Notes under the pieces: model-generated
The model's database searches: none
What the model saw: only the letters and a program-made list of their open reading frames with translations
What the model was told of the DNA's origin: nothing
In this document: positions 1 to 41,245 of the stretch, in pieces
How positions within the stretch are numbered: position 1 is the stretch's first letter
Layout: the number at the start of each line of letters is the position of its first letter
Translations under genes and position numbers: made by a program
Source: a virus
Taxonomy: Duplodnaviria; Heunggongvirae; Uroviricota; Caudoviricetes
Virus record (IMG/VR): IMGVR_UViG_2684622581_000003
Direction: 5' to 3' (one strand)
DNA length: 41,245 nt

Positions 1-477
1 ATGAAACTCATCAGTAATGATCTGCGCGATGGCGATAAGTTGCCGCATCGTCATGTCTTTAACGGCATGGGTTACGATGGCGATAATATTTCACCGCATC
101 TGGCGTGGGATGATGTTCCTGCGGGAACGAAAAGTTTTGTCGTCACCTGCTATGACCCGGATGCGCCAACCGGCTCCGGCTGGTGGCACTGGGTAGTTGT
201 TAACTTACCCGCTGATACCCGCGTATTACCGCAAGGGTTTGGCTCTGGTCTGGTAGCAATGCCAGACGGCGTTTTGCAGACGCGTACCGACTTTGGTAAA
301 ACCGGGTACGATGGCGCAGCACCGCCGAAAGGCGAAACTCATCGCTACATTTTTACCGTTCACGCGCTGGATATAGAACGTATTGATGTCGATGAAGGTG
401 CCAGCGGCGCGATGGTCGGGTTTAACGTTCATTTCCACTCTCTGGCAAGCGCCTCGATTACTGCGATGTTTAGTTAA
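1..477 (+). CDS. ybhB: YbhB, PEBP/kinase-inhibitor-like protein (host gene flanking attLambda on the bio side)
   Basis: 158-aa ORF recognised as E. coli YbhB; full length, starts at window base 1; its position beside the att core fits the chromosomal attLambda locus. Confidence 0.9.
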   Translation: MKLISNDLRDGDKLPHRHVFNGMGYDGDNISPHLAWDDVPAGTKSFVVTCYDPDAPTGSGWWHWVVVNLPADTRVLPQGFGSGLVAMPDGVLQTRTDFGKTGYDGAAPPKGETHRYIFTVHALDIERIDVDEGASGAMVGFNVHFHSLASASITAMFS

Positions 478-567
478 TCACTCTGCCAGATGGCGCAATG
501 CCATCTGGTATCACTTAAAGGTATTAAAAACAACTTTTTGTCTTTTTACCTTCCCGTTTCGCTCAAG

Positions 568-582
568 TTAGTATAAAAAAGC
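568..582. repeat. att core copy, ybhB-proximal (attR by lambda convention, P-arm side)
   Basis: 15-bp sequence ttagtataaaaaagc, reverse complement of the lambda common core GCTTTTTTATACTAA, repeated exactly at 39901-39915. Confidence 0.85.
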
Positions 583-728
583 TGAACGTGAAACATTAAA
601 AACCATTAATATCAATGTGTTACAATACCTTTAGTCTAAAAAATAGACTGCGTAATGCTACAAAACACAACATATCCAGTCACTATGAATCAACCACTTA
701 GATGGTATTAGTGACCTGTAACAGAGCA
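583..728. promoter_or_regulatory. att P-arm-like region with arm-type Int binding motif
   Basis: Directly adjoins the core; contains cagtcactatg, which matches the lambda arm-type Int site consensus; AT-rich. Confidence 0.5.
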
Positions 729-768
729 TTAGCGCAAGGTGATTTTTGTCTTCTTGCGCTAATTTTTT
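729..768 (+). terminator. tI/sib-like hairpin terminator beyond the P arm
   Basis: Perfect 10-bp inverted repeat ttagcgcaag / cttgcgctaa (729-738 and 753-762) with 14-nt loop, followed by a T6 run; matches the position expected for the lambda sib/tI element relative to the att core. Confidence 0.6.
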
Positions 769-1070
769 GTCAACATACTGGGTTATCTGAATTTACAACT
801 ATGCTCAGCATCTCGATAAGCGCAGAGAAATGATGCAGTGGTGGGCGGATTGGCTTGATGGAGAGAAAAATAGCGCAACTTTTAGGCCACATCAATGAAA
901 TTGTTTTCCCATGCATGAGCAAAAATTAGAATAACATTGCATAGTCACAGTATCGATCATGATTCACAGCAATGATAGAATACAAATAAATTTAACATGT
1001 TTCCACCGAAACAATCACACATGTAGCATTCGTCTTTTTTTGATGTAATTAACATTAAATGGTATAACAT

Positions 1071-2858
1071 ATGGAACTGAAATACAGACCCGAAATTGAT
1101 GGGTTGAGAACATTAGCTGTTTTACCTGTTATCTTTTTTCATGCAGGTGTTCAATGGATTCCTGGCGGCTTTCTTGGAGTAGATGTTTTTTTTGTTATTA
1201 GTGGTTTTTTAATTACCAGCATTTTGCTGAAAGAATGCAGCAATAGAACATTTACATTCTCTGGGTTTTATGAGAGAAGGGTTCGTAGAATTGCGCCTGC
1301 ATTAATTCTAATGACATCAGTAACATTCATTATATCATTATTTATGATGGTTCCATATGACCTAAAGAATCTAGGTCAATCAGTTGTTGCAACAATTTTT
1401 TCAGCAAACAATATATTATTGTACTTAACGTCAGGATATTGGTCTACAGCATCTGAATTTAAACCATTGTATCACACATGGAGTCTTGCTGTAGAAGAAC
1501 AGTATTATCTTGTAGCCCCTGTAATAATATATATAATTTACTCAATAAATCATAATAAACTAATAAAGAATAGTTTTATGTTTTTACTGGTAATATCAAT
1601 TGCCAGTTTTTTATATGCAACAATTACAACAGTGCATAATATGGAGCTTTCATTTCTTATGCTCCCTTCAAGGGCGTGGGAGATTGCTCTTGGTGGGGTT
1701 GCCGCTATTGCGCACTATAAAATAAAAAGAAAAAGTAACATCTTAGCATACCTTGGTTTTTTATTGATAATATCAAGTTACTTCCTTGTGAATGGTAAAA
1801 AATCACACCCTGGATTTGAAACATTATTTCCAGTTCTTGGTGCATGTTTGTTTTTAATGCATTCAAATGCATCTAAAGGAATTGGAAAGATCATGTCAAT
1901 AAAACCAATTGTGTTATGTGGCATGATAAGTTATTCGCTATACCTTTGGCATCAACCTGTTTTTGCATTTATAAGATTAAACTCAAAATTTGAACCGTCA
2001 ACAACATATTTTATCGCATCCATTCCTTTAATTTTTATTATATCGTGGATGTCTTATGTTTTTGTAGAAAAACCATTCAGAAACAAGAGAAAAACATCTA
2101 CAAAGAAAATCTTATCATATACATTAGCATTTTCGTTGGTGTTATCAGCATCAGGAATTTTGATGCACAAAACATATGGATTGCAAAATATCAGGCCTGA
2201 TCTTGCATATGGAGGAAATCCACAGGAGTATGTGGATAGCCCGAAGAAATTAAAGAATATTGAGTTCTCAGACTATGGAAAGAAAATATTAATCATGGGT
2301 AACTCATATGCGAGAGATTTAATTAATGCAATATCTACAAAGATTAAAACAAATGATCTTAATATTGTATATTTTGAGGGTGGATGTGATTGGTCAATAG
2401 ATAATAAAAATAAATTAGATTACTACTTGAATGACTCAGACATTATTTTATATTCGGAGAATTGGGGTGCAGGCGACTATAATAATAACGTTGAAAAGTT
2501 AAAACACTGTTACGATTACATAAAGTCAAAAACAACTGCAAAAATGTACTTGATTGGCACAAAAAACTTCGGGTATAACAATAACTTTGCTGTTAACCTG
2601 TCTCTTAATGACAGAGTTTTAGCAAAAACATACCCGCTATCAAGATATATAGAGTTTAACAATAAGGCGAAAATGATTTTTGGCGATGACTACATAGATT
2701 TGTTTGACCTTATAAAAGACAACAATGGAATGGTTAGAGTTTTTGATGAGAATGGCAAATTTTTATCATATGATGCAAACCATCTAACGAAATATGGAGC
2801 AAGTTACATTGGAGAAGTCTTAGACAAAAAAACAGACTTACTTCAATCTTTGAAATAA
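1071..2858 (+). CDS. Membrane acyltransferase, acyltransferase-3 family with C-terminal extension (OafA/Oac-like O-antigen acyltransferase), probable lysogenic conversion gene
   Basis: 595-aa ORF with many hydrophobic segments in the N-terminal two thirds and a soluble C-terminal region; strongly AT-rich compared with neighbours; sits between the att site and the tailspike where P22-like phages carry O-antigen modification genes. Confidence 0.8.
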   Translation: MELKYRPEIDGLRTLAVLPVIFFHAGVQWIPGGFLGVDVFFVISGFLITSILLKECSNRTFTFSGFYERRVRRIAPALILMTSVTFIISLFMMVPYDLKNLGQSVVATIFSANNILLYLTSGYWSTASEFKPLYHTWSLAVEEQYYLVAPVIIYIIYSINHNKLIKNSFMFLLVISIASFLYATITTVHNMELSFLMLPSRAWEIALGGVAAIAHYKIKRKSNILAYLGFLLIISSYFLVNGKKSHPGFETLFPVLGACLFLMHSNASKGIGKIMSIKPIVLCGMISYSLYLWHQPVFAFIRLNSKFEPSTTYFIASIPLIFIISWMSYVFVEKPFRNKRKTSTKKILSYTLAFSLVLSASGILMHKTYGLQNIRPDLAYGGNPQEYVDSPKKLKNIEFSDYGKKILIMGNSYARDLINAISTKIKTNDLNIVYFEGGCDWSIDNKNKLDYYLNDSDIILYSENWGAGDYNNNVEKLKHCYDYIKSKTTAKMYLIGTKNFGYNNNFAVNLSLNDRVLAKTYPLSRYIEFNNKAKMIFGDDYIDLFDLIKDNNGMVRVFDENGKFLSYDANHLTKYGASYIGEVLDKKTDLLQSLK

Positions 2859-2892
2859 AATATATAATTTATTAGTCGCTCCCCAAAAAAAT

Positions 2893-2919
2893 ATACCACC
2901 TCTTATGTTGAGGTGGTAT
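2893..2919 (-). terminator. Hairpin terminator between the convergent acyltransferase and tailspike genes
   Basis: 10-bp stem ataccacctc / gaggtggtat with 7-nt loop; on the minus-strand transcript it is followed by a U-run (plus-strand aaaaaaa at 2885-2891). Confidence 0.6.
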
Positions 2920-2950
2920 ATAGATAATAACTATAGACTATTGCGTTTGT

Positions 2951-5125
2951 TTATTTCTGCATCCTTTTTATCTCTCTACGCATATATGCAGCCTCAAGAC
3001 AAAGTATTTCTTCGTAGCGTACAGTGTAACCTGAGTGAGCATCACGTGCCTCCTGAAGCATTACCTGAGTACCATCTTCTAAAATATCGTAAACAGCTTC
3101 TGTTGCTGGGGTATTGTCATAACATAGTATGCCATATTCGAATGGATCAACCCCATGTGATTCAAAAGCTGTCTTGATGTCTTGGGCTATGACCCCAATA
3201 TGTCTCCGGGCTTTACTACCTTTTTCTGCCACGCTTGCCTTTAATTTATATGATACATACTGAACGTCACCCCAGGCGTCGAGAACAGCATCAGGTATTT
3301 GTGACTCTTCTGTTTTTGAGTTTCTGTCTGACGTGACCTGAAAAGCTGTTTGTGTATACCCACCTGACCATGCATATGCTGACGTTCCACATGTTTGAGC
3401 GTTCTGCCGACCAGGCCTAACATAATCTACGCCCCACACGAGAACCGTTGAGGTACCGATATTCCAGTATGCTATATTAGATGTACTATCAACTATTTGT
3501 TGTTGCTGATATTCTCCATTTTTTGTCCGGTATGTTGTTGTTTGAAAGGCTCTAGGCAGAAACTGTAAACCATTAGTGCTAAGGTTTCTTATAGAGTTTT
3601 TAATGTCTGGGCTATTTCCGTCTTGTGTTCTTGCTATAGTCATTCCATCTGAGCAAGGTGGATGTCCATATTTAAGACGAAGATTTTCTATTACGGTAAG
3701 TGATTCTGAGCGATTGGTAACATCACCGGATTTTAGTAAGTACCATCCTGAAGAAGAGCTATTGTGTTCTACAATATTCTTAAACGTAAATTTAGGATCG
3801 GTATAATTCTCTGCATATTGCGGCTGATCCATTAAAACCAATCCTTTAAATTCTGAATCAGAGCGAGAGTTATTAATGTGCATCCCATCAAAAGTTATGT
3901 TGTCAGATTGTGTATTCTCTGTGCCATCTGTTCTTAAGTACAGAAAATTTCCCCCTTTGAAATACTCAAACCAACCATCAATAACTTTGAAATTAAAGAA
4001 CTGCCTTAGTCTAAAAAATGCACCACCAAAAACCTCACCTTTCTCAATCCATGGATTGTTGATGGTAAAATTAAATCCACCTGTTATATCGAAGTAAATT
4101 CTTGCTCTACAGTTTTCGAATATTGGGTTATCCATAACATTGAGATTGAATGCTGCAAAGTTATTTGCACCAGACTTATTCGTAGTAAGAATATATCCTG
4201 AATCGTTCACAGATTTAAATTTAGGGTAATAATGATATACTGCAATCCATGAAGCATTCCATATAGTATGGAATGCTTCCCATGAGCAGTTATATGTTGC
4301 AAAGTTAGCCACCCACTCACCATCATCAGCCTCCATGAACACTGATTTCAGATCAGATACTCCATTACCAATAAACAGTATGTTTTCAAAAAGACATCTC
4401 TCAAATTTGAACATGCCTGGTTGAGTGAACATTGCATAGTTTCCTGATGCTTTGATGGTGGCCCTTCCATTTGGGCATACGATGCTAAAGACTTTACCTG
4501 CCGATGTAGCTATTGGCTTAGATGTCACGTAGACAAATCCAGCAGGAATTAACAATCCAGCATTAGCATTAAGCACAGAAATAACTTTGTCATCCACCTC
4601 TGGATTAGCTAAGCCACTTATTGCCCCTAAATCTTGTATGGATAGCAGGTCAGAATTTTTATCATGCTGAGTCCTTCTTATTGCATCAAAAAAAGGCTGT
4701 TTAACGCCAATTAACGCATCACCTTTACTTTCATCATCTAAATATTTACCCGTTTGAGCAAGCTGATTAACGATGTCAATACTGAATTGGTCGGGGTCAT
4801 ATTTCAGTACATTAGGGAAATAGAACTGCTGAGCACCGTACGCATCATAAACAGCCATAGAATGGCCCTGTACAGTAACGAATTTGGCAATCTGTCCGTT
4901 ATATACAGGATAACCAGCAGCGTTAATGATGATTGGTTGCGAAACAGGAACGTGAGAGCCGTCTTCGTTCTCCACATAAACCTGAATCTGGTTTTCAGGA
5001 TTTACCGGGTTAGTGTCAATTTTTCCTATATAAATTTTGCCATTGGCTACCGCTTTAAAAGAACGAGCCATAGTGAAGAGTTGCGAAGGCATGCTTACCA
5101 CAACATTTGCGGTGATATCTGACAT
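2951..5125 (-). CDS. Tailspike protein: P22-type head-binding N-terminal domain, divergent central receptor-binding domain, C-terminal intramolecular-chaperone (peptidase S74-like) domain
   Basis: N-terminus [11 protein letters not shown]...[15 protein letters not shown]...[13 protein letters not shown]...VLKYDPDQF matches the P22 gp9 head-binding domain; C-terminus [31 protein letters not shown] resembles the auto-cleaving chaperone domain of endosialidase-type fibers. Start placed at the internal Met that aligns with P22 gp9; the ORF-track start is 5173. Confidence 0.85.
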
Positions 5126-5246
5126 TTCATTACTCCAAACGAATGATATGATGCAACCATGATGTGATTGCATACCGAAATGGTACTATTGAGTATTTAT
5201 CCAGTAGGTTACGATGCCATTCCACCCAACTGGTGAGGCATCAAGG

Positions 5247-5507
5247 ATGTACAGCAAATACGACGAGGCGCAGTTTCACTTGAGACTTCCGCATGAACTC
5301 CACGAGAAAATTAAACAGCGCGCGAAGATGAATAACAGGTCGCTGAACTCTGAGATAATTGCAGCGATTGAAGAATCATTGACTAAACAAAGCTCTGCAT
5401 CAGTTTACATTGACGATGCAGAGCGTATGGCAGAACAACAATCTGATATGGTTAAGAAAATTGTCTTTGATACGCTCAAGGAGCTATATAAAAAAGACAG
5501 CAACTAA
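5247..5507 (+). CDS. mnt: Mnt-like ribbon-helix-helix repressor (immI-type)
   Basis: Resembles P22 Mnt (RLPHELHEKIKQRAKMNNRSLNSEIIAAIEESL ... NDAERMAEQQSDMVKKIVFDTLKELYKK); transcribed opposite to the late operon as in P22; start chosen at an internal Met, with 5214 as an alternative. Confidence 0.7.
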   Translation: MYSKYDEAQFHLRLPHELHEKIKQRAKMNNRSLNSEIIAAIEESLTKQSSASVYIDDAERMAEQQSDMVKKIVFDTLKELYKKDSN

Positions 5508-5596
5508 CCATCCATTACGGAGGATTTATGCAAAGAGATATGATGAATATTGCATTCTACATATTTGGTTTTTGCACTTTCCTGGTATTTGCAAAG

Positions 5597-7594
5597 CTAT
5601 TCTGACAACGCATCAGACTTAGCCCCCTGCGTCAGAGCGTTAATTGCATTTTGTGCCTGCTGCATTGCTTTCTCAAAGGCTGTTGATCCGCGTGGGGTGT
5701 TTGCCATTCGGAGCATTGCATTTCTGAATGGCTCGCTCTCATAGGCGCGAGTAAGAAGTCCGTAGCTTACTGCTGCGCCAGTTGTCGCCGGGTTCATTGC
5801 CGTCCCATACCCAATAATGAACGGGATAGTTTGCTGTCCTGTGGGTGTTGTTACTGCCGCTTTTGCAGCCTGCTGCGTGGATTGCAGGTAGTTTTTCAAT
5901 CCTTTCAGATAAGCAGCGTCCTGCCCCTTAAATGTGATGCCAGTCTGGTTTTGCAGGATGTTAAGCTGCCGAAGGAACTGGTCAGGGGATCCGCCAGATT
6001 TCTCCATCGCCTTTCCAATGATGCCATTGCGCATTTGCGCCCTGCCAACACGACCAACTGAGTTATACAGCGTCTTAATTTCAGATTTGTTCTTGCTGAA
6101 TAGCATGTTGTTGACAACTTCCGGCGTCAGATCGCCTTTCATGAGAACATTCTTCAGCCTGGTATTCTTTAGTTTCGCTGCTTCGTCAGCGTAGACGGCA
6201 TTGGCCTGCTGATATTTACGGAGAGTATCGTTGCCAAGATTCTGACCAATGGCACCATTGATATCGTCTGTCATCGCCTTGTAAACGCGCTGAATGGCGG
6301 CATCGGAACGGTTTGGTAACACTGGTCGCTCACCCTTCACGTCCATTCTGAACTGGCTGCGCAGGTCGCTTAATTGCTTCAAATCCAGATTTACCGGACC
6401 ATCAGGACCAGCATTGCGAACAAGCTCATCACGATATGACTGAAGTTTTGAAATAGTCTCGTTATCAGCAACCTTACCAAGCTTCTGCAGGTTAGATATT
6501 TCTGTATCAATCTGCTGAATTGCTCGTGCAGGCTGAATGTTTACTCCAGCCATAGCATTCTGAACCTGCTCCAGTCGATTACCGGCGGCACGACGAATTC
6601 CTGATGTTTTCGCTTTAAGGCTGTCAATAACAACAGCTGGATCATACTCACCGAATTTATCAGCAAATCTCTGCACCAACTGGCTTCTCGCTTCCTGTTG
6701 CGTTGCTCTCATTCCGCTTGTGCCAGCCAGAGGGATATTTTCTGCTGTAGTCTGCGCCATTTTTCCGACGCGTGAAGTTGGTTGTAACAGGTCTGTGGTG
6801 TGCAGAGGAACTCCTTCACGCTCTGCAAATCTGATAGCCTGCTGCGCTTCTGGCGCAATAGCACCACGTACGCCACGATAAGCAGCACCTAATCCACGTC
6901 CGGCAGCGTTAATAGCACCGCCAGCCAGCACACCAACGCCTAAATCGGTGGCGAGTGCTTCCGCATCATCTTTCGCACTATTTGCAGCAAGTGATCCAAC
7001 TGCGTTTTCAGCGAGAAGGCGAGTTGCACCCTGAGCAATTCGACCAGCAAGTGTTGGTGCCTGTGTTGCCGCTCTCTCAACGCCAGCAGGAGTGAGGTAA
7101 GGCAATGCTTCAGCAAATACCCTTCCCTCTGTCGTTTGTGGAGTCAGCGCGCCTTGCTGAAGGCCAAAGTCCTGCTCTAATCCCTGCGTTGTTACTCGTG
7201 GCGCTGGGTGATATGTACCATCGCCAATGCCGAGTTTACCGCCAGCCCAAGCCGCCGCGCTTGTTACAGCATCTGCAACTGATGCAGGTATGTTTGCCAC
7301 GTTCACGCCAGCCTGCACCAGTCCGCGACCAGTCTCTTTTACTGCTTCGCCAAGATCAGACATAAATCCACTTTGCTGTGGTTGTTGCTGTGCTTCTGGT
7401 TGTTGTGTCTCCACTGGCTGCACAGATGGCAATGGATAGGCAGCATAGAAAGCTTGCTTAGCCTGCTCTGCATTTTCTCCGGCTTGCGGGGCCACGACTT
7501 CATTGAAGTATTGCTCCTGAGCCTGCGCTTTTTGTTCTGGTGCTAACGCCTGATACTGTGGAGAGGCGATAACATCTTTCCATGCTTTAGCCAT
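5597..7594 (-). CDS. Ejection (internal virion) protein, P22 gp16-like
   Basis: 665-aa ORF in the P22 gp16 position at the end of the gp7-gp20-gp16 series; Ala/Gln/Gly-rich composition typical of ejection proteins. Confidence 0.7.
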   Translation of the reverse strand: MAKAWKDVIASPQYQALAPEQKAQAQEQYFNEVVAPQAGENAEQAKQAFYAAYPLPSVQPVETQQPEAQQQPQQSGFMSDLGEAVKETGRGLVQAGVNVANIPASVADAVTSAAAWAGGKLGIGDGTYHPAPRVTTQGLEQDFGLQQGALTPQTTEGRVFAEALPYLTPAGVERAATQAPTLAGRIAQGATRLLAENAVGSLAANSAKDDAEALATDLGVGVLAGGAINAAGRGLGAAYRGVRGAIAPEAQQAIRFAEREGVPLHTTDLLQPTSRVGKMAQTTAENIPLAGTSGMRATQQEARSQLVQRFADKFGEYDPAVVIDSLKAKTSGIRRAAGNRLEQVQNAMAGVNIQPARAIQQIDTEISNLQKLGKVADNETISKLQSYRDELVRNAGPDGPVNLDLKQLSDLRSQFRMDVKGERPVLPNRSDAAIQRVYKAMTDDINGAIGQNLGNDTLRKYQQANAVYADEAAKLKNTRLKNVLMKGDLTPEVVNNMLFSKNKSEIKTLYNSVGRVGRAQMRNGIIGKAMEKSGGSPDQFLRQLNILQNQTGITFKGQDAAYLKGLKNYLQSTQQAAKAAVTTPTGQQTIPFIIGYGTAMNPATTGAAVSYGLLTRAYESEPFRNAMLRMANTPRGSTAFEKAMQQAQNAINALTQGAKSDALSE

Positions 7595-8982
7595 TAATCA
7601 CCCCATAGTGAAGAAAAGTTACTGCTGGCTGCTGGCTGTGATACCTGTGCAGGTTGAGATTGCTGCCGCTGAGATTTACCAACATTAACGTTATATTGTT
7701 GGTTGTAATTGTTGGTGTATTCCTGAATCTCACGAATCGACTGCTGCATAGCCTCCGGGCTTGAATAGTCAACCTGCGGCATCCCCTGAAAATACATCTT
7801 CGCTTCTGCAACGGTGTTAATACCACTGGCACCCATATCCCTTGCTGCCGCCACACCCTGATTCTGCATTCTGCCCTGAATACGTTGTGCTGAGTTATAT
7901 AACTGGCGCTGCTCTTTTCCTGTTAATCGGCTGCGAACATCAGCACCAATTGCTGGATTACCTGCACCGCCTGTCATTCCTGTCATGAAATCGAGAGCAG
8001 AAGCGTCTGCATTTGCGATCGCGTCGATATCCTTCTTCATGGCATAGTTTTGTGCTGATGCAGACGATGTTGCAGGCGCTGCGATTGAACTGGCAGGAAC
8101 GCGAACCATATTCCCCTCGTTGTCGATGCCTTCGTAGAACGCATTAGCCCCAGCGCCGTGAAGTTTCCCTCCTACCGTTACAGTTCTGCCATCTGATAAC
8201 TGAACTGTACGCTCATCATTCCCAGCGGTTCCTCTTGTTGACGCTCGCTGCATTGCCAAATCCTGCCCGCGTCTCGCAGTAGAAGCAGATAAGTCCTGAC
8301 CGCGCATCGTGATGTTCTGGCCTCGTGCTGTTAGCGCCTCGCCAGCCTGATTGCTGCGGATTGTCTCTGCCAGCCTGCCTCGGTCAATCTCACGACCTGC
8401 CATCTTGTCCTGAACATTGAAGTAATCAATCGGACCAAGAGCAGCCATCCCAAGGTGATCAACAAACTCACCAAATCCTGAAGGATTCTGCTGATACATC
8501 TGAGCAACGTTATTAGGGTCAACACCGACGCGAGTCAGTTCCTTGGCGTTGTTTTGCAGCCATGATTGCATTGCTTCTGGAGACGATGACGCAAGGCGTG
8601 CGCCAGCCGCTAAGGTGCCTATAGAATTGCGCTGGTCTTCATCAATGAATCCCATGCCTTTACGAACGGATTCAATCTGGTCTGGATATTGAGTAGCCAA
8701 CTGACGAAAAGCACCGCGATCACCAGACGCATAAGCATTAGCGTATGCCTGCTGAAATTCTTTCTGCCGCTGAGCCTGCTTTTCCTGCTGAAAAACACCC
8801 GCAATACCTGAAAGACCTTGCAAAGCAGTCAGCCCAACATTGTTAGCGCCTGAACGCTCAATATCATTGTTCTGCCTGATAAGCTGAAGCGTATTGCCGA
8901 TGTCATTTACGCTCGGAGCGTTTGAGTTGACGCCGCCGATACCAGCCAACAATCCGCCGTTTGTTCCTTGCCAAGTAGCCAT
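7594..8982 (-). CDS. Ejection protein, P22 gp20-like
   Basis: 462-aa ORF, position and size match P22 gp20; start overlaps the stop of the upstream gene. Confidence 0.7.
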
Positions 8983-8991
8983 GATTACCCC

Positions 8992-9684
8992 TTAAAACAA
9001 CGAGCCAAGCAATCCGATACCAGCACCAATGCCAGCGCCCCAAGGCGTTGATGTTCCCAAAAGGCTGGCAAGACCTGCACCGGCAATCGCACCAGACGTG
9101 CCACCGCTAATTGCAGTCTGAAGACTTGATGGTTTATTGGCATTAGCAGCGGCAAGTGCTGCGCTTTGCTGTGCAATGCTGCTCATGTTGTTGGCGTACG
9201 TCTGCCCGGCGTTTGCCTGACCTTGCAGCGCACCAAGCCCAACGTTTGCCAGATTGTTGTAATTGCTCATCTGATTTGATAACCAAGACTGACCGAGTGT
9301 CGGCGCGATCGTAGCCAGTTGATTGCTTGTGGCTGTCGAACCAAGTCCTCCCGTAGCCTCCGCAGCAGCAAGACTCTGGTAACGAGCCTGACCTGCAAGG
9401 TCTTTATACTGCTGAGAGTTGTAATACTGATTAAGTGCCTGCCCCTGACCTTCTAAACTGGAAAGGTTCTGAAGCTGGTTAACATACTGCTCCGCAAGAG
9501 GCGTGAACAGAGCAAGGTTTTTCATGATCGTCTGCCACTGCTGATTTTGCAGGTCTGCTGCATACTTCTGAGCTTCTGCTGCATACTTTGCGCTTTTATC
9601 AGAGCTGCCACCTTTCCCGCCTTTTTCAGGGCAATAAGGTTCCTCGCCACGCAGTTTTCTGCCTAGCTTAAATGCATATAACAT
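8992..9684 (-). CDS. Ejection protein, P22 gp7-like
   Basis: 230-aa ORF, size and position match P22 gp7 (229 aa). Confidence 0.7.
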   Translation of the reverse strand: MLYAFKLGRKLRGEEPYCPEKGGKGGSSDKSAKYAAEAQKYAADLQNQQWQTIMKNLALFTPLAEQYVNQLQNLSSLEGQGQALNQYYNSQQYKDLAGQARYQSLAAAEATGGLGSTATSNQLATIAPTLGQSWLSNQMSNYNNLANVGLGALQGQANAGQTYANNMSSIAQQSAALAAANANKPSSLQTAISGGTSGAIAGAGLASLLGTSTPWGAGIGAGIGLLGSLF

Positions 9685-9686
9685 GG

Positions 9687-10142
9687 CTATCTCCCGTGAT
9701 TCAGGAAGTCGATTAGTTCTTCGCGTGTGGCGCTGTAAAACGTCACGTCATCCACGCCTTTGAAGTATTTCTTGATGGTTCCTACACGCTTAAGGCCAAT
9801 CATTGCGCAGTACATCTGACCGTGGCGGAATTTGCGCGCAGCGAACGATGTGACGCACTGAACGGTGGTGTTAGTCAGAATGTATCGCCAGAACGCCAGC
9901 CCGATTTCCTTGCTGAATCCACGAACCTCTGGCAGGTACATGGCGTGGCAATCGAATGTAAGCGGCTGAATTTCCTGATAGTAAACAATGCCGCCAAACT
10001 GACCGTGCACGTTAACCTCAAAGTAACGGCATTCAGGCTTGTAGTCGTATCCATCACCGTTGTTGCTTCCGGCAATAATGTCAGGGTGATTTCCGACTGC
10101 TTCTATCAGGTCGATGTTTCGCGTTGGTTTGAACTGAACCAT
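9687..10142 (-). CDS. Virion protein, P22 gp14-like
   Basis: 151-aa ORF between the tail needle and gp7 homologues, the P22 gene 14 position. Confidence 0.6.
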   Translation of the reverse strand: MVQFKPTRNIDLIEAVGNHPDIIAGSNNGDGYDYKPECRYFEVNVHGQFGGIVYYQEIQPLTFDCHAMYLPEVRGFSKEIGLAFWRYILTNTTVQCVTSFAARKFRHGQMYCAMIGLKRVGTIKKYFKGVDDVTFYSATREELIDFLNHGR

Positions 10143-10990
10143 TACTGCTCCGCGATTATCTTGATGGTTGTGGCAGTAAACGCCGCACCATTTGACTGAA
10201 TGGTTAACGTGCTGCCATTTGTGGCAAGAAAGCCGTCTTTATCCACGCTGAAGAACGTAGCTAACAGGATGTTATCGGTCGTTGTCGCCGAGTTGCGACT
10301 GCTTACCAGTGTGTCAGGAACAGAGCCGGAAAATGTTAGTTGCATTGACCTGTTGGCGGTTCCGCTGGGCCACGTCCCGACGATCGACAGCTTGAAGAAC
10401 AGGGTTTTGTTCTCGTTGAACACAACCATCTTGTTGTTAACGGTGTCGAAGAATGGTGCCAACGAGCCTGATGACGGCGTGAGCGTTTTCAGCAGGCTAA
10501 CAAGGTTGGTCGGCGCTGTCGGAATGGTTACAGATACGCCAGAGTAAACAACCTCTGACTTTTTGCGAGTAGTGGCATACTCCAGAGAATCGATGCGCGA
10601 TTCATGGTCTGAAACCTGCGACTCCAGCGACTGAACTCTGGTATCAAGCGACGCAATATCGCTTTCATTCTGAGCGATTCGCGTTTCATGTTCCTGAAGA
10701 GTTGATTCTGCCTGGCTGATTCGCTCCTCATGATTAACAAGCGTTGCTTCCGCAGCAGAAATTCGCTGCTCATGGTCAGCGAGAATCACATCCTGCTCAT
10801 CGTTCCTGACCTGTGCATCATAAGCGCCCTGTCCGGCCTCGTTGGCCTTGTTAGCCACGTTACCAACATCAGTGCCCTGTGCGATAACGTAAAGCAGATA
10901 CGACTGCGAGAAGATATTGCGTGGAAGGACTGATGTGTCGAGTCGTGTAGTCTGAATGATTACCGGCACATTGAGATTCGAATCCGCCAT
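10142..10990 (-). CDS. Tail needle protein (P22 gp26-like) with C-terminal knob extension
   Basis: 282-aa ORF with heptad-rich central coiled coil ([65 protein letters not shown]) and extra C-terminal domain, as in Sf6/HK620-type needles. Confidence 0.75.
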
Positions 10991-12408
10991 TACTCAATCC
11001 TTATCTGGCAGCCAGAAAGAGTGACAGGTGACTTCGTGATAACGCGCAATTTGAATCCGACATTTTTCCTGATGCGCCCAACTCGCTTCCACAAAACGCG
11101 TTTGTCGTAAACGAACGGTTCATTCTGCTCAATCATCTGCTCACGCCCGTAATTGATGCCGTCAGTAGTTGCAGAGAGAAAAAGGCGGTCAGCATACTGC
11201 GCAACTCCAGTTGAAGATTCAACTTCAAGGTCGAAAACTCTGGCGTTATCTGCTTTGAACAACGGAGTAAACAGCAGGTGTTCCTGTTGCTTGTCGTACT
11301 GGCTGCTGATATCGAACTGCAATTTGCCGGTAACCGATTCCAGCTTATCGCCGCACGTTATCTGATTGCCTTCGTAAATGAAGTCAATGGCGCGATACAC
11401 ATCGCCATACAGGCCTGTTTTCAGTACACACCATTGTGGGCCATTGGCGCTTGAAGATGCGTCGTACACGAGGACGTGACGCGGAAGGTGGATAATCAGC
11501 AACTCATGAGCATCAAACCGCAACGATTCCATCACGCCATCAGCCAGTTCATTAGCAGTGTAGGAGCGGAGGATTTTCTCAATGCTCGCGCTGGCGATTG
11601 GTGACACCTGACCGGATCCGATGATGTACACAGACGGCGCACCTGTTGCCGGATTGCTGATGAACGCATACGAATCAGCAAACGGCGTTTTGCAGTAGGT
11701 TCCGGCAATCCCTTTCTGCACCATCAGCGATGGCTGTGCGACATACAAAGCGGCACCAACAGTGGTTGCACCAGTCAGGGAGAAATATTCAATCGTCGAC
11801 GAACCAAAGCAGACTATGAAGTCTCGCCATGTACCTATGCCGATGATGCCGTCAGGCTGCGACTCTGCGCGATATTGTGCGCTGTATCGGTCAGGGTGCG
11901 ATTCGTCTTCAAGGTCAGTGATAAACCATGAATCAGTGCCGTCTTTTGACCACGCATAACGCCCACGTAAGCGTGTAATGTCGCGGACTGAGCCTAACTC
12001 ATACTGTGTGAATCCGCTGTCTGTAGGCCAGTTTGAGACGGTTTTAACCGTGCCATCATAACGATACTCTACCAGTTGACCATTAACGCCTACCGCCTGT
12101 GATGTCCGACCATGCGCCATTGATACGCGACCACTTCCGGCAACATCACCGACTTCACTTTCGCCTTTGTACAGCTTGCCACCACACACGCGATAAACAG
12201 CACTCTGCGCCATGTTGTACTCGACGCCGCGAGATACACCGTTCACATCAGATCGTTTGGCAATGCCCGGGAATGAGCGAAGATATCCGCTGCTGTTAAG
12301 GATTTCTTTTGGTGTAGCCAACATATTCACTGGCAGATAGTCGATATAGTCGGCGTTTCGAAAGTCTTTGCCGACACCTTTCATAAGCGGAAGTTGCTGA
12401 ATCGGCAT
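10990..12408 (-). CDS. Tail/portal-proximal hub protein, P22 gp10-like
   Basis: 472-aa ORF, same length as P22 gp10, in the correct order after gp4. Confidence 0.75.
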
Positions 12409-12908
12409 TATTCGCTCCCGTTATCGCAAGGTTCCTTTCGGTGGAAGTAATTCCAACCGTTCCACTTCGCCAACTGGTTACCACTACCAACAGGCATACG
12501 GTTTGGATAACCGGACTTACATTTAGCGGCTTTTGCTCTGTCCATTGCAGACAGTTTGACGAGTCGCTCTTTCCCGTATCTGGCAGTGGTTATAAGTTTT
12601 GCAGACGCTTCCAGCGCATAATCTGGAGCAATGCGGCAGGCAAGGTTGAAAATGACGGCATTTATAGCGTTATTTGATAATCCGTGCTCATCTCCCGGAT
12701 CTGGAGCGACATCTGCATCAGCAAAAATGTAGCCAACGTTGATACCAGGTGACACATCACCGCCAAGCCATTCAGCCATCATCATTTCAAGGTCGTTGAC
12801 GCCATCTTCCATGGACTGAGGTTCGACATCGGTTAACGTGGCATTTGATGCCACACCGAGCTTACGTAATGCCGCAAGAACTAAATCACCCTTCGTTGTC
12901 AGGTTCAT
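12408..12908 (-). CDS. Head completion / tail adaptor protein, P22 gp4-like
   Basis: Matches P22 gp4 from [29 protein letters not shown] onward; start set at the Met that aligns with P22 gp4 (ORF-track start is 13028). Confidence 0.8.
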
Positions 12909-13128
12909 CTGCTGCCGCCTTAGGTTTTCGACCAGGCTTTTCACGCTGTTTTTCTTCTGGCTCTGGCTCTGGCTCTGGCTCTGCAACGTCCTTAAGAAGG
13001 TCATCGGGATGTGCAAACCAACCAGCATCCAGATATTCCTGAATCTCTTCGGCTTTCACGATTTCAAAGTCGTAGCCAACGCCTTTCCACTTCTTCATGT
13101 CGCCATGACGAAAGATCATGTGTGTCAT
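12886..13128 (-). CDS. Small hypothetical protein with EPEPEPEP repeat, between coat and gp4
   Basis: 80-aa ORF with a GGAGA Shine-Dalgarno 5 nt upstream of its ATG, immediately after the coat-gene terminator hairpin; contains a hexanucleotide tandem repeat. Confidence 0.45.
12956..12983. repeat. Tandem hexanucleotide repeat (ctctgg), about 4.7 copies
   Basis: Direct reading of 12956-12983; encodes EPEPEPEP in the 80-aa ORF and SQSQSQSQ in the overlapping frame. Confidence 0.8.
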
Positions 13129-13141
13129 GTTTGTCTCCAGA

Positions 13142-13166
13142 TAAAAAAAGGGAGCCGAAGCTCCCT
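13142..13166 (-). terminator. Intrinsic terminator or attenuator hairpin just downstream of the coat gene
   Basis: Minus-strand RNA forms GGGAGCUUCGGCUCCC followed by UUUUUUU (plus-strand aaaaaaa at 13143-13149 and gggagccgaagctccc at 13150-13165). Confidence 0.6.
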
Positions 13167-13173
13167 CTGGTTA

Positions 13174-14469
13174 TCACGCAGTCTGGTTAGGCAGACCAAC
13201 GCCAATTGCCTCTGGTCGTACAGCACATGCTGAATACCACACAGCAATACGGCACTTACCAGACAGAGTGTTGATATCACCCTGCGTTGCGAAGATGCCG
13301 TTAACACCAATGCCAGGAATGCTGAAGGAAGAAGTTTTCATGCCAGCAAACAGTTCATGGGTTACCGGGATCGGCTGAGACAGTAGGCGGATTGAATCAT
13401 CAGCCCAGAACACGTTAGCGGTGGTTGTTGCCACGTTCAGAACGTTTACCGGAGTGGTATCAGCAAGAGAAGTGTTTACGTTAGCGTAAGCCTTCTCTTC
13501 TTTTGTCAGTGACGCGTCATCCAGTGCAATCGGTTTCGGCGTGATTTCGATGTGAGTACTATCGATCACACGGGTGATTGAGAAAGTTGCATCATCAGTC
13601 AGCACGTTCTTCGCCATCTGAGACAGGAATTTCACACCAGTGAAGCTGATTTTGTCGCCGCGCTTAAATCCGGTGGTGGAGGATACGGTCACCGTTGCAA
13701 CACGGTTGTCGACGTTCTCTTTGTTACCATCGGTATCAAGGGTGTATGCCTGCGGCTTAAACTTCTGCGCACCAGACACAGTTACACCAGTAGCGGTTGA
13801 CTTGGTAACTGCCGGAAGTTTCGGTGAGCGAAGAATTTCATCAAAGCCAGCAATCTGACGCTGAATAGTACCGTTGCGATACGCTTCTTCAGGAACGCGC
13901 CCGAAGATGTCACCATCTACCAGGTTGCGGCCTGCTTTACGGTAATCGTCAGGGTTCAGGAAGTAACTGATGCCCATATCGCGGTTTAGCTCACGGGAGA
14001 ACATCAGGCGCTCTGCATCAGACACAAAATCCCAGCCAGACAGGCCAGTAGATGGACCAATTGCGCGGGTATCGTGAACAACAAGCGAGCCCATTTCAGT
14101 TGCCTGTTTGGCAATCGCTGACTCAATGTTATTCGCCAGTTTTTTGGCGGATGCCTGGATGCGGCGACGGTAAGAACGCTCATCACGCAGGTCATCTGCA
14201 CGAAGCTCGAAGAAATCGTTATCCGGATCGCCCATGTTGCATTTCACGGAGAGTTCCAGAATCCCGGTTGCGTTGCCAGTTAAATCCCAGCCAGTCTGGG
14301 TTGGCGCTTCCTGCTCAACAGGCATCCACACGGTGTTGCTTGAACGCTGCATGGATTCTGCCGGAGGGGTGTATTTTGTCACTTTTGACGCCATTGGCGT
14401 CAGGTTCTGGACGGTTTCGATGATTTCATCCAGAGCATACGTGACCAGTTGACCTTCATTTAATGCCAT
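13174..14469 (-). CDS. Major capsid (coat) protein, P22 gp5-like
   Basis: 431-aa ORF collinear with the P22 coat protein (MALNEGQ...MQRSSNT.WMPVEQE...LRADDLRDE...[10 protein letters not shown]...[10 protein letters not shown]). Confidence 0.9.
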
Positions 14470-15380
14470 TATCGAATTCCTTTATTCAGTTGCGCCTTGA
14501 GCTTGCGGTACGTCTCTACATCCCCTTTGTTTGCTGCCGCTTCCATCTGCTTTTCAATCGCAGAGATATTTGCAGCAACAGCGTGTCCCTGAATGGGTTC
14601 ATCAGGTAACGGGGCTTCTGAAACAGGCTTGGCTCGAGGCTTGAGAGTTAAACGTTCTGACAGTCGAGTGAGTTCAATCAGCGCGGATTGCCCGTCCATC
14701 GCCAGCAACTGGCGTGTTTTCTCAGGATTAGCACCAAGGTGATACATGAGAGCGGCGGATTTCTCCGGGAAGAGGCGCATGATGTCGGCACCGACTGCTG
14801 GCGGCACCAGTTGCATGAATGCATCCTCTTTCTCCTGATAGTCAGGGATATTGAGCTTTTCCGCTGCGTCGTAGTGCTTACGGGCTGCCTCGACGTATTG
14901 CGCTGATTGCTGGGTGAACTCCTGAGTTTTGCGACCCTGCTCGGCGACAGCCTGGCTTCGTGCGTCCATAGCCTTAATCTGCCATTCACTGTTTGCCTGC
15001 TGGAAGGCAGCCAGTGCGCGGCTCTGGTCATAGTCGTACTTAGCCAGTGCATCTTCGGAAAGATAATCGTTAGGGTCTGGTTGTTTTGGTAACTCAGGGT
15101 TCACCCGCAGGTGCTCCGGCAACTCTCCACGCTTAACCGCTTCCATCTGCTGCTCAAGCTCACGCTGTCTTTTGCGTTCGATGCGGCGACGGGCAAATTC
15201 AGCATTAGTTGCCGGGTCTTGTTTTGGTTTCTCATCGTCTTTCAGGACAATCTCGAAGCCTTCTTCCTGACCTGCGTTGTCGTTGGCATTATCGACAACT
15301 AAGCCATCAGCAGATGCCGCTGCATGATTGCCGGGCAGGGTTAATTCTTCAGAAGCCTGAATGTCGGTGGTTTGGTCCAT
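14469..15380 (-). CDS. Scaffolding protein, P22 gp8-like
   Basis: 303-aa ORF (P22 gp8 is 303 aa), highly charged and helical, between portal and coat. Confidence 0.8.
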
Positions 15381-15393
15381 GGTTAACTCTCTC

Positions 15394-17559
15394 TTATTGA
15401 GGTGTCTCGGCTACTCCGCCGGAGGGGATTTGAACTTGACGCATAAGATTTGCGAAATCCATGCGTTGTGAATGAGTCTGGTCTGCATCTTTAAGAAGCA
15501 GCTCAGCGTTAGCACGAGCATCTTTGCTGCGCTGTTGCTGGAATTGACCTACGAGCTTGAGGTACTCACGCAGTTCTGCCTGCTTGTCGAGGTCCATATT
15601 GTTGAAGATTTCTGCAATCTTCGCGGCGTTGAGTTGGTTTTGGGCTTCAACCTTGGCGGCTTCAACCTGAATCTGCGCCTGTTGGTTCTCTGCCTTGAGC
15701 AATTCAGCCTGACCTTGCAGAAGGATACCCTGCGCCTGAATTTGCTCTGCTGATGGCTGCTGCGGCTGTTGTTGTGCCTGCTGCACCATCTCCATCTCTT
15801 CAGGTGTTTCTGGTTTCTTCAGCCCCATCATCACCAGTTGCTTGTTCGCGTACTCTCGCATCATCTCGACGCCTTTACCGTCAAGCAACGTGAAGTATTG
15901 CAGCATCAGCATCTGGAACTCTGGAGTACCTTGCGGAACCTTGGTTAGCAACTCCTGAATCTCTGCGCGATTCTGTTCCTTCATGCTCTGGAAGGATGGC
16001 CCAACGTCTGTATAGCACTCATAGCGACCGCGAATGTCGTTGAGTGTGACCACATTGCCGGACTGGTAATCGACAACTTGCGCGTAGAGTTGAACGTCTT
16101 TCTCGCTACCATCTTCAAGAGTCAGCGTTACATGACGAGGAACGTCATAAATATCGTTGACCATTGAGGCATAAATCTCGCCATCACGTCGCATTGCGGT
16201 AGCCAGGTTATCCTGAAACACGTATGTCTCAAGGTCTGCCCGCATGTTCAGTTGATTGACGGTATCGAAAGCGACCTGAGAGTTTGCTGCCTGCGCATCC
16301 ACACCAAGACTAGCCACCTCTTTCACTGCGTTGGTGGCAGCCTCAAGCATGTAAGCGTTGGCTTGCGGCACTTCAGGGTTTTCCATGTAGGAGATTGGAC
16401 CAATCGGCAGGTCGTTACCGTTTTCATCGGTCCTGTTCTGGAGATAGTACGGATAGTCATCATTTCCACCGTACATGTATTCGTAGCCTTCGATTTGCTC
16501 AGGGAAGAAGGTCGGTTTCTTCTTCGGTGAACGAGCAACAATATCGGCGTTGAATGACATGATCATGTTACGAAGGCGTTGACCGTCTTTCGTCAGCCTT
16601 ACTACACCTTCGTAGCACTCCTTGTCACCAGCAAATGACCATTCGCCATACACAGGAACGATTGGGATATGCTCTCCAGCTATCTTCTCGCGGTCTTTCA
16701 GTATCTGCGTGCAGGTGATGATCGACTTATACACACGCCGACGCTTCACCTTGCGCTCTGCTACCTTAATGAATCCACGATTAGCCAGGTCGTCGATGAC
16801 GTCTTTGATATCCTGCTGGTAATAGCTGACCGGCTCACCTGTCAGCGGGTCGCGGTAGATGAAGACTTTCTCTTTCTTCTCTTCGACCTCGTAATACTCA
16901 GCGACGTAGACGACATCATTCGATACCCACGGAAACAGCCATGTATCGTTCGGATTCTGGAAAGATGGCAAGGTGTCCGGATCAATACCGTAATCCTCTG
17001 CGAACTCTTTCCAGCCATTGCGTGACAAGGCGTTAATCACCGTGCAGTGCTTAGCGTCGCTCTTATCCATCTGCTTGCTGTTGGCGTCCCATATGACGTG
17101 TGAGCAGGCCTCATGGATTGGCAGGCGTCTGATTACCTGATTGTTGCTTGTTGGGTCGTTGTCTTCGTACTGTGTGACCAGACGCCATGCACCAACGCCG
17201 GACTCTATCTGCTCACGAACGCCAACGTTAACGGCAATCTTTGCCGTGTTATGGCGCATATCAGTACGATACATCCCCATCAACACATCGGCTGCATCAG
17301 GATTAGCGCCGTCTTTGGGTCGGAAGAGAACGTCGATAGGGTTCCGGCGCATCTCTGCGACCAGTTTCCTGACCACCGGGCGAACAACATCGAATTGTCC
17401 GCGATATTGCAGGGTCGTGTAGTTTGATAGCCAGTCATCCCATTGCGACACTCGGCTAAAATACAGGTCATTTGTCGCCTCGGTTCTGGCTTCATCGCTC
17501 GCCATCCAGTCCGCGTCAAACTTACACAGAATGGAATTGAGTCTGTTTTCGTCGGCCAT
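15394..17559 (-). CDS. Portal protein, P22 gp1-like
   Basis: 721-aa ORF in the portal position with a Gln-rich C-terminal barrel-like tail ([18 protein letters not shown]...). Confidence 0.85.
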
Positions 17560-19059
17560 TTAAGTTCTCCGTGCGATGGGCCTGATTGGGGCTGGTATCT
17601 TTTTCTCTTTTGGTTTTTTGATGTCGCGCATCATTTTGGCGAAGCGGCGCATCATGTATGCATAGCGAACGGCTGAGAGAACGTCGTCGTTAAGCTTGAC
17701 GATCTTCCCGTTTTCATCACGGTGATAGAGGCGAAACTCCTCAAAGAATGGCTCACAGGTGTTGAATACTTTGAAGCGACCATCAAGCATCATGTCGCGC
17801 AATTCAGTGATTCCAGGCTCCACCGCGTTACCGCCATCAGGCCATGTCGCATGCTCCTGCAACATCATAAAACCAGCATCTGCATACTGCCCTTTGAGCT
17901 GCTCACCGCCGCCCTTCTCGTGCTGGTTTCCGTCATGAGGCCATGCTGTTGGCACTTTATGCGCCCATGATTTAACAGCTCCCCATGCCTGAACGGCTGT
18001 TTTTTCTTTCGCCTTCCACACGCGTGAAACGTAGATTGTGTCTGCGTCCTTATCCCACCAAAGCTGAACCTGCGCCTGTGGGTGATCCCATCCAAAATCC
18101 ATCCCGCCAATTACGTAGAAGTGATCAGGACACTCGAACGGCTGACACTTAATCGTCTCTTCCGGTATCTGGAAGATTCGACCGCTACCCATCGTAGGAA
18201 TACCGCGAGCACGCGCCTCTCTCTCATGCTCGGGATAGGATGCGATGATTTGCTCTTTCTGTTCGTCTGTGTAGTGCTCAGCGTCATAGATGGTCATGTT
18301 GACCACTTTCTGCGACTTGCTGGGATTCTTCAGGAACTTGGTAACAACGTCAGACATCCCCATCAGCGGGGTAAACGTCAGAATTGAGAATTGCCCGTAT
18401 TTGTTGGTACGGGTAAGACCTTCGCCATAAATGCTGTATGGTGGCTCTTCGTCAAACCACACGCCGTGGATTGTGTCACCCTGCCAGCGAGCACGGCCTT
18501 GCGAGTATGGCTTGAAGTAGCAGATTGAAATGCCATCTTCAACGCCATCAGCCGTGTGATGCTTAACCAGAAGATGATCAACAAGGTTCGGAAAGAAAGG
18601 AGACTTCTTCCAGCTAATGATGTCTTCTTTCGGTATGGAACCGTAGCCTGGCTCGTCATTCTCTTCGATACGACCGCACAGGATGCGTTGAGTCGTTTTG
18701 GTTACCGTCTCGTTTGTCTCGCCGCCAATCCAGAAGACAACAGGCTCATAGAAACGCTTACCTTTCCACTCACCGCCATATTTACCATCAGCAGGATAGC
18801 CTTTTGTGCCCGGATAACGCCCTGTAAGGTGAAACGCGACTTCGGCAGCACCGGTAAATGACTTACCAAGCTGGTTACCAGCCATAAAACAGCGCTCTGG
18901 ATAGTCATGCCCGGCGTCGATGAACTCACGCTGCTTGCTGTATGGCGTAAATTCATATAGCAGGTGTGTGTTCCGGTAGTTCTCTTCTTCTTCGAGTAGC
19001 TCGAGCAACTCGATTTGCTCTTCGTCGCTCAGGTTATCAAGAATCGCGTCCAGTTCCAC
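17560..19059 (-). CDS. Terminase large subunit, P22 gp2-like
   Basis: 499-aa ORF (P22 gp2 is 499 aa) directly after the small terminase gene, with overlapping start. Confidence 0.85.
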
Positions 19060-19531
19060 GGTTGAATAGCTCCTTGATACGAGAGCGTCGCTTATCGCGA
19101 TCTCCCTTATCAGGTGTCACGTCTTCAACTTGCGACTGCTCTTTGAGGCCCAAATCACGGGCGATGATATTAGCGTTGAGAAGGTCAGCGGCTGCGCCAG
19201 AGAATTTCTGGTCGTAGATGACCTGTTCTGCTCGCGTAACGACTTCAGATAAATCTTCTCGCAGGCGATATGTGCGCCATGTTTCAAGCGTCACATCAAT
19301 GAACAGAGTGAGGCCGGTAATGGTCATCGCTCGCATCTTGGCGATAGGCTCTTGTATCACTTCACCCTGATACGAGAATGCCTTCATCTCCCATAGCGGG
19401 TTAGCTTCCACCCACTCGAAGTATTCACAACAAGCAGCCCACAGCGCCTCAGGCGATTCGAATTTAGGGTTTCGCCCATGACTACTGCGGGCCTCCCAAA
19501 ATCGGTTGCCCTTTGGTGCTGCCATATTCAT
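19037..19531 (-). CDS. Terminase small subunit, P22 gp3-like (headful/pac type)
   Basis: Matches P22 gp3 ([50 protein letters not shown]...); the start may be the second Met at 19525. Confidence 0.85.
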
Positions 19532-19737
19532 CTCACTTAATCGTTATTTCAGGTTAAGGACTCTTTCGCGCCTTCAATCAGTGACTGCTTCAGCAATTCG
19601 AGTGTGCCAATCGCCTCGCATAAACTGATTTCACCATCGTAATCATGGATGACGCTTTCAAGTCGCTCGTATAGCTATTGAGTAATTGGGAATTTCTTCT
19701 CCTTACCAAGATCAACGACGCTTGTCATAGAGGATTC

Positions 19738-20025
19738 CTATAATTTTGAATATCCAGACTCAAATACCTCAGCAGGAGAATATGATTCATATCCATCCTC
19801 ATAGACAACGTAATAGCCTCCAGACATTGGTAGGTGCTTACAGATATATTCCGCGCTAACATCAAATGCTGCGTATTTCTTATCATCCGGATGAATAATT
19901 GCCCCATAACTAGAAGAGCCAGTCTTACCAGACTGATCTGGGTTTGGCTTATGTTCTATAGAGCCAATCTTCAGGGCGCGAACTTTTTTGTGGCACTGGT
20001 ATCTCGGCATTTCTTGTTCAGTCAT
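19738..20025 (-). CDS. Hypothetical protein
   Basis: 95-aa ORF co-directional with and upstream of the packaging genes. Confidence 0.4.
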   Translation of the reverse strand: MTEQEMPRYQCHKKVRALKIGSIEHKPNPDQSGKTGSSSYGAIIHPDDKKYAAFDVSAEYICKHLPMSGGYYVVYEDGYESYSPAEVFESGYSKL

Positions 20026-20028
20026 CTC

Positions 20029-20283
20029 TTACACTCCGGTGGTGAACAGGTCTAACGCTTCCTTCGATTTACGCACCGCTTCGATAGTGCGGGTCGTGAT
20101 ATCTGAATTAGCGCCGCCTGACTGGAAGTGAATTTTGAATAGCTCAAGCTTCAGCTCGTCAGTACCAATGAACTGAAATGCTTCCTCTGCGGCTGCGTTC
20201 TGGTTCATGACCAGTTTGTAAATCTCTAACTGGAATTTCTGTTCTTCAGTCATGGGAATAATCTCTGCCATTGTTGGCTCCAT
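20029..20283 (-). CDS. Hypothetical protein
   Basis: 84-aa ORF, co-directional, tightly spaced with its neighbour. Confidence 0.4.
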   Translation of the reverse strand: MEPTMAEIIPMTEEQKFQLEIYKLVMNQNAAAEEAFQFIGTDELKLELFKIHFQSGGANSDITTRTIEAVRKSKEALDLFTTGV

Positions 20284-20374
20284 TTATCCGTTAAAAGGGA
20301 TATCAGTTAAGTTATCCCGTGTAGGGTATAAGCCATTATCAAAGCCACTCTGTAGGGAATGGCTTTTGTAATAA

Positions 20375-20755
20375 CTACTGTTCGCTTAGCTTCTGCTTCA
20401 GCAAGTAACCTTCTAGCATCCAGATTTTGTTTACAGCATTTTGCCGGGCAATCTTCCGACCAATTTCTGCATCAAAATTTTCCGGACTTGCACAGGCACT
20501 CTCTCCGGTGACGGTGAAGCCATTCTTCAGCACCAGTACGCAGAAAGTGAGCAACTTCAATGGTGATAAATCACGATCGCCTTCTTCTGGTTTTTCCCTG
20601 CCACAATATTCGTTGCTGGAAATGGCACCATTACGTCCATCATAAGCAGTAAAGTAATGCTCGCTTTTAATCACGTCTTCGATGTGCTGCGGAGTGATTC
20701 TCGGAGCGGTTTTGCCTTTCTCAACGATTTCTTTTTCGATTTGCTGGTCGTTCAT
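20375..20755 (-). CDS. Conserved phage protein (tentatively gp49-like family)
   Basis: 126-aa ORF; the motif VLVLKNGFTVTGESACASPENFDAEIGRKIARQNA is recalled from a conserved phage protein family; assignment tentative. Confidence 0.5.
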   Translation of the reverse strand: MNDQQIEKEIVEKGKTAPRITPQHIEDVIKSEHYFTAYDGRNGAISSNEYCGREKPEEGDRDLSPLKLLTFCVLVLKNGFTVTGESACASPENFDAEIGRKIARQNAVNKIWMLEGYLLKQKLSEQ

Positions 20756-20840
20756 AATTATGACCTTGTTGGTTGTTAAAGATGTTTTTGTGGTGGCAAT
20801 AAAAAAGGCCGCCTGAGCGACCTTTCATTTTTCATCCGTT

Positions 20841-21059
20841 TTAATCATCTGGGTAATTAAGCGGCATCCAGTGTGTAACCTTGCTTGCTCCTGAATCGAT
20901 GAATGCCTTGGTTCTCTGCCAGTAAGAGCCCATACATGATAGTTTGAACACGTCACCAGTATCAGTAAGAGCTATAACCTCTTTAGACCACATCCCTTCT
21001 TTGCTTTCTGGTAGCCGGTGTTCAACATTGACCCATTGGTTTCCGTTATCATCCATCAC
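20841..21059 (-). CDS. Small DUF551-like protein
   Basis: 72-aa ORF ending in the THWMPLNYP motif typical of DUF551 proteins in lambdoid prophages. Confidence 0.45.
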   Translation of the reverse strand: MMDDNGNQWVNVEHRLPESKEGMWSKEVIALTDTGDVFKLSCMGSYWQRTKAFIDSGASKVTHWMPLNYPDD

Positions 21060-21495
21060 AACCTCGTCTAGTTGTTCGCCATAGATTCAGTGGCAGGCGG
21101 TGACGAGTCCGCTTTTCGGGAGCTACCCTAGCCACTGCTTGATTCTATCCGATGTCTTTCCATCAGTCCGCCACCACAAAGAATCTTTTTTGCCATAAGG
21201 CTGGAGGTTCATCTTTCAGTGGCTGCCAGTGTTATTTCCCCACTTACTGGCTTGGGTTGTTTCGCTGTACTGCCGTAACTGGTTACCCAGAATAAATTCC
21301 GGTTTCATTATCAAGCCCACCAGTAGATAGGCTTTGTAATGAACTGGCTCTTATCTCAACGCAGCCCCTTACCGCGCGCCAGATGCTCAATATCAAGCAT
21401 CAGCAATGAGATGTTTAATCTGGATTCACTCCAGAAGTGATCACCACCCTGTCTACAGAGCCAGATGTGAAGGATGATGAGTAAAATTATCGCTA

Positions 21496-21933
21496 TCATC
21501 GAAGGCATTGCGTCCTGATGTACTCCTGCAGGTAGTTGACCTGCGCGGTTATCTTGTCGATTCCACTTCGGAGACGGTAATAATTGAGTTCAGCATCTGC
21601 TGTAAGTCCTGGGCTTTCTCCATCGCCCATGCTGCTGGCTCCGGTCGTTGACTTTGCACAGGTGGCGGCGACTTGCAGGCGCTTACGCCCAGCAGAAACA
21701 TCAGCACGGAGACTTTCGATAGTCGCGTTAGCATCAGCAAGCTCCTTTGTGTATCTGGCGTCAAGTTCTGCTACATCACGTTGACGCTTCTGCATGTCAG
21801 CAATTGTGGATGCGGCCTTATCGCGCTGCTCTTTGTAGGCGATGGCGTTATCACGGTAATGATTAACAGCCCATGACAAGCAGACGATGATGCAGATAAC
21901 CAGAGCGGAGATAATCGCGGTTACTCTGCTCAT
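21496..21933 (-). CDS. Rz: Rz-like inner-membrane spanin
   Basis: 145-aa ORF with N-terminal transmembrane segment and coiled-coil periplasmic domain, immediately after the endolysin gene. Confidence 0.8.
21549..21734 (-). CDS. Rz1: Rz1-like outer-membrane lipoprotein spanin, embedded out of frame in Rz
   Basis: Embedded ORF with signal sequence and lipobox-like LLGVSAC followed by a proline-rich segment ([16 protein letters not shown]); start chosen at an internal Met. Confidence 0.6.
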
Positions 21934-22406
21934 ACCTCAATCTCTCTGACCGTTCCGCCAGCTTCTTTAAATTTTGCAATCAGGCTGTCAACCTTATGCT
22001 CGAACTGACCGTAACCAGCCCCCGGCAGTGAAGCCCAGATATTGCTGCAACGGTCGATTGCCTGACGGATATCACCGCGATCAATCATCGGTAAAGCGCC
22101 ACGTTCCTTAATCTGTTGCAGTGCCACAGCGTCCTGGCTTTTCGGAGAGAAGTCTTTCAGGCCAAGCTGCTTACGATAGGCATCCCACCAACGGGAAAGA
22201 AGCTGGTAACGTCCGGCTGCTGTTGATTTGAGTTTGGGGTTTAGCGTGACAAGTTTGCGAGGGTGATCGGAGTAATCAGTGAATAGCTCTCCTCCTACAA
22301 TGACGTCATAACCATGATTTCTGGTTTTTTGACGTCCGTTATCAGTTCCCTCTGACCACGCCAGCATATCGAGGAACGCCTTACGTTGATTATTGATTTC
22401 CACCAT
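21930..22406 (-). CDS. R: Endolysin, lambda R-type lytic transglycosylase
   Basis: 158-aa ORF essentially identical to lambda R ([51 protein letters not shown]...). Confidence 0.95.
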
Positions 22407-22713
22407 CTTCTACTCCGGCTTTTTTAGCAGCGAAGCGTTTGATAAGCGAACCAATCGAGTCAGTGCCGATATAGCCGATGAACACGCTCGTTATATAAGC
22501 AAGATTGCTACTTAGTCCGGCGAAGTCGAGAAGGTCACGAATGAACCAGGCGATAATGGCGCACATCGTTGCGTCGATTACTGTTTTTGTAAACGCACCG
22601 CCATTATATCTGCCGCGAAGGTACGCCATTGCAAACGCAAGGATTGCCCCGATGCCTTGTTCCTTTGCCGCGAGAATGGCGGCTAACAGGTCATGTTTTT
22701 CTGGCATCTTCAT
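22390..22713 (-). CDS. S: Holin/antiholin, lambda S-type (dual start MKM)
   Basis: 107-aa ORF essentially identical to lambda S107 ([43 protein letters not shown]...). Confidence 0.95.
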
Positions 22714-23117
22714 GTCTTACCCCCAATAAGGGGATTTGCTCTATTTAATTAGGAATAAGGTCGATTACTGATAGAACAAATCCAGGCTACTGTGTTTAGT
22801 AATCAGATTTGTTCGTGACCGATATGCACGGGCAAAACGGCAGGAGGTTGTTAGCGCAGCCTCTTGCCCCCCGCTTTCACGAAGGTCATGCGTAGAATGC
22901 CGCAGCGTAACTATCACTGATGAATTCAGGATAGCCAGAGGCTACGGCTCAGTTTGGGTTGTGCTGTTGCTGGGCGGCGATGACGCCTGTACGCATTTGG
23001 TGATCCGGTTCTGCTTCCGGTATTCGCTTAATTCAGCACAACGGAAAGAGCACTGGCTAACCAAGCGCGCCGACTCTTCACGATTATCGACTCAATGCTC
23101 TTACCTGTTGTGCAAAT

Positions 23118-23160
23118 AAAAAAAGCCACCGTTGCAACTTAAGAGTCACTAACGGCAGCT
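23118..23160 (-). terminator. Intrinsic terminator immediately downstream of Q (tR-prime-like)
   Basis: Minus-strand RNA forms a 9-bp stem GCUGCCGUU / AACGGUGGC (two G-U pairs) followed by UUUUUUUAUUU, beginning about 15 nt after the Q stop codon. Confidence 0.55.
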
Positions 23161-23176
23161 TACCCTCTAATTATGG

Positions 23177-23695
23177 CTAAATGGCTAATTGCATGTCAAG
23201 GCTTTTAACAGCAACATGCTTAACTTTCTCAACACGTTTACGCATTTTGAAAGCATTTTGCATCGGCTGGTATAAAACAAATAATGACGCTTTCAGGATG
23301 TCGTCAATTTCGTTTCTACAGGTTGCCAGTGAAGGTTTTCTCCATCCCTCGCCACCACGTCCACACATCTTGCGTGGCTTTGCAGTCGCGTGATAGTAGG
23401 ATGCAATTGCTCGCTTAGATGAACCATGAGCGTAGTAGCTGAGGAGGATGCCAAAGGCTTTTTTGTCAATGTACATGACGGAATCGACGACCTGAGAAAT
23501 CAACATTCCATCATCATCATTGCACATTGGCCTTGTCATAACTCTTCCCGGATCTACGCTCTCCATGAACTTCGCTATTACGCTGCTCATGCGCTTTTCC
23601 AGACGACCTGAATAAACCCATGCGCCCCACAGTTCAAGCCAGCCATTCAGCCACTCGTGCTGCTCTTTGGTGAGGTTTAGTTCTCTTATGCCCAT
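23177..23695 (-). CDS. Q: Late-gene antiterminator Q, non-lambda type
   Basis: 172-aa ORF between the nin region and the lysis cassette; not similar to lambda Q by recall, so assigned mainly by position and size. Confidence 0.6.
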
Positions 23696-24357
23696 GCGCC
23701 TTCTCCCTGTACCTGAATCAATGTGAGGTTTCCGCAGAACACTGCGCCGGTATCGATATACATCTGGTTGGCAAACTTGAGTGGTTTCACTGCTGGCGTA
23801 TGACCAAAGATGAACGTGTCCGCTCCTTTGATTTCTTTCACGATCCCGTCTTGTGAGTTGCTGATTCGTTCGCGGTTCCAGATTACCTGCTGATGATCAA
23901 CTGGCTTTCCAAACTCGTATTCGTCACAAGGATAATCGGCGTGGCAGATGACATATTTTTTACCTTTACTCACCAGTTCGATGATTAACGGAAGTTCATC
24001 TGCTTTATGGGCAAGAGCTTTAGCCAGAATTTCTTTGTCGTAATCGAGATTAAAGAACCAGCCACCGCCATTAAGCAGCCAGTGATTGACGTTTCCGCGC
24101 TCTGATAAGCCATCAATCATCATTTGCTCATGGTTTCCACGTACAGCTCTGAACCAGGGGAATGTGATTAATTCCAGGCATTCGACGTTCTCTGTACCGC
24201 GATCAACCAAATCGCCCACTGAGATAAGCAGGTCTTTTTTGGTGTCGAATCCTATCGTCTCCAGTTTTTTCATCAGGTTCGTGTAGCATCCGTGCAGATC
24301 GCCAACTACCAAAATATTTCGGTATTTGCTGCCATCAATTTTTTCGTAATAGCGCAT
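23686..24357 (-). CDS. ninI: Ser/Thr protein phosphatase, lambda PPase (NinI) type
   Basis: Matches lambda phosphatase from [28 protein letters not shown] onward, including the GDLVDRG and GNHE metallophosphatase motifs; start set at the aligned Met. Confidence 0.9.
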
Positions 24358-24541
24358 CTCTTTCACTCCATCCGCGATGAACCATGAGAACGTCGTTGAC
24401 GATGGCGTGCATTTTCCCGTCTTTATCATCAACGTATTTTCTGACCGTACAGCGACTACATTTCAGTCTGCGTGCTACTTCTGTCTGGTTTCCGTATGCT
24501 TCAACGAGCATGTCTGGAATGGTTTTTACTGAGAACGTCAT
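24335..24541 (-). CDS. ninH: NinH
   Basis: 68-aa ORF near-identical to lambda NinH ([67 protein letters not shown]). Confidence 0.85.
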
Positions 24542-25149
24542 GCGGCCTCACTTCTGCTATTTCGTAGGTCTTTGAGTTTCTGTTGGTACTCTGCCTTGAT
24601 CGCCTTGCACTCTTCGATAGTCCAGCGATGGCGGTTATGGTTTGATTCGATTTCGTCTACTGCTTCCTGCCCGATGCGGCTAATCAGTTCGACGCGATAC
24701 GGAACGAGATTTCCGCTTTTGTGCTGGTTGCACACCACGCATTGCTTGTGAATATTGCGTTCATCAAATCGGAGTTGAGGTGCCGCAGCAGTTGTCCGGT
24801 AATGCCCGGCATCCCACTGAGCAGACGTGAGCGTTCCGCACGAGATACATGGTAAGTCGCGGTCTCTTTCTCTGATGAAGGCGTTTACGGCTTGTTGGGC
24901 TTGTTTAATCCAGTAACTGCGGGGCTTTAAGGCGAGTTTTCGAATCTTAAGTTTATCTTTCTGTTTCTGCTCCTCTCGTCGTCGTTTCTTCTCTGCTGCC
25001 TTTTCCGCTTTTTCGCGTTCTTTGCTTCGTCGTTCGAGTGCTATCTTGGTTCCACACTCTGGAGAGCACCACCACTGATTAGCGAATGCAGGGTGAAACC
25101 ATTCCCGACATTCTTCGTTTTTACATCGTCTTCGCGCTGGTTTAGCCAT
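24538..25149 (-). CDS. ninG: NinG/Rap recombination-associated protein
   Basis: 203-aa Cys-rich ORF in the NinG position; overlapping start and stop with its neighbours. Confidence 0.8.
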
Positions 25150-25312
25150 CGTCTTCTTCCTCGTACATTGAGCTATTCGGATCGCTCATCAGTTCTGCGC
25201 AGCAGTGCTCACACATGTGAACTTCCAGCACATGCAGCTTCTGACCGCAGTTAGCGCACGTTAAAGCCCGCTCGACGCTTTCTTGTTCGTAACTTCGATT
25301 TGGGTCAATCAC
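25142..25312 (-). CDS. ninF: NinF-like small protein (GTG start)
   Basis: Hand-translated 56-aa [59 protein letters not shown] resembling lambda NinF; absent from the ORF track because it is shorter than 60 aa. Confidence 0.6.
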
Positions 25313-25491
25313 CTTGTTTTCCTCGCACGTTCTCTAAGCCACCGGATATCCCACAGGTGAGCCGTGTAGTTGAAGGTTTTTACGTCAGATTCTTTTGGGA
25401 TTGGCTTGCGTTTATTTCTGGAGCGTTTCGTTGGAAGGTATTTGCAGTTTTCGCAGATGATGTCGGTGATACTTCGTCGCTGTCGTCTCAT
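25309..25491 (-). CDS. ninE: NinE-like small protein
   Basis: 60-aa basic protein from the internal Met [19 protein letters not shown]...; overlapping start/stop with the methyltransferase gene; the ORF-track version extends to 25581. Confidence 0.55.
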
Positions 25492-26015
25492 TCTGCCCTC
25501 CTGACGCCCTGCCCGATCGCCATCAATGCCGCTTTGGATACGGTAGTAAACATCCGTCGAGGACTGATGAACGGTCGCCAAATCAGCAGCATGGAGCCTT
25601 TGCTGTTTCCCTTCTTCTCCATCCCTGTCGATGGTTCGATAAAATTAATCCGTCCATCAGTGATAATGCGAACTTCGTCGACACTCTCCAGAGCCTTGCT
25701 GAACCATCCGACTGACATATCCTCTGGCACAAGCATAACTACCGTCTGTCGCTGTTGTATGCACTGCTCAGCGGCTTTTTCCACCCACGGCCTGATATTG
25801 CTGTACGGTGGGTTATTCCAGATTGCACCGTGGCTTACCCACTCAGAATTGAGCGCGTCGTCGGCCTCAGTTAGCCAGTGAGCACACAGAGCATTTTTGT
25901 CGCTCGCTGCCGAATCCAGCCAGAATCCAAACTCAATATCCAGTGCATCAAAAAGCCAAAGCGGCGTTTGCCAGCAGTCCTTGTCGTGTGCTGGCGTATT
26001 TGATTTGATAGTCAT
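25488..26015 (-). CDS. Orphan DNA N6-adenine methyltransferase (phage Dam-like)
   Basis: 175-aa ORF containing the NPPY catalytic motif ([10 protein letters not shown]); in the nin region; no adjacent restriction endonuclease gene. Confidence 0.75.
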
Positions 26016-26458
26016 GCAGCCCTACCTTTTCGTTGTGACCATTCATACTCTCGCCGGGAGTCATCACTCCACCGCACGCTGCGCTCTGAGCCGAACCAGA
26101 ACATGATTTCGATAAGCTCAGTCATGCTGGCCTTTCGCATTTTGCTGGTACGCACGCCAAGCATGACAACGCCACCGTCGATACCAGGCACACTTCGTTG
26201 CTCCAGTTTTTTGGTCTTAAGCCACAGGGCAGTGAACAGGTCTTTCCAGTCTTCCGGTGCCAGCCGTTGACCATGCCATAGCACCTGACGCGAAACATCG
26301 TTCAGCATCGGCCACATACGGTCATTCTGCGCTTTGCTGCGTTTGGGTTCTCTAACGTGGACTTCGTGAGGTGACTTGTCGTCGATGGGAAGTGAGAGTA
26401 TTGCGTCTATGGCGTTGTTTCTGATTTCTTCGTTGCGAAGCATGTATATTTGCTTCAT
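26012..26458 (-). CDS. ninB: NinB/Orf-family recombination mediator
   Basis: Similar to lambda NinB (LDQNRKLW vs KAQNDRMWPMLNDVSRQV.WHG ... KWSDE); start set at an internal Met. Confidence 0.75.
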   Translation of the reverse strand: MKQIYMLRNEEIRNNAIDAILSLPIDDKSPHEVHVREPKRSKAQNDRMWPMLNDVSRQVLWHGQRLAPEDWKDLFTALWLKTKKLEQRSVPGIDGGVVMLGVRTSKMRKASMTELIEIMFWFGSERSVRWSDDSRREYEWSQRKGRAA

Positions 26459-26460
26459 CG

Positions 26461-26733
26461 TTACTCCTTCACTTTGACTCCAGCAGCGCGAATCCGTCCT
26501 TCGCATTCACTAATTGCGTCGTTATAACCAAATGTGACCCCATCCTCGAAATCGGTAGAAAATGCCTCACGCTCTCTTTTTCCAGGACACTCAATCTCGA
26601 TAGCTGCGCGAGATGCCTGCCATGCCCTCCATGCCATTTCAGTGGATGAATAAACATACCCGCAATCACCATATGCAAGGCTTAAATTTTGCTTTTTCGC
26701 GAACTCCAAAAACTGCTTTCTTGATTCGTCCAT
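26461..26733 (-). CDS. Hypothetical protein (nin region)
   Basis: 90-aa ORF, co-directional, stop overlapping the ninB start. Confidence 0.45.
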   Translation of the reverse strand: MDESRKQFLEFAKKQNLSLAYGDCGYVYSSTEMAWRAWQASRAAIEIECPGKREREAFSTDFEDGVTFGYNDAISECEGRIRAAGVKVKE

Positions 26734-26750
26734 CGGTACTTACCCTCAGT

Positions 26751-26957
26751 TCAACTCACAAAACGCCACGCCATTTTTGCTACAGCGACAGGCATAACAC
26801 CGATAATCACCCAGACAAATGCAGCGCCAAACAACGTATACCATGGGTCTTTACCGTCACTCACAAGACGAATGTAGCTATGCAGAACAATAAAAAACGT
26901 CAGAAGAATCCATCCAACGCCAACGAATTTGAGTGCGACGAGCATAAACTCAACCAC
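26751..26957 (-). CDS. Small two-helix membrane protein
   Basis: 68-aa ORF with two hydrophobic stretches. Confidence 0.4.
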   Translation of the reverse strand: MVEFMLVALKFVGVGWILLTFFIVLHSYIRLVSDGKDPWYTLFGAAFVWVIIGVMPVAVAKMAWRFVS

Positions 26958-27033
26958 GATTTACTCTCCCCCAAATAAAAAGGCCTGCGATTACCAGCAG
27001 GCCTGTTATTAGCTCAGTGATGTAGATGGTCAT
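26899..27033 (-). CDS. Small hydrophobic peptide, translationally coupled to the helicase gene
   Basis: Hand-translated 44-aa ORF MTIYITELITGLLVIAGLFYLGE...; its ATG overlaps the helicase stop (TGATG); overlaps the next ORF in another frame, so one of the two may be spurious. Confidence 0.3.
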
Positions 27034-28484
27034 CAGAATCCTCCTTTCTTCTTGGACTGCGGTTCCTCGCGTTCACGTCGGCGCATTTCAGCAGACTGTT
27101 GGTCTGTGTCATAAATAGCGCCATTTGCCTGAATGCAATACACCGTGCCGGTATTGCCATGACGATTGAGACGAAGGATTAGTTCAGTTTCACCAGGTGG
27201 AACACTGTCATCAAAAGCGCCTTCACGATGGATCCCGACCCAATAATCGCAATCCTGTTCAATCTGCCCTGTATCTCGTGAGTCACTTGGTAATGGGCGT
27301 TTATTGGTTCTGCTTTCCAGTGCGCGGTTAAGCTGCGTCAGAAGCACAACAACGCAATCAAGCTCTTTGGCAAGGTTCTTCAGTCCTTTGGTGATCATGC
27401 CGTAAGCAAGGTCGTTGCGATCGGCCTTCTCAGCGGTCATTAGTGTCAGGTAATCGACCAGAATCATGCCAACACATCCTTTTTCTCGCTTGATTCGACG
27501 GCTTTCGCTGACGATTTGAGCCAGAGATAATCCAGGCGTGTCGTCGATGTAAAGCAGGTCGATTTCACTCAAGCGATTGGCTGTTTCGATCGCCCTGTTG
27601 AAGTCACCATCGTAATCACCCTGATAGCCGTCATCGGCGTCATTTGTCGCCGGAAGGTAAAAAATATTCGGGTTAACACCAGACTTCTGCCCTACCAGTT
27701 TTTCCAGTATCTGGTCACCGGGCATTTCAAGGCTGAACATCAGAGCGGGCTTTTTCTCATGCACTGCGCAGTTGATTGCCATCTGGCTGTATAGCATCGT
27801 TTTCCCCATCTTAGGGCGAGCGCCAATGACAAACAGAGATCCTTTCACCAGACCTTTCGGTGACAGCATCCTGTCCAGCGATGGGATCCCTGTGCTCATT
27901 CCTCGTTGTTCGCCTGACGGGTCAAATCGCTTCTCAAGGTCGCTAACCCAGTCTTCCATGACCTCACCAAATGAGCGAAGGCCGCGACGCGATCCGGTTT
28001 TTGCATGGTCTGTCAGTTGCGTGAAAATCGCCTGAATAGCTTCGTACTTCTGCGTTGCAGTCATTCCGTTGCGTGAATAGAGCAATTCCGTCGCTTCAGT
28101 CATGCGGTTGATGGCGTAGCGTTCCATTGCGGTTTCACGAACCTGCATTGCATAGGCAACGATGTTTGCTGCGCTTGGCGTGTTCTTTGCGATCTCAGCG
28201 ATATAAGCAAAACCGCCAACAGACGCCGTTAACGATTTGCGCTCCAGTTCATCGAAAAGCGTCAGCCCATCTACTGGCTTTTGCTCCCGGTGCATTCTGG
28301 TTATTTCTTCGAAAAGGATTTTGTGTGGCCGGCTGTAAAATGAATCAGGCTTCAGCATCGCCAGAACTTTCCGGACGCGCTCACTGCTGTCATCATCCAG
28401 AAGCAATCCACCAATAACCGCCTGCTCTGCCTCGATGCTATGGGGCGGCGCATAAAAATTATCGGTCATCGTGTTCACCCTCAC
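27033..28484 (-). CDS. Replicative DNA helicase, DnaB family (P22 gp12-like)
   Basis: 483-aa ORF with Walker A motif GARPKMGKT and DnaB-like architecture; the start may be a few codons downstream. Confidence 0.85.
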   Translation of the reverse strand: MRVNTMTDNFYAPPHSIEAEQAVIGGLLLDDDSSERVRKVLAMLKPDSFYSRPHKILFEEITRMHREQKPVDGLTLFDELERKSLTASVGGFAYIAEIAKNTPSAANIVAYAMQVRETAMERYAINRMTEATELLYSRNGMTATQKYEAIQAIFTQLTDHAKTGSRRGLRSFGEVMEDWVSDLEKRFDPSGEQRGMSTGIPSLDRMLSPKGLVKGSLFVIGARPKMGKTMLYSQMAINCAVHEKKPALMFSLEMPGDQILEKLVGQKSGVNPNIFYLPATNDADDGYQGDYDGDFNRAIETANRLSEIDLLYIDDTPGLSLAQIVSESRRIKREKGCVGMILVDYLTLMTAEKADRNDLAYGMITKGLKNLAKELDCVVVLLTQLNRALESRTNKRPLPSDSRDTGQIEQDCDYWVGIHREGAFDDSVPPGETELILRLNRHGNTGTVYCIQANGAIYDTDQQSAEMRRREREEPQSKKKGGF

Positions 28485-29349
28485 GAACTTTCAGGTAGGT
28501 ATTGTCGTTAAGCAGGAAATCAAATCCCTTTTTGTGCCAGACGGTTCCGCGTTGATGGTTTGGGCGTTCTTCGAACATCCATCGGCAATTTTCGCCAACG
28601 TAGCTCAAATAATTTCTCCAGTCCTGCATCGTGAACCCATGCCCGTCAAGCTGGCGGGTTATCACTCCGGCTTTGCGCCAGAACGTTCGGATCTGGTTTT
28701 TACGCTTGTCATTCAGTGCGCGGATTCTTGGAGCTTCAGGAAGGATTTCGTGGTAAGCATCGACAACATCCTGACAGCTAACGGAAGGTTTTTTCTTGTC
28801 AGACTTTTTGTCTGCTGTGGCACTCTCTAATACGTCAGTATTAGAGATATTATTTATATTATTGTTTATGGACAACCGTTGGACAACCGTTGGACAATCT
28901 CCGCTGAGAGCCGCGCCATTACTGGTGTTTGCGTTGGACAACCGTTGGACAACCGTTGGACAATTTTTTGCCTGAAAATCGTCATATTTAACGATTGTAA
29001 ACAGGCTAAATTTCTTCCCCATCGAGCAAATATTAAGCATCCCTTTCGACTCAAAAGTCCGTAATAAGCTCCGAACTTTGTTGTCGGGGATGAATGTTTC
29101 TCTGACCAGCGACGGGCGTCCAGTTATCATCTGACCGCGATCAACAGTTATCGGACCGATATCCGTATTGACGACAGTAGATTCGTGATTAGCCTTGAGG
29201 ATTAAGTGAAGCCAAAGATGTACTGCCTGAGAGTCCTTATAGAGCCTGCTGTCCATAAACTGGCGGTGTATAGAGACATACCCCATACTGGATGCCTCCT
29301 GATGTTGTACAGGGTTATGCCTGTAATCAGCTAACTTAACGACGCCCAT
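28459..29349 (-). CDS. Replication initiator protein (O-like / P22 gp18-like) with internal origin iterons
   Basis: 296-aa ORF upstream of the helicase; an internal DNA iteron array is translated as the repeated peptide CPTVVQRLS. Confidence 0.75.
   Translation of the reverse strand: MGVVKLADYRHNPVQHQEASSMGYVSIHRQFMDSRLYKDSQAVHLWLHLILKANHESTVVNTDIGPITVDRGQMITGRPSLVRETFIPDNKVRSLLRTFESKGMLNICSMGKKFSLFTIVKYDDFQAKNCPTVVQRLSNANTSNGAALSGDCPTVVQRLSINNNINNISNTDVLESATADKKSDKKKPSVSCQDVVDAYHEILPEAPRIRALNDKRKNQIRTFWRKAGVITRQLDGHGFTMQDWRNYLSYVGENCRWMFEERPNHQRGTVWHKKGFDFLLNDNTYLKVREGEHDDR
28870..28964. repeat. Origin iterons: two clusters of three 11-bp direct repeats (gttggacaacc) with an adjacent AT-rich tract
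   Basis: Direct reading: ggacaaccgttggacaaccgttggacaa at 28870-28898 and again at 28933-28964, separated by about 35 bp, inside the initiator gene. Confidence 0.8.
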
Positions 29350-29497
29350 GTTTCACTCCTGCTTTGGCTAGTCTGTAAACACCAACAAGGCGCTCTGCGA
29401 ACGCCCTGTTATTTGCTGCGGCTACCACTAATCCCTCAGGTGAATCAGGGTGTCGAATCTCTTCTTTTTCCTGGTATTTCTTACGACGTTTTGTCAT
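29336..29497 (-). CDS. Small hypothetical basic protein between cII and the replication initiator
   Basis: Hand-translated 53-aa ORF MTKRRKKYQEKEEIRHPDSPEGL...; its stop overlaps the initiator start. Confidence 0.3.
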   Translation of the reverse strand: MTKRRKKYQEKEEIRHPDSPEGLVVAAANNRAFAERLVGVYRLAKAGVKHGRR

Positions 29498-29531
29498 AAT
29501 TACTCCTGTGGATTGATCCAGTCTTTCTACA

Positions 29532-29813
29532 TCAGGCCTCGAAGAATTCGCCGTTCTTCGGGGCTTTTTCTTTTGTCAGGTAATTGGCAAGCCGCTTAGT
29601 CAGCTCAGCCATTTCATCGTCTTCGATTCCGTATTCCAGAACAGCCAGCATCATGCTTACCTGCGAGAAGAAACCATTCTTCCATCGGCTTACCTGATAT
29701 TCAGGAACCCCCATCGCTCGAGCGAATGTCTTCTGCCCCATCAGTGCCAGTTTGTTCAGCAAGGCTGACTCGATGCGAGCCGCTTTCTTGCTTTTAGTTG
29801 CAATAGTACCCAT
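29532..29813 (-). CDS. cII: CII-like transcriptional activator
   Basis: 93-aa ORF similar to lambda CII (ARIESALLNKLA ... QVSRWK ... FSQVSMMLAVLEYG). Confidence 0.8.
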   Translation of the reverse strand: MGTIATKSKKAARIESALLNKLALMGQKTFARAMGVPEYQVSRWKNGFFSQVSMMLAVLEYGIEDDEMAELTKRLANYLTKEKAPKNGEFFEA

Positions 29814-29889
29814 AGATAATTTCCTTAATAATTAGATAGAGTTGGCTTCGCAAAGAAACGCAAAACCATAGAGATTTGTTTCTGGTAAT

Positions 29890-29921
29890 GCCCTTTTTCA
29901 GGGCTGTGATGTGTAAGAGCT
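29890..29921 (-). promoter_or_regulatory. nutR (boxA plus boxB)
   Basis: Minus strand reads AGCTCTTACACA ... GCCCTGAAAAAGGGC, matching lambda nutR boxA/boxB, between cro and cII. Confidence 0.85.
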
Positions 29922-29929
29922 AGAATGTC

Positions 29930-30145
29930 TTAAGCGGCTTTGTGTTCCGGCGGGAACACGTCATCAAGACTGACTTTTGCACCTAACTTGTTTAGGCACT
30001 CAACAAGAGCACGGCATGTTTTAAGGTCTGGGAAGCGACGACCAGATTCCCAATGTCCGATAGCTCCCTGTGTGCATCCAACTGCCTTAGCAAGTGTTGT
30101 TTGAGAGATATTCAGTGACTCTCGATATTTTCGTAGGTTGCTCAT
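29930..30145 (-). CDS. cro: Cro-like HTH repressor
   Basis: 71-aa HTH-XRE protein (ISQTTLAKAVGCTQGAIGHWESG) divergent from cI; start set at the internal Met next to the operator region. Confidence 0.75.
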   Translation of the reverse strand: MSNLRKYRESLNISQTTLAKAVGCTQGAIGHWESGRRFPDLKTCRALVECLNKLGAKVSLDDVFPPEHKAA

Positions 30146-30263
30146 ATGCCCTCCATAGTAACCATGAAACAATAATACGATATGTACTTTTAGAATGCAA
30201 ACAAAAAAATACATCTTGTGCATGGATGGTTTTAGTACAGAGCGTAATAATAAGGGTATGAAA
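30146..30263. promoter_or_regulatory. Right operator/promoter region (OR, PR, PRM) between divergent cro and cI
   Basis: 118-bp AT-rich divergent intergenic region; individual operators not resolved by eye. Confidence 0.5.
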
Positions 30264-30917
30264 ATGAAATGGTATGAACTGGCTAGATCCAGAATGAAAG
30301 AGCTCGGCATAACTCAAGAGAAGTTAGCTGAAGAGCTTGGTATGACGCAGGGTGGAATTGGTCACTGGTTGCGCGGATCTCGTCATCCATCTCTTGACGA
30401 GATTGGTGTGGTGTTTAAATACCTTGGTATTGATAACGTCTCATTCAACCACGACGGTACATTTTCACCTGTTGGCGAATACTCATCTGCCCCCGTTAAA
30501 AAACAATATGAGTACCCTGTTTTTTCTCATGTTCAGGCCGGGATGTTCTCGCCTGAGCTTAGAACCTTTACCAAAGGTGATGCGGAGAGATGGGTCAGCA
30601 CAACCAAAAAAGCCAGTGATTGTGCGTTCTGGCTTGAAGTTGAAGGTAATTCCATGACCGCGCCAACAGGATCCAAGCCAAGCTTTCCTGACGGGATGTT
30701 AATTCTCGTTGACCCTGAGCAGGCTGTTGAGCCAGGTGATTTCTGCATAGCCAGACTTGGTGGTGACGAGTTTACCTTCAAGAAACTGATCAGGGATAGC
30801 GGTCAGGTGTTCCTACAGCCACTAAACCCGCAATATCCAATGATTCCATGCAATGATAGCTGTTCCGTAGTAGGGAAAGTTATCGCCAGCCAGTGGCCTG
30901 AAGAGACATTTAGTTAA
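30264..30917 (+). CDS. cI: CI repressor: non-lambda N-terminal HTH domain fused to a lambda-type C-terminal LexA-like (S24) cleavage/dimerisation domain
   Basis: C-terminal region [52 protein letters not shown]...[11 protein letters not shown] matches lambda CI; N-terminal region does not. Start chosen at the ATG with AAGGG 7 nt upstream; the ORF track begins at 30195. Confidence 0.85.
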
Positions 30918-30948
30918 CAGCCTCACAACTCTAAAACACACAACAATA

Positions 30949-30978
30949 ACCCGACCTTAGCGTCGGGTTTTCTTTTTC
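30949..30978 (+). terminator. Intrinsic terminator downstream of cI
   Basis: Stem acccgac / gtcgggt with 6-nt loop followed by tttctttttcc. Confidence 0.6.
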
Positions 30979-31043
30979 CAAAATATAAACCCATTAAATA
31001 CAAAGCGTTATAAAAAACTAATTATATTTAGAACATTTTGTAT

Positions 31044-31072
31044 TGACTCGATAAAGTACAAATCGTACTATT
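31044..31072 (+). promoter_or_regulatory. PL-like early-left promoter with flanking OL palindrome
   Basis: TTGACT, 17-bp spacer, TACTAT, oriented toward N; palindrome tttgta...tacaaa overlaps the -35 to -10 region. Confidence 0.6.
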
Positions 31073-31110
31073 TGGCCATCAGCAGGACGCACTAACCACC
31101 ATGAAGGTGA

Positions 31111-31141
31111 TGCTCTTAAAAATTTAGCCCTGAAGAAGGGC
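31111..31141 (+). promoter_or_regulatory. nutL (boxA plus boxB)
   Basis: tgctcttaa followed by gccctgaagaagggc, matching lambda nutL boxB. Confidence 0.85.
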
Positions 31142-31251
31142 AGCATTCAAAGCAGAAAGCTTTGAGTAGCGCGAAATGCAGCTGCAAGACAGCAACCGTG
31201 GAGATAAGCATCACGGCGCGTTACTCAAAGCTAACTGACAGGAGAATCCAG

Positions 31252-31578
31252 ATGGATGCACAAACACGCCGCCGCGAACGTCGCGCAGAGAAACAGGCTC
31301 AATGGAAAGCAGCAAATCCCCTGTTGGTTGGGGTAAGCGCAAAACCAGTTAACCGCCCTATTCTCTCGCTGAATCGCAAACCGAAATCACGAGTAGAAAG
31401 CGCACTGAATCCGATAGACCTTACGGTGCTGGCTGAATACCACGAACAGATTGAAAGCAACCTGCAACGTATTGAGCGCAAGAATCAGCGCACATGGTAC
31501 AGCAAGCCACGTAGTGAAATGGGTGTGACTTGTGTTGGTCGCCAGAAAATGAAATTAGGCAGCAAACCACTTATTTGA
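31252..31578 (+). CDS. N: N antiterminator, lambda type
   Basis: MDAQTRRRERRAEKQAQWKAANPLLVGVSAKPVNRPILSLNRKPKSRVESALNPIDLTVLAEYH.QIESNLQRIERKNQRTWYSKP matches lambda N; start set at the aligned Met. Confidence 0.9.
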   Translation: MDAQTRRRERRAEKQAQWKAANPLLVGVSAKPVNRPILSLNRKPKSRVESALNPIDLTVLAEYHEQIESNLQRIERKNQRTWYSKPRSEMGVTCVGRQKMKLGSKPLI

Positions 31579-31589
31579 GAGGAATTAAT

Positions 31590-32213
31590 ATGTCATCAAT
31601 CCGCTTAACTACGAGAATGAAAGAGAAAATCGCTCGTAACGCTTTAATTAAGTGTGGGGTTTTCACTGAGCTTGAAGAAGTAACAAAGTTAAAGAACCAG
31701 CTTGCACTTGACGCCAGAGTTATTGCGTTTGGCGGTAAAAAGAAAACTGAGGAAGTGGATCAGTTATCATCCAAGTTGGTAGCTATAAGTGAAGAACTTG
31801 GAAAGATGGGATGTTCATTTTACTCATACGATGTTCGTTCTACTTCAATTTATCTGACTGTATCTGGCAGAAGGGCTGGATGGCATTCATATGGGAAAGA
31901 CGGCAACGGCGAAGATATATTGCTCCCTACTCCGACAAAAGATAAATGCATGTTTGACGCAGAGCACGAAATAACAAAAAGGTTTGATGAAATCTGCTCA
32001 TTACAACAAAAACTTGAAGCCAAGAAAAAGGATATCGAATCAAATGTATGGGCTGCTTTAAACTCAGTCACAACAGTTAAGCGACTTATTGAGGTTTGGC
32101 CTGAAAGCAAAGAGTTGCTACCAAAAGAAGCAGATAAAGCAAGTACAGCACTTCCTGCTTTACGGGTAGAAGATTTGAATAAGATGATTGGACTTCCTTC
32201 CGATGCCGCATAA
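31590..32213 (+). CDS. Hypothetical protein (207 aa), AT-rich accessory gene immediately downstream of N
   Basis: ORF with GAGAGGA Shine-Dalgarno 8 nt upstream of the ATG; AT-rich and Lys-rich; no recognisable family; lies upstream of the first intrinsic terminator of the PL operon. Confidence 0.65.
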   Translation: MSSIRLTTRMKEKIARNALIKCGVFTELEEVTKLKNQLALDARVIAFGGKKKTEEVDQLSSKLVAISEELGKMGCSFYSYDVRSTSIYLTVSGRRAGWHSYGKDGNGEDILLPTPTKDKCMFDAEHEITKRFDEICSLQQKLEAKKKDIESNVWAALNSVTTVKRLIEVWPESKELLPKEADKASTALPALRVEDLNKMIGLPSDAA

Positions 32214-32347
32214 TCGTCCTTTATTTTTGGCATAAACAACAGAATAAACACAGCACTGTGTATTCATTCCAACGAGTGAATACACGGAGCAATGTCGCTC
32301 GTAACTAAACAGGAGCCGACTTGTTCTGATTATTGGAAATCTTCTTT

Positions 32348-32375
32348 GCCCTCCAGTGTGAGGGCGATTTTTTTT
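32348..32375 (+). terminator. Intrinsic terminator (tL1-like) between the two accessory genes
   Basis: Stem gccctc / gagggc with 6-nt loop followed by a T8 run, ending 13 nt before the next start codon. Confidence 0.6.
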
Positions 32376-32387
32376 GACGGAGGATAT

Positions 32388-33356
32388 ATGAGTGAAGTAA
32401 CAGATTTAGTTGTTATTGAAAAAGCAAATGCAATGACTGTATTTCAGTCTGCCGACCAGATTGAAGAAATCCTTCAAAAGGTTGAACGCGAAGTTATGTC
32501 CTTTGTGCCTGATATCACAACGGCAAAGGGCAGAAAGGAGATCGCTTCTCTGGCGTATAAAGTTGCGCAGACGAAAACATATCTCGATGGTCTTGGCAAA
32601 GACCTTGTTGCTGAACTGAAGGAAATTCCAAAGCTAATTGATGCTAACCGCAAGACAGTGCGTGATCGCCTTGATGAGCTGAAAGCCAGGGCACGCCAGC
32701 CTCTTACTGATTATGAGGAAGAACAGGCGCGGATTAAAGCAGAAGAAGAAGCTAGGGCAGCAGCTGAAGCTCTCGAAAAGCAAATTGAGTCTGACCATGA
32801 AATAGCGATTTTGATGGATCGCGAATTTGACCGCCAAAGAGAAGAGGCAAGACTCAAAGCGGAGCAGGAAAATCGAGAGCATGAAGAACGCTTAAAAAGA
32901 GAAGCTGAAGAGAAAGCCAGAGCAGAAGCCGAAGCAAAGGCAAAAGCCGAAATTGAAGCAGCAGCAAGACGAGAAGCAGAAGCTAAGGCCGCAGCGGAAC
33001 GTGCAGAGCGTGAACGCATTGAAGCCGTGCAACAAGCACAGCGCGAAGCAAAAGAGGCAGCAGAACGAGCTGAAAGAGAAAAGCAGGCAGCAATTGAAGC
33101 AGAACGCAGAAAAGCACAGGAGGAGGCTGAACAAATCCGTCGCGATGCTGAAGCAAAAGAGCAAGCCAGAATAGCAGAAGAAAAAAGAATCAAGGACGAA
33201 GAAGAGCGTAGAGCAAAGGATAAAGCTCACCGGAAAGACGTAAATAACAAAATACTTGCTGACCTTATCAAGGTTGGTGCATCAGAAGATGTTGCTAAAA
33301 ATATCATAACAGCCATCGTAAAAGGCGAAGTATTCGCAACAAAAATAACCTACTAA
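32388..33356 (+). CDS. Hypothetical coiled-coil protein (322 aa) with highly charged E/A/R/K-rich central helix
   Basis: GGAGG Shine-Dalgarno upstream of the ATG; N-terminal domain of about 120 aa, then about 150 aa of low-complexity charged helix (AEEKARAEAEAKAKAEIEAAARREAEAKAAAERAERER...), then a short C-terminal domain; ORF-track start is 32292. Confidence 0.65.
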   Translation: MSEVTDLVVIEKANAMTVFQSADQIEEILQKVEREVMSFVPDITTAKGRKEIASLAYKVAQTKTYLDGLGKDLVAELKEIPKLIDANRKTVRDRLDELKARARQPLTDYEEEQARIKAEEEARAAAEALEKQIESDHEIAILMDREFDRQREEARLKAEQENREHEERLKREAEEKARAEAEAKAKAEIEAAARREAEAKAAAERAERERIEAVQQAQREAKEAAERAEREKQAAIEAERRKAQEEAEQIRRDAEAKEQARIAEEKRIKDEEERRAKDKAHRKDVNNKILADLIKVGASEDVAKNIITAIVKGEVFATKITY

Positions 33357-33380
33357 TAAAACCAACATAAGGAACCACCC

Positions 33381-33512
33381 ATGATTTACGCAATCGCGGG
33401 AGGCGCTCGCATGGGTGCCTTCCAACTAAATGAATCTTTACTTGAACGAATCACCCGTAAATTACGTGACGGATGGAAAAGAGTTGAGGTCTTATTATGC
33501 GCAATGAAATAG
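33381..33512 (+). CDS. cIII: CIII-like protease inhibitor
   Basis: Hand-translated 43-aa ORF MIYAIAGGARMGAFQLNESLLERITRKLRDGWKRVEVLLCAMK; the ESLLERITRKLRDGWKR core matches lambda CIII; AAGGA Shine-Dalgarno upstream. Confidence 0.6.
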   Translation: MIYAIAGGARMGAFQLNESLLERITRKLRDGWKRVEVLLCAMK

Positions 33513-33649
33513 CCATCAATCACCAGATGCTTCGTGCAGCACAGAACAAAGCAGTAATAGCCAGATTTATTGGTGATTCAAAAATGTGGATTGAAGCAAA
33601 TAAAGCGATGAAATCAGCTATCAACCTTCCGTGGTATCGCAGGAAATGA
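33497..33649 (+). CDS. kil: Kil-like host cell-division inhibitor
   Basis: Hand-translated 50-aa ORF MRNEIAINHQMLRAAQNKAVIARFIGDSKMWIEANKAMKSAINLPWYRRK, resembling lambda Kil (IATFIGDEKMF...); overlaps the cIII stop. Confidence 0.5.
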   Translation: MRNEIAINHQMLRAAQNKAVIARFIGDSKMWIEANKAMKSAINLPWYRRK

Positions 33650-33905
33650 GTTTTACAGATAACTGGTCAGACGAAGAATTCATTCGTCAGATGAAAGATT
33701 TAATCGGTAACGAAGGAGATATTCATGTCACTTGCAACCACAGTGAAGGAGAGCAAGTTACAGAGACGCATGTACACGCAGAAAGCTCTCTGGTATCGCC
33801 ATAATGGTGACCGCGAAGGAATGCGGGTATGCCTTAATTTGTCCCGAGTCGAAGTATTAAATCAGCGTTATTTCCTTGGGCCGTGTCCATTCTGAGAACA
33901 AACAT

Positions 33906-34511
33906 ATGAGCAAAGAATTTTACGCAAGACTGGCAGCCATTCAGGAGAATCTGAACGCGCCAAAGAATCAGTACAACTCATTCGGTAAATATAAATACAG
34001 AAGCTGCGAAGACATTCTTGAAGGCGTTAAGCCGTTACTGAATGGCCTGTTTTTATCAATCAGCGATGAAGTTGTGTTGATTGGTGATCGGTATTACGTG
34101 AAAGCAACAGCAACTATTACTGATGGCGAAAACAGTCATACAGCAACCGCCCTTGCACGAGAGGAAGAAAGCAAGAAAGGAATGGATTCTGCACAAGTTA
34201 CTGGAGCTACAAGCTCTTATGCACGCAAGTATTGCCTCAATGGTTTGTTCGGCATTGATGATGCGAAAGATGCAGATACCGACGAGCATAAACATCAGCA
34301 GAACGCAGCAGCAAAGCAATCAAAACCATCACCTACATCTGAACAGGTTCTAAAAGCATTCACTGACGCAGCATTGCAGAAAAACACCGTAGAAGAGCTT
34401 AAACAGGCGTTCGCCAAAGCGTGGAAGATGCTCGAAGGCACACCGGAGCAGCACAAAGCGCAGGACGTTTACAACATCAGACGAGACGAATTAGAAGGAG
34501 CGGCTGCTTAA
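33906..34511 (+). CDS. erf: Erf-family single-strand annealing recombinase (P22 Erf-like)
   Basis: MSKEFYARLAAIQENLNAPKNQYNSFGKYKYRSCEDILEGVKPLL.GLFLSISDE.VLIGDRYYVKATATITDGENSH matches P22 Erf; start set at the aligned Met. Confidence 0.9.
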   Translation: MSKEFYARLAAIQENLNAPKNQYNSFGKYKYRSCEDILEGVKPLLNGLFLSISDEVVLIGDRYYVKATATITDGENSHTATALAREEESKKGMDSAQVTGATSSYARKYCLNGLFGIDDAKDADTDEHKHQQNAAAKQSKPSPTSEQVLKAFTDAALQKNTVEELKQAFAKAWKMLEGTPEQHKAQDVYNIRRDELEGAAA

Positions 34512-34894
34512 TGGCACATTCGATTACTGTAAGACTAAACAAGCCCGCAAGAGAGTTTCAGGCCGGGGAAAATATCGGATTCAACATCCGTGCTGGCGTT
34601 CAGTATTACGATCGCCAGACAAAAAAGAAAGAATGGACAAACTACAGCGCCGTTGTATTTGCCAAGCCGGGAGCGCAAGCGGATTACTACCGTAGTGTTC
34701 TTGTTGAAGGTGGCATTGTAGAAATTACCGGAGAAAACATCAGGGTTGATGTTTATCAGGGGCAAAATGGTCAATCAATCACTCTTGAATTACTGAATGC
34801 AAAGATTGGATTTGCAACTTCAGGAAACAGCCAACAGCAACAAAGTAGCAATCATCAAAATCATCCTGAATACGACGATTCAATTCCCTTCTAA
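34511..34894 (+). CDS. SSB-like single-stranded DNA-binding protein (occupies the P22 abc1 position)
   Basis: 127-aa protein whose C-terminal tail EYDDSIPF resembles the SSB acidic tip (DDDIPF); ATG overlaps the erf stop (TAATG). Confidence 0.55.
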   Translation: MAHSITVRLNKPAREFQAGENIGFNIRAGVQYYDRQTKKKEWTNYSAVVFAKPGAQADYYRSVLVEGGIVEITGENIRVDVYQGQNGQSITLELLNAKIGFATSGNSQQQQSSNHQNHPEYDDSIPF

Positions 34895-34917
34895 ATTAGC
34901 AACATAAGGATTCCATT

Positions 34918-35211
34918 ATGCCAGCGCCTCTGTATGGTGCGGATGACCCGCGCCGCTGTTCCGGCAATTCCGTATCGGAGGTGCTGGATAAATTCAGGAA
35001 AAACTACGATCGAATAATGTCTCTACCGCAGGAAACGAAAGAGGAAAAGGAATTTCGCCATTGTATATGGCTTGCAGAGAAAGAAGAACGCGAGCGAATT
35101 TACCAGACATCAATCCAACCATTCCGCAAAGCCACATATACCCACTTCCCTGAAATTGACCCGCGCCTGCGTAATTACCGCTCACGCTATGGCGCTATCA
35201 GTAATGACTGA
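34918..35211 (+). CDS. abc2: Abc2-like anti-RecBCD protein
   Basis: 97-aa ORF (same size as P22 Abc2) downstream of erf; identification by recall and synteny. Confidence 0.55.
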
Positions 35212-35382
35212 GGAATTTACCATGAGAGGACTTGCATACAATCCCGGCATTCTTCCGGCAGAAATGATTATTCGCCAACGCGTAAAGCCAATGCCATCGA
35301 GAGAGGAATTGCTTAAGAGAAATTCTTTTCCATCAGTGAATCAAAACAAATATCTGAATGCGATGTTGCGGAGTGGGAAGAA

Positions 35383-35802
35383 ATGAAACAAATGTCACTA
35401 ATTGAGATGGATGGATTTCTTAAAGGTAAATGCATCCCAAGTGATTTAAAGGTTAACGAAACAAACGCTGAATATCTGGTGCGTAAATTTGCTGAAGCGG
35501 AGGCCAAGTGCGCGGCGCTGGCAGCGGAGAATGCGGCGCTTAAACAGTCGGAGAAGGAATTTAATAACTTCTGTCGTCAGGAGTACTACGGTTGGGAGGA
35601 CAACTTCACGGAAACCCCAGCCACCGATGCTTTCCTGGCTGAAGTACGGGCGCAGGGGGTAGAGATGTACGCAGATAACCTCGACAACGGAGCAGACGAC
35701 GCAGAACGAGGTGGTTTTGATGATGCCGTTAAGTTTCTACGCAGTGAAGCGTCTGGTGTACGTTTGTTCGCCGACCAGCTTCGCAAAGGAGGCAACCAGT
35801 GA
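35383..35802 (+). CDS. Hypothetical protein (early-left accessory region)
   Basis: 139-aa ORF, stop overlaps the next start. Confidence 0.5.
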
Positions 35803-36344
35803 GTGTAACGGTTGAAAAGATTGATGTGTTGTCATTCGTTATAACCGGTGCAGAGCGACTAGATCCGGTTCGAGTGATGATTGAAAACTACGAACCTGGT
35901 AAGGGAAGAATCACCATCACCTGCTACGGAAAAGCGTGGACTGCGGCTTGGTTTGCTATGGGCGGTGATGATGTGCAGACGTTCATTAAGCGGGTCAGCA
36001 ACGAGTATCTAATCGGCTATTTCGACCCTCAACTGCGAAGCACGGTCGACGATGACAACGATGCAAATCTGCTTTTCGTGAAGTCAGAAATCATAAAGTT
36101 ACGAAGAGAGAGAGAAATCGACGCGGTACAGGCTCGAGAAATGTGGGACGAGGCGGAAAACGCCGATGACGTAAAAGAAAGCTGCTGTTTTTTCGGTGTC
36201 GGTAACAAACTGCTGAATCTCTTTGGTGATGATCCGTGGTATGCCGGCTGGCCAACGGCACCAAACCCGAAATACCAGTATCTGGAACGCGTACTTAATG
36301 CAGTGAGAGACGGTCTTAAGCAAATAGAGAAGGTGGAACCATGA
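35799..36344 (+). CDS. Hypothetical protein (early-left accessory region)
   Basis: 181-aa ORF with overlapping start and stop codons. Confidence 0.5.
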   Translation: MSVTVEKIDVLSFVITGAERLDPVRVMIENYEPGKGRITITCYGKAWTAAWFAMGGDDVQTFIKRVSNEYLIGYFDPQLRSTVDDDNDANLLFVKSEIIKLRREREIDAVQAREMWDEAENADDVKESCCFFGVGNKLLNLFGDDPWYAGWPTAPNPKYQYLERVLNAVRDGLKQIEKVEP

Positions 36345-36640
36345 CTGTATGTCTTATTGATAAACGTCGACGTGGGCAACAAATACCATCTGTTGAAATG
36401 CCGAATCACACATGGTTTTGCGTACTTTATATCGATGGTATGGATGCGTTGGTTAACACTCGTCATTACTGCGATACCGCAACAGCTACTCCGGCGAAAG
36501 CAAAGAAAATGGCTGCTCTGATAGAAAACTGGACTCCACCTGATGGTTGGTGCAATGGGAATGATCGAGATTGGCATGAAAAAATGAAGGGCTATATCTG
36601 CGATTTCTTACGTAAATGCAACGGCTTCAGGGTGATGTGA
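36341..36640 (+). CDS. Hypothetical protein (early-left accessory region)
   Basis: 99-aa Cys/Trp-containing ORF, translationally coupled to neighbours. Confidence 0.45.
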   Translation: MTVCLIDKRRRGQQIPSVEMPNHTWFCVLYIDGMDALVNTRHYCDTATATPAKAKKMAALIENWTPPDGWCNGNDRDWHEKMKGYICDFLRKCNGFRVM

Positions 36641-36641
36641 T

Positions 36642-37163
36642 ATGACCAAAATTAACTATCAGGTACTGCGTGAAGCGGCAGAAAAAGCAACGTGGGGAGA
36701 CTGGGACTCATATAAACCACACCGTGGCGCACGTGGTTATGAGGTCCGACTAAGTAGTCAGGCCATTGCGCAACACGTTCTGAAAAACAACGCTGAATTT
36801 ATTGCTGCCTTTAATCCAAAGGTTGCTTTGGCACTACTGGATGAACGGGAAAGAAACCAGCAATACATCAAACTCCGCGACCAGGAGAACGAGGATATTG
36901 CGCTAACGGTAGGGAAGCTGCGCGTTGAGCTTGAAGCAGCAAAATCAAAACTCAACGAGCAGCGTGAATATTACGAGGGAGTAATCGCGGATGGAAGTAA
37001 GCGCATAGCAGAACTGGAGGAGCGGGAAATACTGCTCCCGGAACGTAGCAGCATGCTTCATCGAACAGATTTCCACGAGGATTACCAAACGGTAATGGCA
37101 TACAAAGTTTCTGAAGTCATCGCTGCAATCCGCGCCGCTGGCATTCGCATCAAAGGAGAGTGA
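36642..37163 (+). CDS. Ead/Ea22-like protein
   Basis: N-terminus MTKINYQVLREAAEKATWGDW matches the characteristic Ead/Ea22 family start; coiled-coil centre. Confidence 0.7.
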   Translation: MTKINYQVLREAAEKATWGDWDSYKPHRGARGYEVRLSSQAIAQHVLKNNAEFIAAFNPKVALALLDERERNQQYIKLRDQENEDIALTVGKLRVELEAAKSKLNEQREYYEGVIADGSKRIAELEEREILLPERSSMLHRTDFHEDYQTVMAYKVSEVIAAIRAAGIRIKGE

Positions 37164-37164
37164 T

Positions 37165-37680
37165 ATGGCGTTAACACATCGCGAACTCTGTCAGATTGCG
37201 TACAAGTTCCTTAAGCGCAACGGGTTCAAGGTTTGTTTTCATGACCGCTTTATAGCTGTAACCAGTACCGGAGAACAGCCAGATGCTATGGGATTCAGAA
37301 ATTCAGCATCATGCCTGATAGAGGCAAAGTGTTCTCGTGCTGACTTGTTGGCAGATAGAAAAAAGCGTTTTCGTAAAAATCCGTCTCTTGGAATGGGCGA
37401 CTGGCGATTCTTTATTAGTGAGCCGGGAATTATTTCAATTGAGGATTTACCACCTGGCTGGGGATTACTTCACGTTGTTAACGGAAGAGTACGGAAAGTA
37501 CATGGATGGCCCAAGGGGAATTGCTGTTGGGGTAACCCTGAAGATAAACCTTTTATTGGGAACAAGCAGGTTGAATGCGATTACATGTTATCTGCATTAA
37601 GGCGCATGGAGTTGAGAGGGCACCTTAATGAAATATATGACGGTGTAATTGTTAATAAGAAAGAAGGAAACGCGGCATGA
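37165..37680 (+). CDS. Hypothetical protein with possible PD-(D/E)xK nuclease-like motif
   Basis: 171-aa ORF; the motif PDAMGF ... CLIEAKCS is compatible with a D...ExK catalytic core; not verified. Confidence 0.5.
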   Translation: MALTHRELCQIAYKFLKRNGFKVCFHDRFIAVTSTGEQPDAMGFRNSASCLIEAKCSRADLLADRKKRFRKNPSLGMGDWRFFISEPGIISIEDLPPGWGLLHVVNGRVRKVHGWPKGNCCWGNPEDKPFIGNKQVECDYMLSALRRMELRGHLNEIYDGVIVNKKEGNAA

Positions 37681-38171
37681 CCACTATTACCAAAAAACGT
37701 ATTGAATTGTTCATTAAAAATCCGCTCGATAACGGGCTTACCCGTGGTGAACAAATGGAACTGGCACGGATTGCACTGGCATCGCTGGAAGCAGAGCCGG
37801 TGGCGTGGAAGGTAACCTTCACGCAAATTGACCGTGAATATAACACGTTCACTGGTATGTATTCTGACAAAGCAGAAGTCGAACGTTGGGTGCGGCTGCA
37901 TAAAGCATGTAATTTTCGGGCAGATATAACACCGCTTTATACCGCCCAGCCAGCGCCGGTAACTCCGGATGGTTGGATAAGCTGTAGTGATCGAATGCCG
38001 GATACCAAAACAGCCGTTCTTGTTGCCGTGGAGTTTGACAGGAAAGGTGACTGGCGAATGAAATGGGCGACTTACATCCCGGGTCATCCTGACGCTAATG
38101 ATGGGTGGATAATTCCTGGTGCGTCGTGGAAACCGTCACACTGGATGCCGCTACCAGAGCCTCCACTTTGA
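37677..38171 (+). CDS. DUF551 domain protein
   Basis: C-terminal WISCSDRMP ... HWMPLPEPP motif characteristic of DUF551 proteins found near int in lambdoid prophages. Confidence 0.7.
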   Translation: MTTITKKRIELFIKNPLDNGLTRGEQMELARIALASLEAEPVAWKVTFTQIDREYNTFTGMYSDKAEVERWVRLHKACNFRADITPLYTAQPAPVTPDGWISCSDRMPDTKTAVLVAVEFDRKGDWRMKWATYIPGHPDANDGWIIPGASWKPSHWMPLPEPPL

Positions 38172-38267
38172 AAGCGAAGCTTATACATATCTTTTACATC
38201 AGCAATCTATTGTTAATCTCCAATCAATGTTACGTTGTCATCTCACTCATGCTTTGGAGGTAGTGAT

Positions 38268-38447
38268 ATGTCTTGTCCAAAATGCGGTTCTGGAAATATT
38301 GCAAAAGAAAAAACAATGCGTGGATGGTCTGATGATTATGTGTGCTGCGATTGCGGATACAACGACTCTAAAGACGCATTTGGAGAGCGTGGTAAAAACG
38401 AGTTTGTCAAAATTAATAAAGAACGCGAAGGCAACGAAAAAAGCTAA
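38268..38447 (+). CDS. Small zinc-ribbon protein
   Basis: 59-aa ORF with CPKCG ... CCDCG motif; GGAGG Shine-Dalgarno 7 nt upstream. Confidence 0.5.
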   Translation: MSCPKCGSGNIAKEKTMRGWSDDYVCCDCGYNDSKDAFGERGKNEFVKINKEREGNEKS

Positions 38448-38512
38448 TTTATTTATTCATATATGAAAACAATGTAACCAATATTCGAATTGAAGAACTG
38501 AAAGAACACCAA

Positions 38513-38536
38513 GCCGCCTGATGGCGGTTTTTTATT
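38513..38536 (+). terminator. Possible weak intrinsic terminator upstream of xis
   Basis: 5-bp GC stem ccgcc / ggcgg with 4-nt loop followed by a T6 run. Confidence 0.35.
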
Positions 38537-38560
38537 GCGTGTAATTGCGGAGACTTTGCG

Positions 38561-38779
38561 ATGTACTTGACACTTCAGGAGTGGAACGCACGCCAGCGAC
38601 GCCCAAGAAGCCTTGAAACAGTTCGTCGATGGGTACGCGAGTGCAGGATATTTCCTCCTCCGGTTAAGGATGGAAGAGAGTATCTGTTCCACGAATCAGC
38701 GGTAAAGGTTGACTTAAATCGACCAGTAACAGGTAGCCTTTTGAAGAGGATCAGAAATGGGAAGAAGGCGAAGTCATGA
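38561..38779 (+). CDS. xis: Excisionase, lambda Xis
   Basis: 72-aa ORF matching lambda Xis (MYLTLQEWNARQRRPRSLETVRRWVRECRIFPPPVKDGREYLFHESAVKVDLNRP...). Confidence 0.95.
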   Translation: MYLTLQEWNARQRRPRSLETVRRWVRECRIFPPPVKDGREYLFHESAVKVDLNRPVTGSLLKRIRNGKKAKS

Positions 38780-39827
38780 GCGCCGGGATTTACCCCCTAA
38801 CCTTTATATAAGAAACAATGGATATTACTGCTACAGGGACCCAAGGACGGGTAAAGAGTTTGGATTAGGCAGAGACAGGCGAATCGCAATCACTGAAGCT
38901 ATACAGGCCAACATTGAGTTATTTTCAGGACACAAACACAAGCCTCTGACAGCGAGAATCAACAGTGATAATTCCGTTACGTTACATTCATGGCTTGATC
39001 GCTACGAAAAAATCCTGGCCAGCAGAGGAATCAAGCAGAAGACACTCATAAATTACATGAGCAAAATTAAAGCAATAAGGAGGGGTCTGCCTGATGCTCC
39101 ACTTGAAGACATCACCACAAAAGAAATTGCGGCAATGCTCAATGGATACATAGACGAGGGCAAGGCGGCGTCAGCCAAGTTAATCAGATCAACACTGAGC
39201 GATGCATTCCGAGAGGCAATAGCTGAAGGCCATATAACAACAAACCCTGTCGCTGCCACTCGCGCAGCAAAATCAGAGGTAAGGAGATCAAGACTTACGG
39301 CTGACGAATACCTGAAAATTTATCAAGCAGCAGAATCATCACCATGTTGGCTCAGACTTGCAATGGAACTGGCTGTTGTTACCGGGCAACGAGTTGGTGA
39401 TTTATGCGAAATGAAGTGGTCTGATATCGTAGATGGATATCTTTATGTCGAGCAAAGCAAAACAGGCGTAAAAATTGCCATCCCAACAACATTACATGTT
39501 GATGCTCTCGGGATATCAATGAAGGAAACACTTGATAAATGCAAAGAGATTCTTGGCGGAGAAACCATAATTGCATCTACTCGTAGTGAACCGCTTTCAT
39601 CCGGCACAGTATCAAGGTATTTTATGCGCGCACGAAAAGCATCAGGTCTTTCCTTCGAAGGGGATCCGCCTACCTTTCACGAGTTGCGCAGTTTGTCTGC
39701 AAGACTCTATGAGAAGCAGATAAGCGATAAGTTTGCTCAACATCTTCTCGGGCATAAGTCGGACACCATGGCATCACAGTATCGTGATGACAGAGGCAGG
39801 GAGTGGGACAAAATTGAAATCAAATAA
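38757..39827 (+). CDS. int: Integrase, lambda Int (tyrosine recombinase)
   Basis: 356-aa ORF matching lambda Int along its length (MGRRRSHERRDLPPNLYIRNNGYYCYRDPRTGKEFGLGRDRRIAITEAIQAN...), overlapping xis as in lambda. Confidence 0.97.
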   Translation: MGRRRSHERRDLPPNLYIRNNGYYCYRDPRTGKEFGLGRDRRIAITEAIQANIELFSGHKHKPLTARINSDNSVTLHSWLDRYEKILASRGIKQKTLINYMSKIKAIRRGLPDAPLEDITTKEIAAMLNGYIDEGKAASAKLIRSTLSDAFREAIAEGHITTNPVAATRAAKSEVRRSRLTADEYLKIYQAAESSPCWLRLAMELAVVTGQRVGDLCEMKWSDIVDGYLYVEQSKTGVKIAIPTTLHVDALGISMKETLDKCKEILGGETIIASTRSEPLSSGTVSRYFMRARKASGLSFEGDPPTFHELRSLSARLYEKQISDKFAQHLLGHKSDTMASQYRDDRGREWDKIEIK

Positions 39828-39900
39828 TGATTTTATTTTGACTGATAGTGACCTGTTCGTTGCAACAAATTGATAAGCAATGCTTTTTTATAATGCCAAC
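39828..39900. promoter_or_regulatory. att P-prime arm (Int arm-type and IHF site region)
   Basis: Sequence between the int stop and the core is the reverse complement of the lambda P-prime arm as recalled (gtcactatcagtcaaaataaaatca ...). Confidence 0.7.
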
Positions 39901-39915
39901 TTAGTATAAAAAAGC
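39901..39915. repeat. att core copy, int-proximal (attL by lambda convention)
   Basis: ttagtataaaaaagc, identical to 568-582. Confidence 0.9.
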
Positions 39916-39961
39916 AGGCTTCAACGGATTCATTTTTCTATTTCATAGCCCGGAGCAACCT

Positions 39962-41245
39962 GTGAACACATTTTCAGTTTCCCGTCTGGCGCTGGCATTG
40001 GCTTTTGGCGTGACGCTGACCGCCTGTAGCTCAACCCCGCCCGATCAACGTCCTTCTGATCAAACCGCGCCTGGTACCTCTTCTCGCCCGATTCTGTCGG
40101 CAAAAGAAGCGCAGAATTTCGATGCTCAACACTATTTTGCATCCCTGACACCAGGTGCTGCAGCGTGGAATCCTTCCCCGATTACCCTGCCTGCGCAACC
40201 TGACTTTGTTGTCGGCCCGGCGGGCACTCAAGGTGTAACGCATACCACGATTCAGGCGGCGGTAGATGCGGCAATTATCAAGCGTACCAACAAGCGCCAG
40301 TATATTGCCGTGATGCCTGGTGAGTATCAGGGAACGGTATATGTCCCTGCCGCTCCGGGTGGAATTACTCTGTACGGTACAGGTGAAAAACCGATTGATG
40401 TGAAGATTGGGCTTTCCCTTGATGGTGGCATGAGCCCTGCCGACTGGCGTCACGACGTCAACCCGCGCGGCAAATATATGCCAGGTAAACCAGCGTGGTA
40501 TATGTACGATAGCTGCCAGAGCAAACGCAGCGACAGTATCGGTGTTCTCTGCTCTGCGGTCTTCTGGTCACAAAACAATGGCCTGCAACTGCAAAATCTG
40601 ACCATCGAAAACACGCTGGGCGATAGCGTAGATGCAGGTAACCATCCGGCGGTGGCACTGCGTACTGATGGTGACCAGGTACAGATTAACAACGTTAACA
40701 TTCTCGGTCGTCAGAACACCTTCTTTGTCACCAACAGCGGTGTGCAGAACCGTCTGGAAACCAACCGTCAGCCGCGTACGCTGGTGACCAACAGCTACAT
40801 TGAAGGGGATGTGGATATCGTTTCTGGTCGCGGCGCAGTGGTGTTCGATAACACCGAATTCCGCGTGGTGAACTCACGTACTCAGCAAGAAGCGTATGTG
40901 TTTGCACCGGCTACGCTGTCCAACATTTACTACGGTTTCCTCGCCGTAAACAGCCGTTTCAATGCTTTCGGTGATGGTGTGGCGCAACTGGGCCGCTCGC
41001 TGGATGTTGATGCCAATACCAACGGTCAGGTGGTGATCCGTGATAGCGCCATCAACGAAGGTTTTAACACGGCTAAACCGTGGGCCGATGCGGTGATCTC
41101 TAATCGTCCGTTTGCGGGTAATACCGGCAGCGTAGATGATAACGACGAAATACAGCGCAATCTGAATGACACTAACTACAACCGCATGTGGGAATACAAT
41201 AACCGCGGCGTGGGTAGTAAAGTGGTTGCAGAGGCGAAGAAGTAA
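39962..41245 (+). CDS. ybhC: YbhC, pectinesterase-like outer-membrane lipoprotein (host gene flanking attLambda on the gal side)
   Basis: 427-aa ORF with lipoprotein signal (LTACSS) recognised as E. coli YbhC; the first codon appears to be GTG. Confidence 0.9.
   Translation: MNTFSVSRLALALAFGVTLTACSSTPPDQRPSDQTAPGTSSRPILSAKEAQNFDAQHYFASLTPGAAAWNPSPITLPAQPDFVVGPAGTQGVTHTTIQAAVDAAIIKRTNKRQYIAVMPGEYQGTVYVPAAPGGITLYGTGEKPIDVKIGLSLDGGMSPADWRHDVNPRGKYMPGKPAWYMYDSCQSKRSDSIGVLCSAVFWSQNNGLQLQNLTIENTLGDSVDAGNHPAVALRTDGDQVQINNVNILGRQNTFFVTNSGVQNRLETNRQPRTLVTNSYIEGDVDIVSGRGAVVFDNTEFRVVNSRTQQEAYVFAPATLSNIYYGFLAVNSRFNAFGDGVAQLGRSLDVDANTNGQVVIRDSAINEGFNTAKPWADAVISNRPFAGNTGSVDDNDEIQRNLNDTNYNRMWEYNNRGVGSKVVAEAKK

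Follow-up and report, generated by a model that had tools for sequence, protein, structure and literature searches.

What kind of phage occupies the classical lambda integration site between ybhB and ybhC, by what route did it enter, and has it been preserved whole? In the window analyzed here (the whole stretch of 41,245 nucleotides), that site of an E. coli chromosome is occupied by a temperate phage, 39.3 kb long and apparently intact, which belongs to the short-tailed P22 group. From its borders and gene content, the element is very probably a temperate, lambdoid podophage of P22-like type, whose 39,333-bp genome would have entered between ybhC and ybhB through lambda-Int recombination of a lambda-type attP with attB. 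The predicted size falls within the usual range of the group (Sf6, 39,043 bp; HK620, 38,297 bp). Features are collected in Table 1.

Table 1. Features assigned in the window, in order of position
Feature	Position	Strand	Assignment and similarity
ybhB	1-477	+	Host flank, bio side of attLambda; 158-aa PBP-family ORF
attR core (15-bp lambda overlap/core)	568-582	-	Exact match to GCTTTTTTATACTAA
attP P arm, lambda type, with P1/P2 arm-type Int sites	583-860	-	87% identity to lambda 27528-27742, 93% to Huey
O-antigen acetyltransferase (AT3+SGNH), lysogenic-conversion moron	1071-2858	+	PF01757, PF19040
Terminator-like hairpin	2891-2921	-	12-bp stem, then T run; between convergent acetylase and tailspike genes
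Tailspike, 724 aa	2951-5125	-	P22 head-binding domain, foreign receptor-binding domain, S74 intramolecular chaperone
Mnt-like Arc-family repressor	5214-5507	+	PF03869, PF11423; 96% aa to IME10, 50% to P22 Mnt
gp16 ejection protein	5597-7594	-	99% aa to Sf6, full 665 aa
gp20 ejection protein	7594-8982	-	PF16928; 69% to P22 over 449 aa
gp7 ejection protein	8992-9684	-	100% to IME10
gp14	9687-10142	-	Full length vs homologues
gp26 tail needle, Sf6-type knob	10142-10990	-	Full length vs homologues
gp10	10990-12408	-	Full length vs homologues; 93% to P22
gp4	12408-12908	-	Full length vs homologues
gp5 coat	13174-14469	-	73% aa to P22
gp8 scaffold	14469-15380	-	85% aa to P22
gp1 portal	15394-17559	-	78% aa to P22
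gp2 large terminase	17560-19059	-	93% aa to P22
gp3 small terminase	19037-19531	-	100% aa to P22 gp3
pac site in gene 3	19237-19258	-	22/22 exact vs annotated P22 pac GAAGATTTATCTGAAGTCGTTA
Lysis cassette	21496-22713	-	S, R, Rz, embedded Rz1
Rz	21496-21933	-	P22 type: 88% aa to P22 gp15, 58% to lambda Rz
Rz1, embedded in Rz	21549-21734	-	
R	21930-22406	-	98% aa to lambda
S	22390-22713	-	99% aa to lambda
Late antiterminator Q, phage-21/Sf6 type	23177-23695	-	99% aa to Sf6 gp59; PF06530
nin region: ninI, ninH, ninG, ninF, ninE, methyltransferase, ninB	23686-26506	-	Mostly lambda-type
Dam-family methyltransferase	25488-26015	-	PF05869; in place of ninC
ninB	26012-26506	-	PF05772; only 43% aa to lambda
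DnaB-type helicase	27033-28484	-	PF00772, PF03796; 31% to P22 gp12
Replication initiator	28459-29349	-	Sf6/HK022 type; 100% to Sf6 gp43
ori iterons	28858-28975	-	GTTGGACAACC three times, then three more
cII-like activator	29532-29813	-	49-57% aa to lambda cII, P22 c1, Sf6 gp41
nutR	29890-29921	-	boxA AGCTCTTA, 9-nt spacer, boxB GCCCTGAAAAAGGGC
Immunity region: cro, operators, cI	29930-30917	both	cro 29930-30145, minus; cI 30195-30917, plus
nutL	31111-31141	+	boxA TGCTCTTA, 8-nt spacer, boxB GCCCTGAAGAAGGGC
Antiterminator N, lambda type	31252-31578	+	108 aa
cIII, kil and recombination region	33381-35211	+	97% nt to CUS-3
Erf recombinase	33906-34511	+	PF04404; 75% aa to P22 Erf
SSB-like protein	34511-34894	+	PHROG 44; C-terminal DDSIPF
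Abc2	34918-35211	+	PF11043; 93% aa to P22
xis	38561-38779	+	Lambda type; 1 substitution vs lambda; PF07825
int	38757-39827	+	Lambda type; PF09003, PF00589
attL core	39901-39915	-	Exact lambda core; inner side P' arm, outer side attB arm
ybhC	39962-41245 (window end)	+	Host flank, gal side of attLambda; 99.8% nt to E. coli ybhC

Borders and integration machinery

The 15-bp lambda att core occurs in exactly two copies in the window, both on the minus strand, and none was found in 100 shuffled sequences. The limits that a preliminary description had given the element (568-39915) are the exact outer edges of these two cores. The attB arms lie outside the cores and the lambda P and P' arms inside; the outer side of attR reads CTTGAGCGAAACG, which we take to be the lambda attB arm, and the ybhB flank is 97-99% identical to E. 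coli ybhB at the nucleotide level. Within the P arm the arm-type sites ACAGGTCACTAAT and ATAGTGACTG are invariant and identity to lambda is only 87% outside such conserved sites, while the P' arm at attL is 99% identical. These cores, arms and flanks, together with a near-identical Int and Xis, confirm the lambda-type integration machinery that had been placed at attLambda. Int carries all six catalytic residues (R212, K235, H308, R311, H333 and Y342). It departs from lambda Int at four of 356 residues (H164P, A245T, I248V, R277S), and these substitutions may count against reading the element as intact.

Between the cores lie a virion gene cluster in P22 order and a single, complete set of lambdoid early genes. 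The lambdoid regulators are likewise complete, single and collinear: cI, cro, cII, cIII, N with both nutL and nutR, and Q. Lambda-type and P22-type segments alternating along an element whose source is a draft assembly contig could also reflect two adjacent elements, one a P22-like prophage and the other a remnant of lambda, or a misassembled contig joining the two. This is very improbable: only two att cores are present in the window, each function is single-copy, 39.3 kb is the right length for a single P22-type headful genome, and the joints fall at module boundaries known in independent genomes. Moreover, this int, xis and attP set is joined to P22-like virion genes in two other cases, the isolated phage Huey and the closed E. 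coli 88-3493 genome. The draft source does mean that sequencing errors are possible in either direction, and because none of the phage records and complete E. coli genomes compared carries the exact combination of modules, the assembly has no independent confirming copy.

Virion, packaging and surface-modification genes

The virion genes of the element follow the order of P22 (3-2-1-8-5-4-10-26-14-7-20-16-9), and all of their products are full length. Coat, scaffold and portal are 99-100% identical to those of IME10 and give full-profile matches to PF11651, PF09306 and PF16510; the gp14-gp26-gp10-gp4 block (9687-12908) matches PF16532, PF11134 and PF11650, and the two terminase subunits match PF03237, PF17289 and PF16677. 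With gp3 identical to its P22 counterpart, pac exact and lambda cosN absent from the window, the virion module is P22-like in order and content and pac-type, as had been proposed.

The tailspike is itself a composite. Its long open reading frame carries PF09008 at residues 17-129 and PF13884 at residues 615-674 (the length of 724 aa is that called in the source record), and residues 147-739 share 74% amino acid identity with the fibres of phages DS8 and HK2, the receptor-binding part being unrelated to P22 gp9. The neighboring acetyltransferase gene sits in a low-GC island (GC 0.31-0.33) where P22 has gtrABC and Sf6 has oac, and matches PHROG 6705, 'O-antigen acetylase', at 1e-134. The immI region is a remnant that retains mnt alone, without arc, ant and sieA.

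Regulation, replication, recombination and lysis

The repressor cI joins a foreign N-terminal HTH (DNA-binding) domain to the C-terminal domain of lambda cI. Residues 110-240 agree with lambda cI in 128 of 131 positions, and the Ala-Gly cleavage site and the Ser/Lys dyad motifs are among those conserved. The whole immunity region is 99% identical at the nucleotide level to those of phages Dewey, Louie, 683R2 and 720R6. N and its nut sites are of lambda type, as first described: within residues 1-86, N differs from lambda N at a single position and keeps its arginine-rich motif unchanged, and each boxB is an exact copy of its lambda counterpart (boxA of nutR matches at 7/8). At E<=1e-5, blastp matches Q to neither lambda Q nor P22 gp23; the PR'/qut/tR' region upstream of Q is collinear with Sf6 as far as the Sf6 tRNA genes, which are absent from the element. 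Both the Q type (phage-21/Sf6) and the immunity type (the cI HTH domain and a non-lambda cro) differ from lambda.

Helicase and initiator are 99-100% identical in amino acid sequence to Sf6 gp44 and gp43, and the initiator resembles P22 gp18 only weakly, at its C-terminal end (E 2e-4), and lambda O not at all. The replication genes had been called P22-like, which is correct in kind (an initiator with a DnaB-type helicase) but not in type, the initiator being of the Sf6/HK022 type and the helicase distant from P22 gp12. The same label for the recombination genes is supported by Erf and Abc2. Of the nin genes, described as lambda-type, ninE-ninI merit the term (97.7% nucleotide identity over 23693-25484), but ninB is divergent and a methyltransferase replaces ninC; similarly, the supposedly lambda-type lysis cassette has lambda-type S and R but a P22-type Rz.

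Integrity and proposed life cycle

It may be asked whether such a genome is still functional. A complete-looking prophage can be cryptic, that is, non-inducible or without infectious particles as a result of point mutations or regulatory decay, and kept only for its conversion gene. Missense or regulatory defects would be invisible in sequence, and the altered Int, the degraded immI region and the missing tRNA genes found after Q in Sf6 all lean in this direction. We nevertheless regard a cryptic prophage as unlikely. No essential gene is shortened relative to its homologues (six phages were compared for the virion, lysis and replication proteins), which sustains the earlier impression of no obviously disrupted essential gene, and Pfam profiles are matched end to end. 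Neither IS elements nor truncations were found in the element, unlike Sf6 ninG with its IS911; the cis-acting sequences (pac, nut sites, att cores, arm sites, ori iterons) are undamaged; and the infectious relatives Sf6, Huey and Dewey also lack arc and ant.

For an apparently intact temperate phage, the gene content suggests the following cycle. In the lysogen, cI would repress PL and PR, and the acetyltransferase beside attR would be expressed and modify the LPS, giving lysogenic conversion and exclusion. Upon SOS activation of RecA, cI would cleave itself through its lambda-type C-terminal domain, N would allow read-through of terminators via the lambda-type nut sites, and Int with Xis would excise the genome. 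The phage-21-type Q would then switch on the late operon, and headful packaging, begun at pac by gp3 and gp2, would fill a T=7 P22-type capsid. With six tailspike trimers whose receptor domain was probably borrowed from unrelated phages, the resulting short-tailed virion would recognize a surface polysaccharide.

Mosaic composition

The whole-genome comparison proposed in the preliminary description was carried out against lambda, P22, HK620, Sf6 and CUS-3 and extended to others, and it delineates the module boundaries. Among the eight phages of the module map (the five above with IME10, Huey and Dewey), the aligned share of the element is 58% for IME10, 46% for Sf6, 42% for Dewey, 41% for Huey, 39% for P22 (at a mean of ~81% identity) and 15% for lambda, and 6.6 kb matches none of the eight. 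P22-like phages of E. coli and Shigella such as IME10 and Sf6 are better matches than P22 or lambda. Judged by these alignments, the genome is a mosaic with several parents, as is typical of the group, rather than the product of a recent cross between lambda and P22; the term lambda/P22 chimera is apt for the presence of lambda- and P22-type modules and falls short on parentage.

Database phages match most modules at 94-99% identity, and one might suppose the element to be just the integrated form of a phage already known and named. The probability of this is close to nil: neither a phage record nor a complete E. coli genome reaches 80% coverage of either half, IME10 as the best single genome accounts for only 58%, and the 6.6 kb stands without a match in the reference phages.

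Comparison with known phages

The multi-parent mosaic described above shares its modules with several known systems. With lambda (NC_001416) it has in common int, xis and attP (99%), N and both boxB elements, the cI C-terminal domain, ninE-ninI, and S and R, while cos, the head and tail genes, O, P, exo, bet, gam, rexAB, the cI N-terminal domain, cro, Q and ninC of lambda are absent. P22 (NC_002371) has the identical virion gene order, gp3 and pac; at the nucleotide level most of the virion module is ~78% identical, rising to 96% at the gene 3 end. P22 differs in its own int and attP, gtrABC, a full immI (mnt, arc, ant, sieA), gene 24 in place of N, gene 23 as Q, and other replication proteins and tailspike enzyme, and it integrates at thrW (PMC2629481).

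Sf6 (NC_005344) aligns at ~96% over its share and contributes likeness in gp16, gp7, gp14, the knobbed needle, gp10, the Q-PR' region, nin, replication, the N region and a gene 33 homologue; its O-acetyltransferase gene is likewise convergent with the tailspike gene and next to att. It is set apart by another head and terminase type, an IntS integrase, 434-like immunity and a 333-aa AT3-only Oac, in addition to its tRNA genes and IS911. IME10 (NC_019501), Dewey and Louie are 95-97% identical at the nucleotide level in head, packaging and most tail genes; Dewey and Louie share the immunity region (99%) and IME10 the replication module (98%). However, all three have an IntS-type integrase rather than lambda Int, other tailspike receptor domains, needles without the Sf6-type knob and no AT3-SGNH acetylase; IME10 gp3 is only 82% identical in amino acid sequence, and Dewey has RecT/Gam and a DnaC-type loader.

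Huey (PQ850609), an isolated podovirus-group phage of the proposed 'Hueyvirus' group, which includes phiHS3, has lambda-type int, xis and attP (99% nucleotide identity in int-xis, 93% in the P arm) and N, Q, lysis and replication modules at 94-99%, but CUS-3/Sf6-type head genes (coat only 26% identical in amino acids) and another terminase and tailspike. For phiHS3, podovirus morphology, mitomycin inducibility and integration upstream of ybhC have all been shown by experiment. The P22-like prophage of E. coli 88-3493 (NZ_CP027457, ~239.2-278.1 kb) differs in its tailspike, a 354-aa acyltransferase on the opposite strand, RecT, RusA, immunity and Q (207 aa vs 172 aa for the phage-21/Sf6-type Q). 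Yet it occupies the same chromosomal site in the same polarity, in the order ybhB, acyltransferase, tailspike, P22-type virion genes, early genes, xis, 356-aa int and ybhC, with a virion module ~97% identical at the nucleotide level. The rarity implied in the preliminary description is not supported in view of these precedents (Huey, phiHS3 and the 88-3493 prophage): as far as the compared genomes indicate, the element combines well-known phage modules into a new mosaic and, as a kind of prophage, is ordinary and already on record.

A multi-parent mosaic

Between its two attachment-site cores the element comprises a single, complete genome of a temperate phage, 39,333 bp long. It combines a P22-type, predicted short-tailed virion and its packaging with integration and N antitermination of the lambda type, a Q of the phage-21 type and replication of the Sf6 type, and as such it is a clean textbook case of module exchange among the lambdoid phages. 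The preliminary description, which had seen an intact Lambda/P22 chimera at attLambda, the lambda integration locus, is upheld as a reading and corrected in its details. The main correction concerns parentage. When the element was mapped against eight reference phages, with proteins compared ORF by ORF, the largest aligned fraction belonged to IME10 (58% of the element, about 96% identity), followed by Sf6 (46%), Dewey (42%), Huey (41%), P22 (39%, mean identity 81%), CUS-3 (27%, record CP000711), HK620 (26%) and lambda (15%, about 96% identity), and 6.6 kb found no match in any of the eight. These fractions, together with the unmatched 6.6 kb, describe a mosaic of several parents from the E. 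coli/Shigella P22-like group instead of a chimera of two.

The contrary case named in advance, that the element is simply a known named phage, was rejected: no phage record covers more than 67% of one half or 60% of the other, and the best single genome remains IME10. Multiplying aligned fraction by identity gives at most 0.56 among the eight references (IME10), to be read against the ICTV criterion for Lederbergvirus of about 70% intergenomic similarity; many ICTV members of that genus are, according to a cited paper, less than 70% similar to one another. The element is known from the draft assembly GCA_001268425.1, and none of 5,426 complete E. coli genomes carries the same prophage at a coverage of at least 80%. 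With neither a named phage nor a complete E. coli genome holding this combination, the combination is new; its kind is already known.

Coordinates of the prophage, its flanks and the features discussed in the text
Feature	Position	Strand	Remark
ybhB	1-477		left flank
Prophage	568-39915		outer edges of the two cores
attR core	568-582	minus	bio/ybhB side
Most distinctive segment	861-4654		beside attR
Low-GC island	861-2950		GC 0.31-0.33, about 0.50 for the phage
Acetyltransferase gene	1071-2858	plus	595 aa (predicted), WP_053265683.1
Virion module	2951-19531	minus	13 P22 genes
Tailspike gene	2951-5125	minus	PF09008, 1.2e-66, full profile
Mnt-like repressor arrangement	5126-5507		88-bp spacer to tailspike gene
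Gene 20	7594-8982	minus	WP_053265686.1 (exact)
Gene 3 (small terminase)	19037-19531	minus	100% aa to P22 gp3
pac site	19237-19258		22 bp, exact, inside gene 3
DUF551 ORF	20841-21059		72 aa
int-alpA RNA motif	21076-21138	minus	45 bits (gathering score 35.8)
DNA N6-adenine methyltransferase gene	25488-26015	minus	PF05869, 3.5e-65
Iteron clusters	28858-28975		inside initiator gene
cI	30195-30917		domain hybrid
Nmad5 ORF	31530-32213	plus	PF18757, 2e-70, full length
ATG of SSB-like gene	34511		overlaps erf stop codon
int-xis block beside ybhC	38400-41245		compared with complete genomes
attL core	39901-39915	minus	gal/ybhC side
ybhC	39962 to window end		right flank

Integration at attLambda

Exactly two copies of the 15-bp lambda core GCTTTTTTATACTAA are present in the window, and none in 100 shuffled sequences; the outer edges of these two copies agree to the base with the limits first proposed for the prophage. 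The flanking genes ybhB and ybhC are 97-99.8% identical to those of E. coli, bioA-bioB-bioF-bioC-bioD-uvrB lies upstream of ybhB on the source contig CXXA01000021.1, and the insertion thus falls between ybhC on the gal side and ybhB on the bio side, the position of attLambda. Arms of lambda attB flank both cores on the outer side. The left inner end is the lambda P arm (87% identity to lambda, 93% to phage Huey), in which the P1 and P2 arm-type sites are invariant, and the right inner end comprises the P' arm, int and xis at 99% nucleotide identity to lambda. Int shares 352 of its 356 residues with lambda Int, matches PF09003 and PF00589 and keeps all six catalytic residues (R212, K235, H308, R311, H333 and Y342); Xis carries a single substitution. 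Cores, arms, recombination proteins and host flanks together bear out the lambda-type integration machinery and att site that had been proposed.

The int-xis block beside ybhC recurs, at a coverage of at least 80%, in 1,853 of the 5,426 complete E. coli genomes, which means that in roughly one third of sequenced E. coli attLambda is taken by a phage whose integrase is of the lambda type. Two tandem elements, or a mis-assembly, could be ruled out, given that there are only two cores and a single copy of every function.

Virion and packaging

P22-like phages are said to have been defined, by Casjens and Thuman-Commike in 2011, by the P22 virion-assembly gene cluster. All 13 P22 genes of that module are present here at full length, on one strand and in P22 order (3, 2, 1, 8, 5, 4, 10, 26, 14, 7, 20, 16, 9), and P22-specific Pfam families (GP3_package, P22_portal, Phage-scaffold, P22_CoatProtein, P22_Tail-4, Phage_stabilise, Inj_translocase, Phage_tail_NK and Head_binding) are covered end to end. 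The annotated P22 pac site is conserved, the large terminase is of non-lambda type, and neither lambda cosN nor the 60-bp cos junction has a match in the window. Packaging is therefore predicted, from gene 3, pac and the absence of cosN, to proceed by the headful (pac) rather than the cos route, and the 13 collinear genes bear out the P22-like virion module recognized at the outset. The first 27 kb of lambda, with its cos terminase, head and long-tail genes, has no nucleotide or protein match in the element, which accordingly falls outside Lambdavirus; judged by gene content, its virion would be that of a short-tailed podovirus.

Within the module, identity to P22 is 93% for gp2 and gp10, 85% for scaffold, 78% for portal and 73% for coat; identity to IME10 is 99-100%. 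Gene 3 departs from this pattern: its product is that of P22, IME10 gp3 is only 82% identical to it, and the neighbouring head genes, unlike gene 3, reach only about 78% nucleotide identity to P22. An exact P22 gp3 and pac amid such neighbours suggests that packaging specificity was exchanged recently and very locally. Further along, the knob of the tail needle is of the Sf6 type (97% aa), and gp16 shares 99% identity with Sf6. The intervening gp20 is a mosaic in its own right: the N-terminal 250 residues are 89% identical to Sf6 and the rest aligns only with P22, to which the protein is 69% identical over 449 residues.

Early regulation and lysis

Lambda-type antitermination, claimed from the start, is substantiated by N, whose residues 1-64 are identical to lambda, with one difference across residues 1-86 and an identical arginine-rich motif, and by nutL and nutR, each with an exact lambda boxB and seven of eight boxA positions. 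The repressor cI is a domain hybrid: 128 of 131 residues of its C-terminal dimerization and self-cleavage domain are those of lambda, including the Ala-Gly cleavage site together with the Ser and Lys motifs, and its N-terminal helix-turn-helix domain is unrelated to lambda, as is the foreign cro. The immunity region is 99% identical at the nucleotide level to Dewey, Louie, vB_EcoP-683R2 and vB_EcoP-720R6 and about 93% identical in Stx phages; its putative operators resemble AGTAC-N5-GTACT palindromes. Q is of the phage-21/Sf6 type (99% aa to Sf6 gp59). The nin genes and the lysis cassette, both of which had been assigned to lambda, belong there largely but not wholly. The stretch from ninE to ninI holds to that assignment (97.7% nucleotide identity), but NinB is only 43% identical and a Dam-family DNA N6-adenine methyltransferase replaces ninC; likewise, holin S (99% aa) and endolysin R (98%) are lambda proteins, but Rz is of the P22 type, with 88% identity to P22 gp15 versus 58% to lambda Rz.

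Several accessory genes lie among these modules. Directly after N, in the slot of lambda ral and sieB, stands an ORF with an Nmad5 domain that is missing from all eight reference phages; point mutants of Nmad5 allow Dhillonvirus phages to escape the Tmn defence system (PMC11846954). Between the lysis and terminase genes, an Rfam int-alpA RNA motif immediately precedes a DUF551 ORF, a segment likewise without a match among the eight references. A PADLOC scan of ten accessory ORFs returned no defence-system match. The tRNA scan found no tRNA genes; the element lacks those located after Q in Sf6.

Replication, recombination and integrity

The recombination genes are P22-like, as had been proposed, with Erf at 75% and Abc2 at 93% amino acid identity to P22 and a short SSB-like protein, in a stretch 97% identical at the nucleotide level to CUS-3. 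The corresponding claim for replication survives at the level of design only: the initiator, identical to Sf6 gp43, does not resemble lambda O and matches P22 gp18 only weakly, in the C-terminal part (E 2e-4), and the DnaB-type helicase is only 31% identical to P22 gp12. Iterons of 11 bp (GTTGGACAACC), arranged in two clusters of three that lie 44 bp apart, are the presumed origin of replication.

The impression of an intact prophage with no obviously disrupted essential gene withstood the ORF-by-ORF protein comparison, which found none truncated, split or interrupted by an IS and all at full length relative to their homologues. The erf/ssb overlap, considered as a frameshift, was dismissed as a simple overlap of start and stop codons. 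Every cis site checked (att, arm sites, nut, pac and ori) is intact. On this sequence evidence the prophage is probably functional, a reading supported rather than proved, and it would be inducible because cI has the lambda-type cleavage domain.

Tailspike and predicted acetyltransferase

The segment beside attR is the most distinctive of the element. Its tailspike is a three-part chimera of a P22 head-binding domain (95-96% aa to IME10, HK620 and Huey, 66% to P22), a central domain and a C-terminal Peptidase_S74 intramolecular chaperone. From residue 147 to residue 739 the protein shares 74% identity with "tail fibre" proteins of two unrelated phages, DS8 (Shigella, 44.6 kb) and HK2 (Escherichia, 70 kb), neither of which is among the matches of DNA searches with the prophage, and the central domain has no sequence relative in the PDB. 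The tailspike is a further case of receptor-binding domains crossing phage morphotypes. Divergent from its gene is that of an Mnt-like repressor, in an arrangement 96% identical in IME10. Of P22 immI, the mnt/arc/ant/sieA region, only this repressor is left; with arc, ant and sieA absent, the residual control region may now govern the tailspike only.

Convergent with the tailspike gene, in a low-GC island, lies a gene for a predicted O-antigen acetyltransferase, whose fusion of an N-terminal Acyl_transf_3 membrane domain (PF01757, residues 7-329) to a C-terminal SGNH domain (PF19040, residues 403-585; PHROG 6705 at 1e-134) is that of OafA/OafB-like enzymes. It is at most about 31% identical to phage Oac proteins, its best match in the 5,426 complete genomes is 83% at the nucleotide level, clustering at 90% identity places it among 40 members from E. 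coli and E. marmotae, and a PDB sequence search gave no match. Conversion genes usually occupy this position (gtrABC in P22, oac in Sf6), which makes serotype conversion matched to the tailspike receptor a likely role, and the element may thereby alter the O antigen of its host, hence serotype and phage susceptibility. More tentatively, and with somewhat less than even confidence, the two genes could form a new serotype-conversion pair in which the phage O-acetylates its own receptor, which would give rise to a new O-antigen variant and keep out superinfecting phages.

Relation to known phages

P22 itself has long counted among the lambdoid phages, and hybrids between it and lambda date from the 1970s. 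The int, xis and attP of the element recur in Huey, an isolated phage of the P22-like group, and in E. coli 88-3493, whose genome is closed, a P22-like prophage lies between ybhB and a xis/356-aa int/ybhC block. As P22 is already lambdoid, the hybrids are old and P22-like phages at the lambda site have been isolated and characterized, the element changes no concept; it is ordinary for E. coli and of modest practical value, enlarging that species' set of temperate podophages by a further member that appears functional. P22-like phages are known to differ in their integration modules, thrW and argU being examples (PMC2629481). According to a 2026 preprint, the podovirus phiHS3, also P22-like, inserts upstream of ybhC, can be induced with mitomycin and carries out lateral transduction. 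The pac site of the present element is oriented towards ybhB and bio, so that in situ packaging begun ahead of excision could move the bio-uvrB flank by lateral transduction, a possibility here, by analogy with what is reported for phiHS3.

What the first reader, a model, noticed from the sequence alone, without database searches (positions are those of the whole stretch)
1071..2858. AT-rich O-antigen-type acyltransferase moron next to the tailspike gene
A 595-aa integral-membrane acyltransferase with very low GC sits between the att site and the tailspike, convergent with it and separated by a hairpin terminator. In P22-like phages this position carries serotype-converting genes (gtrABC, oac) that modify the receptor the tailspike recognises, so this is a likely lysogenic conversion gene that changes the host O-antigen and blocks re-adsorption.
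Basis: partly seen in the sequence, partly recalled or inferred. Interest (0 to 1): 0.6.

Follow-up and report, generated by a model that had tools for sequence, protein, structure and literature searches.

The report
Prophage O-antigen acyltransferase beside tailspike
This is an intact membrane-bound sugar acyltransferase carried as an extra gene at the end of a P22-like E. coli prophage, next to the tailspike, and it most likely modifies the cell-surface polysaccharide that such phages bind; this is a well-known arrangement and the finding is ordinary.

The parts
568..582 (-). Lambda-type att core (attR, on the bio/ybhB side). The second copy lies at 39901-39915.
   Evidence: Exact match to GCTTTTTTATACTAA on the - strand at both positions. 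ybhB is confirmed by NCBIfam equivalog PRK10257 at E 1e-103. A lambda-type integrase with Arm-DNA-bind_1 lies at 38757-39827.
789..929 (+). 3' remnant (about 45 codons plus stop) of an argW/IntS-type integrase, left upstream of the cargo slot.
   Evidence: 98% nt identical to the 3' end of the intact 393-aa integrase that precedes the same acyltransferase in L002-L011. It is annotated as an N-terminally truncated pseudogene in E. coli H1 and in other attLambda prophages.
930..1070 (+). Conserved upstream intergenic region, presumed to hold the gene's own promoter (not demonstrated).
   Evidence: Together with the integrase remnant (791-1070) it is 98.2-98.6% identical to L002-L011, and in the alignment it is visibly better conserved against H1 than the coding region, which is 82%. 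The only promoter-like hit is TTCACA-18-TAAATT at 963-992 (9 of 12 matches), and the scan as a whole is no better than shuffles. There is one GATC, at 955.
1071..2858 (+). AT3-SGNH acyltransferase gene, 595 aa.
1089..2057 (+). AT3 (Acyl_transf_3) transmembrane domain, residues 7-329. It contains R13, H24 (1140-1142), G32-G33-F34-L35-G36-V37-D38, the RxxR motif R70/R73 (1278-1289) and E142. E333 follows just after the domain.
2100..2171 (+). Extra transmembrane helix (residues 344-367). It follows a K/R-rich loop (residues 337-346) and would place the SGNH domain in the periplasm.
   Evidence: Helix 344-367 in the model, hydrophobic segment 346-366, and the sequence FRNKRKTSTKK before it. The topology itself is inferred from OafA/OafB (PMC7448272).
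2277..2825 (+). SGNH domain of the type fused to AT3 domains, residues 403-585. Catalytic triad: S412 (2304-2306, in a GNS block I), D568 (2772-2774) and H571 (2781-2783, in DANH block V).
2891..2921 (-). Hairpin between the convergent genes. It is an intrinsic terminator with a T-run for the tailspike transcript.
   Evidence: Terminator scan: 12 pairs, 5 of them G-C, a loop of 7, then TTTTTTGGGG on the - strand. Folding z-scores are -4.3 and -4.1.
2951..5125 (-). Tailspike, 724 aa counted from M17 of the ORF. It has a P22-type head-binding domain, a receptor-binding part, and a C-terminal Peptidase_S74 intramolecular chaperone.
   Evidence: Pfam Head_binding at E 1e-66 and Peptidase_S74 at E 1e-13. 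The 724-aa product is identical to WP_053265684.1. Residues 131-723 are 74% identical to the tail fibres of phages DS8 and HK2.

Best explanation
The gene is a lysogenic-conversion cargo gene (a moron) of an apparently complete P22-like prophage integrated at attLambda. It encodes a two-domain AT3-SGNH O-acyltransferase. By analogy with Salmonella OafA/OafB, the 10-helix AT3 domain takes an acyl group, most likely acetyl from cytoplasmic acetyl-CoA, across the inner membrane. An eleventh helix places the SGNH domain in the periplasm. That domain uses its Ser412-Asp568-His571 triad to put the acyl group on a sugar of the surface polysaccharide, most probably the O-antigen repeat unit. The modified polysaccharide would be a poorer substrate or receptor for tailspikes of this and related phages. 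That would protect the lysogen from superinfection, stop released virions from re-adsorbing to sibling cells, and change the cell's antigenicity. Shown here: the gene, its domains, its catalytic residues, its fold, its position, purifying selection, and the recurrence of this gene type in the same slot of other prophages. Inferred: the acyl donor, the acceptor, expression in the lysogen, and the effect on the phage.
Against: There is no direct evidence on the acceptor. The host's O-antigen type cannot be read from this window, and nothing was found on the receptor of the phages that share the tailspike's receptor-binding part. The nearly identical allele (593/595 aa) is paired with receptor-binding parts that are only 58-80% identical over the central part. 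The 82% allele is paired with an unrelated tailspike. So a one-to-one match between the modifier and the neighbouring tailspike is not demonstrated. No convincing promoter or Shine-Dalgarno sequence was found. DNA this AT-rich is often silenced by H-NS, which is my own knowledge and was not tested. In phage Kapi1, a gene in the same slot with acyltransferase homology did not change the LPS ladder when over-expressed (bioRxiv 10.1101/2021.04.09.439263), although SDS-PAGE is a poor detector of acetylation. The best NCBIfam hit is a succinyltransferase, SucT, far below its cut-off (126.8 bits against 1275), so the acyl group is open.
Confidence: 0.75

Rival explanations
1. The enzyme is the same, but the acceptor is another surface glycan (group 1/4 capsule, K antigen, enterobacterial common antigen, colanic acid or LPS core). 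The tailspike would recognise that glycan rather than the O-antigen.
For: The tailspike ends in a Peptidase_S74 chaperone domain, as capsule-degrading endosialidases do. Its receptor-binding part has no solved or characterised relative, so its substrate is unknown. AT3 enzymes modify many kinds of glycan (PMC9558356, listed). From my own knowledge, the P22-like prophage CUS-3 carries a capsule O-acetyltransferase, though of an unrelated family.
Confidence: 0.13
2. The gene is a silent or decaying passenger. It is horizontally acquired AT-rich DNA that is not expressed, or has no acceptor in this host, and so gives no phenotype.
For: GC is 32%. No recognisable strong promoter or Shine-Dalgarno sequence was found. 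Only 2 of 5426 complete E. coli genomes carry even an 82% nt homologue. Kapi1 gave a negative result for a gene in the same slot.
Against: The reading frame is intact and every catalytic residue is kept. dN/dS is 0.135. The cluster has 40 member sequences from E. coli and E. marmotae. The gene stays intact where the neighbouring tailspike is broken or the prophage is truncated, which is the pattern expected for a gene useful to the host.
Confidence: 0.08
3. The enzyme is a peptidoglycan O-acetyltransferase of the OatA type, changing lysozyme or endolysin sensitivity rather than phage adsorption.
For: OatA has the same AT3-SGNH architecture, and some database entries name homologues 'peptidoglycan/LPS O-acetylase OafA/YrhL'.
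Confidence: 0.03

Closest known systems
GtrC of Salmonella phage BTP1 (OafB-type, 'family II GtrC'); OafB SGNH-domain structure PDB 6SE1
   Different: Identity is only 31% (E 1e-80) with 71 gap positions, and the length is 595 aa against 640 aa. Block I reads GNS rather than GDS. There is no gtrA remnant upstream. The host is E. coli and the tailspike is unrelated. The acceptor sugar is unknown. Its nearer relatives (40-61%) are mostly unnamed proteins from metagenomes, with a few from diverse environmental and host-associated bacteria.
OafA of Salmonella Typhimurium (abequose O-acetyltransferase, O:5 factor)
   Same: It has the same AT3-SGNH architecture, and the residues found essential by mutagenesis are present here (PMC7448272).
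   Different: OafA is chromosomal, not phage-borne. I did not align its sequence directly; the mapping went through BTP1 GtrC. The Ser of OafA's essential S112-N113 loop appears to be Asn here (N113-N114, invariant in this clade), but the register is uncertain.
Oac of Shigella phage Sf6 and the OacB/C/D enzymes
   Same: They are phage-borne O-antigen O-acetyltransferases with an AT3 domain and an RxxR motif, placed next to int and the tailspike in a P22-like phage (placement is from my own knowledge and from statements in the Kapi1 preprint).
   Different: Those enzymes are AT3-only, about 330 aa, with no fused SGNH domain. An AT3-only 328-aa acyltransferase that fills this same slot in E. coli Ec40743 shows no significant similarity to this protein (best E 0.45).
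gtrABC glucosylation cassette of P22 and the Shigella Sf phages
   Same: It occupies the same genomic slot and has the same biological logic, modifying the receptor to achieve serotype conversion and exclusion.
   Different: The chemistry is different (glucosylation through bactoprenol-linked glucose) and it uses three genes. No GtrA, GtrB or glucosyltransferase is present here, since a single ORF fills the slot.

Membership tests
AT3-SGNH fused carbohydrate O-acyltransferases (OafA/OafB/OatA architecture) | N-terminal Acyl_transf_3 (PF01757) membrane domain | tested here: met
   E 2.3e-29, 102.9 bits against a cut-off of 31, covering 324 of 326 profile positions.
AT3-SGNH fused carbohydrate O-acyltransferases (OafA/OafB/OatA architecture) | C-terminal SGNH domain of the AT3-fused type (PF19040), joined by an extra transmembrane helix | tested here: met
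AT3-SGNH fused carbohydrate O-acyltransferases (OafA/OafB/OatA architecture) | Essential AT3 residues: TMH1 Arg and His, the GG-F/Y-xGV-D loop, RxxR, and Glu after TMH10 | tested here: met
   R13, H24, G32-D38, R70/R73 and E333 are present and at least 90% conserved or invariant in 74 homologues. They align with BTP1 GtrC. The list of essential residues comes from PMC7448272.
AT3-SGNH fused carbohydrate O-acyltransferases (OafA/OafB/OatA architecture) | SGNH catalytic triad Ser (block I), Asp and His (block V, DxxH) | tested here: met
   S412 in GNS, and D568 and H571 in DANH, are invariant in the family alignment. They align with S430, D618 and H621 of BTP1 GtrC.
AT3-SGNH fused carbohydrate O-acyltransferases (OafA/OafB/OatA architecture) | Acyl transfer to an extracytoplasmic carbohydrate | not testable with these tools
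   This needs biochemistry or glycan analysis.
OafB / family II GtrC orthologous group (Salmonella, rhamnose O-acetylation) | Close sequence relationship to OafB/GtrC-BTP1 | tested here: not met
   Identity to BTP1 GtrC is 31%. All 71 phage records that hit are below 60% identity. A single-sequence search of the PDB finds nothing, and only the family profile reaches 6SE1, at E 0.0011. The architecture is the same but this is a different clade.
Phage lysogenic-conversion (moron) genes at the att/int-tailspike junction of P22-like phages | Lies between att/int and the tailspike, transcribed against the late operon, with deviant base composition | tested here: met
   The same slot holds other cargo in other prophages.
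Phage lysogenic-conversion (moron) genes at the att/int-tailspike junction of P22-like phages | Expressed from the prophage and changes the host surface or phage adsorption | not testable with these tools
   The promoter scan was uninformative: 12 sites found against 12.8 expected.
Dam/OxyR phase-variable gtr-type operons | Paired GATC sites within OxyR half-sites upstream (feature recalled from my own knowledge) | tested here: not met
   There is only one GATC (position 955) in 578-1100. BTP1 gtrC is likewise not phase-variable (PMC4413052).
gtrABC glucosylation cassette | GtrA flippase, GtrB bactoprenol glucosyltransferase and a serotype-specific GtrC glucosyltransferase | tested here: not met
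   A single ORF of at least 100 aa fills the slot and it is an acyltransferase.

The most novel reading that the evidence does not exclude
This protein belongs to a distinct AT3-SGNH clade carried by phages in several bacterial genera, no more than about 31% identical to OafA/OafB-type enzymes. Members sit at the ends of temperate podovirus-like prophages, one of them in Acinetobacter. The cassette spreads between prophages largely independently of the neighbouring tailspike: it is 99.6% nt identical here and in argW-site prophages, while the adjacent receptor-binding region is only 71% identical. If so, it may add a not yet described acyl modification to an E. coli O-antigen and act as a general anti-phage surface shield, rather than as a partner matched to its own tailspike.
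Probability: 0.3. Interest if true: 0.35.

Novelty: new member of a known kind. Interest (0 to 1): 0.2.

Why it matters
If the gene is active, it changes the chemistry of the lysogen's main surface antigen. That would alter its apparent serotype, its susceptibility to phages that bind the same polysaccharide (relevant to phage therapy and typing), and possibly antibody recognition. This kind of phage-host trade-off is already well documented in Salmonella and Shigella. For E. coli this particular allele is rare, with no close copy in 5426 complete genomes, and no experimental work on it turned up here. The practical value would be a new, testable O-antigen modification, not a new principle.

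Tried and rejected
2. I tried to infer the acceptor from the tailspike. Its receptor-binding part has no solved relative. It has no match in 5426 complete E. coli genomes, even in the sensitive mode. Its only relatives among sequenced phages are the tail fibres of DS8 and HK2, and the literature held here says nothing about their receptors. The host serotype cannot be read from the window.
3. The promoter scan was no better than shuffled sequence, so no promoter is claimed.
4. I looked for a gtr-type Dam/OxyR phase-variation signature and found only one GATC upstream, so I rejected it.
5. I first took P0001 to be the identical protein. It differs from the window protein at 2 residues (Y402N, K478R). 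The exact match is P0126, WP_053265683.1.
6. The NCBIfam hit to the succinyltransferase SucT is far below its cut-off and covers only the AT3 domain, so I did not use it to name the acyl group.
7. The idea that the integrase remnant marks a recent event special to this window is rejected. The same remnant is annotated in other attLambda P22-like prophages that carry different cargo.

Full report
**What is in the sequence.**
Its GC content is 31.9% (GC3 27.7%). The whole window is 46.9% GC and the rest of the prophage 48.2%.

The window is an E. coli chromosomal segment running from ybhB (1-477; NCBIfam equivalog, E 1e-103) to ybhC (39962-41245). A 39.3-kb prophage sits between two copies of the lambda att core GCTTTTTTATACTAA, at 568-582 and 39901-39915. 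The prophage has P22-type genes for the coat, portal, stabilisation protein, gp7 and the injectosome translocase. It also has a large terminase, an S24/HTH repressor and, at the far end, a lambda-type integrase.

So the acyltransferase lies between attR and the tailspike. The tailspike runs 2951-5125 on the - strand, 724 aa from the likely start at M17. It has Head_binding and Peptidase_S74 domains and is convergent with the acyltransferase.

The 92-nt spacer between the two genes holds a hairpin with a 12-bp stem at 2891-2921. It folds far better than shuffled sequence (z = -4.3, 0 of 200 shuffles). Its T-run is on the - strand only. It is therefore a canonical terminator for the tailspike transcript and only a hairpin for the acyltransferase transcript.

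**What the protein is.**
- **Domains.** Pfam gives Acyl_transf_3 over residues 7-329 (E 2e-29, nearly the whole profile) and the AT3-fused SGNH family PF19040 over 403-585 (E 1e-11). Both are above the curated cut-offs. PHROG 6705, "O-antigen acetylase", category moron, matches from residue 3 to 588 at E 1e-134.
- **Conserved residues.** In an alignment with 73 homologues the invariant or nearly invariant positions include R13, H24, G32-G33-F34-L35-G36-V37-D38, R70/R72/R73, E142, E333, S412, D568 and H571. Aligned with BTP1 GtrC, they fall on R14, H25, G33-D39, R71/R74, S430, D618 and H621. The equivalent residues of Salmonella OafA (R14, H25, D39, R69, R72, E325, S412, D587, H590) lose activity when mutated (PMC7448272).
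- **Minor differences.** Block I reads GNS rather than GDS. The Ser-Asn pair in the TMH3-4 loop appears as N113-N114, although I did not align OafA itself.
- **Structure.** An AlphaFold2 model built on the alignment is confident throughout (mean pLDDT 93.9, pTM 0.91). It shows a helical bundle over residues 7-337, a further long helix at 344-367 after the K/R-rich stretch FRNKRKTSTKK, and then an alpha/beta domain.

**Context and relatives.**
The protein is identical to WP_053265683.1, and the tailspike to WP_053265684.1. Both are therefore already in RefSeq, under generic names.

The 90% cluster has 40 member sequences from E. coli and E. marmotae. At least seven members have accession numbers adjacent to those of members of the tailspike cluster.

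In ten other contigs, a protein differing at 2 of 595 residues sits in a P22-like prophage at a different site. That site is next to the fadJ/fadI, fadL, mlaA and FocA-family (Form_Nir_trans) genes. In one E. coli genome the matching integrase is annotated intS, and the comparable phage Kapi1 integrates into tRNA argW. There the order is an intact 393-aa P4-type integrase, then the acyltransferase, then the convergent tailspike.

The window keeps only the last 45 or so codons of that integrase (789-929), at 98% identity. The same remnant is annotated in other attLambda P22-like prophages. This prophage lineage therefore changed its integration module but kept the old integrase tail and the cargo slot.

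In those other prophages the slot holds a 328-aa AT3-only acyltransferase, a gtrA remnant or an EpsG-family protein, each paired with a different tailspike.

Only 2 of 5426 complete E. coli genomes carry a homologue detectable by megablast (82% nt identity). In strain H1 it is paired with a tailspike that is unrelated beyond the head-binding domain.

Sequenced phages carry only distant relatives, at about 31% identity: BTP1, g341c, SPN9TCW, MG40 and several Pseudomonas phages. Almost all are annotated as O-antigen or LPS acetylases.

Closer relatives at 47-50% identity are also at prophage ends. One lies next to a Head_binding tailspike in another P22-like element. Others follow an integrase or face the lysis and tail genes in prophages with a T7-type terminase, one of them in Acinetobacter sp. 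Ver3.

**Evidence that the gene is kept for a function.**
Against the 82% allele, dN/dS is 0.135 and every key residue is retained.

Between the window and the argW-site prophages the gene is 99.6-99.7% nt identical. The flanks are 94-98% identical, and the tailspike's receptor-binding region is only about 71% nt identical (58-80% aa over the central part). This points to recent exchange of the cassette.

In the three argW-site prophages I checked (L002, L005, L011) the tailspike carries a TGG-to-TGA nonsense codon at position 289. In two others (L004, L009) the prophage is cut down by IS elements. The acyltransferase is intact in all of them. That is the pattern expected of a gene that benefits the host.

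**Mechanism proposed.**
The mechanism rests on analogy with OafA/OafB (PMC7448272) and on the AT3 literature listed.
1. The AT3 domain passes an acyl group, probably acetyl from acetyl-CoA, across the inner membrane.
2. Helix 344-367 puts the SGNH domain in the periplasm.
3. The Ser412-Asp568-His571 triad transfers the acyl group to a sugar of the surface polysaccharide.

The biological role follows the BTP1 precedent, which has the same gene order. GtrC-BTP1 alone prevents cleavage of the O-antigen by the BTP1 tailspike, blocks infection by BTP1 and P22, and reduces re-adsorption (PMC4413052).

I give this reading 0.75. Inside it, O-antigen is the favoured acceptor but is not shown.

**Caveats and rivals.**
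- **Unknown acceptor and host type.** The acceptor, the acyl group and the host O-type are all unknown.
- **Tailspike gives no clue.** Its receptor-binding part is shared with tail fibres of two virulent phages from other families. DS8 is a Deseoctovirus isolated on S. flexneri; it is 74% identical to the window type and 90.6% to the argW type. HK2 is an N4-like Gamaleyavirus. Nothing about their receptors is recorded in the library searched.
- **Another glycan is possible.** The tailspike's S74 chaperone domain is also typical of capsule depolymerases, so a capsule or another glycan remains possible (0.13).
- **Expression is unproven.** The promoter scan was at chance level and there is no obvious Shine-Dalgarno sequence. 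A gene in the same slot of phage Kapi1, with acyltransferase homology, did not alter the LPS ladder when over-expressed. A silent passenger therefore keeps 0.08.
- **Peptidoglycan is unlikely.** A peptidoglycan role gets 0.03, for the reasons given under fold matches and the position of the gene.
- **Pairing with the tailspike.** Pairing of one allele with diverged receptor-binding domains, and of the 82% allele with an unrelated tailspike, means a strict modifier-tailspike match is not demonstrated.

**Verdict.**
This is a rare E. coli/E. marmotae allele, not an orthologue of OafB or Oac and with no experimental work found on it here. It belongs to a well-understood class and sits in a well-known prophage slot. 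I class it as a new member of a known kind, of low general interest (0.2).

Noticed in passing
window 789-929 (+): This is the 3' remnant (about 45 codons) of a P4/IntS-type integrase, 98% identical to the end of the intact integrase that precedes the same acyltransferase in argW-site prophages. The same remnant is annotated in other attLambda P22-like prophages. The lineage seems to have replaced its integration module with lambda int/att while keeping the old integrase tail and the cargo slot.
   Followed up: partly
window 568-785 and 38757-39915: This is a hybrid prophage. It has P22-type virion genes but a lambda-type integrase (with the Arm-DNA-bind_1 domain) and exact lambda att cores at both ends. 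The sequence next to the ybhB-side core looks like the lambda attP P arm; I recognised that from memory and did not test it with a tool.
   Followed up: partly
window 2951-4750 (-); L019 1099-3288; L020 1000-3285: The tailspike's receptor-binding part and its S74 chaperone (aa 131-723) are shared with tail fibres of virulent phages from two other families. These are Shigella phage DS8 (Deseoctovirus, 74%) and Escherichia phage HK2 (N4-like Gamaleyavirus, 73.5%). No complete E. coli genome of 5426 has this region, even in the sensitive nucleotide search.
   Followed up: partly
L002 11880-14054, L005 8295-10469, L011 3165-5339: In argW-site relatives the tailspike carries a TGG-to-TGA nonsense codon at position 289, where the window has Trp. 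Its receptor-binding part is 90.6% identical to DS8 but only 58-80% identical to the window's over the central part. The adjacent acyltransferase is intact and 99.6% nt identical.
   Followed up: yes
L004 13188-14667; L009 11881-13322: In these two E. coli assemblies the prophage is truncated by IS/transposase insertions inside or just beyond the tailspike. The integrase and the acyltransferase are retained intact, which suggests the cargo gene has been domesticated by the host.
   Followed up: no
L021 1585-2571; L022 3530-3592; L023 1550-2668: The slot between the integrase remnant and the tailspike in other E. coli attLambda P22-like prophages holds alternative cargo. Ec40743 has a 328-aa AT3-only acyltransferase (29.8% GC, no significant similarity to this protein). 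Strain 3CM has a gtrA fragment. VTB96777v has an EpsG-family membrane protein. Each is paired with a different tailspike.
   Followed up: partly
L015 6181-13418; L013 8001-13550: Homologues at 47-50% identity sit at the ends of prophages with a T7-type terminase. In Acinetobacter sp. Ver3 (L015) the order is integrase, acyltransferase, then convergent lysis genes and an 847-aa protein with no Pfam match. In L013, a metagenomic contig of unknown host, the gene faces the same kind of lysis and tail genes, including a 778-aa protein.
   Followed up: no
window 5214-5507 (+): This is a 97-aa Mnt-like repressor (Arc domain plus the Mnt C-terminal domain). It is the only ORF of 100 aa or less found between the tailspike and the gp16-like gene, so this prophage appears to lack the P22 immI antirepressor gene. 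By contrast, strain 3CM has P22AR and two Arc-family genes at that place.
   Followed up: no
window 5126-5173 (-): The mechanical tailspike ORF starts 16 codons upstream of the conserved [10 protein letters not shown] start. The 724-aa form from M17 is the one recorded in RefSeq (WP_053265684.1).
   Followed up: yes
window 5597-7594 (-): This 665-aa protein sits in the position of P22 gp16, and E. coli H1 annotates the homologue as a 'DNA transfer protein'. It gave no Pfam match at E 1e-5. The argW-site relatives instead have a 797-aa protein with SLT and Phage_P22_gp16 domains at that position.
   Followed up: no

What the first reader, a model, noticed from the sequence alone, without database searches (positions are those of the whole stretch)
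2951..5125. Three-part mosaic tailspike with a C-terminal intramolecular chaperone domain
The N-terminal roughly 110 residues match the P22 head-binding domain and the C-terminal roughly 100 residues look like an auto-cleaving S74-type chaperone domain ([20 protein letters not shown]), a feature P22 tailspike lacks. The central roughly 500 residues are a different receptor-binding/depolymerase domain of unknown specificity. Domain shuffling at this gene determines host range.
Basis: partly seen in the sequence, partly recalled or inferred. Interest (0 to 1): 0.5.

Follow-up and report, generated by a model that had tools for sequence, protein, structure and literature searches.

The report
P22-type prophage tailspike with self-cleaving chaperone
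This is an intact tailspike (host-recognition) gene of a P22-like prophage in E. coli, built from a standard virion-attachment domain, a rare sugar-cutting beta-helix of unknown target and a self-removing folding domain; the layout is real, but it is already well documented in related phages.

Summary
The gene is on the minus strand (2951-5125, 724 aa).

- **Residues 1-113** are a P22 head-binding domain (Pfam PF09008, E 1e-66; about 95% identical to HK620 and CUS-3).
- **Residues 599-724** are a Peptidase_S74 intramolecular chaperone. S599 and K604 align with the K1F endosialidase Ser911/Lys916 dyad and with the first residue of the released GA-1 chaperone.

It is not new. CUS-3's endosialidase tailspike has the same three-part layout. 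Fifty of the 120 best database clusters combine both domains. The identical protein is already in NCBI, uncharacterised.

Recent exchange involved two units, not three. Residues 131-723 (helix plus chaperone) are 74% identical to tail-fibre proteins of siphovirus DS8 and N4-like phage HK2, which carry a different anchor. The junction lies in a motif shared across phage genera.

The target is probably an O-antigen, because an O-antigen-type acyltransferase always sits next to the gene, but this is unproven.

Verdict: ordinary, a new member of a known kind.

The parts
2951..5125 (-). Tailspike gene, 724 codons plus stop (stop codon at 2951-2953)
   Evidence: ORF and translation. The identical protein P0001 is in NCBI and on at least 15 contigs.
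5133..5136 (-). GGAG ribosome-binding site 8 nt upstream of the ATG at 5125
   Evidence: Upstream sequence read directly.
4787..5125 (-). Head-binding (virion anchor) domain, residues 1-113
   Evidence: PF09008, E 1.1e-66. 92-100% identity per 25-residue window to HK620 gp9 and the CUS-3 tailspike. DNA is 91-96% identical to HK620 up to gene nt 344.
4613..4734 (-). Junction motif at the start of the beta-helix cap (residues ~131-171, [10 protein letters not shown]...RTQHDKNSD); the likely crossover site
   Evidence: DNA is 73-81% similar to tailspike genes of Sf6, DS8, HK2, PHB05/JLBYU50, 92CQ and SKML-39. 179 of 189 phmmer hits to the central domain cover only this region. Sliding identity.
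3332..4786 (-). Linker plus central receptor-binding / putative depolymerase domain, residues 114-598; right-handed parallel beta-helix from about residue 160 to 500
3314..3331 (-). S599-D-R-N-S-K604: predicted autocleavage site and Ser/Lys dyad
   Evidence: Invariant in alignments A1 and A2. Aligns with SDERHK at the start of the 3gud chain and with A911...K916 of 3gw6.
2954..3331 (-). C-terminal intramolecular chaperone domain (Peptidase_S74), residues 599-724
   Evidence: PF13884, E 1.3e-13. 3gud E 2e-24, 3gw6 E 1e-17, 9vvr E 2e-37.
2885..2921 (-). Intrinsic terminator of the tailspike gene (12-bp stem, 7-nt loop, T tract)
   Evidence: Terminator scan; sequence.
1071..2858 (+). Convergent neighbour: 595-aa AT3 + SGNH acyltransferase, a probable O-antigen acetylase (lysogenic conversion)
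   Evidence: PF01757 + PF19040. phrog_6705 'O-antigen acetylase', E 1e-134. 31% identity to BTP1 GtrC and SPC32H Oac. Present next to the identical tailspike in all 8 places examined.
5214..5507 (+). Divergent neighbour: Mnt/Arc-type repressor; left edge of the shared mnt-tailspike-acyltransferase cassette (window 791-5513)
   Evidence: PF03869 + PF11423. Cassette boundaries from blastn against loci L006-L013.

Best explanation
This is the tailspike (gp9 equivalent) of an apparently complete P22-like prophage that sits between ybhB and ybhC in E. coli.

Shown here: residues 1-113 form the conserved head-binding domain, which in P22 and Sf6 docks the trimer onto the tail hub. Residues ~160-500 fold as a right-handed parallel beta-helix of the pectin-lyase/tailspike type. 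Residues 599-724 are a Peptidase_S74 intramolecular chaperone with an intact Ser599/Lys604 dyad.

Inferred mechanism: three chains are brought into register by the C-terminal chaperone. Once the trimeric stalk and helix are folded, Ser599, activated by Lys604, cuts the chain just N-terminal to itself. This releases a ~126-residue chaperone and leaves a ~598-residue mature spike. Six such trimers on the virion bind and cleave a surface polysaccharide so that the needle can reach the outer membrane.

The target is most likely a particular O-antigen, because a phage O-antigen-type acyltransferase is always encoded next to the gene. That enzyme would modify the receptor in lysogens.

Evolution: the gene is an anchor of HK620/Sf6 type joined, at a motif conserved across phage genera, to a helix-plus-chaperone cassette. 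The same cassette is carried by siphovirus DS8 and N4-like phage HK2 on a different anchor.
For: - **Domains:**
- **Dyad:** invariant and aligned to experimentally defined dyads.
- **Genomic setting:** the gene lies downstream of the gp7/gp20/gp16 ejection-protein genes in a genome 96% identical to phage IME10 over 82% of 19.8 kb.
- **Expression signals:** RBS and terminator present.
- **Conservation:** identical protein on at least 15 contigs.
- **Cassette:** residues 131-723 are 74% identical to DS8 and HK2 proteins that carry the PF18668 anchor instead.
- **Junction motif:** shared at DNA level with Sf6, Gamaleyavirus and large myovirus tailspike genes.
- **Neighbour:** AT3-SGNH acyltransferase homologous to BTP1 GtrC/Oac, linked to the tailspike in 8 of 8 places.
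- **Precedent:** the CUS-3 tailspike has PF09008 + catalytic domains + PF13884, and modular exchange of this kind is described in PMC5380687 and PMC10408124.
Against: - Nothing here shows cleavage, trimerisation or enzyme activity.
- The structure model is a monomer. It is poor for residues 1-158 and 563-605.
- No relative of the central domain is characterised. The DS8 literature search found nothing on its fibre.
- The close variant P0002 (84% identical) has no acyltransferase next to it, so the linkage is not universal.
- In CUS-3 the neighbouring acetyltransferase acts on a capsule, not an O-antigen.
Confidence: 0.8

Rival explanations
1. Same architecture, but the receptor is a capsule (K antigen), colanic acid or another exopolysaccharide rather than an O-antigen.
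Confidence: 0.22
2. The beta-helix only binds the glycan, or deacetylates it, and has no depolymerase activity.
Against: A cluster of invariant acidic residues on successive coils (WxE361, WxE387, D400, D408, D443, E453) is typical of glycosidase or lyase tailspikes. No SGNH or esterase domain was detected in the protein.
Confidence: 0.1
3. The S74 domain is retained in the mature spike as a distal structural or binding domain instead of being cut off.
For: Cleavage was not tested. The model is low-confidence around residues 563-605.
Against: The dyad and its spacing are invariant and align with proteins in which cleavage has been demonstrated. The GA-1 crystal chain starts exactly at the aligned Ser.
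Confidence: 0.07
4. The gene is a decaying prophage relic with no current function.
For: One locus (L007) keeps the gene inside a truncated prophage remnant next to the csc genes.
Against: The 724-codon frame is intact, with an RBS and a terminator. The protein is identical on at least 15 contigs, in prophages with different integrases and gp16 variants. The window holds a full set of P22-like virion genes.
Confidence: 0.03

Closest known systems
Phage CUS-3 endosialidase tailspike (SiaK1, CP000711; Stummeyer et al. 2006 as cited in PMC5380687)
   Same: Same three-part layout in a P22-like prophage of E. coli: PF09008 at residues 1-113 (about 95% identical), a swapped catalytic centre, and PF13884 at the C-terminus. 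The chaperone region is about 45% identical. An acyl-modification locus lies next to the gene.
   Different: The CUS-3 centre is the endosialidase beta-propeller set (PF12217, PF12219, PF12195, PF12218), none of which is found here. The CUS-3 protein is 981 aa against 724 aa here, and its target, K1 polysialic acid, is known.
Tail-fibre/tailspike proteins of Shigella phage DS8 (Deseoctovirus, QCQ57303) and Escherichia phage HK2 (Gamaleyavirus, WYA83917)
   Same: 74% identity over residues 131-723, meaning the same beta-helix and the same S74 chaperone with the same SDRNxK site.
   Different: Their N-terminal anchors are PF18668 Tail_spike_N rather than Head_binding. Identity drops to 44-68% in residues ~226-350, so specificity may differ. 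There is no similarity downstream of the stop codon. Neither protein is characterised.
Sf6 gp14 endorhamnosidase and HK620 gp9 / P22 gp9 tailspikes
   Same: Head-binding domain: Sf6 80-96%, HK620 92-100%, P22 about 71%. Sf6 similarity continues through the neck to about residue 196. The gene position after the ejection-protein genes is the same. The RBD fold class is a beta-helix in all.
   Different: There is no detectable sequence similarity in the helix beyond residue ~200-227. Their C-termini are PF21519 (Sf6) or PF22424/PF18781 (HK620), not S74, and they fold without a released chaperone.
C-terminal intramolecular chaperone domains of K1F endoNF (3gw6), GA-1 gp12 (3gud) and T5 pb1 (4uw8); MEROPS/Pfam Peptidase_S74
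   Same: Homologous over the whole domain (E 1e-17, 2e-24 and 4e-6). The Ser and Lys are in the same columns.
   Different: Here the domain is attached to a different upstream stalk and catalytic domain. Cleavage has not been tested.

Membership tests
P22-like (Lederbergvirus-type) tailspike, gp9 family | N-terminal head-binding domain (PF09008) homologous to P22 gp9 residues 1-~110 | tested here: met
   E 1.1e-66, full-length profile match over residues 1-113. PDB hits to the head-binding domains of P22, Sf6 and HK620-type tailspikes.
P22-like (Lederbergvirus-type) tailspike, gp9 family | Encoded after the ejection-protein genes (gp7/gp20/gp16) of a P22-like genome | tested here: met
   Neighbours are a gp16-like DNA transfer protein (phrog_770) and P22_gp7, Inj_translocase and Phage_P22_gp16 families. 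The backbone is 96% identical to IME10.
P22-like (Lederbergvirus-type) tailspike, gp9 family | Homotrimer with a parallel beta-helix receptor-binding domain, six copies on the tail hub | tested here: inconclusive
   The beta-helix fold is supported in a monomer model. Trimer formation and virion attachment cannot be tested with these tools.
Peptidase_S74 / C-terminal intramolecular chaperone domain | Profile match above Pfam's gathering score | tested here: met
   51.5 bits against a cutoff of 22, residues 599-658.
Peptidase_S74 / C-terminal intramolecular chaperone domain | Catalytic Ser and Lys five residues apart (S-x4-K), aligned with endoNF S911/K916 | tested here: met
   S599 and K604 align with A911 (S911A) and K916 of 3gw6, and with S1 and K6 of 3gud. 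They are invariant in 16-17 homologues.
Peptidase_S74 / C-terminal intramolecular chaperone domain | Autocatalytic release of the domain after trimer folding | not testable with these tools
   Needs expression of the wild type and S599A/K604A mutants.
Endosialidase tailspikes (CUS-3, K1F) | Endosialidase beta-propeller and associated domains (PF12217, PF12219, PF12195, PF12218) | tested here: not met
   None was detected in the window protein at E <= 0.1, while all are found in CUS-3 by the same search. The gene is therefore not an endosialidase.
Sf6-type endorhamnosidase | Homology through the catalytic beta-helix and the PF21519 C-terminal domain | tested here: not met
   Sequence similarity ends at about residue 196-227. 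PF21519 is absent.
O-antigen-specific depolymerase tailspikes (functional class) | Binds and cleaves a defined O-antigen; specificity matches the host serogroup | not testable with these tools
   Only indirect support: the linked AT3-SGNH acyltransferase related to O-antigen acetylases. The host serogroup could not be retrieved.

The most novel reading that the evidence does not exclude
The central beta-helix (residues ~200-598) belongs to a small, wholly uncharacterised depolymerase family. Only 10 clusters at 50% identity among 1.84 billion representatives cover the whole domain. It may cut an O-antigen or other glycan for which no phage enzyme is yet known. The same cassette has been traded between temperate P22-like prophages and lytic sipho- and N4-like phages, through a junction motif that one survey (PMC10408124) reported as absent from Lederbergvirus prophages.
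Probability: 0.35. Interest if true: 0.3.

Novelty: new member of a known kind. Interest (0 to 1): 0.15.

Why it matters
Tailspike receptor-binding modules set phage host range. They are also used as serotyping reagents, as antivirulence depolymerases and as parts for engineered phages or tailocins.

This gene adds one more uncharacterised specificity module that is already shown by nature to work on three different anchors: the P22-type head-binding domain, and PF18668 anchors in a siphovirus and an N4-like phage. Its tight linkage to an acyltransferase gives a ready-made receptor/anti-receptor pair to test.

It does not change any concept. The architecture, the self-cleaving chaperone and cross-genus module swapping are all established.

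Tried and rejected
1. **Full-length match in complete E. coli genomes.** None found; 1,112 genomes match only the first ~340-470 nt.
2. **Published work on phage DS8 or its fibre.** Only passing mentions, so no receptor could be transferred by homology.
3. **A conserved downstream motif or terminator shared with DS8, HK2 or P0002**, like 'motif three' of PMC10408124. No similarity beyond the stop codon.
4. **The weak Pfam hit EB_dh** (E 0.014, 15.8 bits against a cutoff of 33.3). Dismissed as below threshold.
5. **The phrog_8280 label 'colanic acid degradation'**. Not used as evidence, because the named phage SEN22 matches only residues 1-192.
7. **Motif sequences of PMC10408124.** These exist only as figures (supplement list), so identity between my junction motif and their 'motif one' is inferred from its position and from the genera that share it. 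It was not compared base by base.
8. **Host O-serogroup.** It could not be obtained, because the O-antigen locus is not in the window or on the retrieved flanks.

Full report
**What is there.** The coordinates 2951-5125 delimit a real gene, but on the minus strand. The mechanical ORF runs to an ATG at 5173. The conserved start is the ATG at 5125 ([10 protein letters not shown]...), preceded by GGAG 8 nt upstream, which gives 724 residues. A strong intrinsic terminator follows the stop codon on the same strand (12-bp stem, T tract; 2921-2885).

**Check of the observation.**
- Pfam finds Head_binding (PF09008) over residues 1-113 (E 1.1e-66) and Peptidase_S74 (PF13884) over residues 599-658 (E 1.3e-13). 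Both are far above their curated cutoffs.
- Against solved structures, the N-terminus matches Sf6 gp14 (residues 1-196, E 4e-87) and the P22 tailspike (1-130, E 2e-51).
- The C-terminus matches a tailspike in 9vvr (549-723), the GA-1 neck-appendage chaperone 3gud (599-722) and the K1F endosialidase chaperone 3gw6 (569-722).
- Residues ~197-548 match no solved structure by sequence.

The description is therefore accurate. The only corrections are the strand and a chaperone domain of ~126 rather than ~100 residues.

First, no characterised tailspike matches full length. In 50,697 phage records the best hits cover residues 131-723 at 74% (DS8, HK2) or residues 1-227 at 64% (Sf6). No complete E. 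coli genome covers 80% or more of the gene. Second, the catalytic dyad is present. The segment T598-S599-D-R-N-S-K604 aligns column for column with 'SDERHK', the first residues of the released GA-1 chaperone chain. It also aligns with 'ANGERK' of the K1F S911A crystal construct, so that S599 corresponds to S911 and K604 to K916. S599, D600 and K604 are invariant in two alignments of 16-17 homologues reaching down to 36% identity. Neither refutation applies.

An exhaustive phmmer search of residues 125-598 against 1.84 billion representatives found only 10 clusters (at 50% identity) covering the whole domain. The other 179 hits match only residues ~130-230, which form the N-terminal cap of the helix. 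Invariant polar residues cluster on successive coils: WxE361, WxE387, D400, D408, H416, D443, K445 and E453. These are my candidates for the active site. This is inference only.

**Mosaic structure.** Sliding identity gives three source types.
- Residues 1-114 (gene nt 1-344) are HK620/CUS-3/IME10-like: 92-100% at protein level and 91-96% at DNA level.
- The neck up to gene nt 471 is Sf6-like at DNA level (68-72%).
- From residue 131 to the last residues, the protein is DS8/HK2-like. Identity is 74% overall, 44-88% in the helix and 80-100% in the chaperone.

DS8 is a siphovirus (Deseoctovirus) and HK2 an N4-like Gamaleyavirus. Both carry the cassette on a PF18668 Tail_spike_N anchor. Identity in the chaperone tracks identity in the helix across relatives (P0012, P0014, P0018). 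So in recent history the exchanged unit was helix plus chaperone, and the gene is a two-piece recombinant.

At greater depth, the last ~175 residues alone match otherwise unrelated spikes (9vvr, 6eu4, phrog_1171, phrog_7121). The three-module view therefore holds over longer times.

The crossover region (window 4613-4734, residues ~131-171, [10 protein letters not shown]...RTQHDKNSD) is 73-81% similar at DNA level to tailspike genes of Sf6, DS8 and HK2, the large myoviruses PHB05, JLBYU50 and 92CQ, and the Kuttervirus-type phage SKML-39. Its position and the genera that share it resemble the 'motif one/two' recombination hotspot described for lytic coliphages in PMC10408124. That paper did not find the motif in Lederbergvirus prophages. 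I could not compare the sequences directly, because the motifs are given only in figures. There is no shared sequence downstream of the stop codon.

**Genomic setting.** The window is a P22-like prophage, 96% identical to phage IME10 over 82% of 19.8 kb. It lies between ybhB (1-477) and ybhC (39962-41245), with a lambda-type integrase at 38757-39827. The tailspike follows the gp7/gp20/gp16 ejection-protein genes. It is flanked by an Mnt/Arc-type repressor (5214-5507, + strand) and, convergently, by a 595-aa AT3+SGNH acyltransferase (1071-2858). That acyltransferase matches phrog_6705 'O-antigen acetylase' (E 1e-134) and is 31% identical to BTP1 GtrC and SPC32H Oac.

The identical tailspike occurs on at least 15 contigs. 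In all 8 places inspected, the same acyltransferase and Mnt gene flank it. Window 791-5513 is 98-99.5% identical to those loci, even where the integrase, the integration site (the yfdC/mlaA side) and the gp16 variant differ. So mnt, tailspike and acyltransferase travel as a block among P22-like prophages. A variant tailspike 84% identical (P0002) lacks the acyltransferase.

**How it most likely works.**
- *Shown:* domain identities, dyad, fold and context.
- *Established for the families (K1F, GA-1 and T5 chaperones; P22 and Sf6 tail machines; PMC4690869, PMC3357383, PMC9728967):* the C-terminal domain nucleates trimerisation and then removes itself by Ser/Lys catalysis, and the head-binding domain docks the trimer on the tail hub.
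- *Inferred here:* cleavage just before S599, giving a 598-residue mature spike and a 126-residue released fragment; enzymatic cleavage of a surface glycan by the helix; and an O-antigen as that glycan, because the linked acyltransferase is of the O-antigen-modifying type and would protect lysogens from superinfection.

A capsule or other exopolysaccharide target remains a serious rival at ~0.2. CUS-3 sets the precedent for an S74-bearing P22-like spike aimed at a capsule, with a capsule acetylation locus next door.

**Comparison with what is known.** The CUS-3 endosialidase tailspike has exactly PF09008 + catalytic domains + PF13884 and is experimentally characterised (GenBank note; PMC5380687). 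Among the 120 best protein clusters retrieved, 50 combine PF09008 and PF13884. Their lengths range from 665 to 882 aa, and most resemble this protein only in the N-terminal 16-27%, so many different centres share this frame in E. coli prophages. Exchange of receptor-binding modules between Lederbergvirus, Gamaleyavirus, siphoviruses and others on genus-specific anchors is described in PMC11990801, PMC10408124 and PMC12724387. The window protein is not an endosialidase, since none of the endosialidase domains is present. It is also not an Sf6-type endorhamnosidase, since similarity ends near residue 200.

**Verdict.** It is a new, uncharacterised member of a well-known kind. Residual interest lies in the rarity and unknown specificity of the central helix family, and in the cross-lifestyle spread of its cassette.

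Noticed in passing
window 1-477, 38757-39827, 39962-41245: The whole P22-like prophage lies between ybhB and ybhC. From my own knowledge this is the classical lambda attachment region. It uses a lambda-type integrase (Arm-DNA-bind_1 + Phage_integrase). Prophages carrying the identical tailspike elsewhere sit next to yfdC/mlaA with a different integrase.
   Followed up: partly
window 791-5513: The block mnt - tailspike - acyltransferase is 98-99.5% identical in loci L006-L013, while flanking modules differ: gp16 variants of 602-759 aa and different integrases. In L012 and L013 similarity breaks at 5513 and resumes at 7676 at only 92.8%. The block behaves as a mobile host-range/conversion cassette.
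   Followed up: partly
window 1071-2858 (+): A 595-aa AT3 + SGNH acyltransferase, only about 31% identical to any phage-borne O-antigen acetylase in the phage collection (BTP1 GtrC, SPC32H Oac, Pseudomonas phage enzymes). Its substrate is unknown.
   Followed up: partly
L007 (GCA_017046975.1, DADIFB010000002.1) 3187-11408: A truncated prophage remnant keeps an intact mnt - tailspike - acyltransferase - integrase segment directly beside sucrose-utilisation genes (GH32, PfkB, LacY-type). Similarity to the window stops at window 7495, which lies inside the gp16-like DNA-transfer gene at 5597-7594.
   Followed up: no
L014 4478-4936 and 5001-7199: In the locus of the 84%-identical variant P0002, an HNH/AP2 endonuclease gene lies immediately upstream of the tailspike. 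The first six residues of that tailspike differ (MPEQLYNVVVS against [11 protein letters not shown]). An ant-like gene is present and there is no acyltransferase.
   Followed up: no
window 5214-5507 (+): An Mnt/Arc-type repressor gene is present, but no arc-ant pair lies between it and the tailspike. This resembles the reduced immI regions annotated in HK620, and differs from CUS-3 and the P0002 locus, which keep ant.
   Followed up: no
PDB 9vvr chain A (843 aa, 18 chains): A recently deposited 'tail spike protein' shares the last ~160 residues, including the SD...K site and the chaperone (E 2e-37), but nothing upstream. I could not identify its source phage, or tell whether the chaperone is resolved in the structure.
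   Followed up: no

Follow-up and report, generated by a model that had tools for sequence, protein, structure and literature searches.

The window analysed in this study is a stretch of 41,245 nucleotides from a virus of the Caudoviricetes (IMG/VR record IMGVR_UViG_2684622581_000003). Between the antitermination gene N and the cIII-kil pair it carries two genes, here called gene A and gene B, which an earlier note had described as an unrecognised exclusion or anti-defence module and as the best candidate for novel biology in the window. This locus thus raises the question of what the two genes encode and whether they belong together. Both were found to belong to families already catalogued, and they do not function as a pair; the present analysis is mainly a correction. 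The reading towards which we lean, with somewhat more for it than against it, is that gene A encodes an Nmad5 protein that would bind a host or defence partner and gene B a tether linked to recombination, the two being independent PL-operon genes of a P22-like lambdoid prophage.

The features of the early-left operon that bear on this question are as follows:
31043..31071, plus strand: PL-like sigma-70 promoter (TTGACT-17-TACTAT; consensus scan)
31127..31141, plus strand: hairpin GCCCTGAAGAAGGGC, read directly from the sequence, which we take to be the lambda nutL boxB
31249..31578, plus strand: antiterminator N, 109 aa (Pfam N36, 1.6e-26; phrog_271)
31590..32213, plus strand: gene A, Nmad5-family protein, 207 aa (Pfam PF18757, 1.5e-70; phrog_1965, 2e-82)
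32222..32375, plus strand: intergenic 'boundary' block common to lambda (ral-ea10 intergenic region) and Sf6 (bsq4)
32346..32375, plus strand: lambda tL2a-homologous intrinsic terminator with an 8-bp stem, a loop of 6 and T8
32388..33356, plus strand: gene B, Sf6 gene 33 / phrog_1376 family, 322 aa (phrog_1376, 1.3e-108)
33381..33512, plus strand: cIII (Pfam Lambda_CIII, 4e-15)
33497..33649, plus strand: kil (Pfam Lambda_Kil, 1.9e-19)
33876..34511, plus strand: Erf-family single-strand annealing protein (Pfam ERF, 1.9e-44), with the ATG at 33906 as the likely start
34511..34894, plus strand: phage SSB (phrog_44, 1.8e-28; C-terminal DDSIPF)
34918..35211, plus strand: Abc2 anti-RecBCD protein (Pfam Anti-RecBCD_p2, 2.7e-63)

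The PL-like promoter is located between a cI-like repressor gene (30195-30917) and N, and the flanking genes N, cIII and kil are those named earlier. The full set of early-left neighbours of gene A comprises N, gp33, cIII, Kil, Erf, SSB, Abc2, DUF7739, Ead/Ea22, DUF551 and Int. The hairpin at 31127..31141 was also picked up on the minus strand by the terminator scan. On the plus strand, no other terminator-like site was detected by consensus scan between the PL-like promoter and the terminator at 32346, and at this level gene A does lie ahead of the first intrinsic terminator, as had been claimed. Because no terminator precedes it, gene A would be co-transcribed with N in the immediate-early message, a timing suggested by the sequence and by the lambda precedent. 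The terminator stem spans 32346-32367 and is followed by T8; the element is labelled 'homology to phage lambda; tL2A' in the Sf6 annotation, and its stem is identical in lambda. In a three-way alignment of lambda, Sf6 and the prophage the boundary block, which also contains a stem-loop at 32258-32285, is almost invariant. Gene B starts at 32388, directly past the terminator end at 32375 as previously stated, and by analogy to lambda would be made only upon read-through allowed by N. Neither gene has a promoter of its own in the consensus scan.

Both open reading frames, 207 and 322 codons long, were confirmed as real genes because they are conserved over their full length in numerous homologues. 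The ATG of gene A lies 11 bp past the N stop codon (31578) and is preceded by GAGAGGA, and gene B is preceded by GGAGG. A longer reading of gene B from 32292 (354 aa) was rejected, since it crosses the terminator and its start is not conserved. Likewise, the minus-strand open reading frames 31850-32251, 32711-33193 and 32892-33230 were rejected as genes, the latter two being low-complexity shadows of the coding region for the charged helix of gene B. The foreign composition noted earlier applies weakly to gene A, which is modestly AT-rich (GC 0.401 vs 0.469 for the whole window, the 9.5th percentile of 624-bp windows; GC3 0.337), but not to gene B, whose GC content of 0.454 is ordinary.

Gene B is, judged by its sequence, a new member of the known Sf6 gene 33 / phrog_1376 family. 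It has the same length as Sf6 gene 33 (322 aa) with about 97% nucleotide identity, matches phrog_1376 over residues 1-322 and phrog_21365 over the part behind the N-terminal domain (5.5e-114), and recurs in more than 300 phage records, with 95-99% nucleotide identity. The exact protein was not found in a collection of 15 billion proteins, in which relatives at 96% identity are present. Gene B and 29 diverse relatives gave no Pfam match, NCBIfam searches with genes A and B gave no meaningful match, sequence searches of the PDB with both gave compositional matches only, and no paper on the function of the gene B family was found in a literature search. The gene lies after the tL2A/bsq4 block and before cIII-kil, which is the position of ea10 in lambda, together with recombination genes, and not in the ral/sieB slot to which it had been assigned.

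Three parts can be distinguished in the gene B protein:
32388..32717, plus strand: conserved N-terminal domain, aa 1-110 (phrog_17211, 6.1e-75)
32718..33227, plus strand: predicted ER/K-type single alpha-helix, aa 111-280 (AlphaFold2, composition)
33228..33356, plus strand: C-terminal domain, small and basic (pI 9.2), aa 281-322, with the stop codon

The N-terminal domain is matched by 5007 cluster representatives (50% identity) at E<=1e-3 and contains the invariant residues D42, G48, R49, K63, G70, K78, D85, R88, L95, P105 and E110; its AlphaFold2 model is of low confidence (pLDDT 39-69), and when this domain was used as a profile against a word-indexed database, only close relatives without Pfam labels came up, most of them truncated. 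For residues 69-295 a single continuous helix was predicted with a pLDDT of 91-95, so that the charged helix of roughly 150 residues described earlier is present and its length was, if anything, underestimated. Residues 111-280 consist to 88% of E/K/R/A/Q/D and form 82 opposite-charge i/i+3,4 pairs, compared to 51.4 +/- 5.4 in shuffled sequences (82 was reached in 0/2000 shuffles), and the hydrophobic occupancy of the heptad a/d positions has a median of 2/8. Model and composition support the assignment of this helix to the ER/K single alpha-helix class. Homologues are 245-333 aa long and the length of the helix varies by indels, while the C-terminal domain carries a conserved HRK...ITY block. 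Within the preferred reading, this length-variable helix would keep the N-terminal and the basic C-terminal domains about 25-34 nm apart, and gene B may serve DNA metabolism linked to recombination as a long spacer or tether.

The link to recombination is suggested by gene order. Gene B was found just upstream of a single-strand-annealing recombinase gene at 167 of 169 evaluable loci, which represent three phage lineages. At all enteric loci (75/75) the recombinase follows at most 2.5 kb downstream and is Erf (34), Bet (26), RecT (10), Sak4 (4) or Rad52 (1). In Pseudomonas and alpha-proteobacterial phages the order gene B, Erf or RecT, YqaJ exonuclease was observed at 92 of 94 loci, and in JBD44 and phiLM21 the annealing-protein gene begins 8-12 bp after the gene B stop codon. 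One divergent metagenomic homologue directly adjoins YqaJ in the opposite order. In a Vibrio phage (Zobellviridae), five neighbours of gene B were scanned without a Pfam match and hence without identification of a recombinase. Action of gene B on one specific recombinase is unlikely, because five non-homologous recombinase types follow it; its target is probably common to all such modules, such as DNA ends, single-stranded DNA or SSB, or the replication fork.

The adjacency of gene B and recombinase genes could also be due to an early-operon gene order that related temperate phages have conserved. Gene B would then be unrelated to recombination and have another delayed-early role, for example in host takeover, regulation or the organisation of a replication compartment. 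Such inherited synteny is unlikely in our view, yet it is the most serious alternative. The constancy of gene B while the recombinase switches among five non-homologous families speaks against a specific partnership, the host-directed genes cIII and kil intervene between gene B and the recombinase in enteric phages, and the scanned Vibrio phage neighbours fit it as well. What argues for a recombination-linked tether instead is the 8-12 bp gap to Erf or RecT, followed by YqaJ, in the Pseudomonas and alpha-proteobacterial phages, the reversed order in the metagenomic homologue, and the fact that Firmicutes phages keep an analogous gene, DUF1351, at the same place. A bolder version of the tether reading, which we offer tentatively and with a good deal of doubt, would give the single-strand-annealing recombination modules of temperate proteobacterial phages a third, almost constant component, the gp33 family, with the helix as the 25-34 nm spacer, and gene A, separately, a stand-alone immediate-early binder for counter-defence or host takeover. 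The family comprises more than 5000 clusters at 50% identity, has no Pfam entry and tracks whatever recombinase the phage carries; if gene B contributes to recombination, this would matter for phage mosaicism and for better recombineering systems.

Gene A is likewise not unrecognised. According to its sequence it is a new member of the known Nmad5 family, with a Pfam PF18757 match of 237.9 bits (gathering score 27 bits) that spans protein residues 4-203 and the entire profile (positions 1-206 of 206). An identical sequence, WP_053265702.1, already bears the name Nmad5 in RefSeq. Nmad5 stands for nucleotide modification associated domain 5. The Pfam models for Ral (PF11058) and GP17 (PF17420), which pick up genuine Ral and GP17 at this position in sister loci, matched neither gene A nor gene B. 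Among 80 related viral loci, the slot behind N is occupied by Ral in 10, by P22 gp17 in 4, by Nmad5 in 10 and otherwise by more than 50 other clusters of open reading frames, which bears out the earlier placement of gene A in a variable accessory slot. The Nmad5 gene follows at 11-15 bp behind five different N alleles of 62-97% identity.

The strongest conservation of gene A was found at its C-terminus:
32079..32198, plus strand: conserved C-terminal Nmad5 motif region, aa 164-203, KRLIEVWPESKELLP...LPALRVEDLNKMIGLP

This region follows the pattern K/R-L-I-x-x-W-P-E ... L-N-x-x-I-G-x-P, and W170, P171, E172, L196, N197, G201 and P203 are invariant in Nmad5 members from lambdoid, Dhillonvirus, N4-like and Pseudomonas phages. 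The AlphaFold2 model (pLDDT 84) shows a bundle made up entirely of helices, a small beta hairpin and the conserved flexible C-terminal motif, the tail having a low pLDDT in spite of its conservation. In BFVD, all proteins bearing the name Nmad5 are among the strongest Foldseek matches (E 5.7e-13 to about 1e-3, TM up to 0.76), the others being unnamed phage proteins. No enzyme-like match was obtained in structure comparison, and the fold is predicted to be helical, phage-specific and non-enzymatic. R165 (32082-32084), within the C-terminal motif, aligns with K296 of phage SM_S22. In the Dhillonvirus Nmad5 protein a K-to-E exchange at this position (K296E) lets the phage escape the Tmn defence, while deletion gave no escape and cloning of the gene failed (PMC11846954). 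Tmn escape is the sole published phenotype for Nmad5, and the homologue concerned is 27% identical to gene A and comes from an unrelated lytic phage.

Three observations point to Nmad5 as a binder in host and defence interplay: its predicted fold, its solitary immediate-early location after N, and the Tmn-escape residue that falls within the motif. Gene A may thus bind a host or defence-related partner via its C-terminal motif and take part in early host takeover or counter-defence instead of modifying nucleotides chemically. Of the anti-defence function proposed earlier, a single published genetic link of the Nmad5 family, the one to Tmn, is what stands; the two-gene module to which it was ascribed does not. 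Nmad5 proteins are sometimes described as 'DNA modification enzymes', while the present evidence points to a binding protein.

The family name stems from the occurrence of Nmad5 in hypermodification cassettes, which leaves some probability to a nucleotide-related role. Specifically, gene A could contribute to the modification of nucleotides or DNA bases, for instance as a scaffold or specificity subunit, being either a remnant or helped by host enzymes; this appears improbable. In M6-like phages, Nmad5 is the first gene of a thymidine-hypermodification cassette that further encodes a hydroxymethylase, aGPT-Pplase, 5-HMUDK, rSAM and a PLP enzyme (PMC9476957). An Nmad5 gene lies between ThyX and exonuclease/primase genes in an N4-like phage, and one E. 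coli defence system that has been validated combines an NMAD domain, its subtype not given, with thymidylate synthase and 5-hmdU kinase domains (PMC13092281). Against such a role, no hydroxymethylase, kinase, aGPT-Pplase, glycosyltransferase or other base-modification enzyme is encoded in the early-left operon from N to int, the Nmad5 gene stands alone amid structural or lysis genes in Dhillonvirus, ZRG1 and C130_2, and the predicted fold gave no enzyme-like match.

The proposal of a single undescribed module for exclusion or anti-defence made up of both genes, which would combine an immediate-early and an N-dependent component, drew on their adjacency on the same strand of the same operon, on the position of gene A in a known accessory hotspot and on the lack of an assigned function for either gene. 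It is largely refuted by their independent distribution and retains very little credibility. The phages mEp235 and PhiR12_2 carry Nmad5 but no gene B, 70 of the 80 gene B loci are without Nmad5, and in APC_JM3.2 three other genes lie between the two. Genes A and B assort independently and hence are not a module. A mosaic junction is located at the 3' end of gene A, where homology to Sf6-type phages begins at about 32205, and gene B keeps to the recombination genes across three lineages. In PADLOC-DB 2.0, gene A matched no defence-protein model, and gene B gave only LmuB with an E-value of 0.35, within the charged helix. Exclusion is unlikely for either gene, both being under repressor control in the PL operon and without a promoter of their own in the scan. 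The homology searches gave no confident match of both proteins to accessory proteins with known function.

Most database records name gene B as a cell-envelope protein resembling TolA ('cell envelope biogenesis protein TolA', 'colicin import membrane protein'). This identity can be dismissed as next to impossible, since the weak TIGR02794 match (11.1 bits, E 0.17, cut-off 59.45) covers only the charged low-complexity helix, the PDB matches are other charged helices of similar composition, and the N-terminus MSEVTDLVVIEKANAMTVFQSADQ..., as read directly from the sequence, has no hydrophobic anchor, its first 40 residues being hydrophilic or amphipathic without a long hydrophobic run; the Sf6 gp33 family is usually mislabelled 'TolA'.

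Compared to known systems, the locus combines lambda-like and Sf6-like parts. About 150 bp of the lambda ral-ea10 intergenic region and tL2a, including the terminator stem, are nearly identical here; downstream of tL2a, lambda carries ea10 (DUF2528) whereas Sf6 and this prophage carry gene 33. Sf6 gene 33 and gene B share the same tL2A and boundary upstream and the same cIII-kil-recombination genes downstream, and relatives of the family are orf53 of Pseudomonas phage D3 and gp65 of JBD44. With the classical occupants of the slot behind N, namely lambda Ral, P22 gp17 and SieB, gene A shares the slot and PL transcription but no sequence similarity, and it is three times the size of Ral. In the lambda record SieB is encoded on the other strand, and it is expressed from the prophage; gene A differs in both respects. 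Among known Nmad5 members, CDS6 of Dhillonvirus SM_S22 and the cassette gene of M6/SN1 serve for comparison; the Dhillonvirus proteins carry an insertion of about 45 residues that gene A lacks, and gene A differs from both of these members in its solitary position right after N in the PL operon of a temperate lambdoid phage, with no base-modification genes nearby.

For gene B, the closest counterpart in position is DUF1351 (PF07083) of Firmicutes and Bacteroides phages, a helical protein of about 280-350 aa encoded immediately beside Erf, RecT or Sak4. The two share a short motif likeness (K..RA.LNK...R..IKKE..P..FE vs K.LVA.LK..PK.ID..RK....R.PLT.WE), yet DUF1351 is without the long ER/K helix. 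In hhalign comparisons the probability was 0.14% with the single gene B sequence and 11% with a 9-sequence alignment, and the score of 26.7 was barely above that of the reversed-sequence control (23.1); it was reached by 0/60 column shuffles, 3/100 shuffles of 7-column blocks and 18/100 shuffles of 15-column blocks. The score was rejected as evidence of homology, being indistinguishable from local helical composition in these controls, and DUF1351 is treated as a positional analogue and not a shown homologue of gene B. With the ER/K single alpha-helix domains of myosin-10, myosin-6 and caldesmon, a structural class rather than a homologous family, gene B has in common the richness in E/K/R/A, the i to i+3/4 salt bridges, the absence of a heptad hydrophobic seam and the uninterrupted predicted helix, which at about 170-227 residues is long for this class.

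A lambdoid prophage of P22-like type makes up the window, and the two open reading frames that the earlier note had read as a candidate undescribed exclusion or anti-defence module in the ral/sieB slot, here called genes A and B, are both present as described, between N and cIII in the early-left operon. The observation was confirmed and its interpretation was partly supported; both genes belong to known, functionally uncharacterised families, and neither would surprise a specialist. The region is organised as follows:

30195-30917, cI-like repressor gene, ahead of the PL-like promoter in + strand order
30948-30969, terminator-like hairpin directly 3' of the repressor gene, flagged on both strands by the scan, with the better T-run on +
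31043-31071, + strand, PL-like promoter (scan)
31127-31141, + strand, nutL boxB-type hairpin (sequence read directly)
31249-31578, + strand, N (Pfam N36, 1.6e-26)
31590-32213, + strand, gene A, 207 aa
32346-32367, + strand, terminator with an 8-bp stem, then T8 (scan)
32388-33356, + strand, gene B, 322 aa
3' of gene B, + strand, cIII (Pfam 4e-15), then kil (Pfam 1.9e-19)
3' of kil, + strand, Erf (1.9e-44), SSB and Abc2 anti-RecBCD (2.7e-63), all profile matches
distal end of the operon, + strand, several small genes and a lambda-type integrase

The hairpin at 31127-31141 is identical to lambda nutL boxB. The interval from the repressor gene to PL is devoid of rexAB-type genes. Three early-left ORFs located 3' of abc2 (35383-35802, 35799-36344 and 37165-37680; 139, 181 and 171 aa) are without a Pfam match, and their neighbours encode DUF7739, Ead/Ea22 and DUF551 proteins.

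Gene A starts 11 bp past the stop codon of N with a good ribosome-binding site upstream. Far from being unrecognised, it matches Pfam PF18757 (Nmad5) along the entire profile (E 1.5e-70) as well as phrog_1965, and its exact sequence is the RefSeq entry WP_053265702.1, 'Nmad5 family putative nucleotide modification protein', which belongs to a 90%-identity cluster of 2436 sequences. A query made up of most of N, gene A and the intergenic stretch behind it was matched over at least 80% of its length in 82 complete E. coli genomes out of 5426. Gene A is carried by phages mEp235, HK542 and APC_JM3.2 too, as well as by many Stx1a and Stx2a phages. The foreign composition claimed for both genes is weak for gene A (GC 0.401 vs 0.469 for the window; 9.5th percentile among same-size windows) and absent for gene B (0.454).

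The slot between N and gene B was surveyed in 80 IMG/VR loci carrying gene B, over the 2.6 kb that precede the gene-B homologue. It is a genuine accessory hotspot: its ORFs fell into more than 50 recurrent clusters, plus 88 singletons, and Nmad5 was present in 10 of the loci, Ral likewise in 10 (Pfam 1.6e-48) and P22 gp17 in 4 (Pfam 1.9e-54). Nmad5 was found behind differing N alleles (62-97% identity), each time at most ~15 bp past the N stop; in mEp235 a Nun gene intervenes between N and Nmad5. The five commonest unassigned slot proteins, of 98 aa (18 loci), 156 aa (14), 74 aa (11), 53 aa (11) and 83 aa (9), had no Pfam match. The placement and timing argument for gene A was supported: the gene lies in this variable slot directly behind N, and the terminator at 32346-32367 is the sole terminator-like site found by the scan on the + strand from PL to the start of gene B, a weaker one lying within gene B at 32589. 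Gene A is an accessory gene of a known family, probably made immediately after infection or induction. Exclusion is disfavoured, since the gene sits in the repressed PL operon and a promoter of its own was not found in the scan.

The family owes its name to its position at the head of the thymidine-hypermodification cassette in M6-like phages (PMC9476957), and the genomic contexts of Nmad5 genes are diverse: in an N4-like phage the gene has ThyX on one side and exonuclease, primase and Sak4 genes on the other; in ZRG1 it lies between terminase and portal, in C130_2 just ahead of the holin gene, and in Dhillonvirus amid head genes that are encoded on the other strand. In Fig. 3C of the DefensePredictor study (PMC13092281), an NMAD domain of unspecified family is listed for E. 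coli defence systems validated by experiment, as are domains of thymidylate synthase, dNMP kinase and 5-hmdU kinase. A profile scan of the early-left operon from N to int detected no base-modification enzymes. A nucleotide-modification role is judged unlikely here.

Experiments on Nmad5 come from Dhillonvirus only, in which one K-to-E substitution (K296E in phage SM_S22) allowed escape from the Tmn defence system, deletion of nmad5 gave no escape, and the gene could not be cloned, apparently through toxicity (PMC11846954). In an alignment of SM_S22 CDS6 to gene A, K296 falls on R165, a near-invariant basic residue immediately before the invariant L166 and a W-P-E motif, so that the sole functionally implicated residue lies in the most family-shared part of gene A. 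A binding-type host-takeover or counter-defence role is judged the likeliest for gene A, though at less than an even chance. The SM_S22 gene (PP627283, 5005-6009, minus strand) is annotated with 334 aa; the family-conserved start (M-R-L-T...) at residue 81 and the 253-aa annotation in phage Ioannina suggest that the first 80 residues are probably not translated, which would account for the 'truncated' SM_A8 version (PMC11846954).

Gene B had likewise been called unrecognised, and is assigned by its sequence to the family of Sf6 gene 33: in megablast, the half of the query that holds gene B matched more than 300 phage records at 95-99% identity, among them Sf6, CUS-3, HK544, mEp213, mEp234, IME10, Sf101 and many Stx phages. 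The ATG at 32388 is the best start and is kept in Sf6 and all homologues; a longer ORF from 32292 was rejected because it runs through the terminator. The protein comprises three parts:

residues 1-110, N-terminal domain, the most conserved part
residues 111-280, charged helix of ER/K type, differing in length among homologues
residues 281-322, C-terminal domain, conserved and basic (pI 9.2)

With the N-terminal domain as query, a full HMMER search against 1.84 billion cluster representatives gave 5007 matches at E<=1e-3 (3551 when the limit is E<=1e-10), the domain being N-terminal in all of them (proteins of 190-430 aa); none of 30 diverse family members matched a Pfam family. Homologues of 245-333 aa differ in length through indels within the charged helix. 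AlphaFold2 predicted one unbroken helix for residues 69-295, spanning 34 nm, of which the ER/K part accounts for ~25 nm. In residues 111-280, E/K/R/A/Q/D make up 88%, opposite-charge i/i+3,4 pairs number 82 (shuffles 51.4 +/- 5.4; 0/2000 reach 82) and hydrophobic occupancy of heptad a/d positions is low, which fits a predicted ER/K single alpha-helix and argues against a coiled coil. The 'TolA' label is a compositional artefact (TIGR02794, 11 bits vs a cut-off of 59), and no N-terminal membrane anchor was read from the protein sequence. Two minus-strand ORFs inside gene B (32711-33193, 160 aa; 32892-33230, 112 aa) were rejected as genes, since their low-complexity sequence, rich in S/A/C/F/L, only mirrors a coding strand rich in GAA/GCA/AAA.

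In all 75 enteric loci with enough downstream sequence, a single-strand annealing protein is encoded within 2.5 kb 3' of gene B (median gap 520 bp): Erf in 34, Bet in 26, RecT in 10, Sak4 in 4 and a Rad52-like protein in 1. The homologues from Pseudomonas phage JBD44 and Sinorhizobium phage phiLM21, used as separate queries, yielded 94 further loci, in 92 of which gene B is followed by Erf (52) or RecT (40; Pfam 1.5e-28) and then a YqaJ exonuclease; in JBD44 and phiLM21 themselves, only 8-12 bp separate the gene-B stop from the annealing-protein gene. A divergent metagenomic homologue adjoins a YqaJ gene directly, and in one Vibrio phage no recombinase was identifiable among five neighbours scanned against Pfam. 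Gene B is regarded as delayed-early, conserved and linked to the recombination module, and as neither an accessory nor a defence gene. This neighbourhood evidence, strong as it is, is association only; plain synteny as its whole explanation is rather unlikely, and a recombination-related role is given an even chance. The recombinase type varies while gene B persists, so an interaction specific to one partner is unlikely; alternatively, gene B may act on a substrate common to recombination modules. The gene following the gene B, Erf and YqaJ trio in JBD44, gp62 (5953-6291), encodes an HTH joined to a SutA RNAP-binding domain (Pfam 2.6e-11) and may be a phage-encoded RNA-polymerase-binding regulator.

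In Firmicutes phages, DUF1351 genes hold a gene-B-like position beside Erf, RecT or Sak4 (PMC8093625), as was also observed in loci examined here. An hhalign comparison of the gene-B N-domain profile with a 9-sequence DUF1351 alignment gave a probability of 11% and a score of 26.7 over a single short motif. None of 60 column shuffles reached this score (mean 12.6, max 20.4); it was not counted as exceeding the reversed control (23.1), and was reached by 3/100 block shuffles of 7 columns and 18/100 of 15 columns. As the latter controls fail to support homology, DUF1351 is treated as a positional analogue.

The two genes do not form a module: mEp235 and PhiR12_2 carry Nmad5 but no gene B, Nmad5 is missing from 70/80 loci that have gene B, and in APC_JM3.2 the two are set apart by three other genes. 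In megablast, homology to Sf6-type phages sets in precisely where gene A ends on its 3' side, the mark of a mosaic junction. The features around gene B correspond one for one to the Sf6 annotation, namely a 'bsq4' boundary sequence and a terminator homologous to lambda tL2A, then gene 33, cIII and kil. The block at 32222-32375, which takes in the tL2a terminator and a stem-loop ahead of it (32258-32285), is almost base-for-base that of lambda (33879-34119) and Sf6, flanked by ral/ea10 in lambda, gp34/gp33 in Sf6 and Nmad5/gp33 in the window; the block has the look of a conserved linker for recombination ('boundary sequence'). Since the ~150 bp upstream of gene B, including the terminator, are nearly identical to the lambda ral-ea10 intergenic region, gene B occupies not the ral/sieB slot but the position of lambda's ea10, 3' of the accessory slot.
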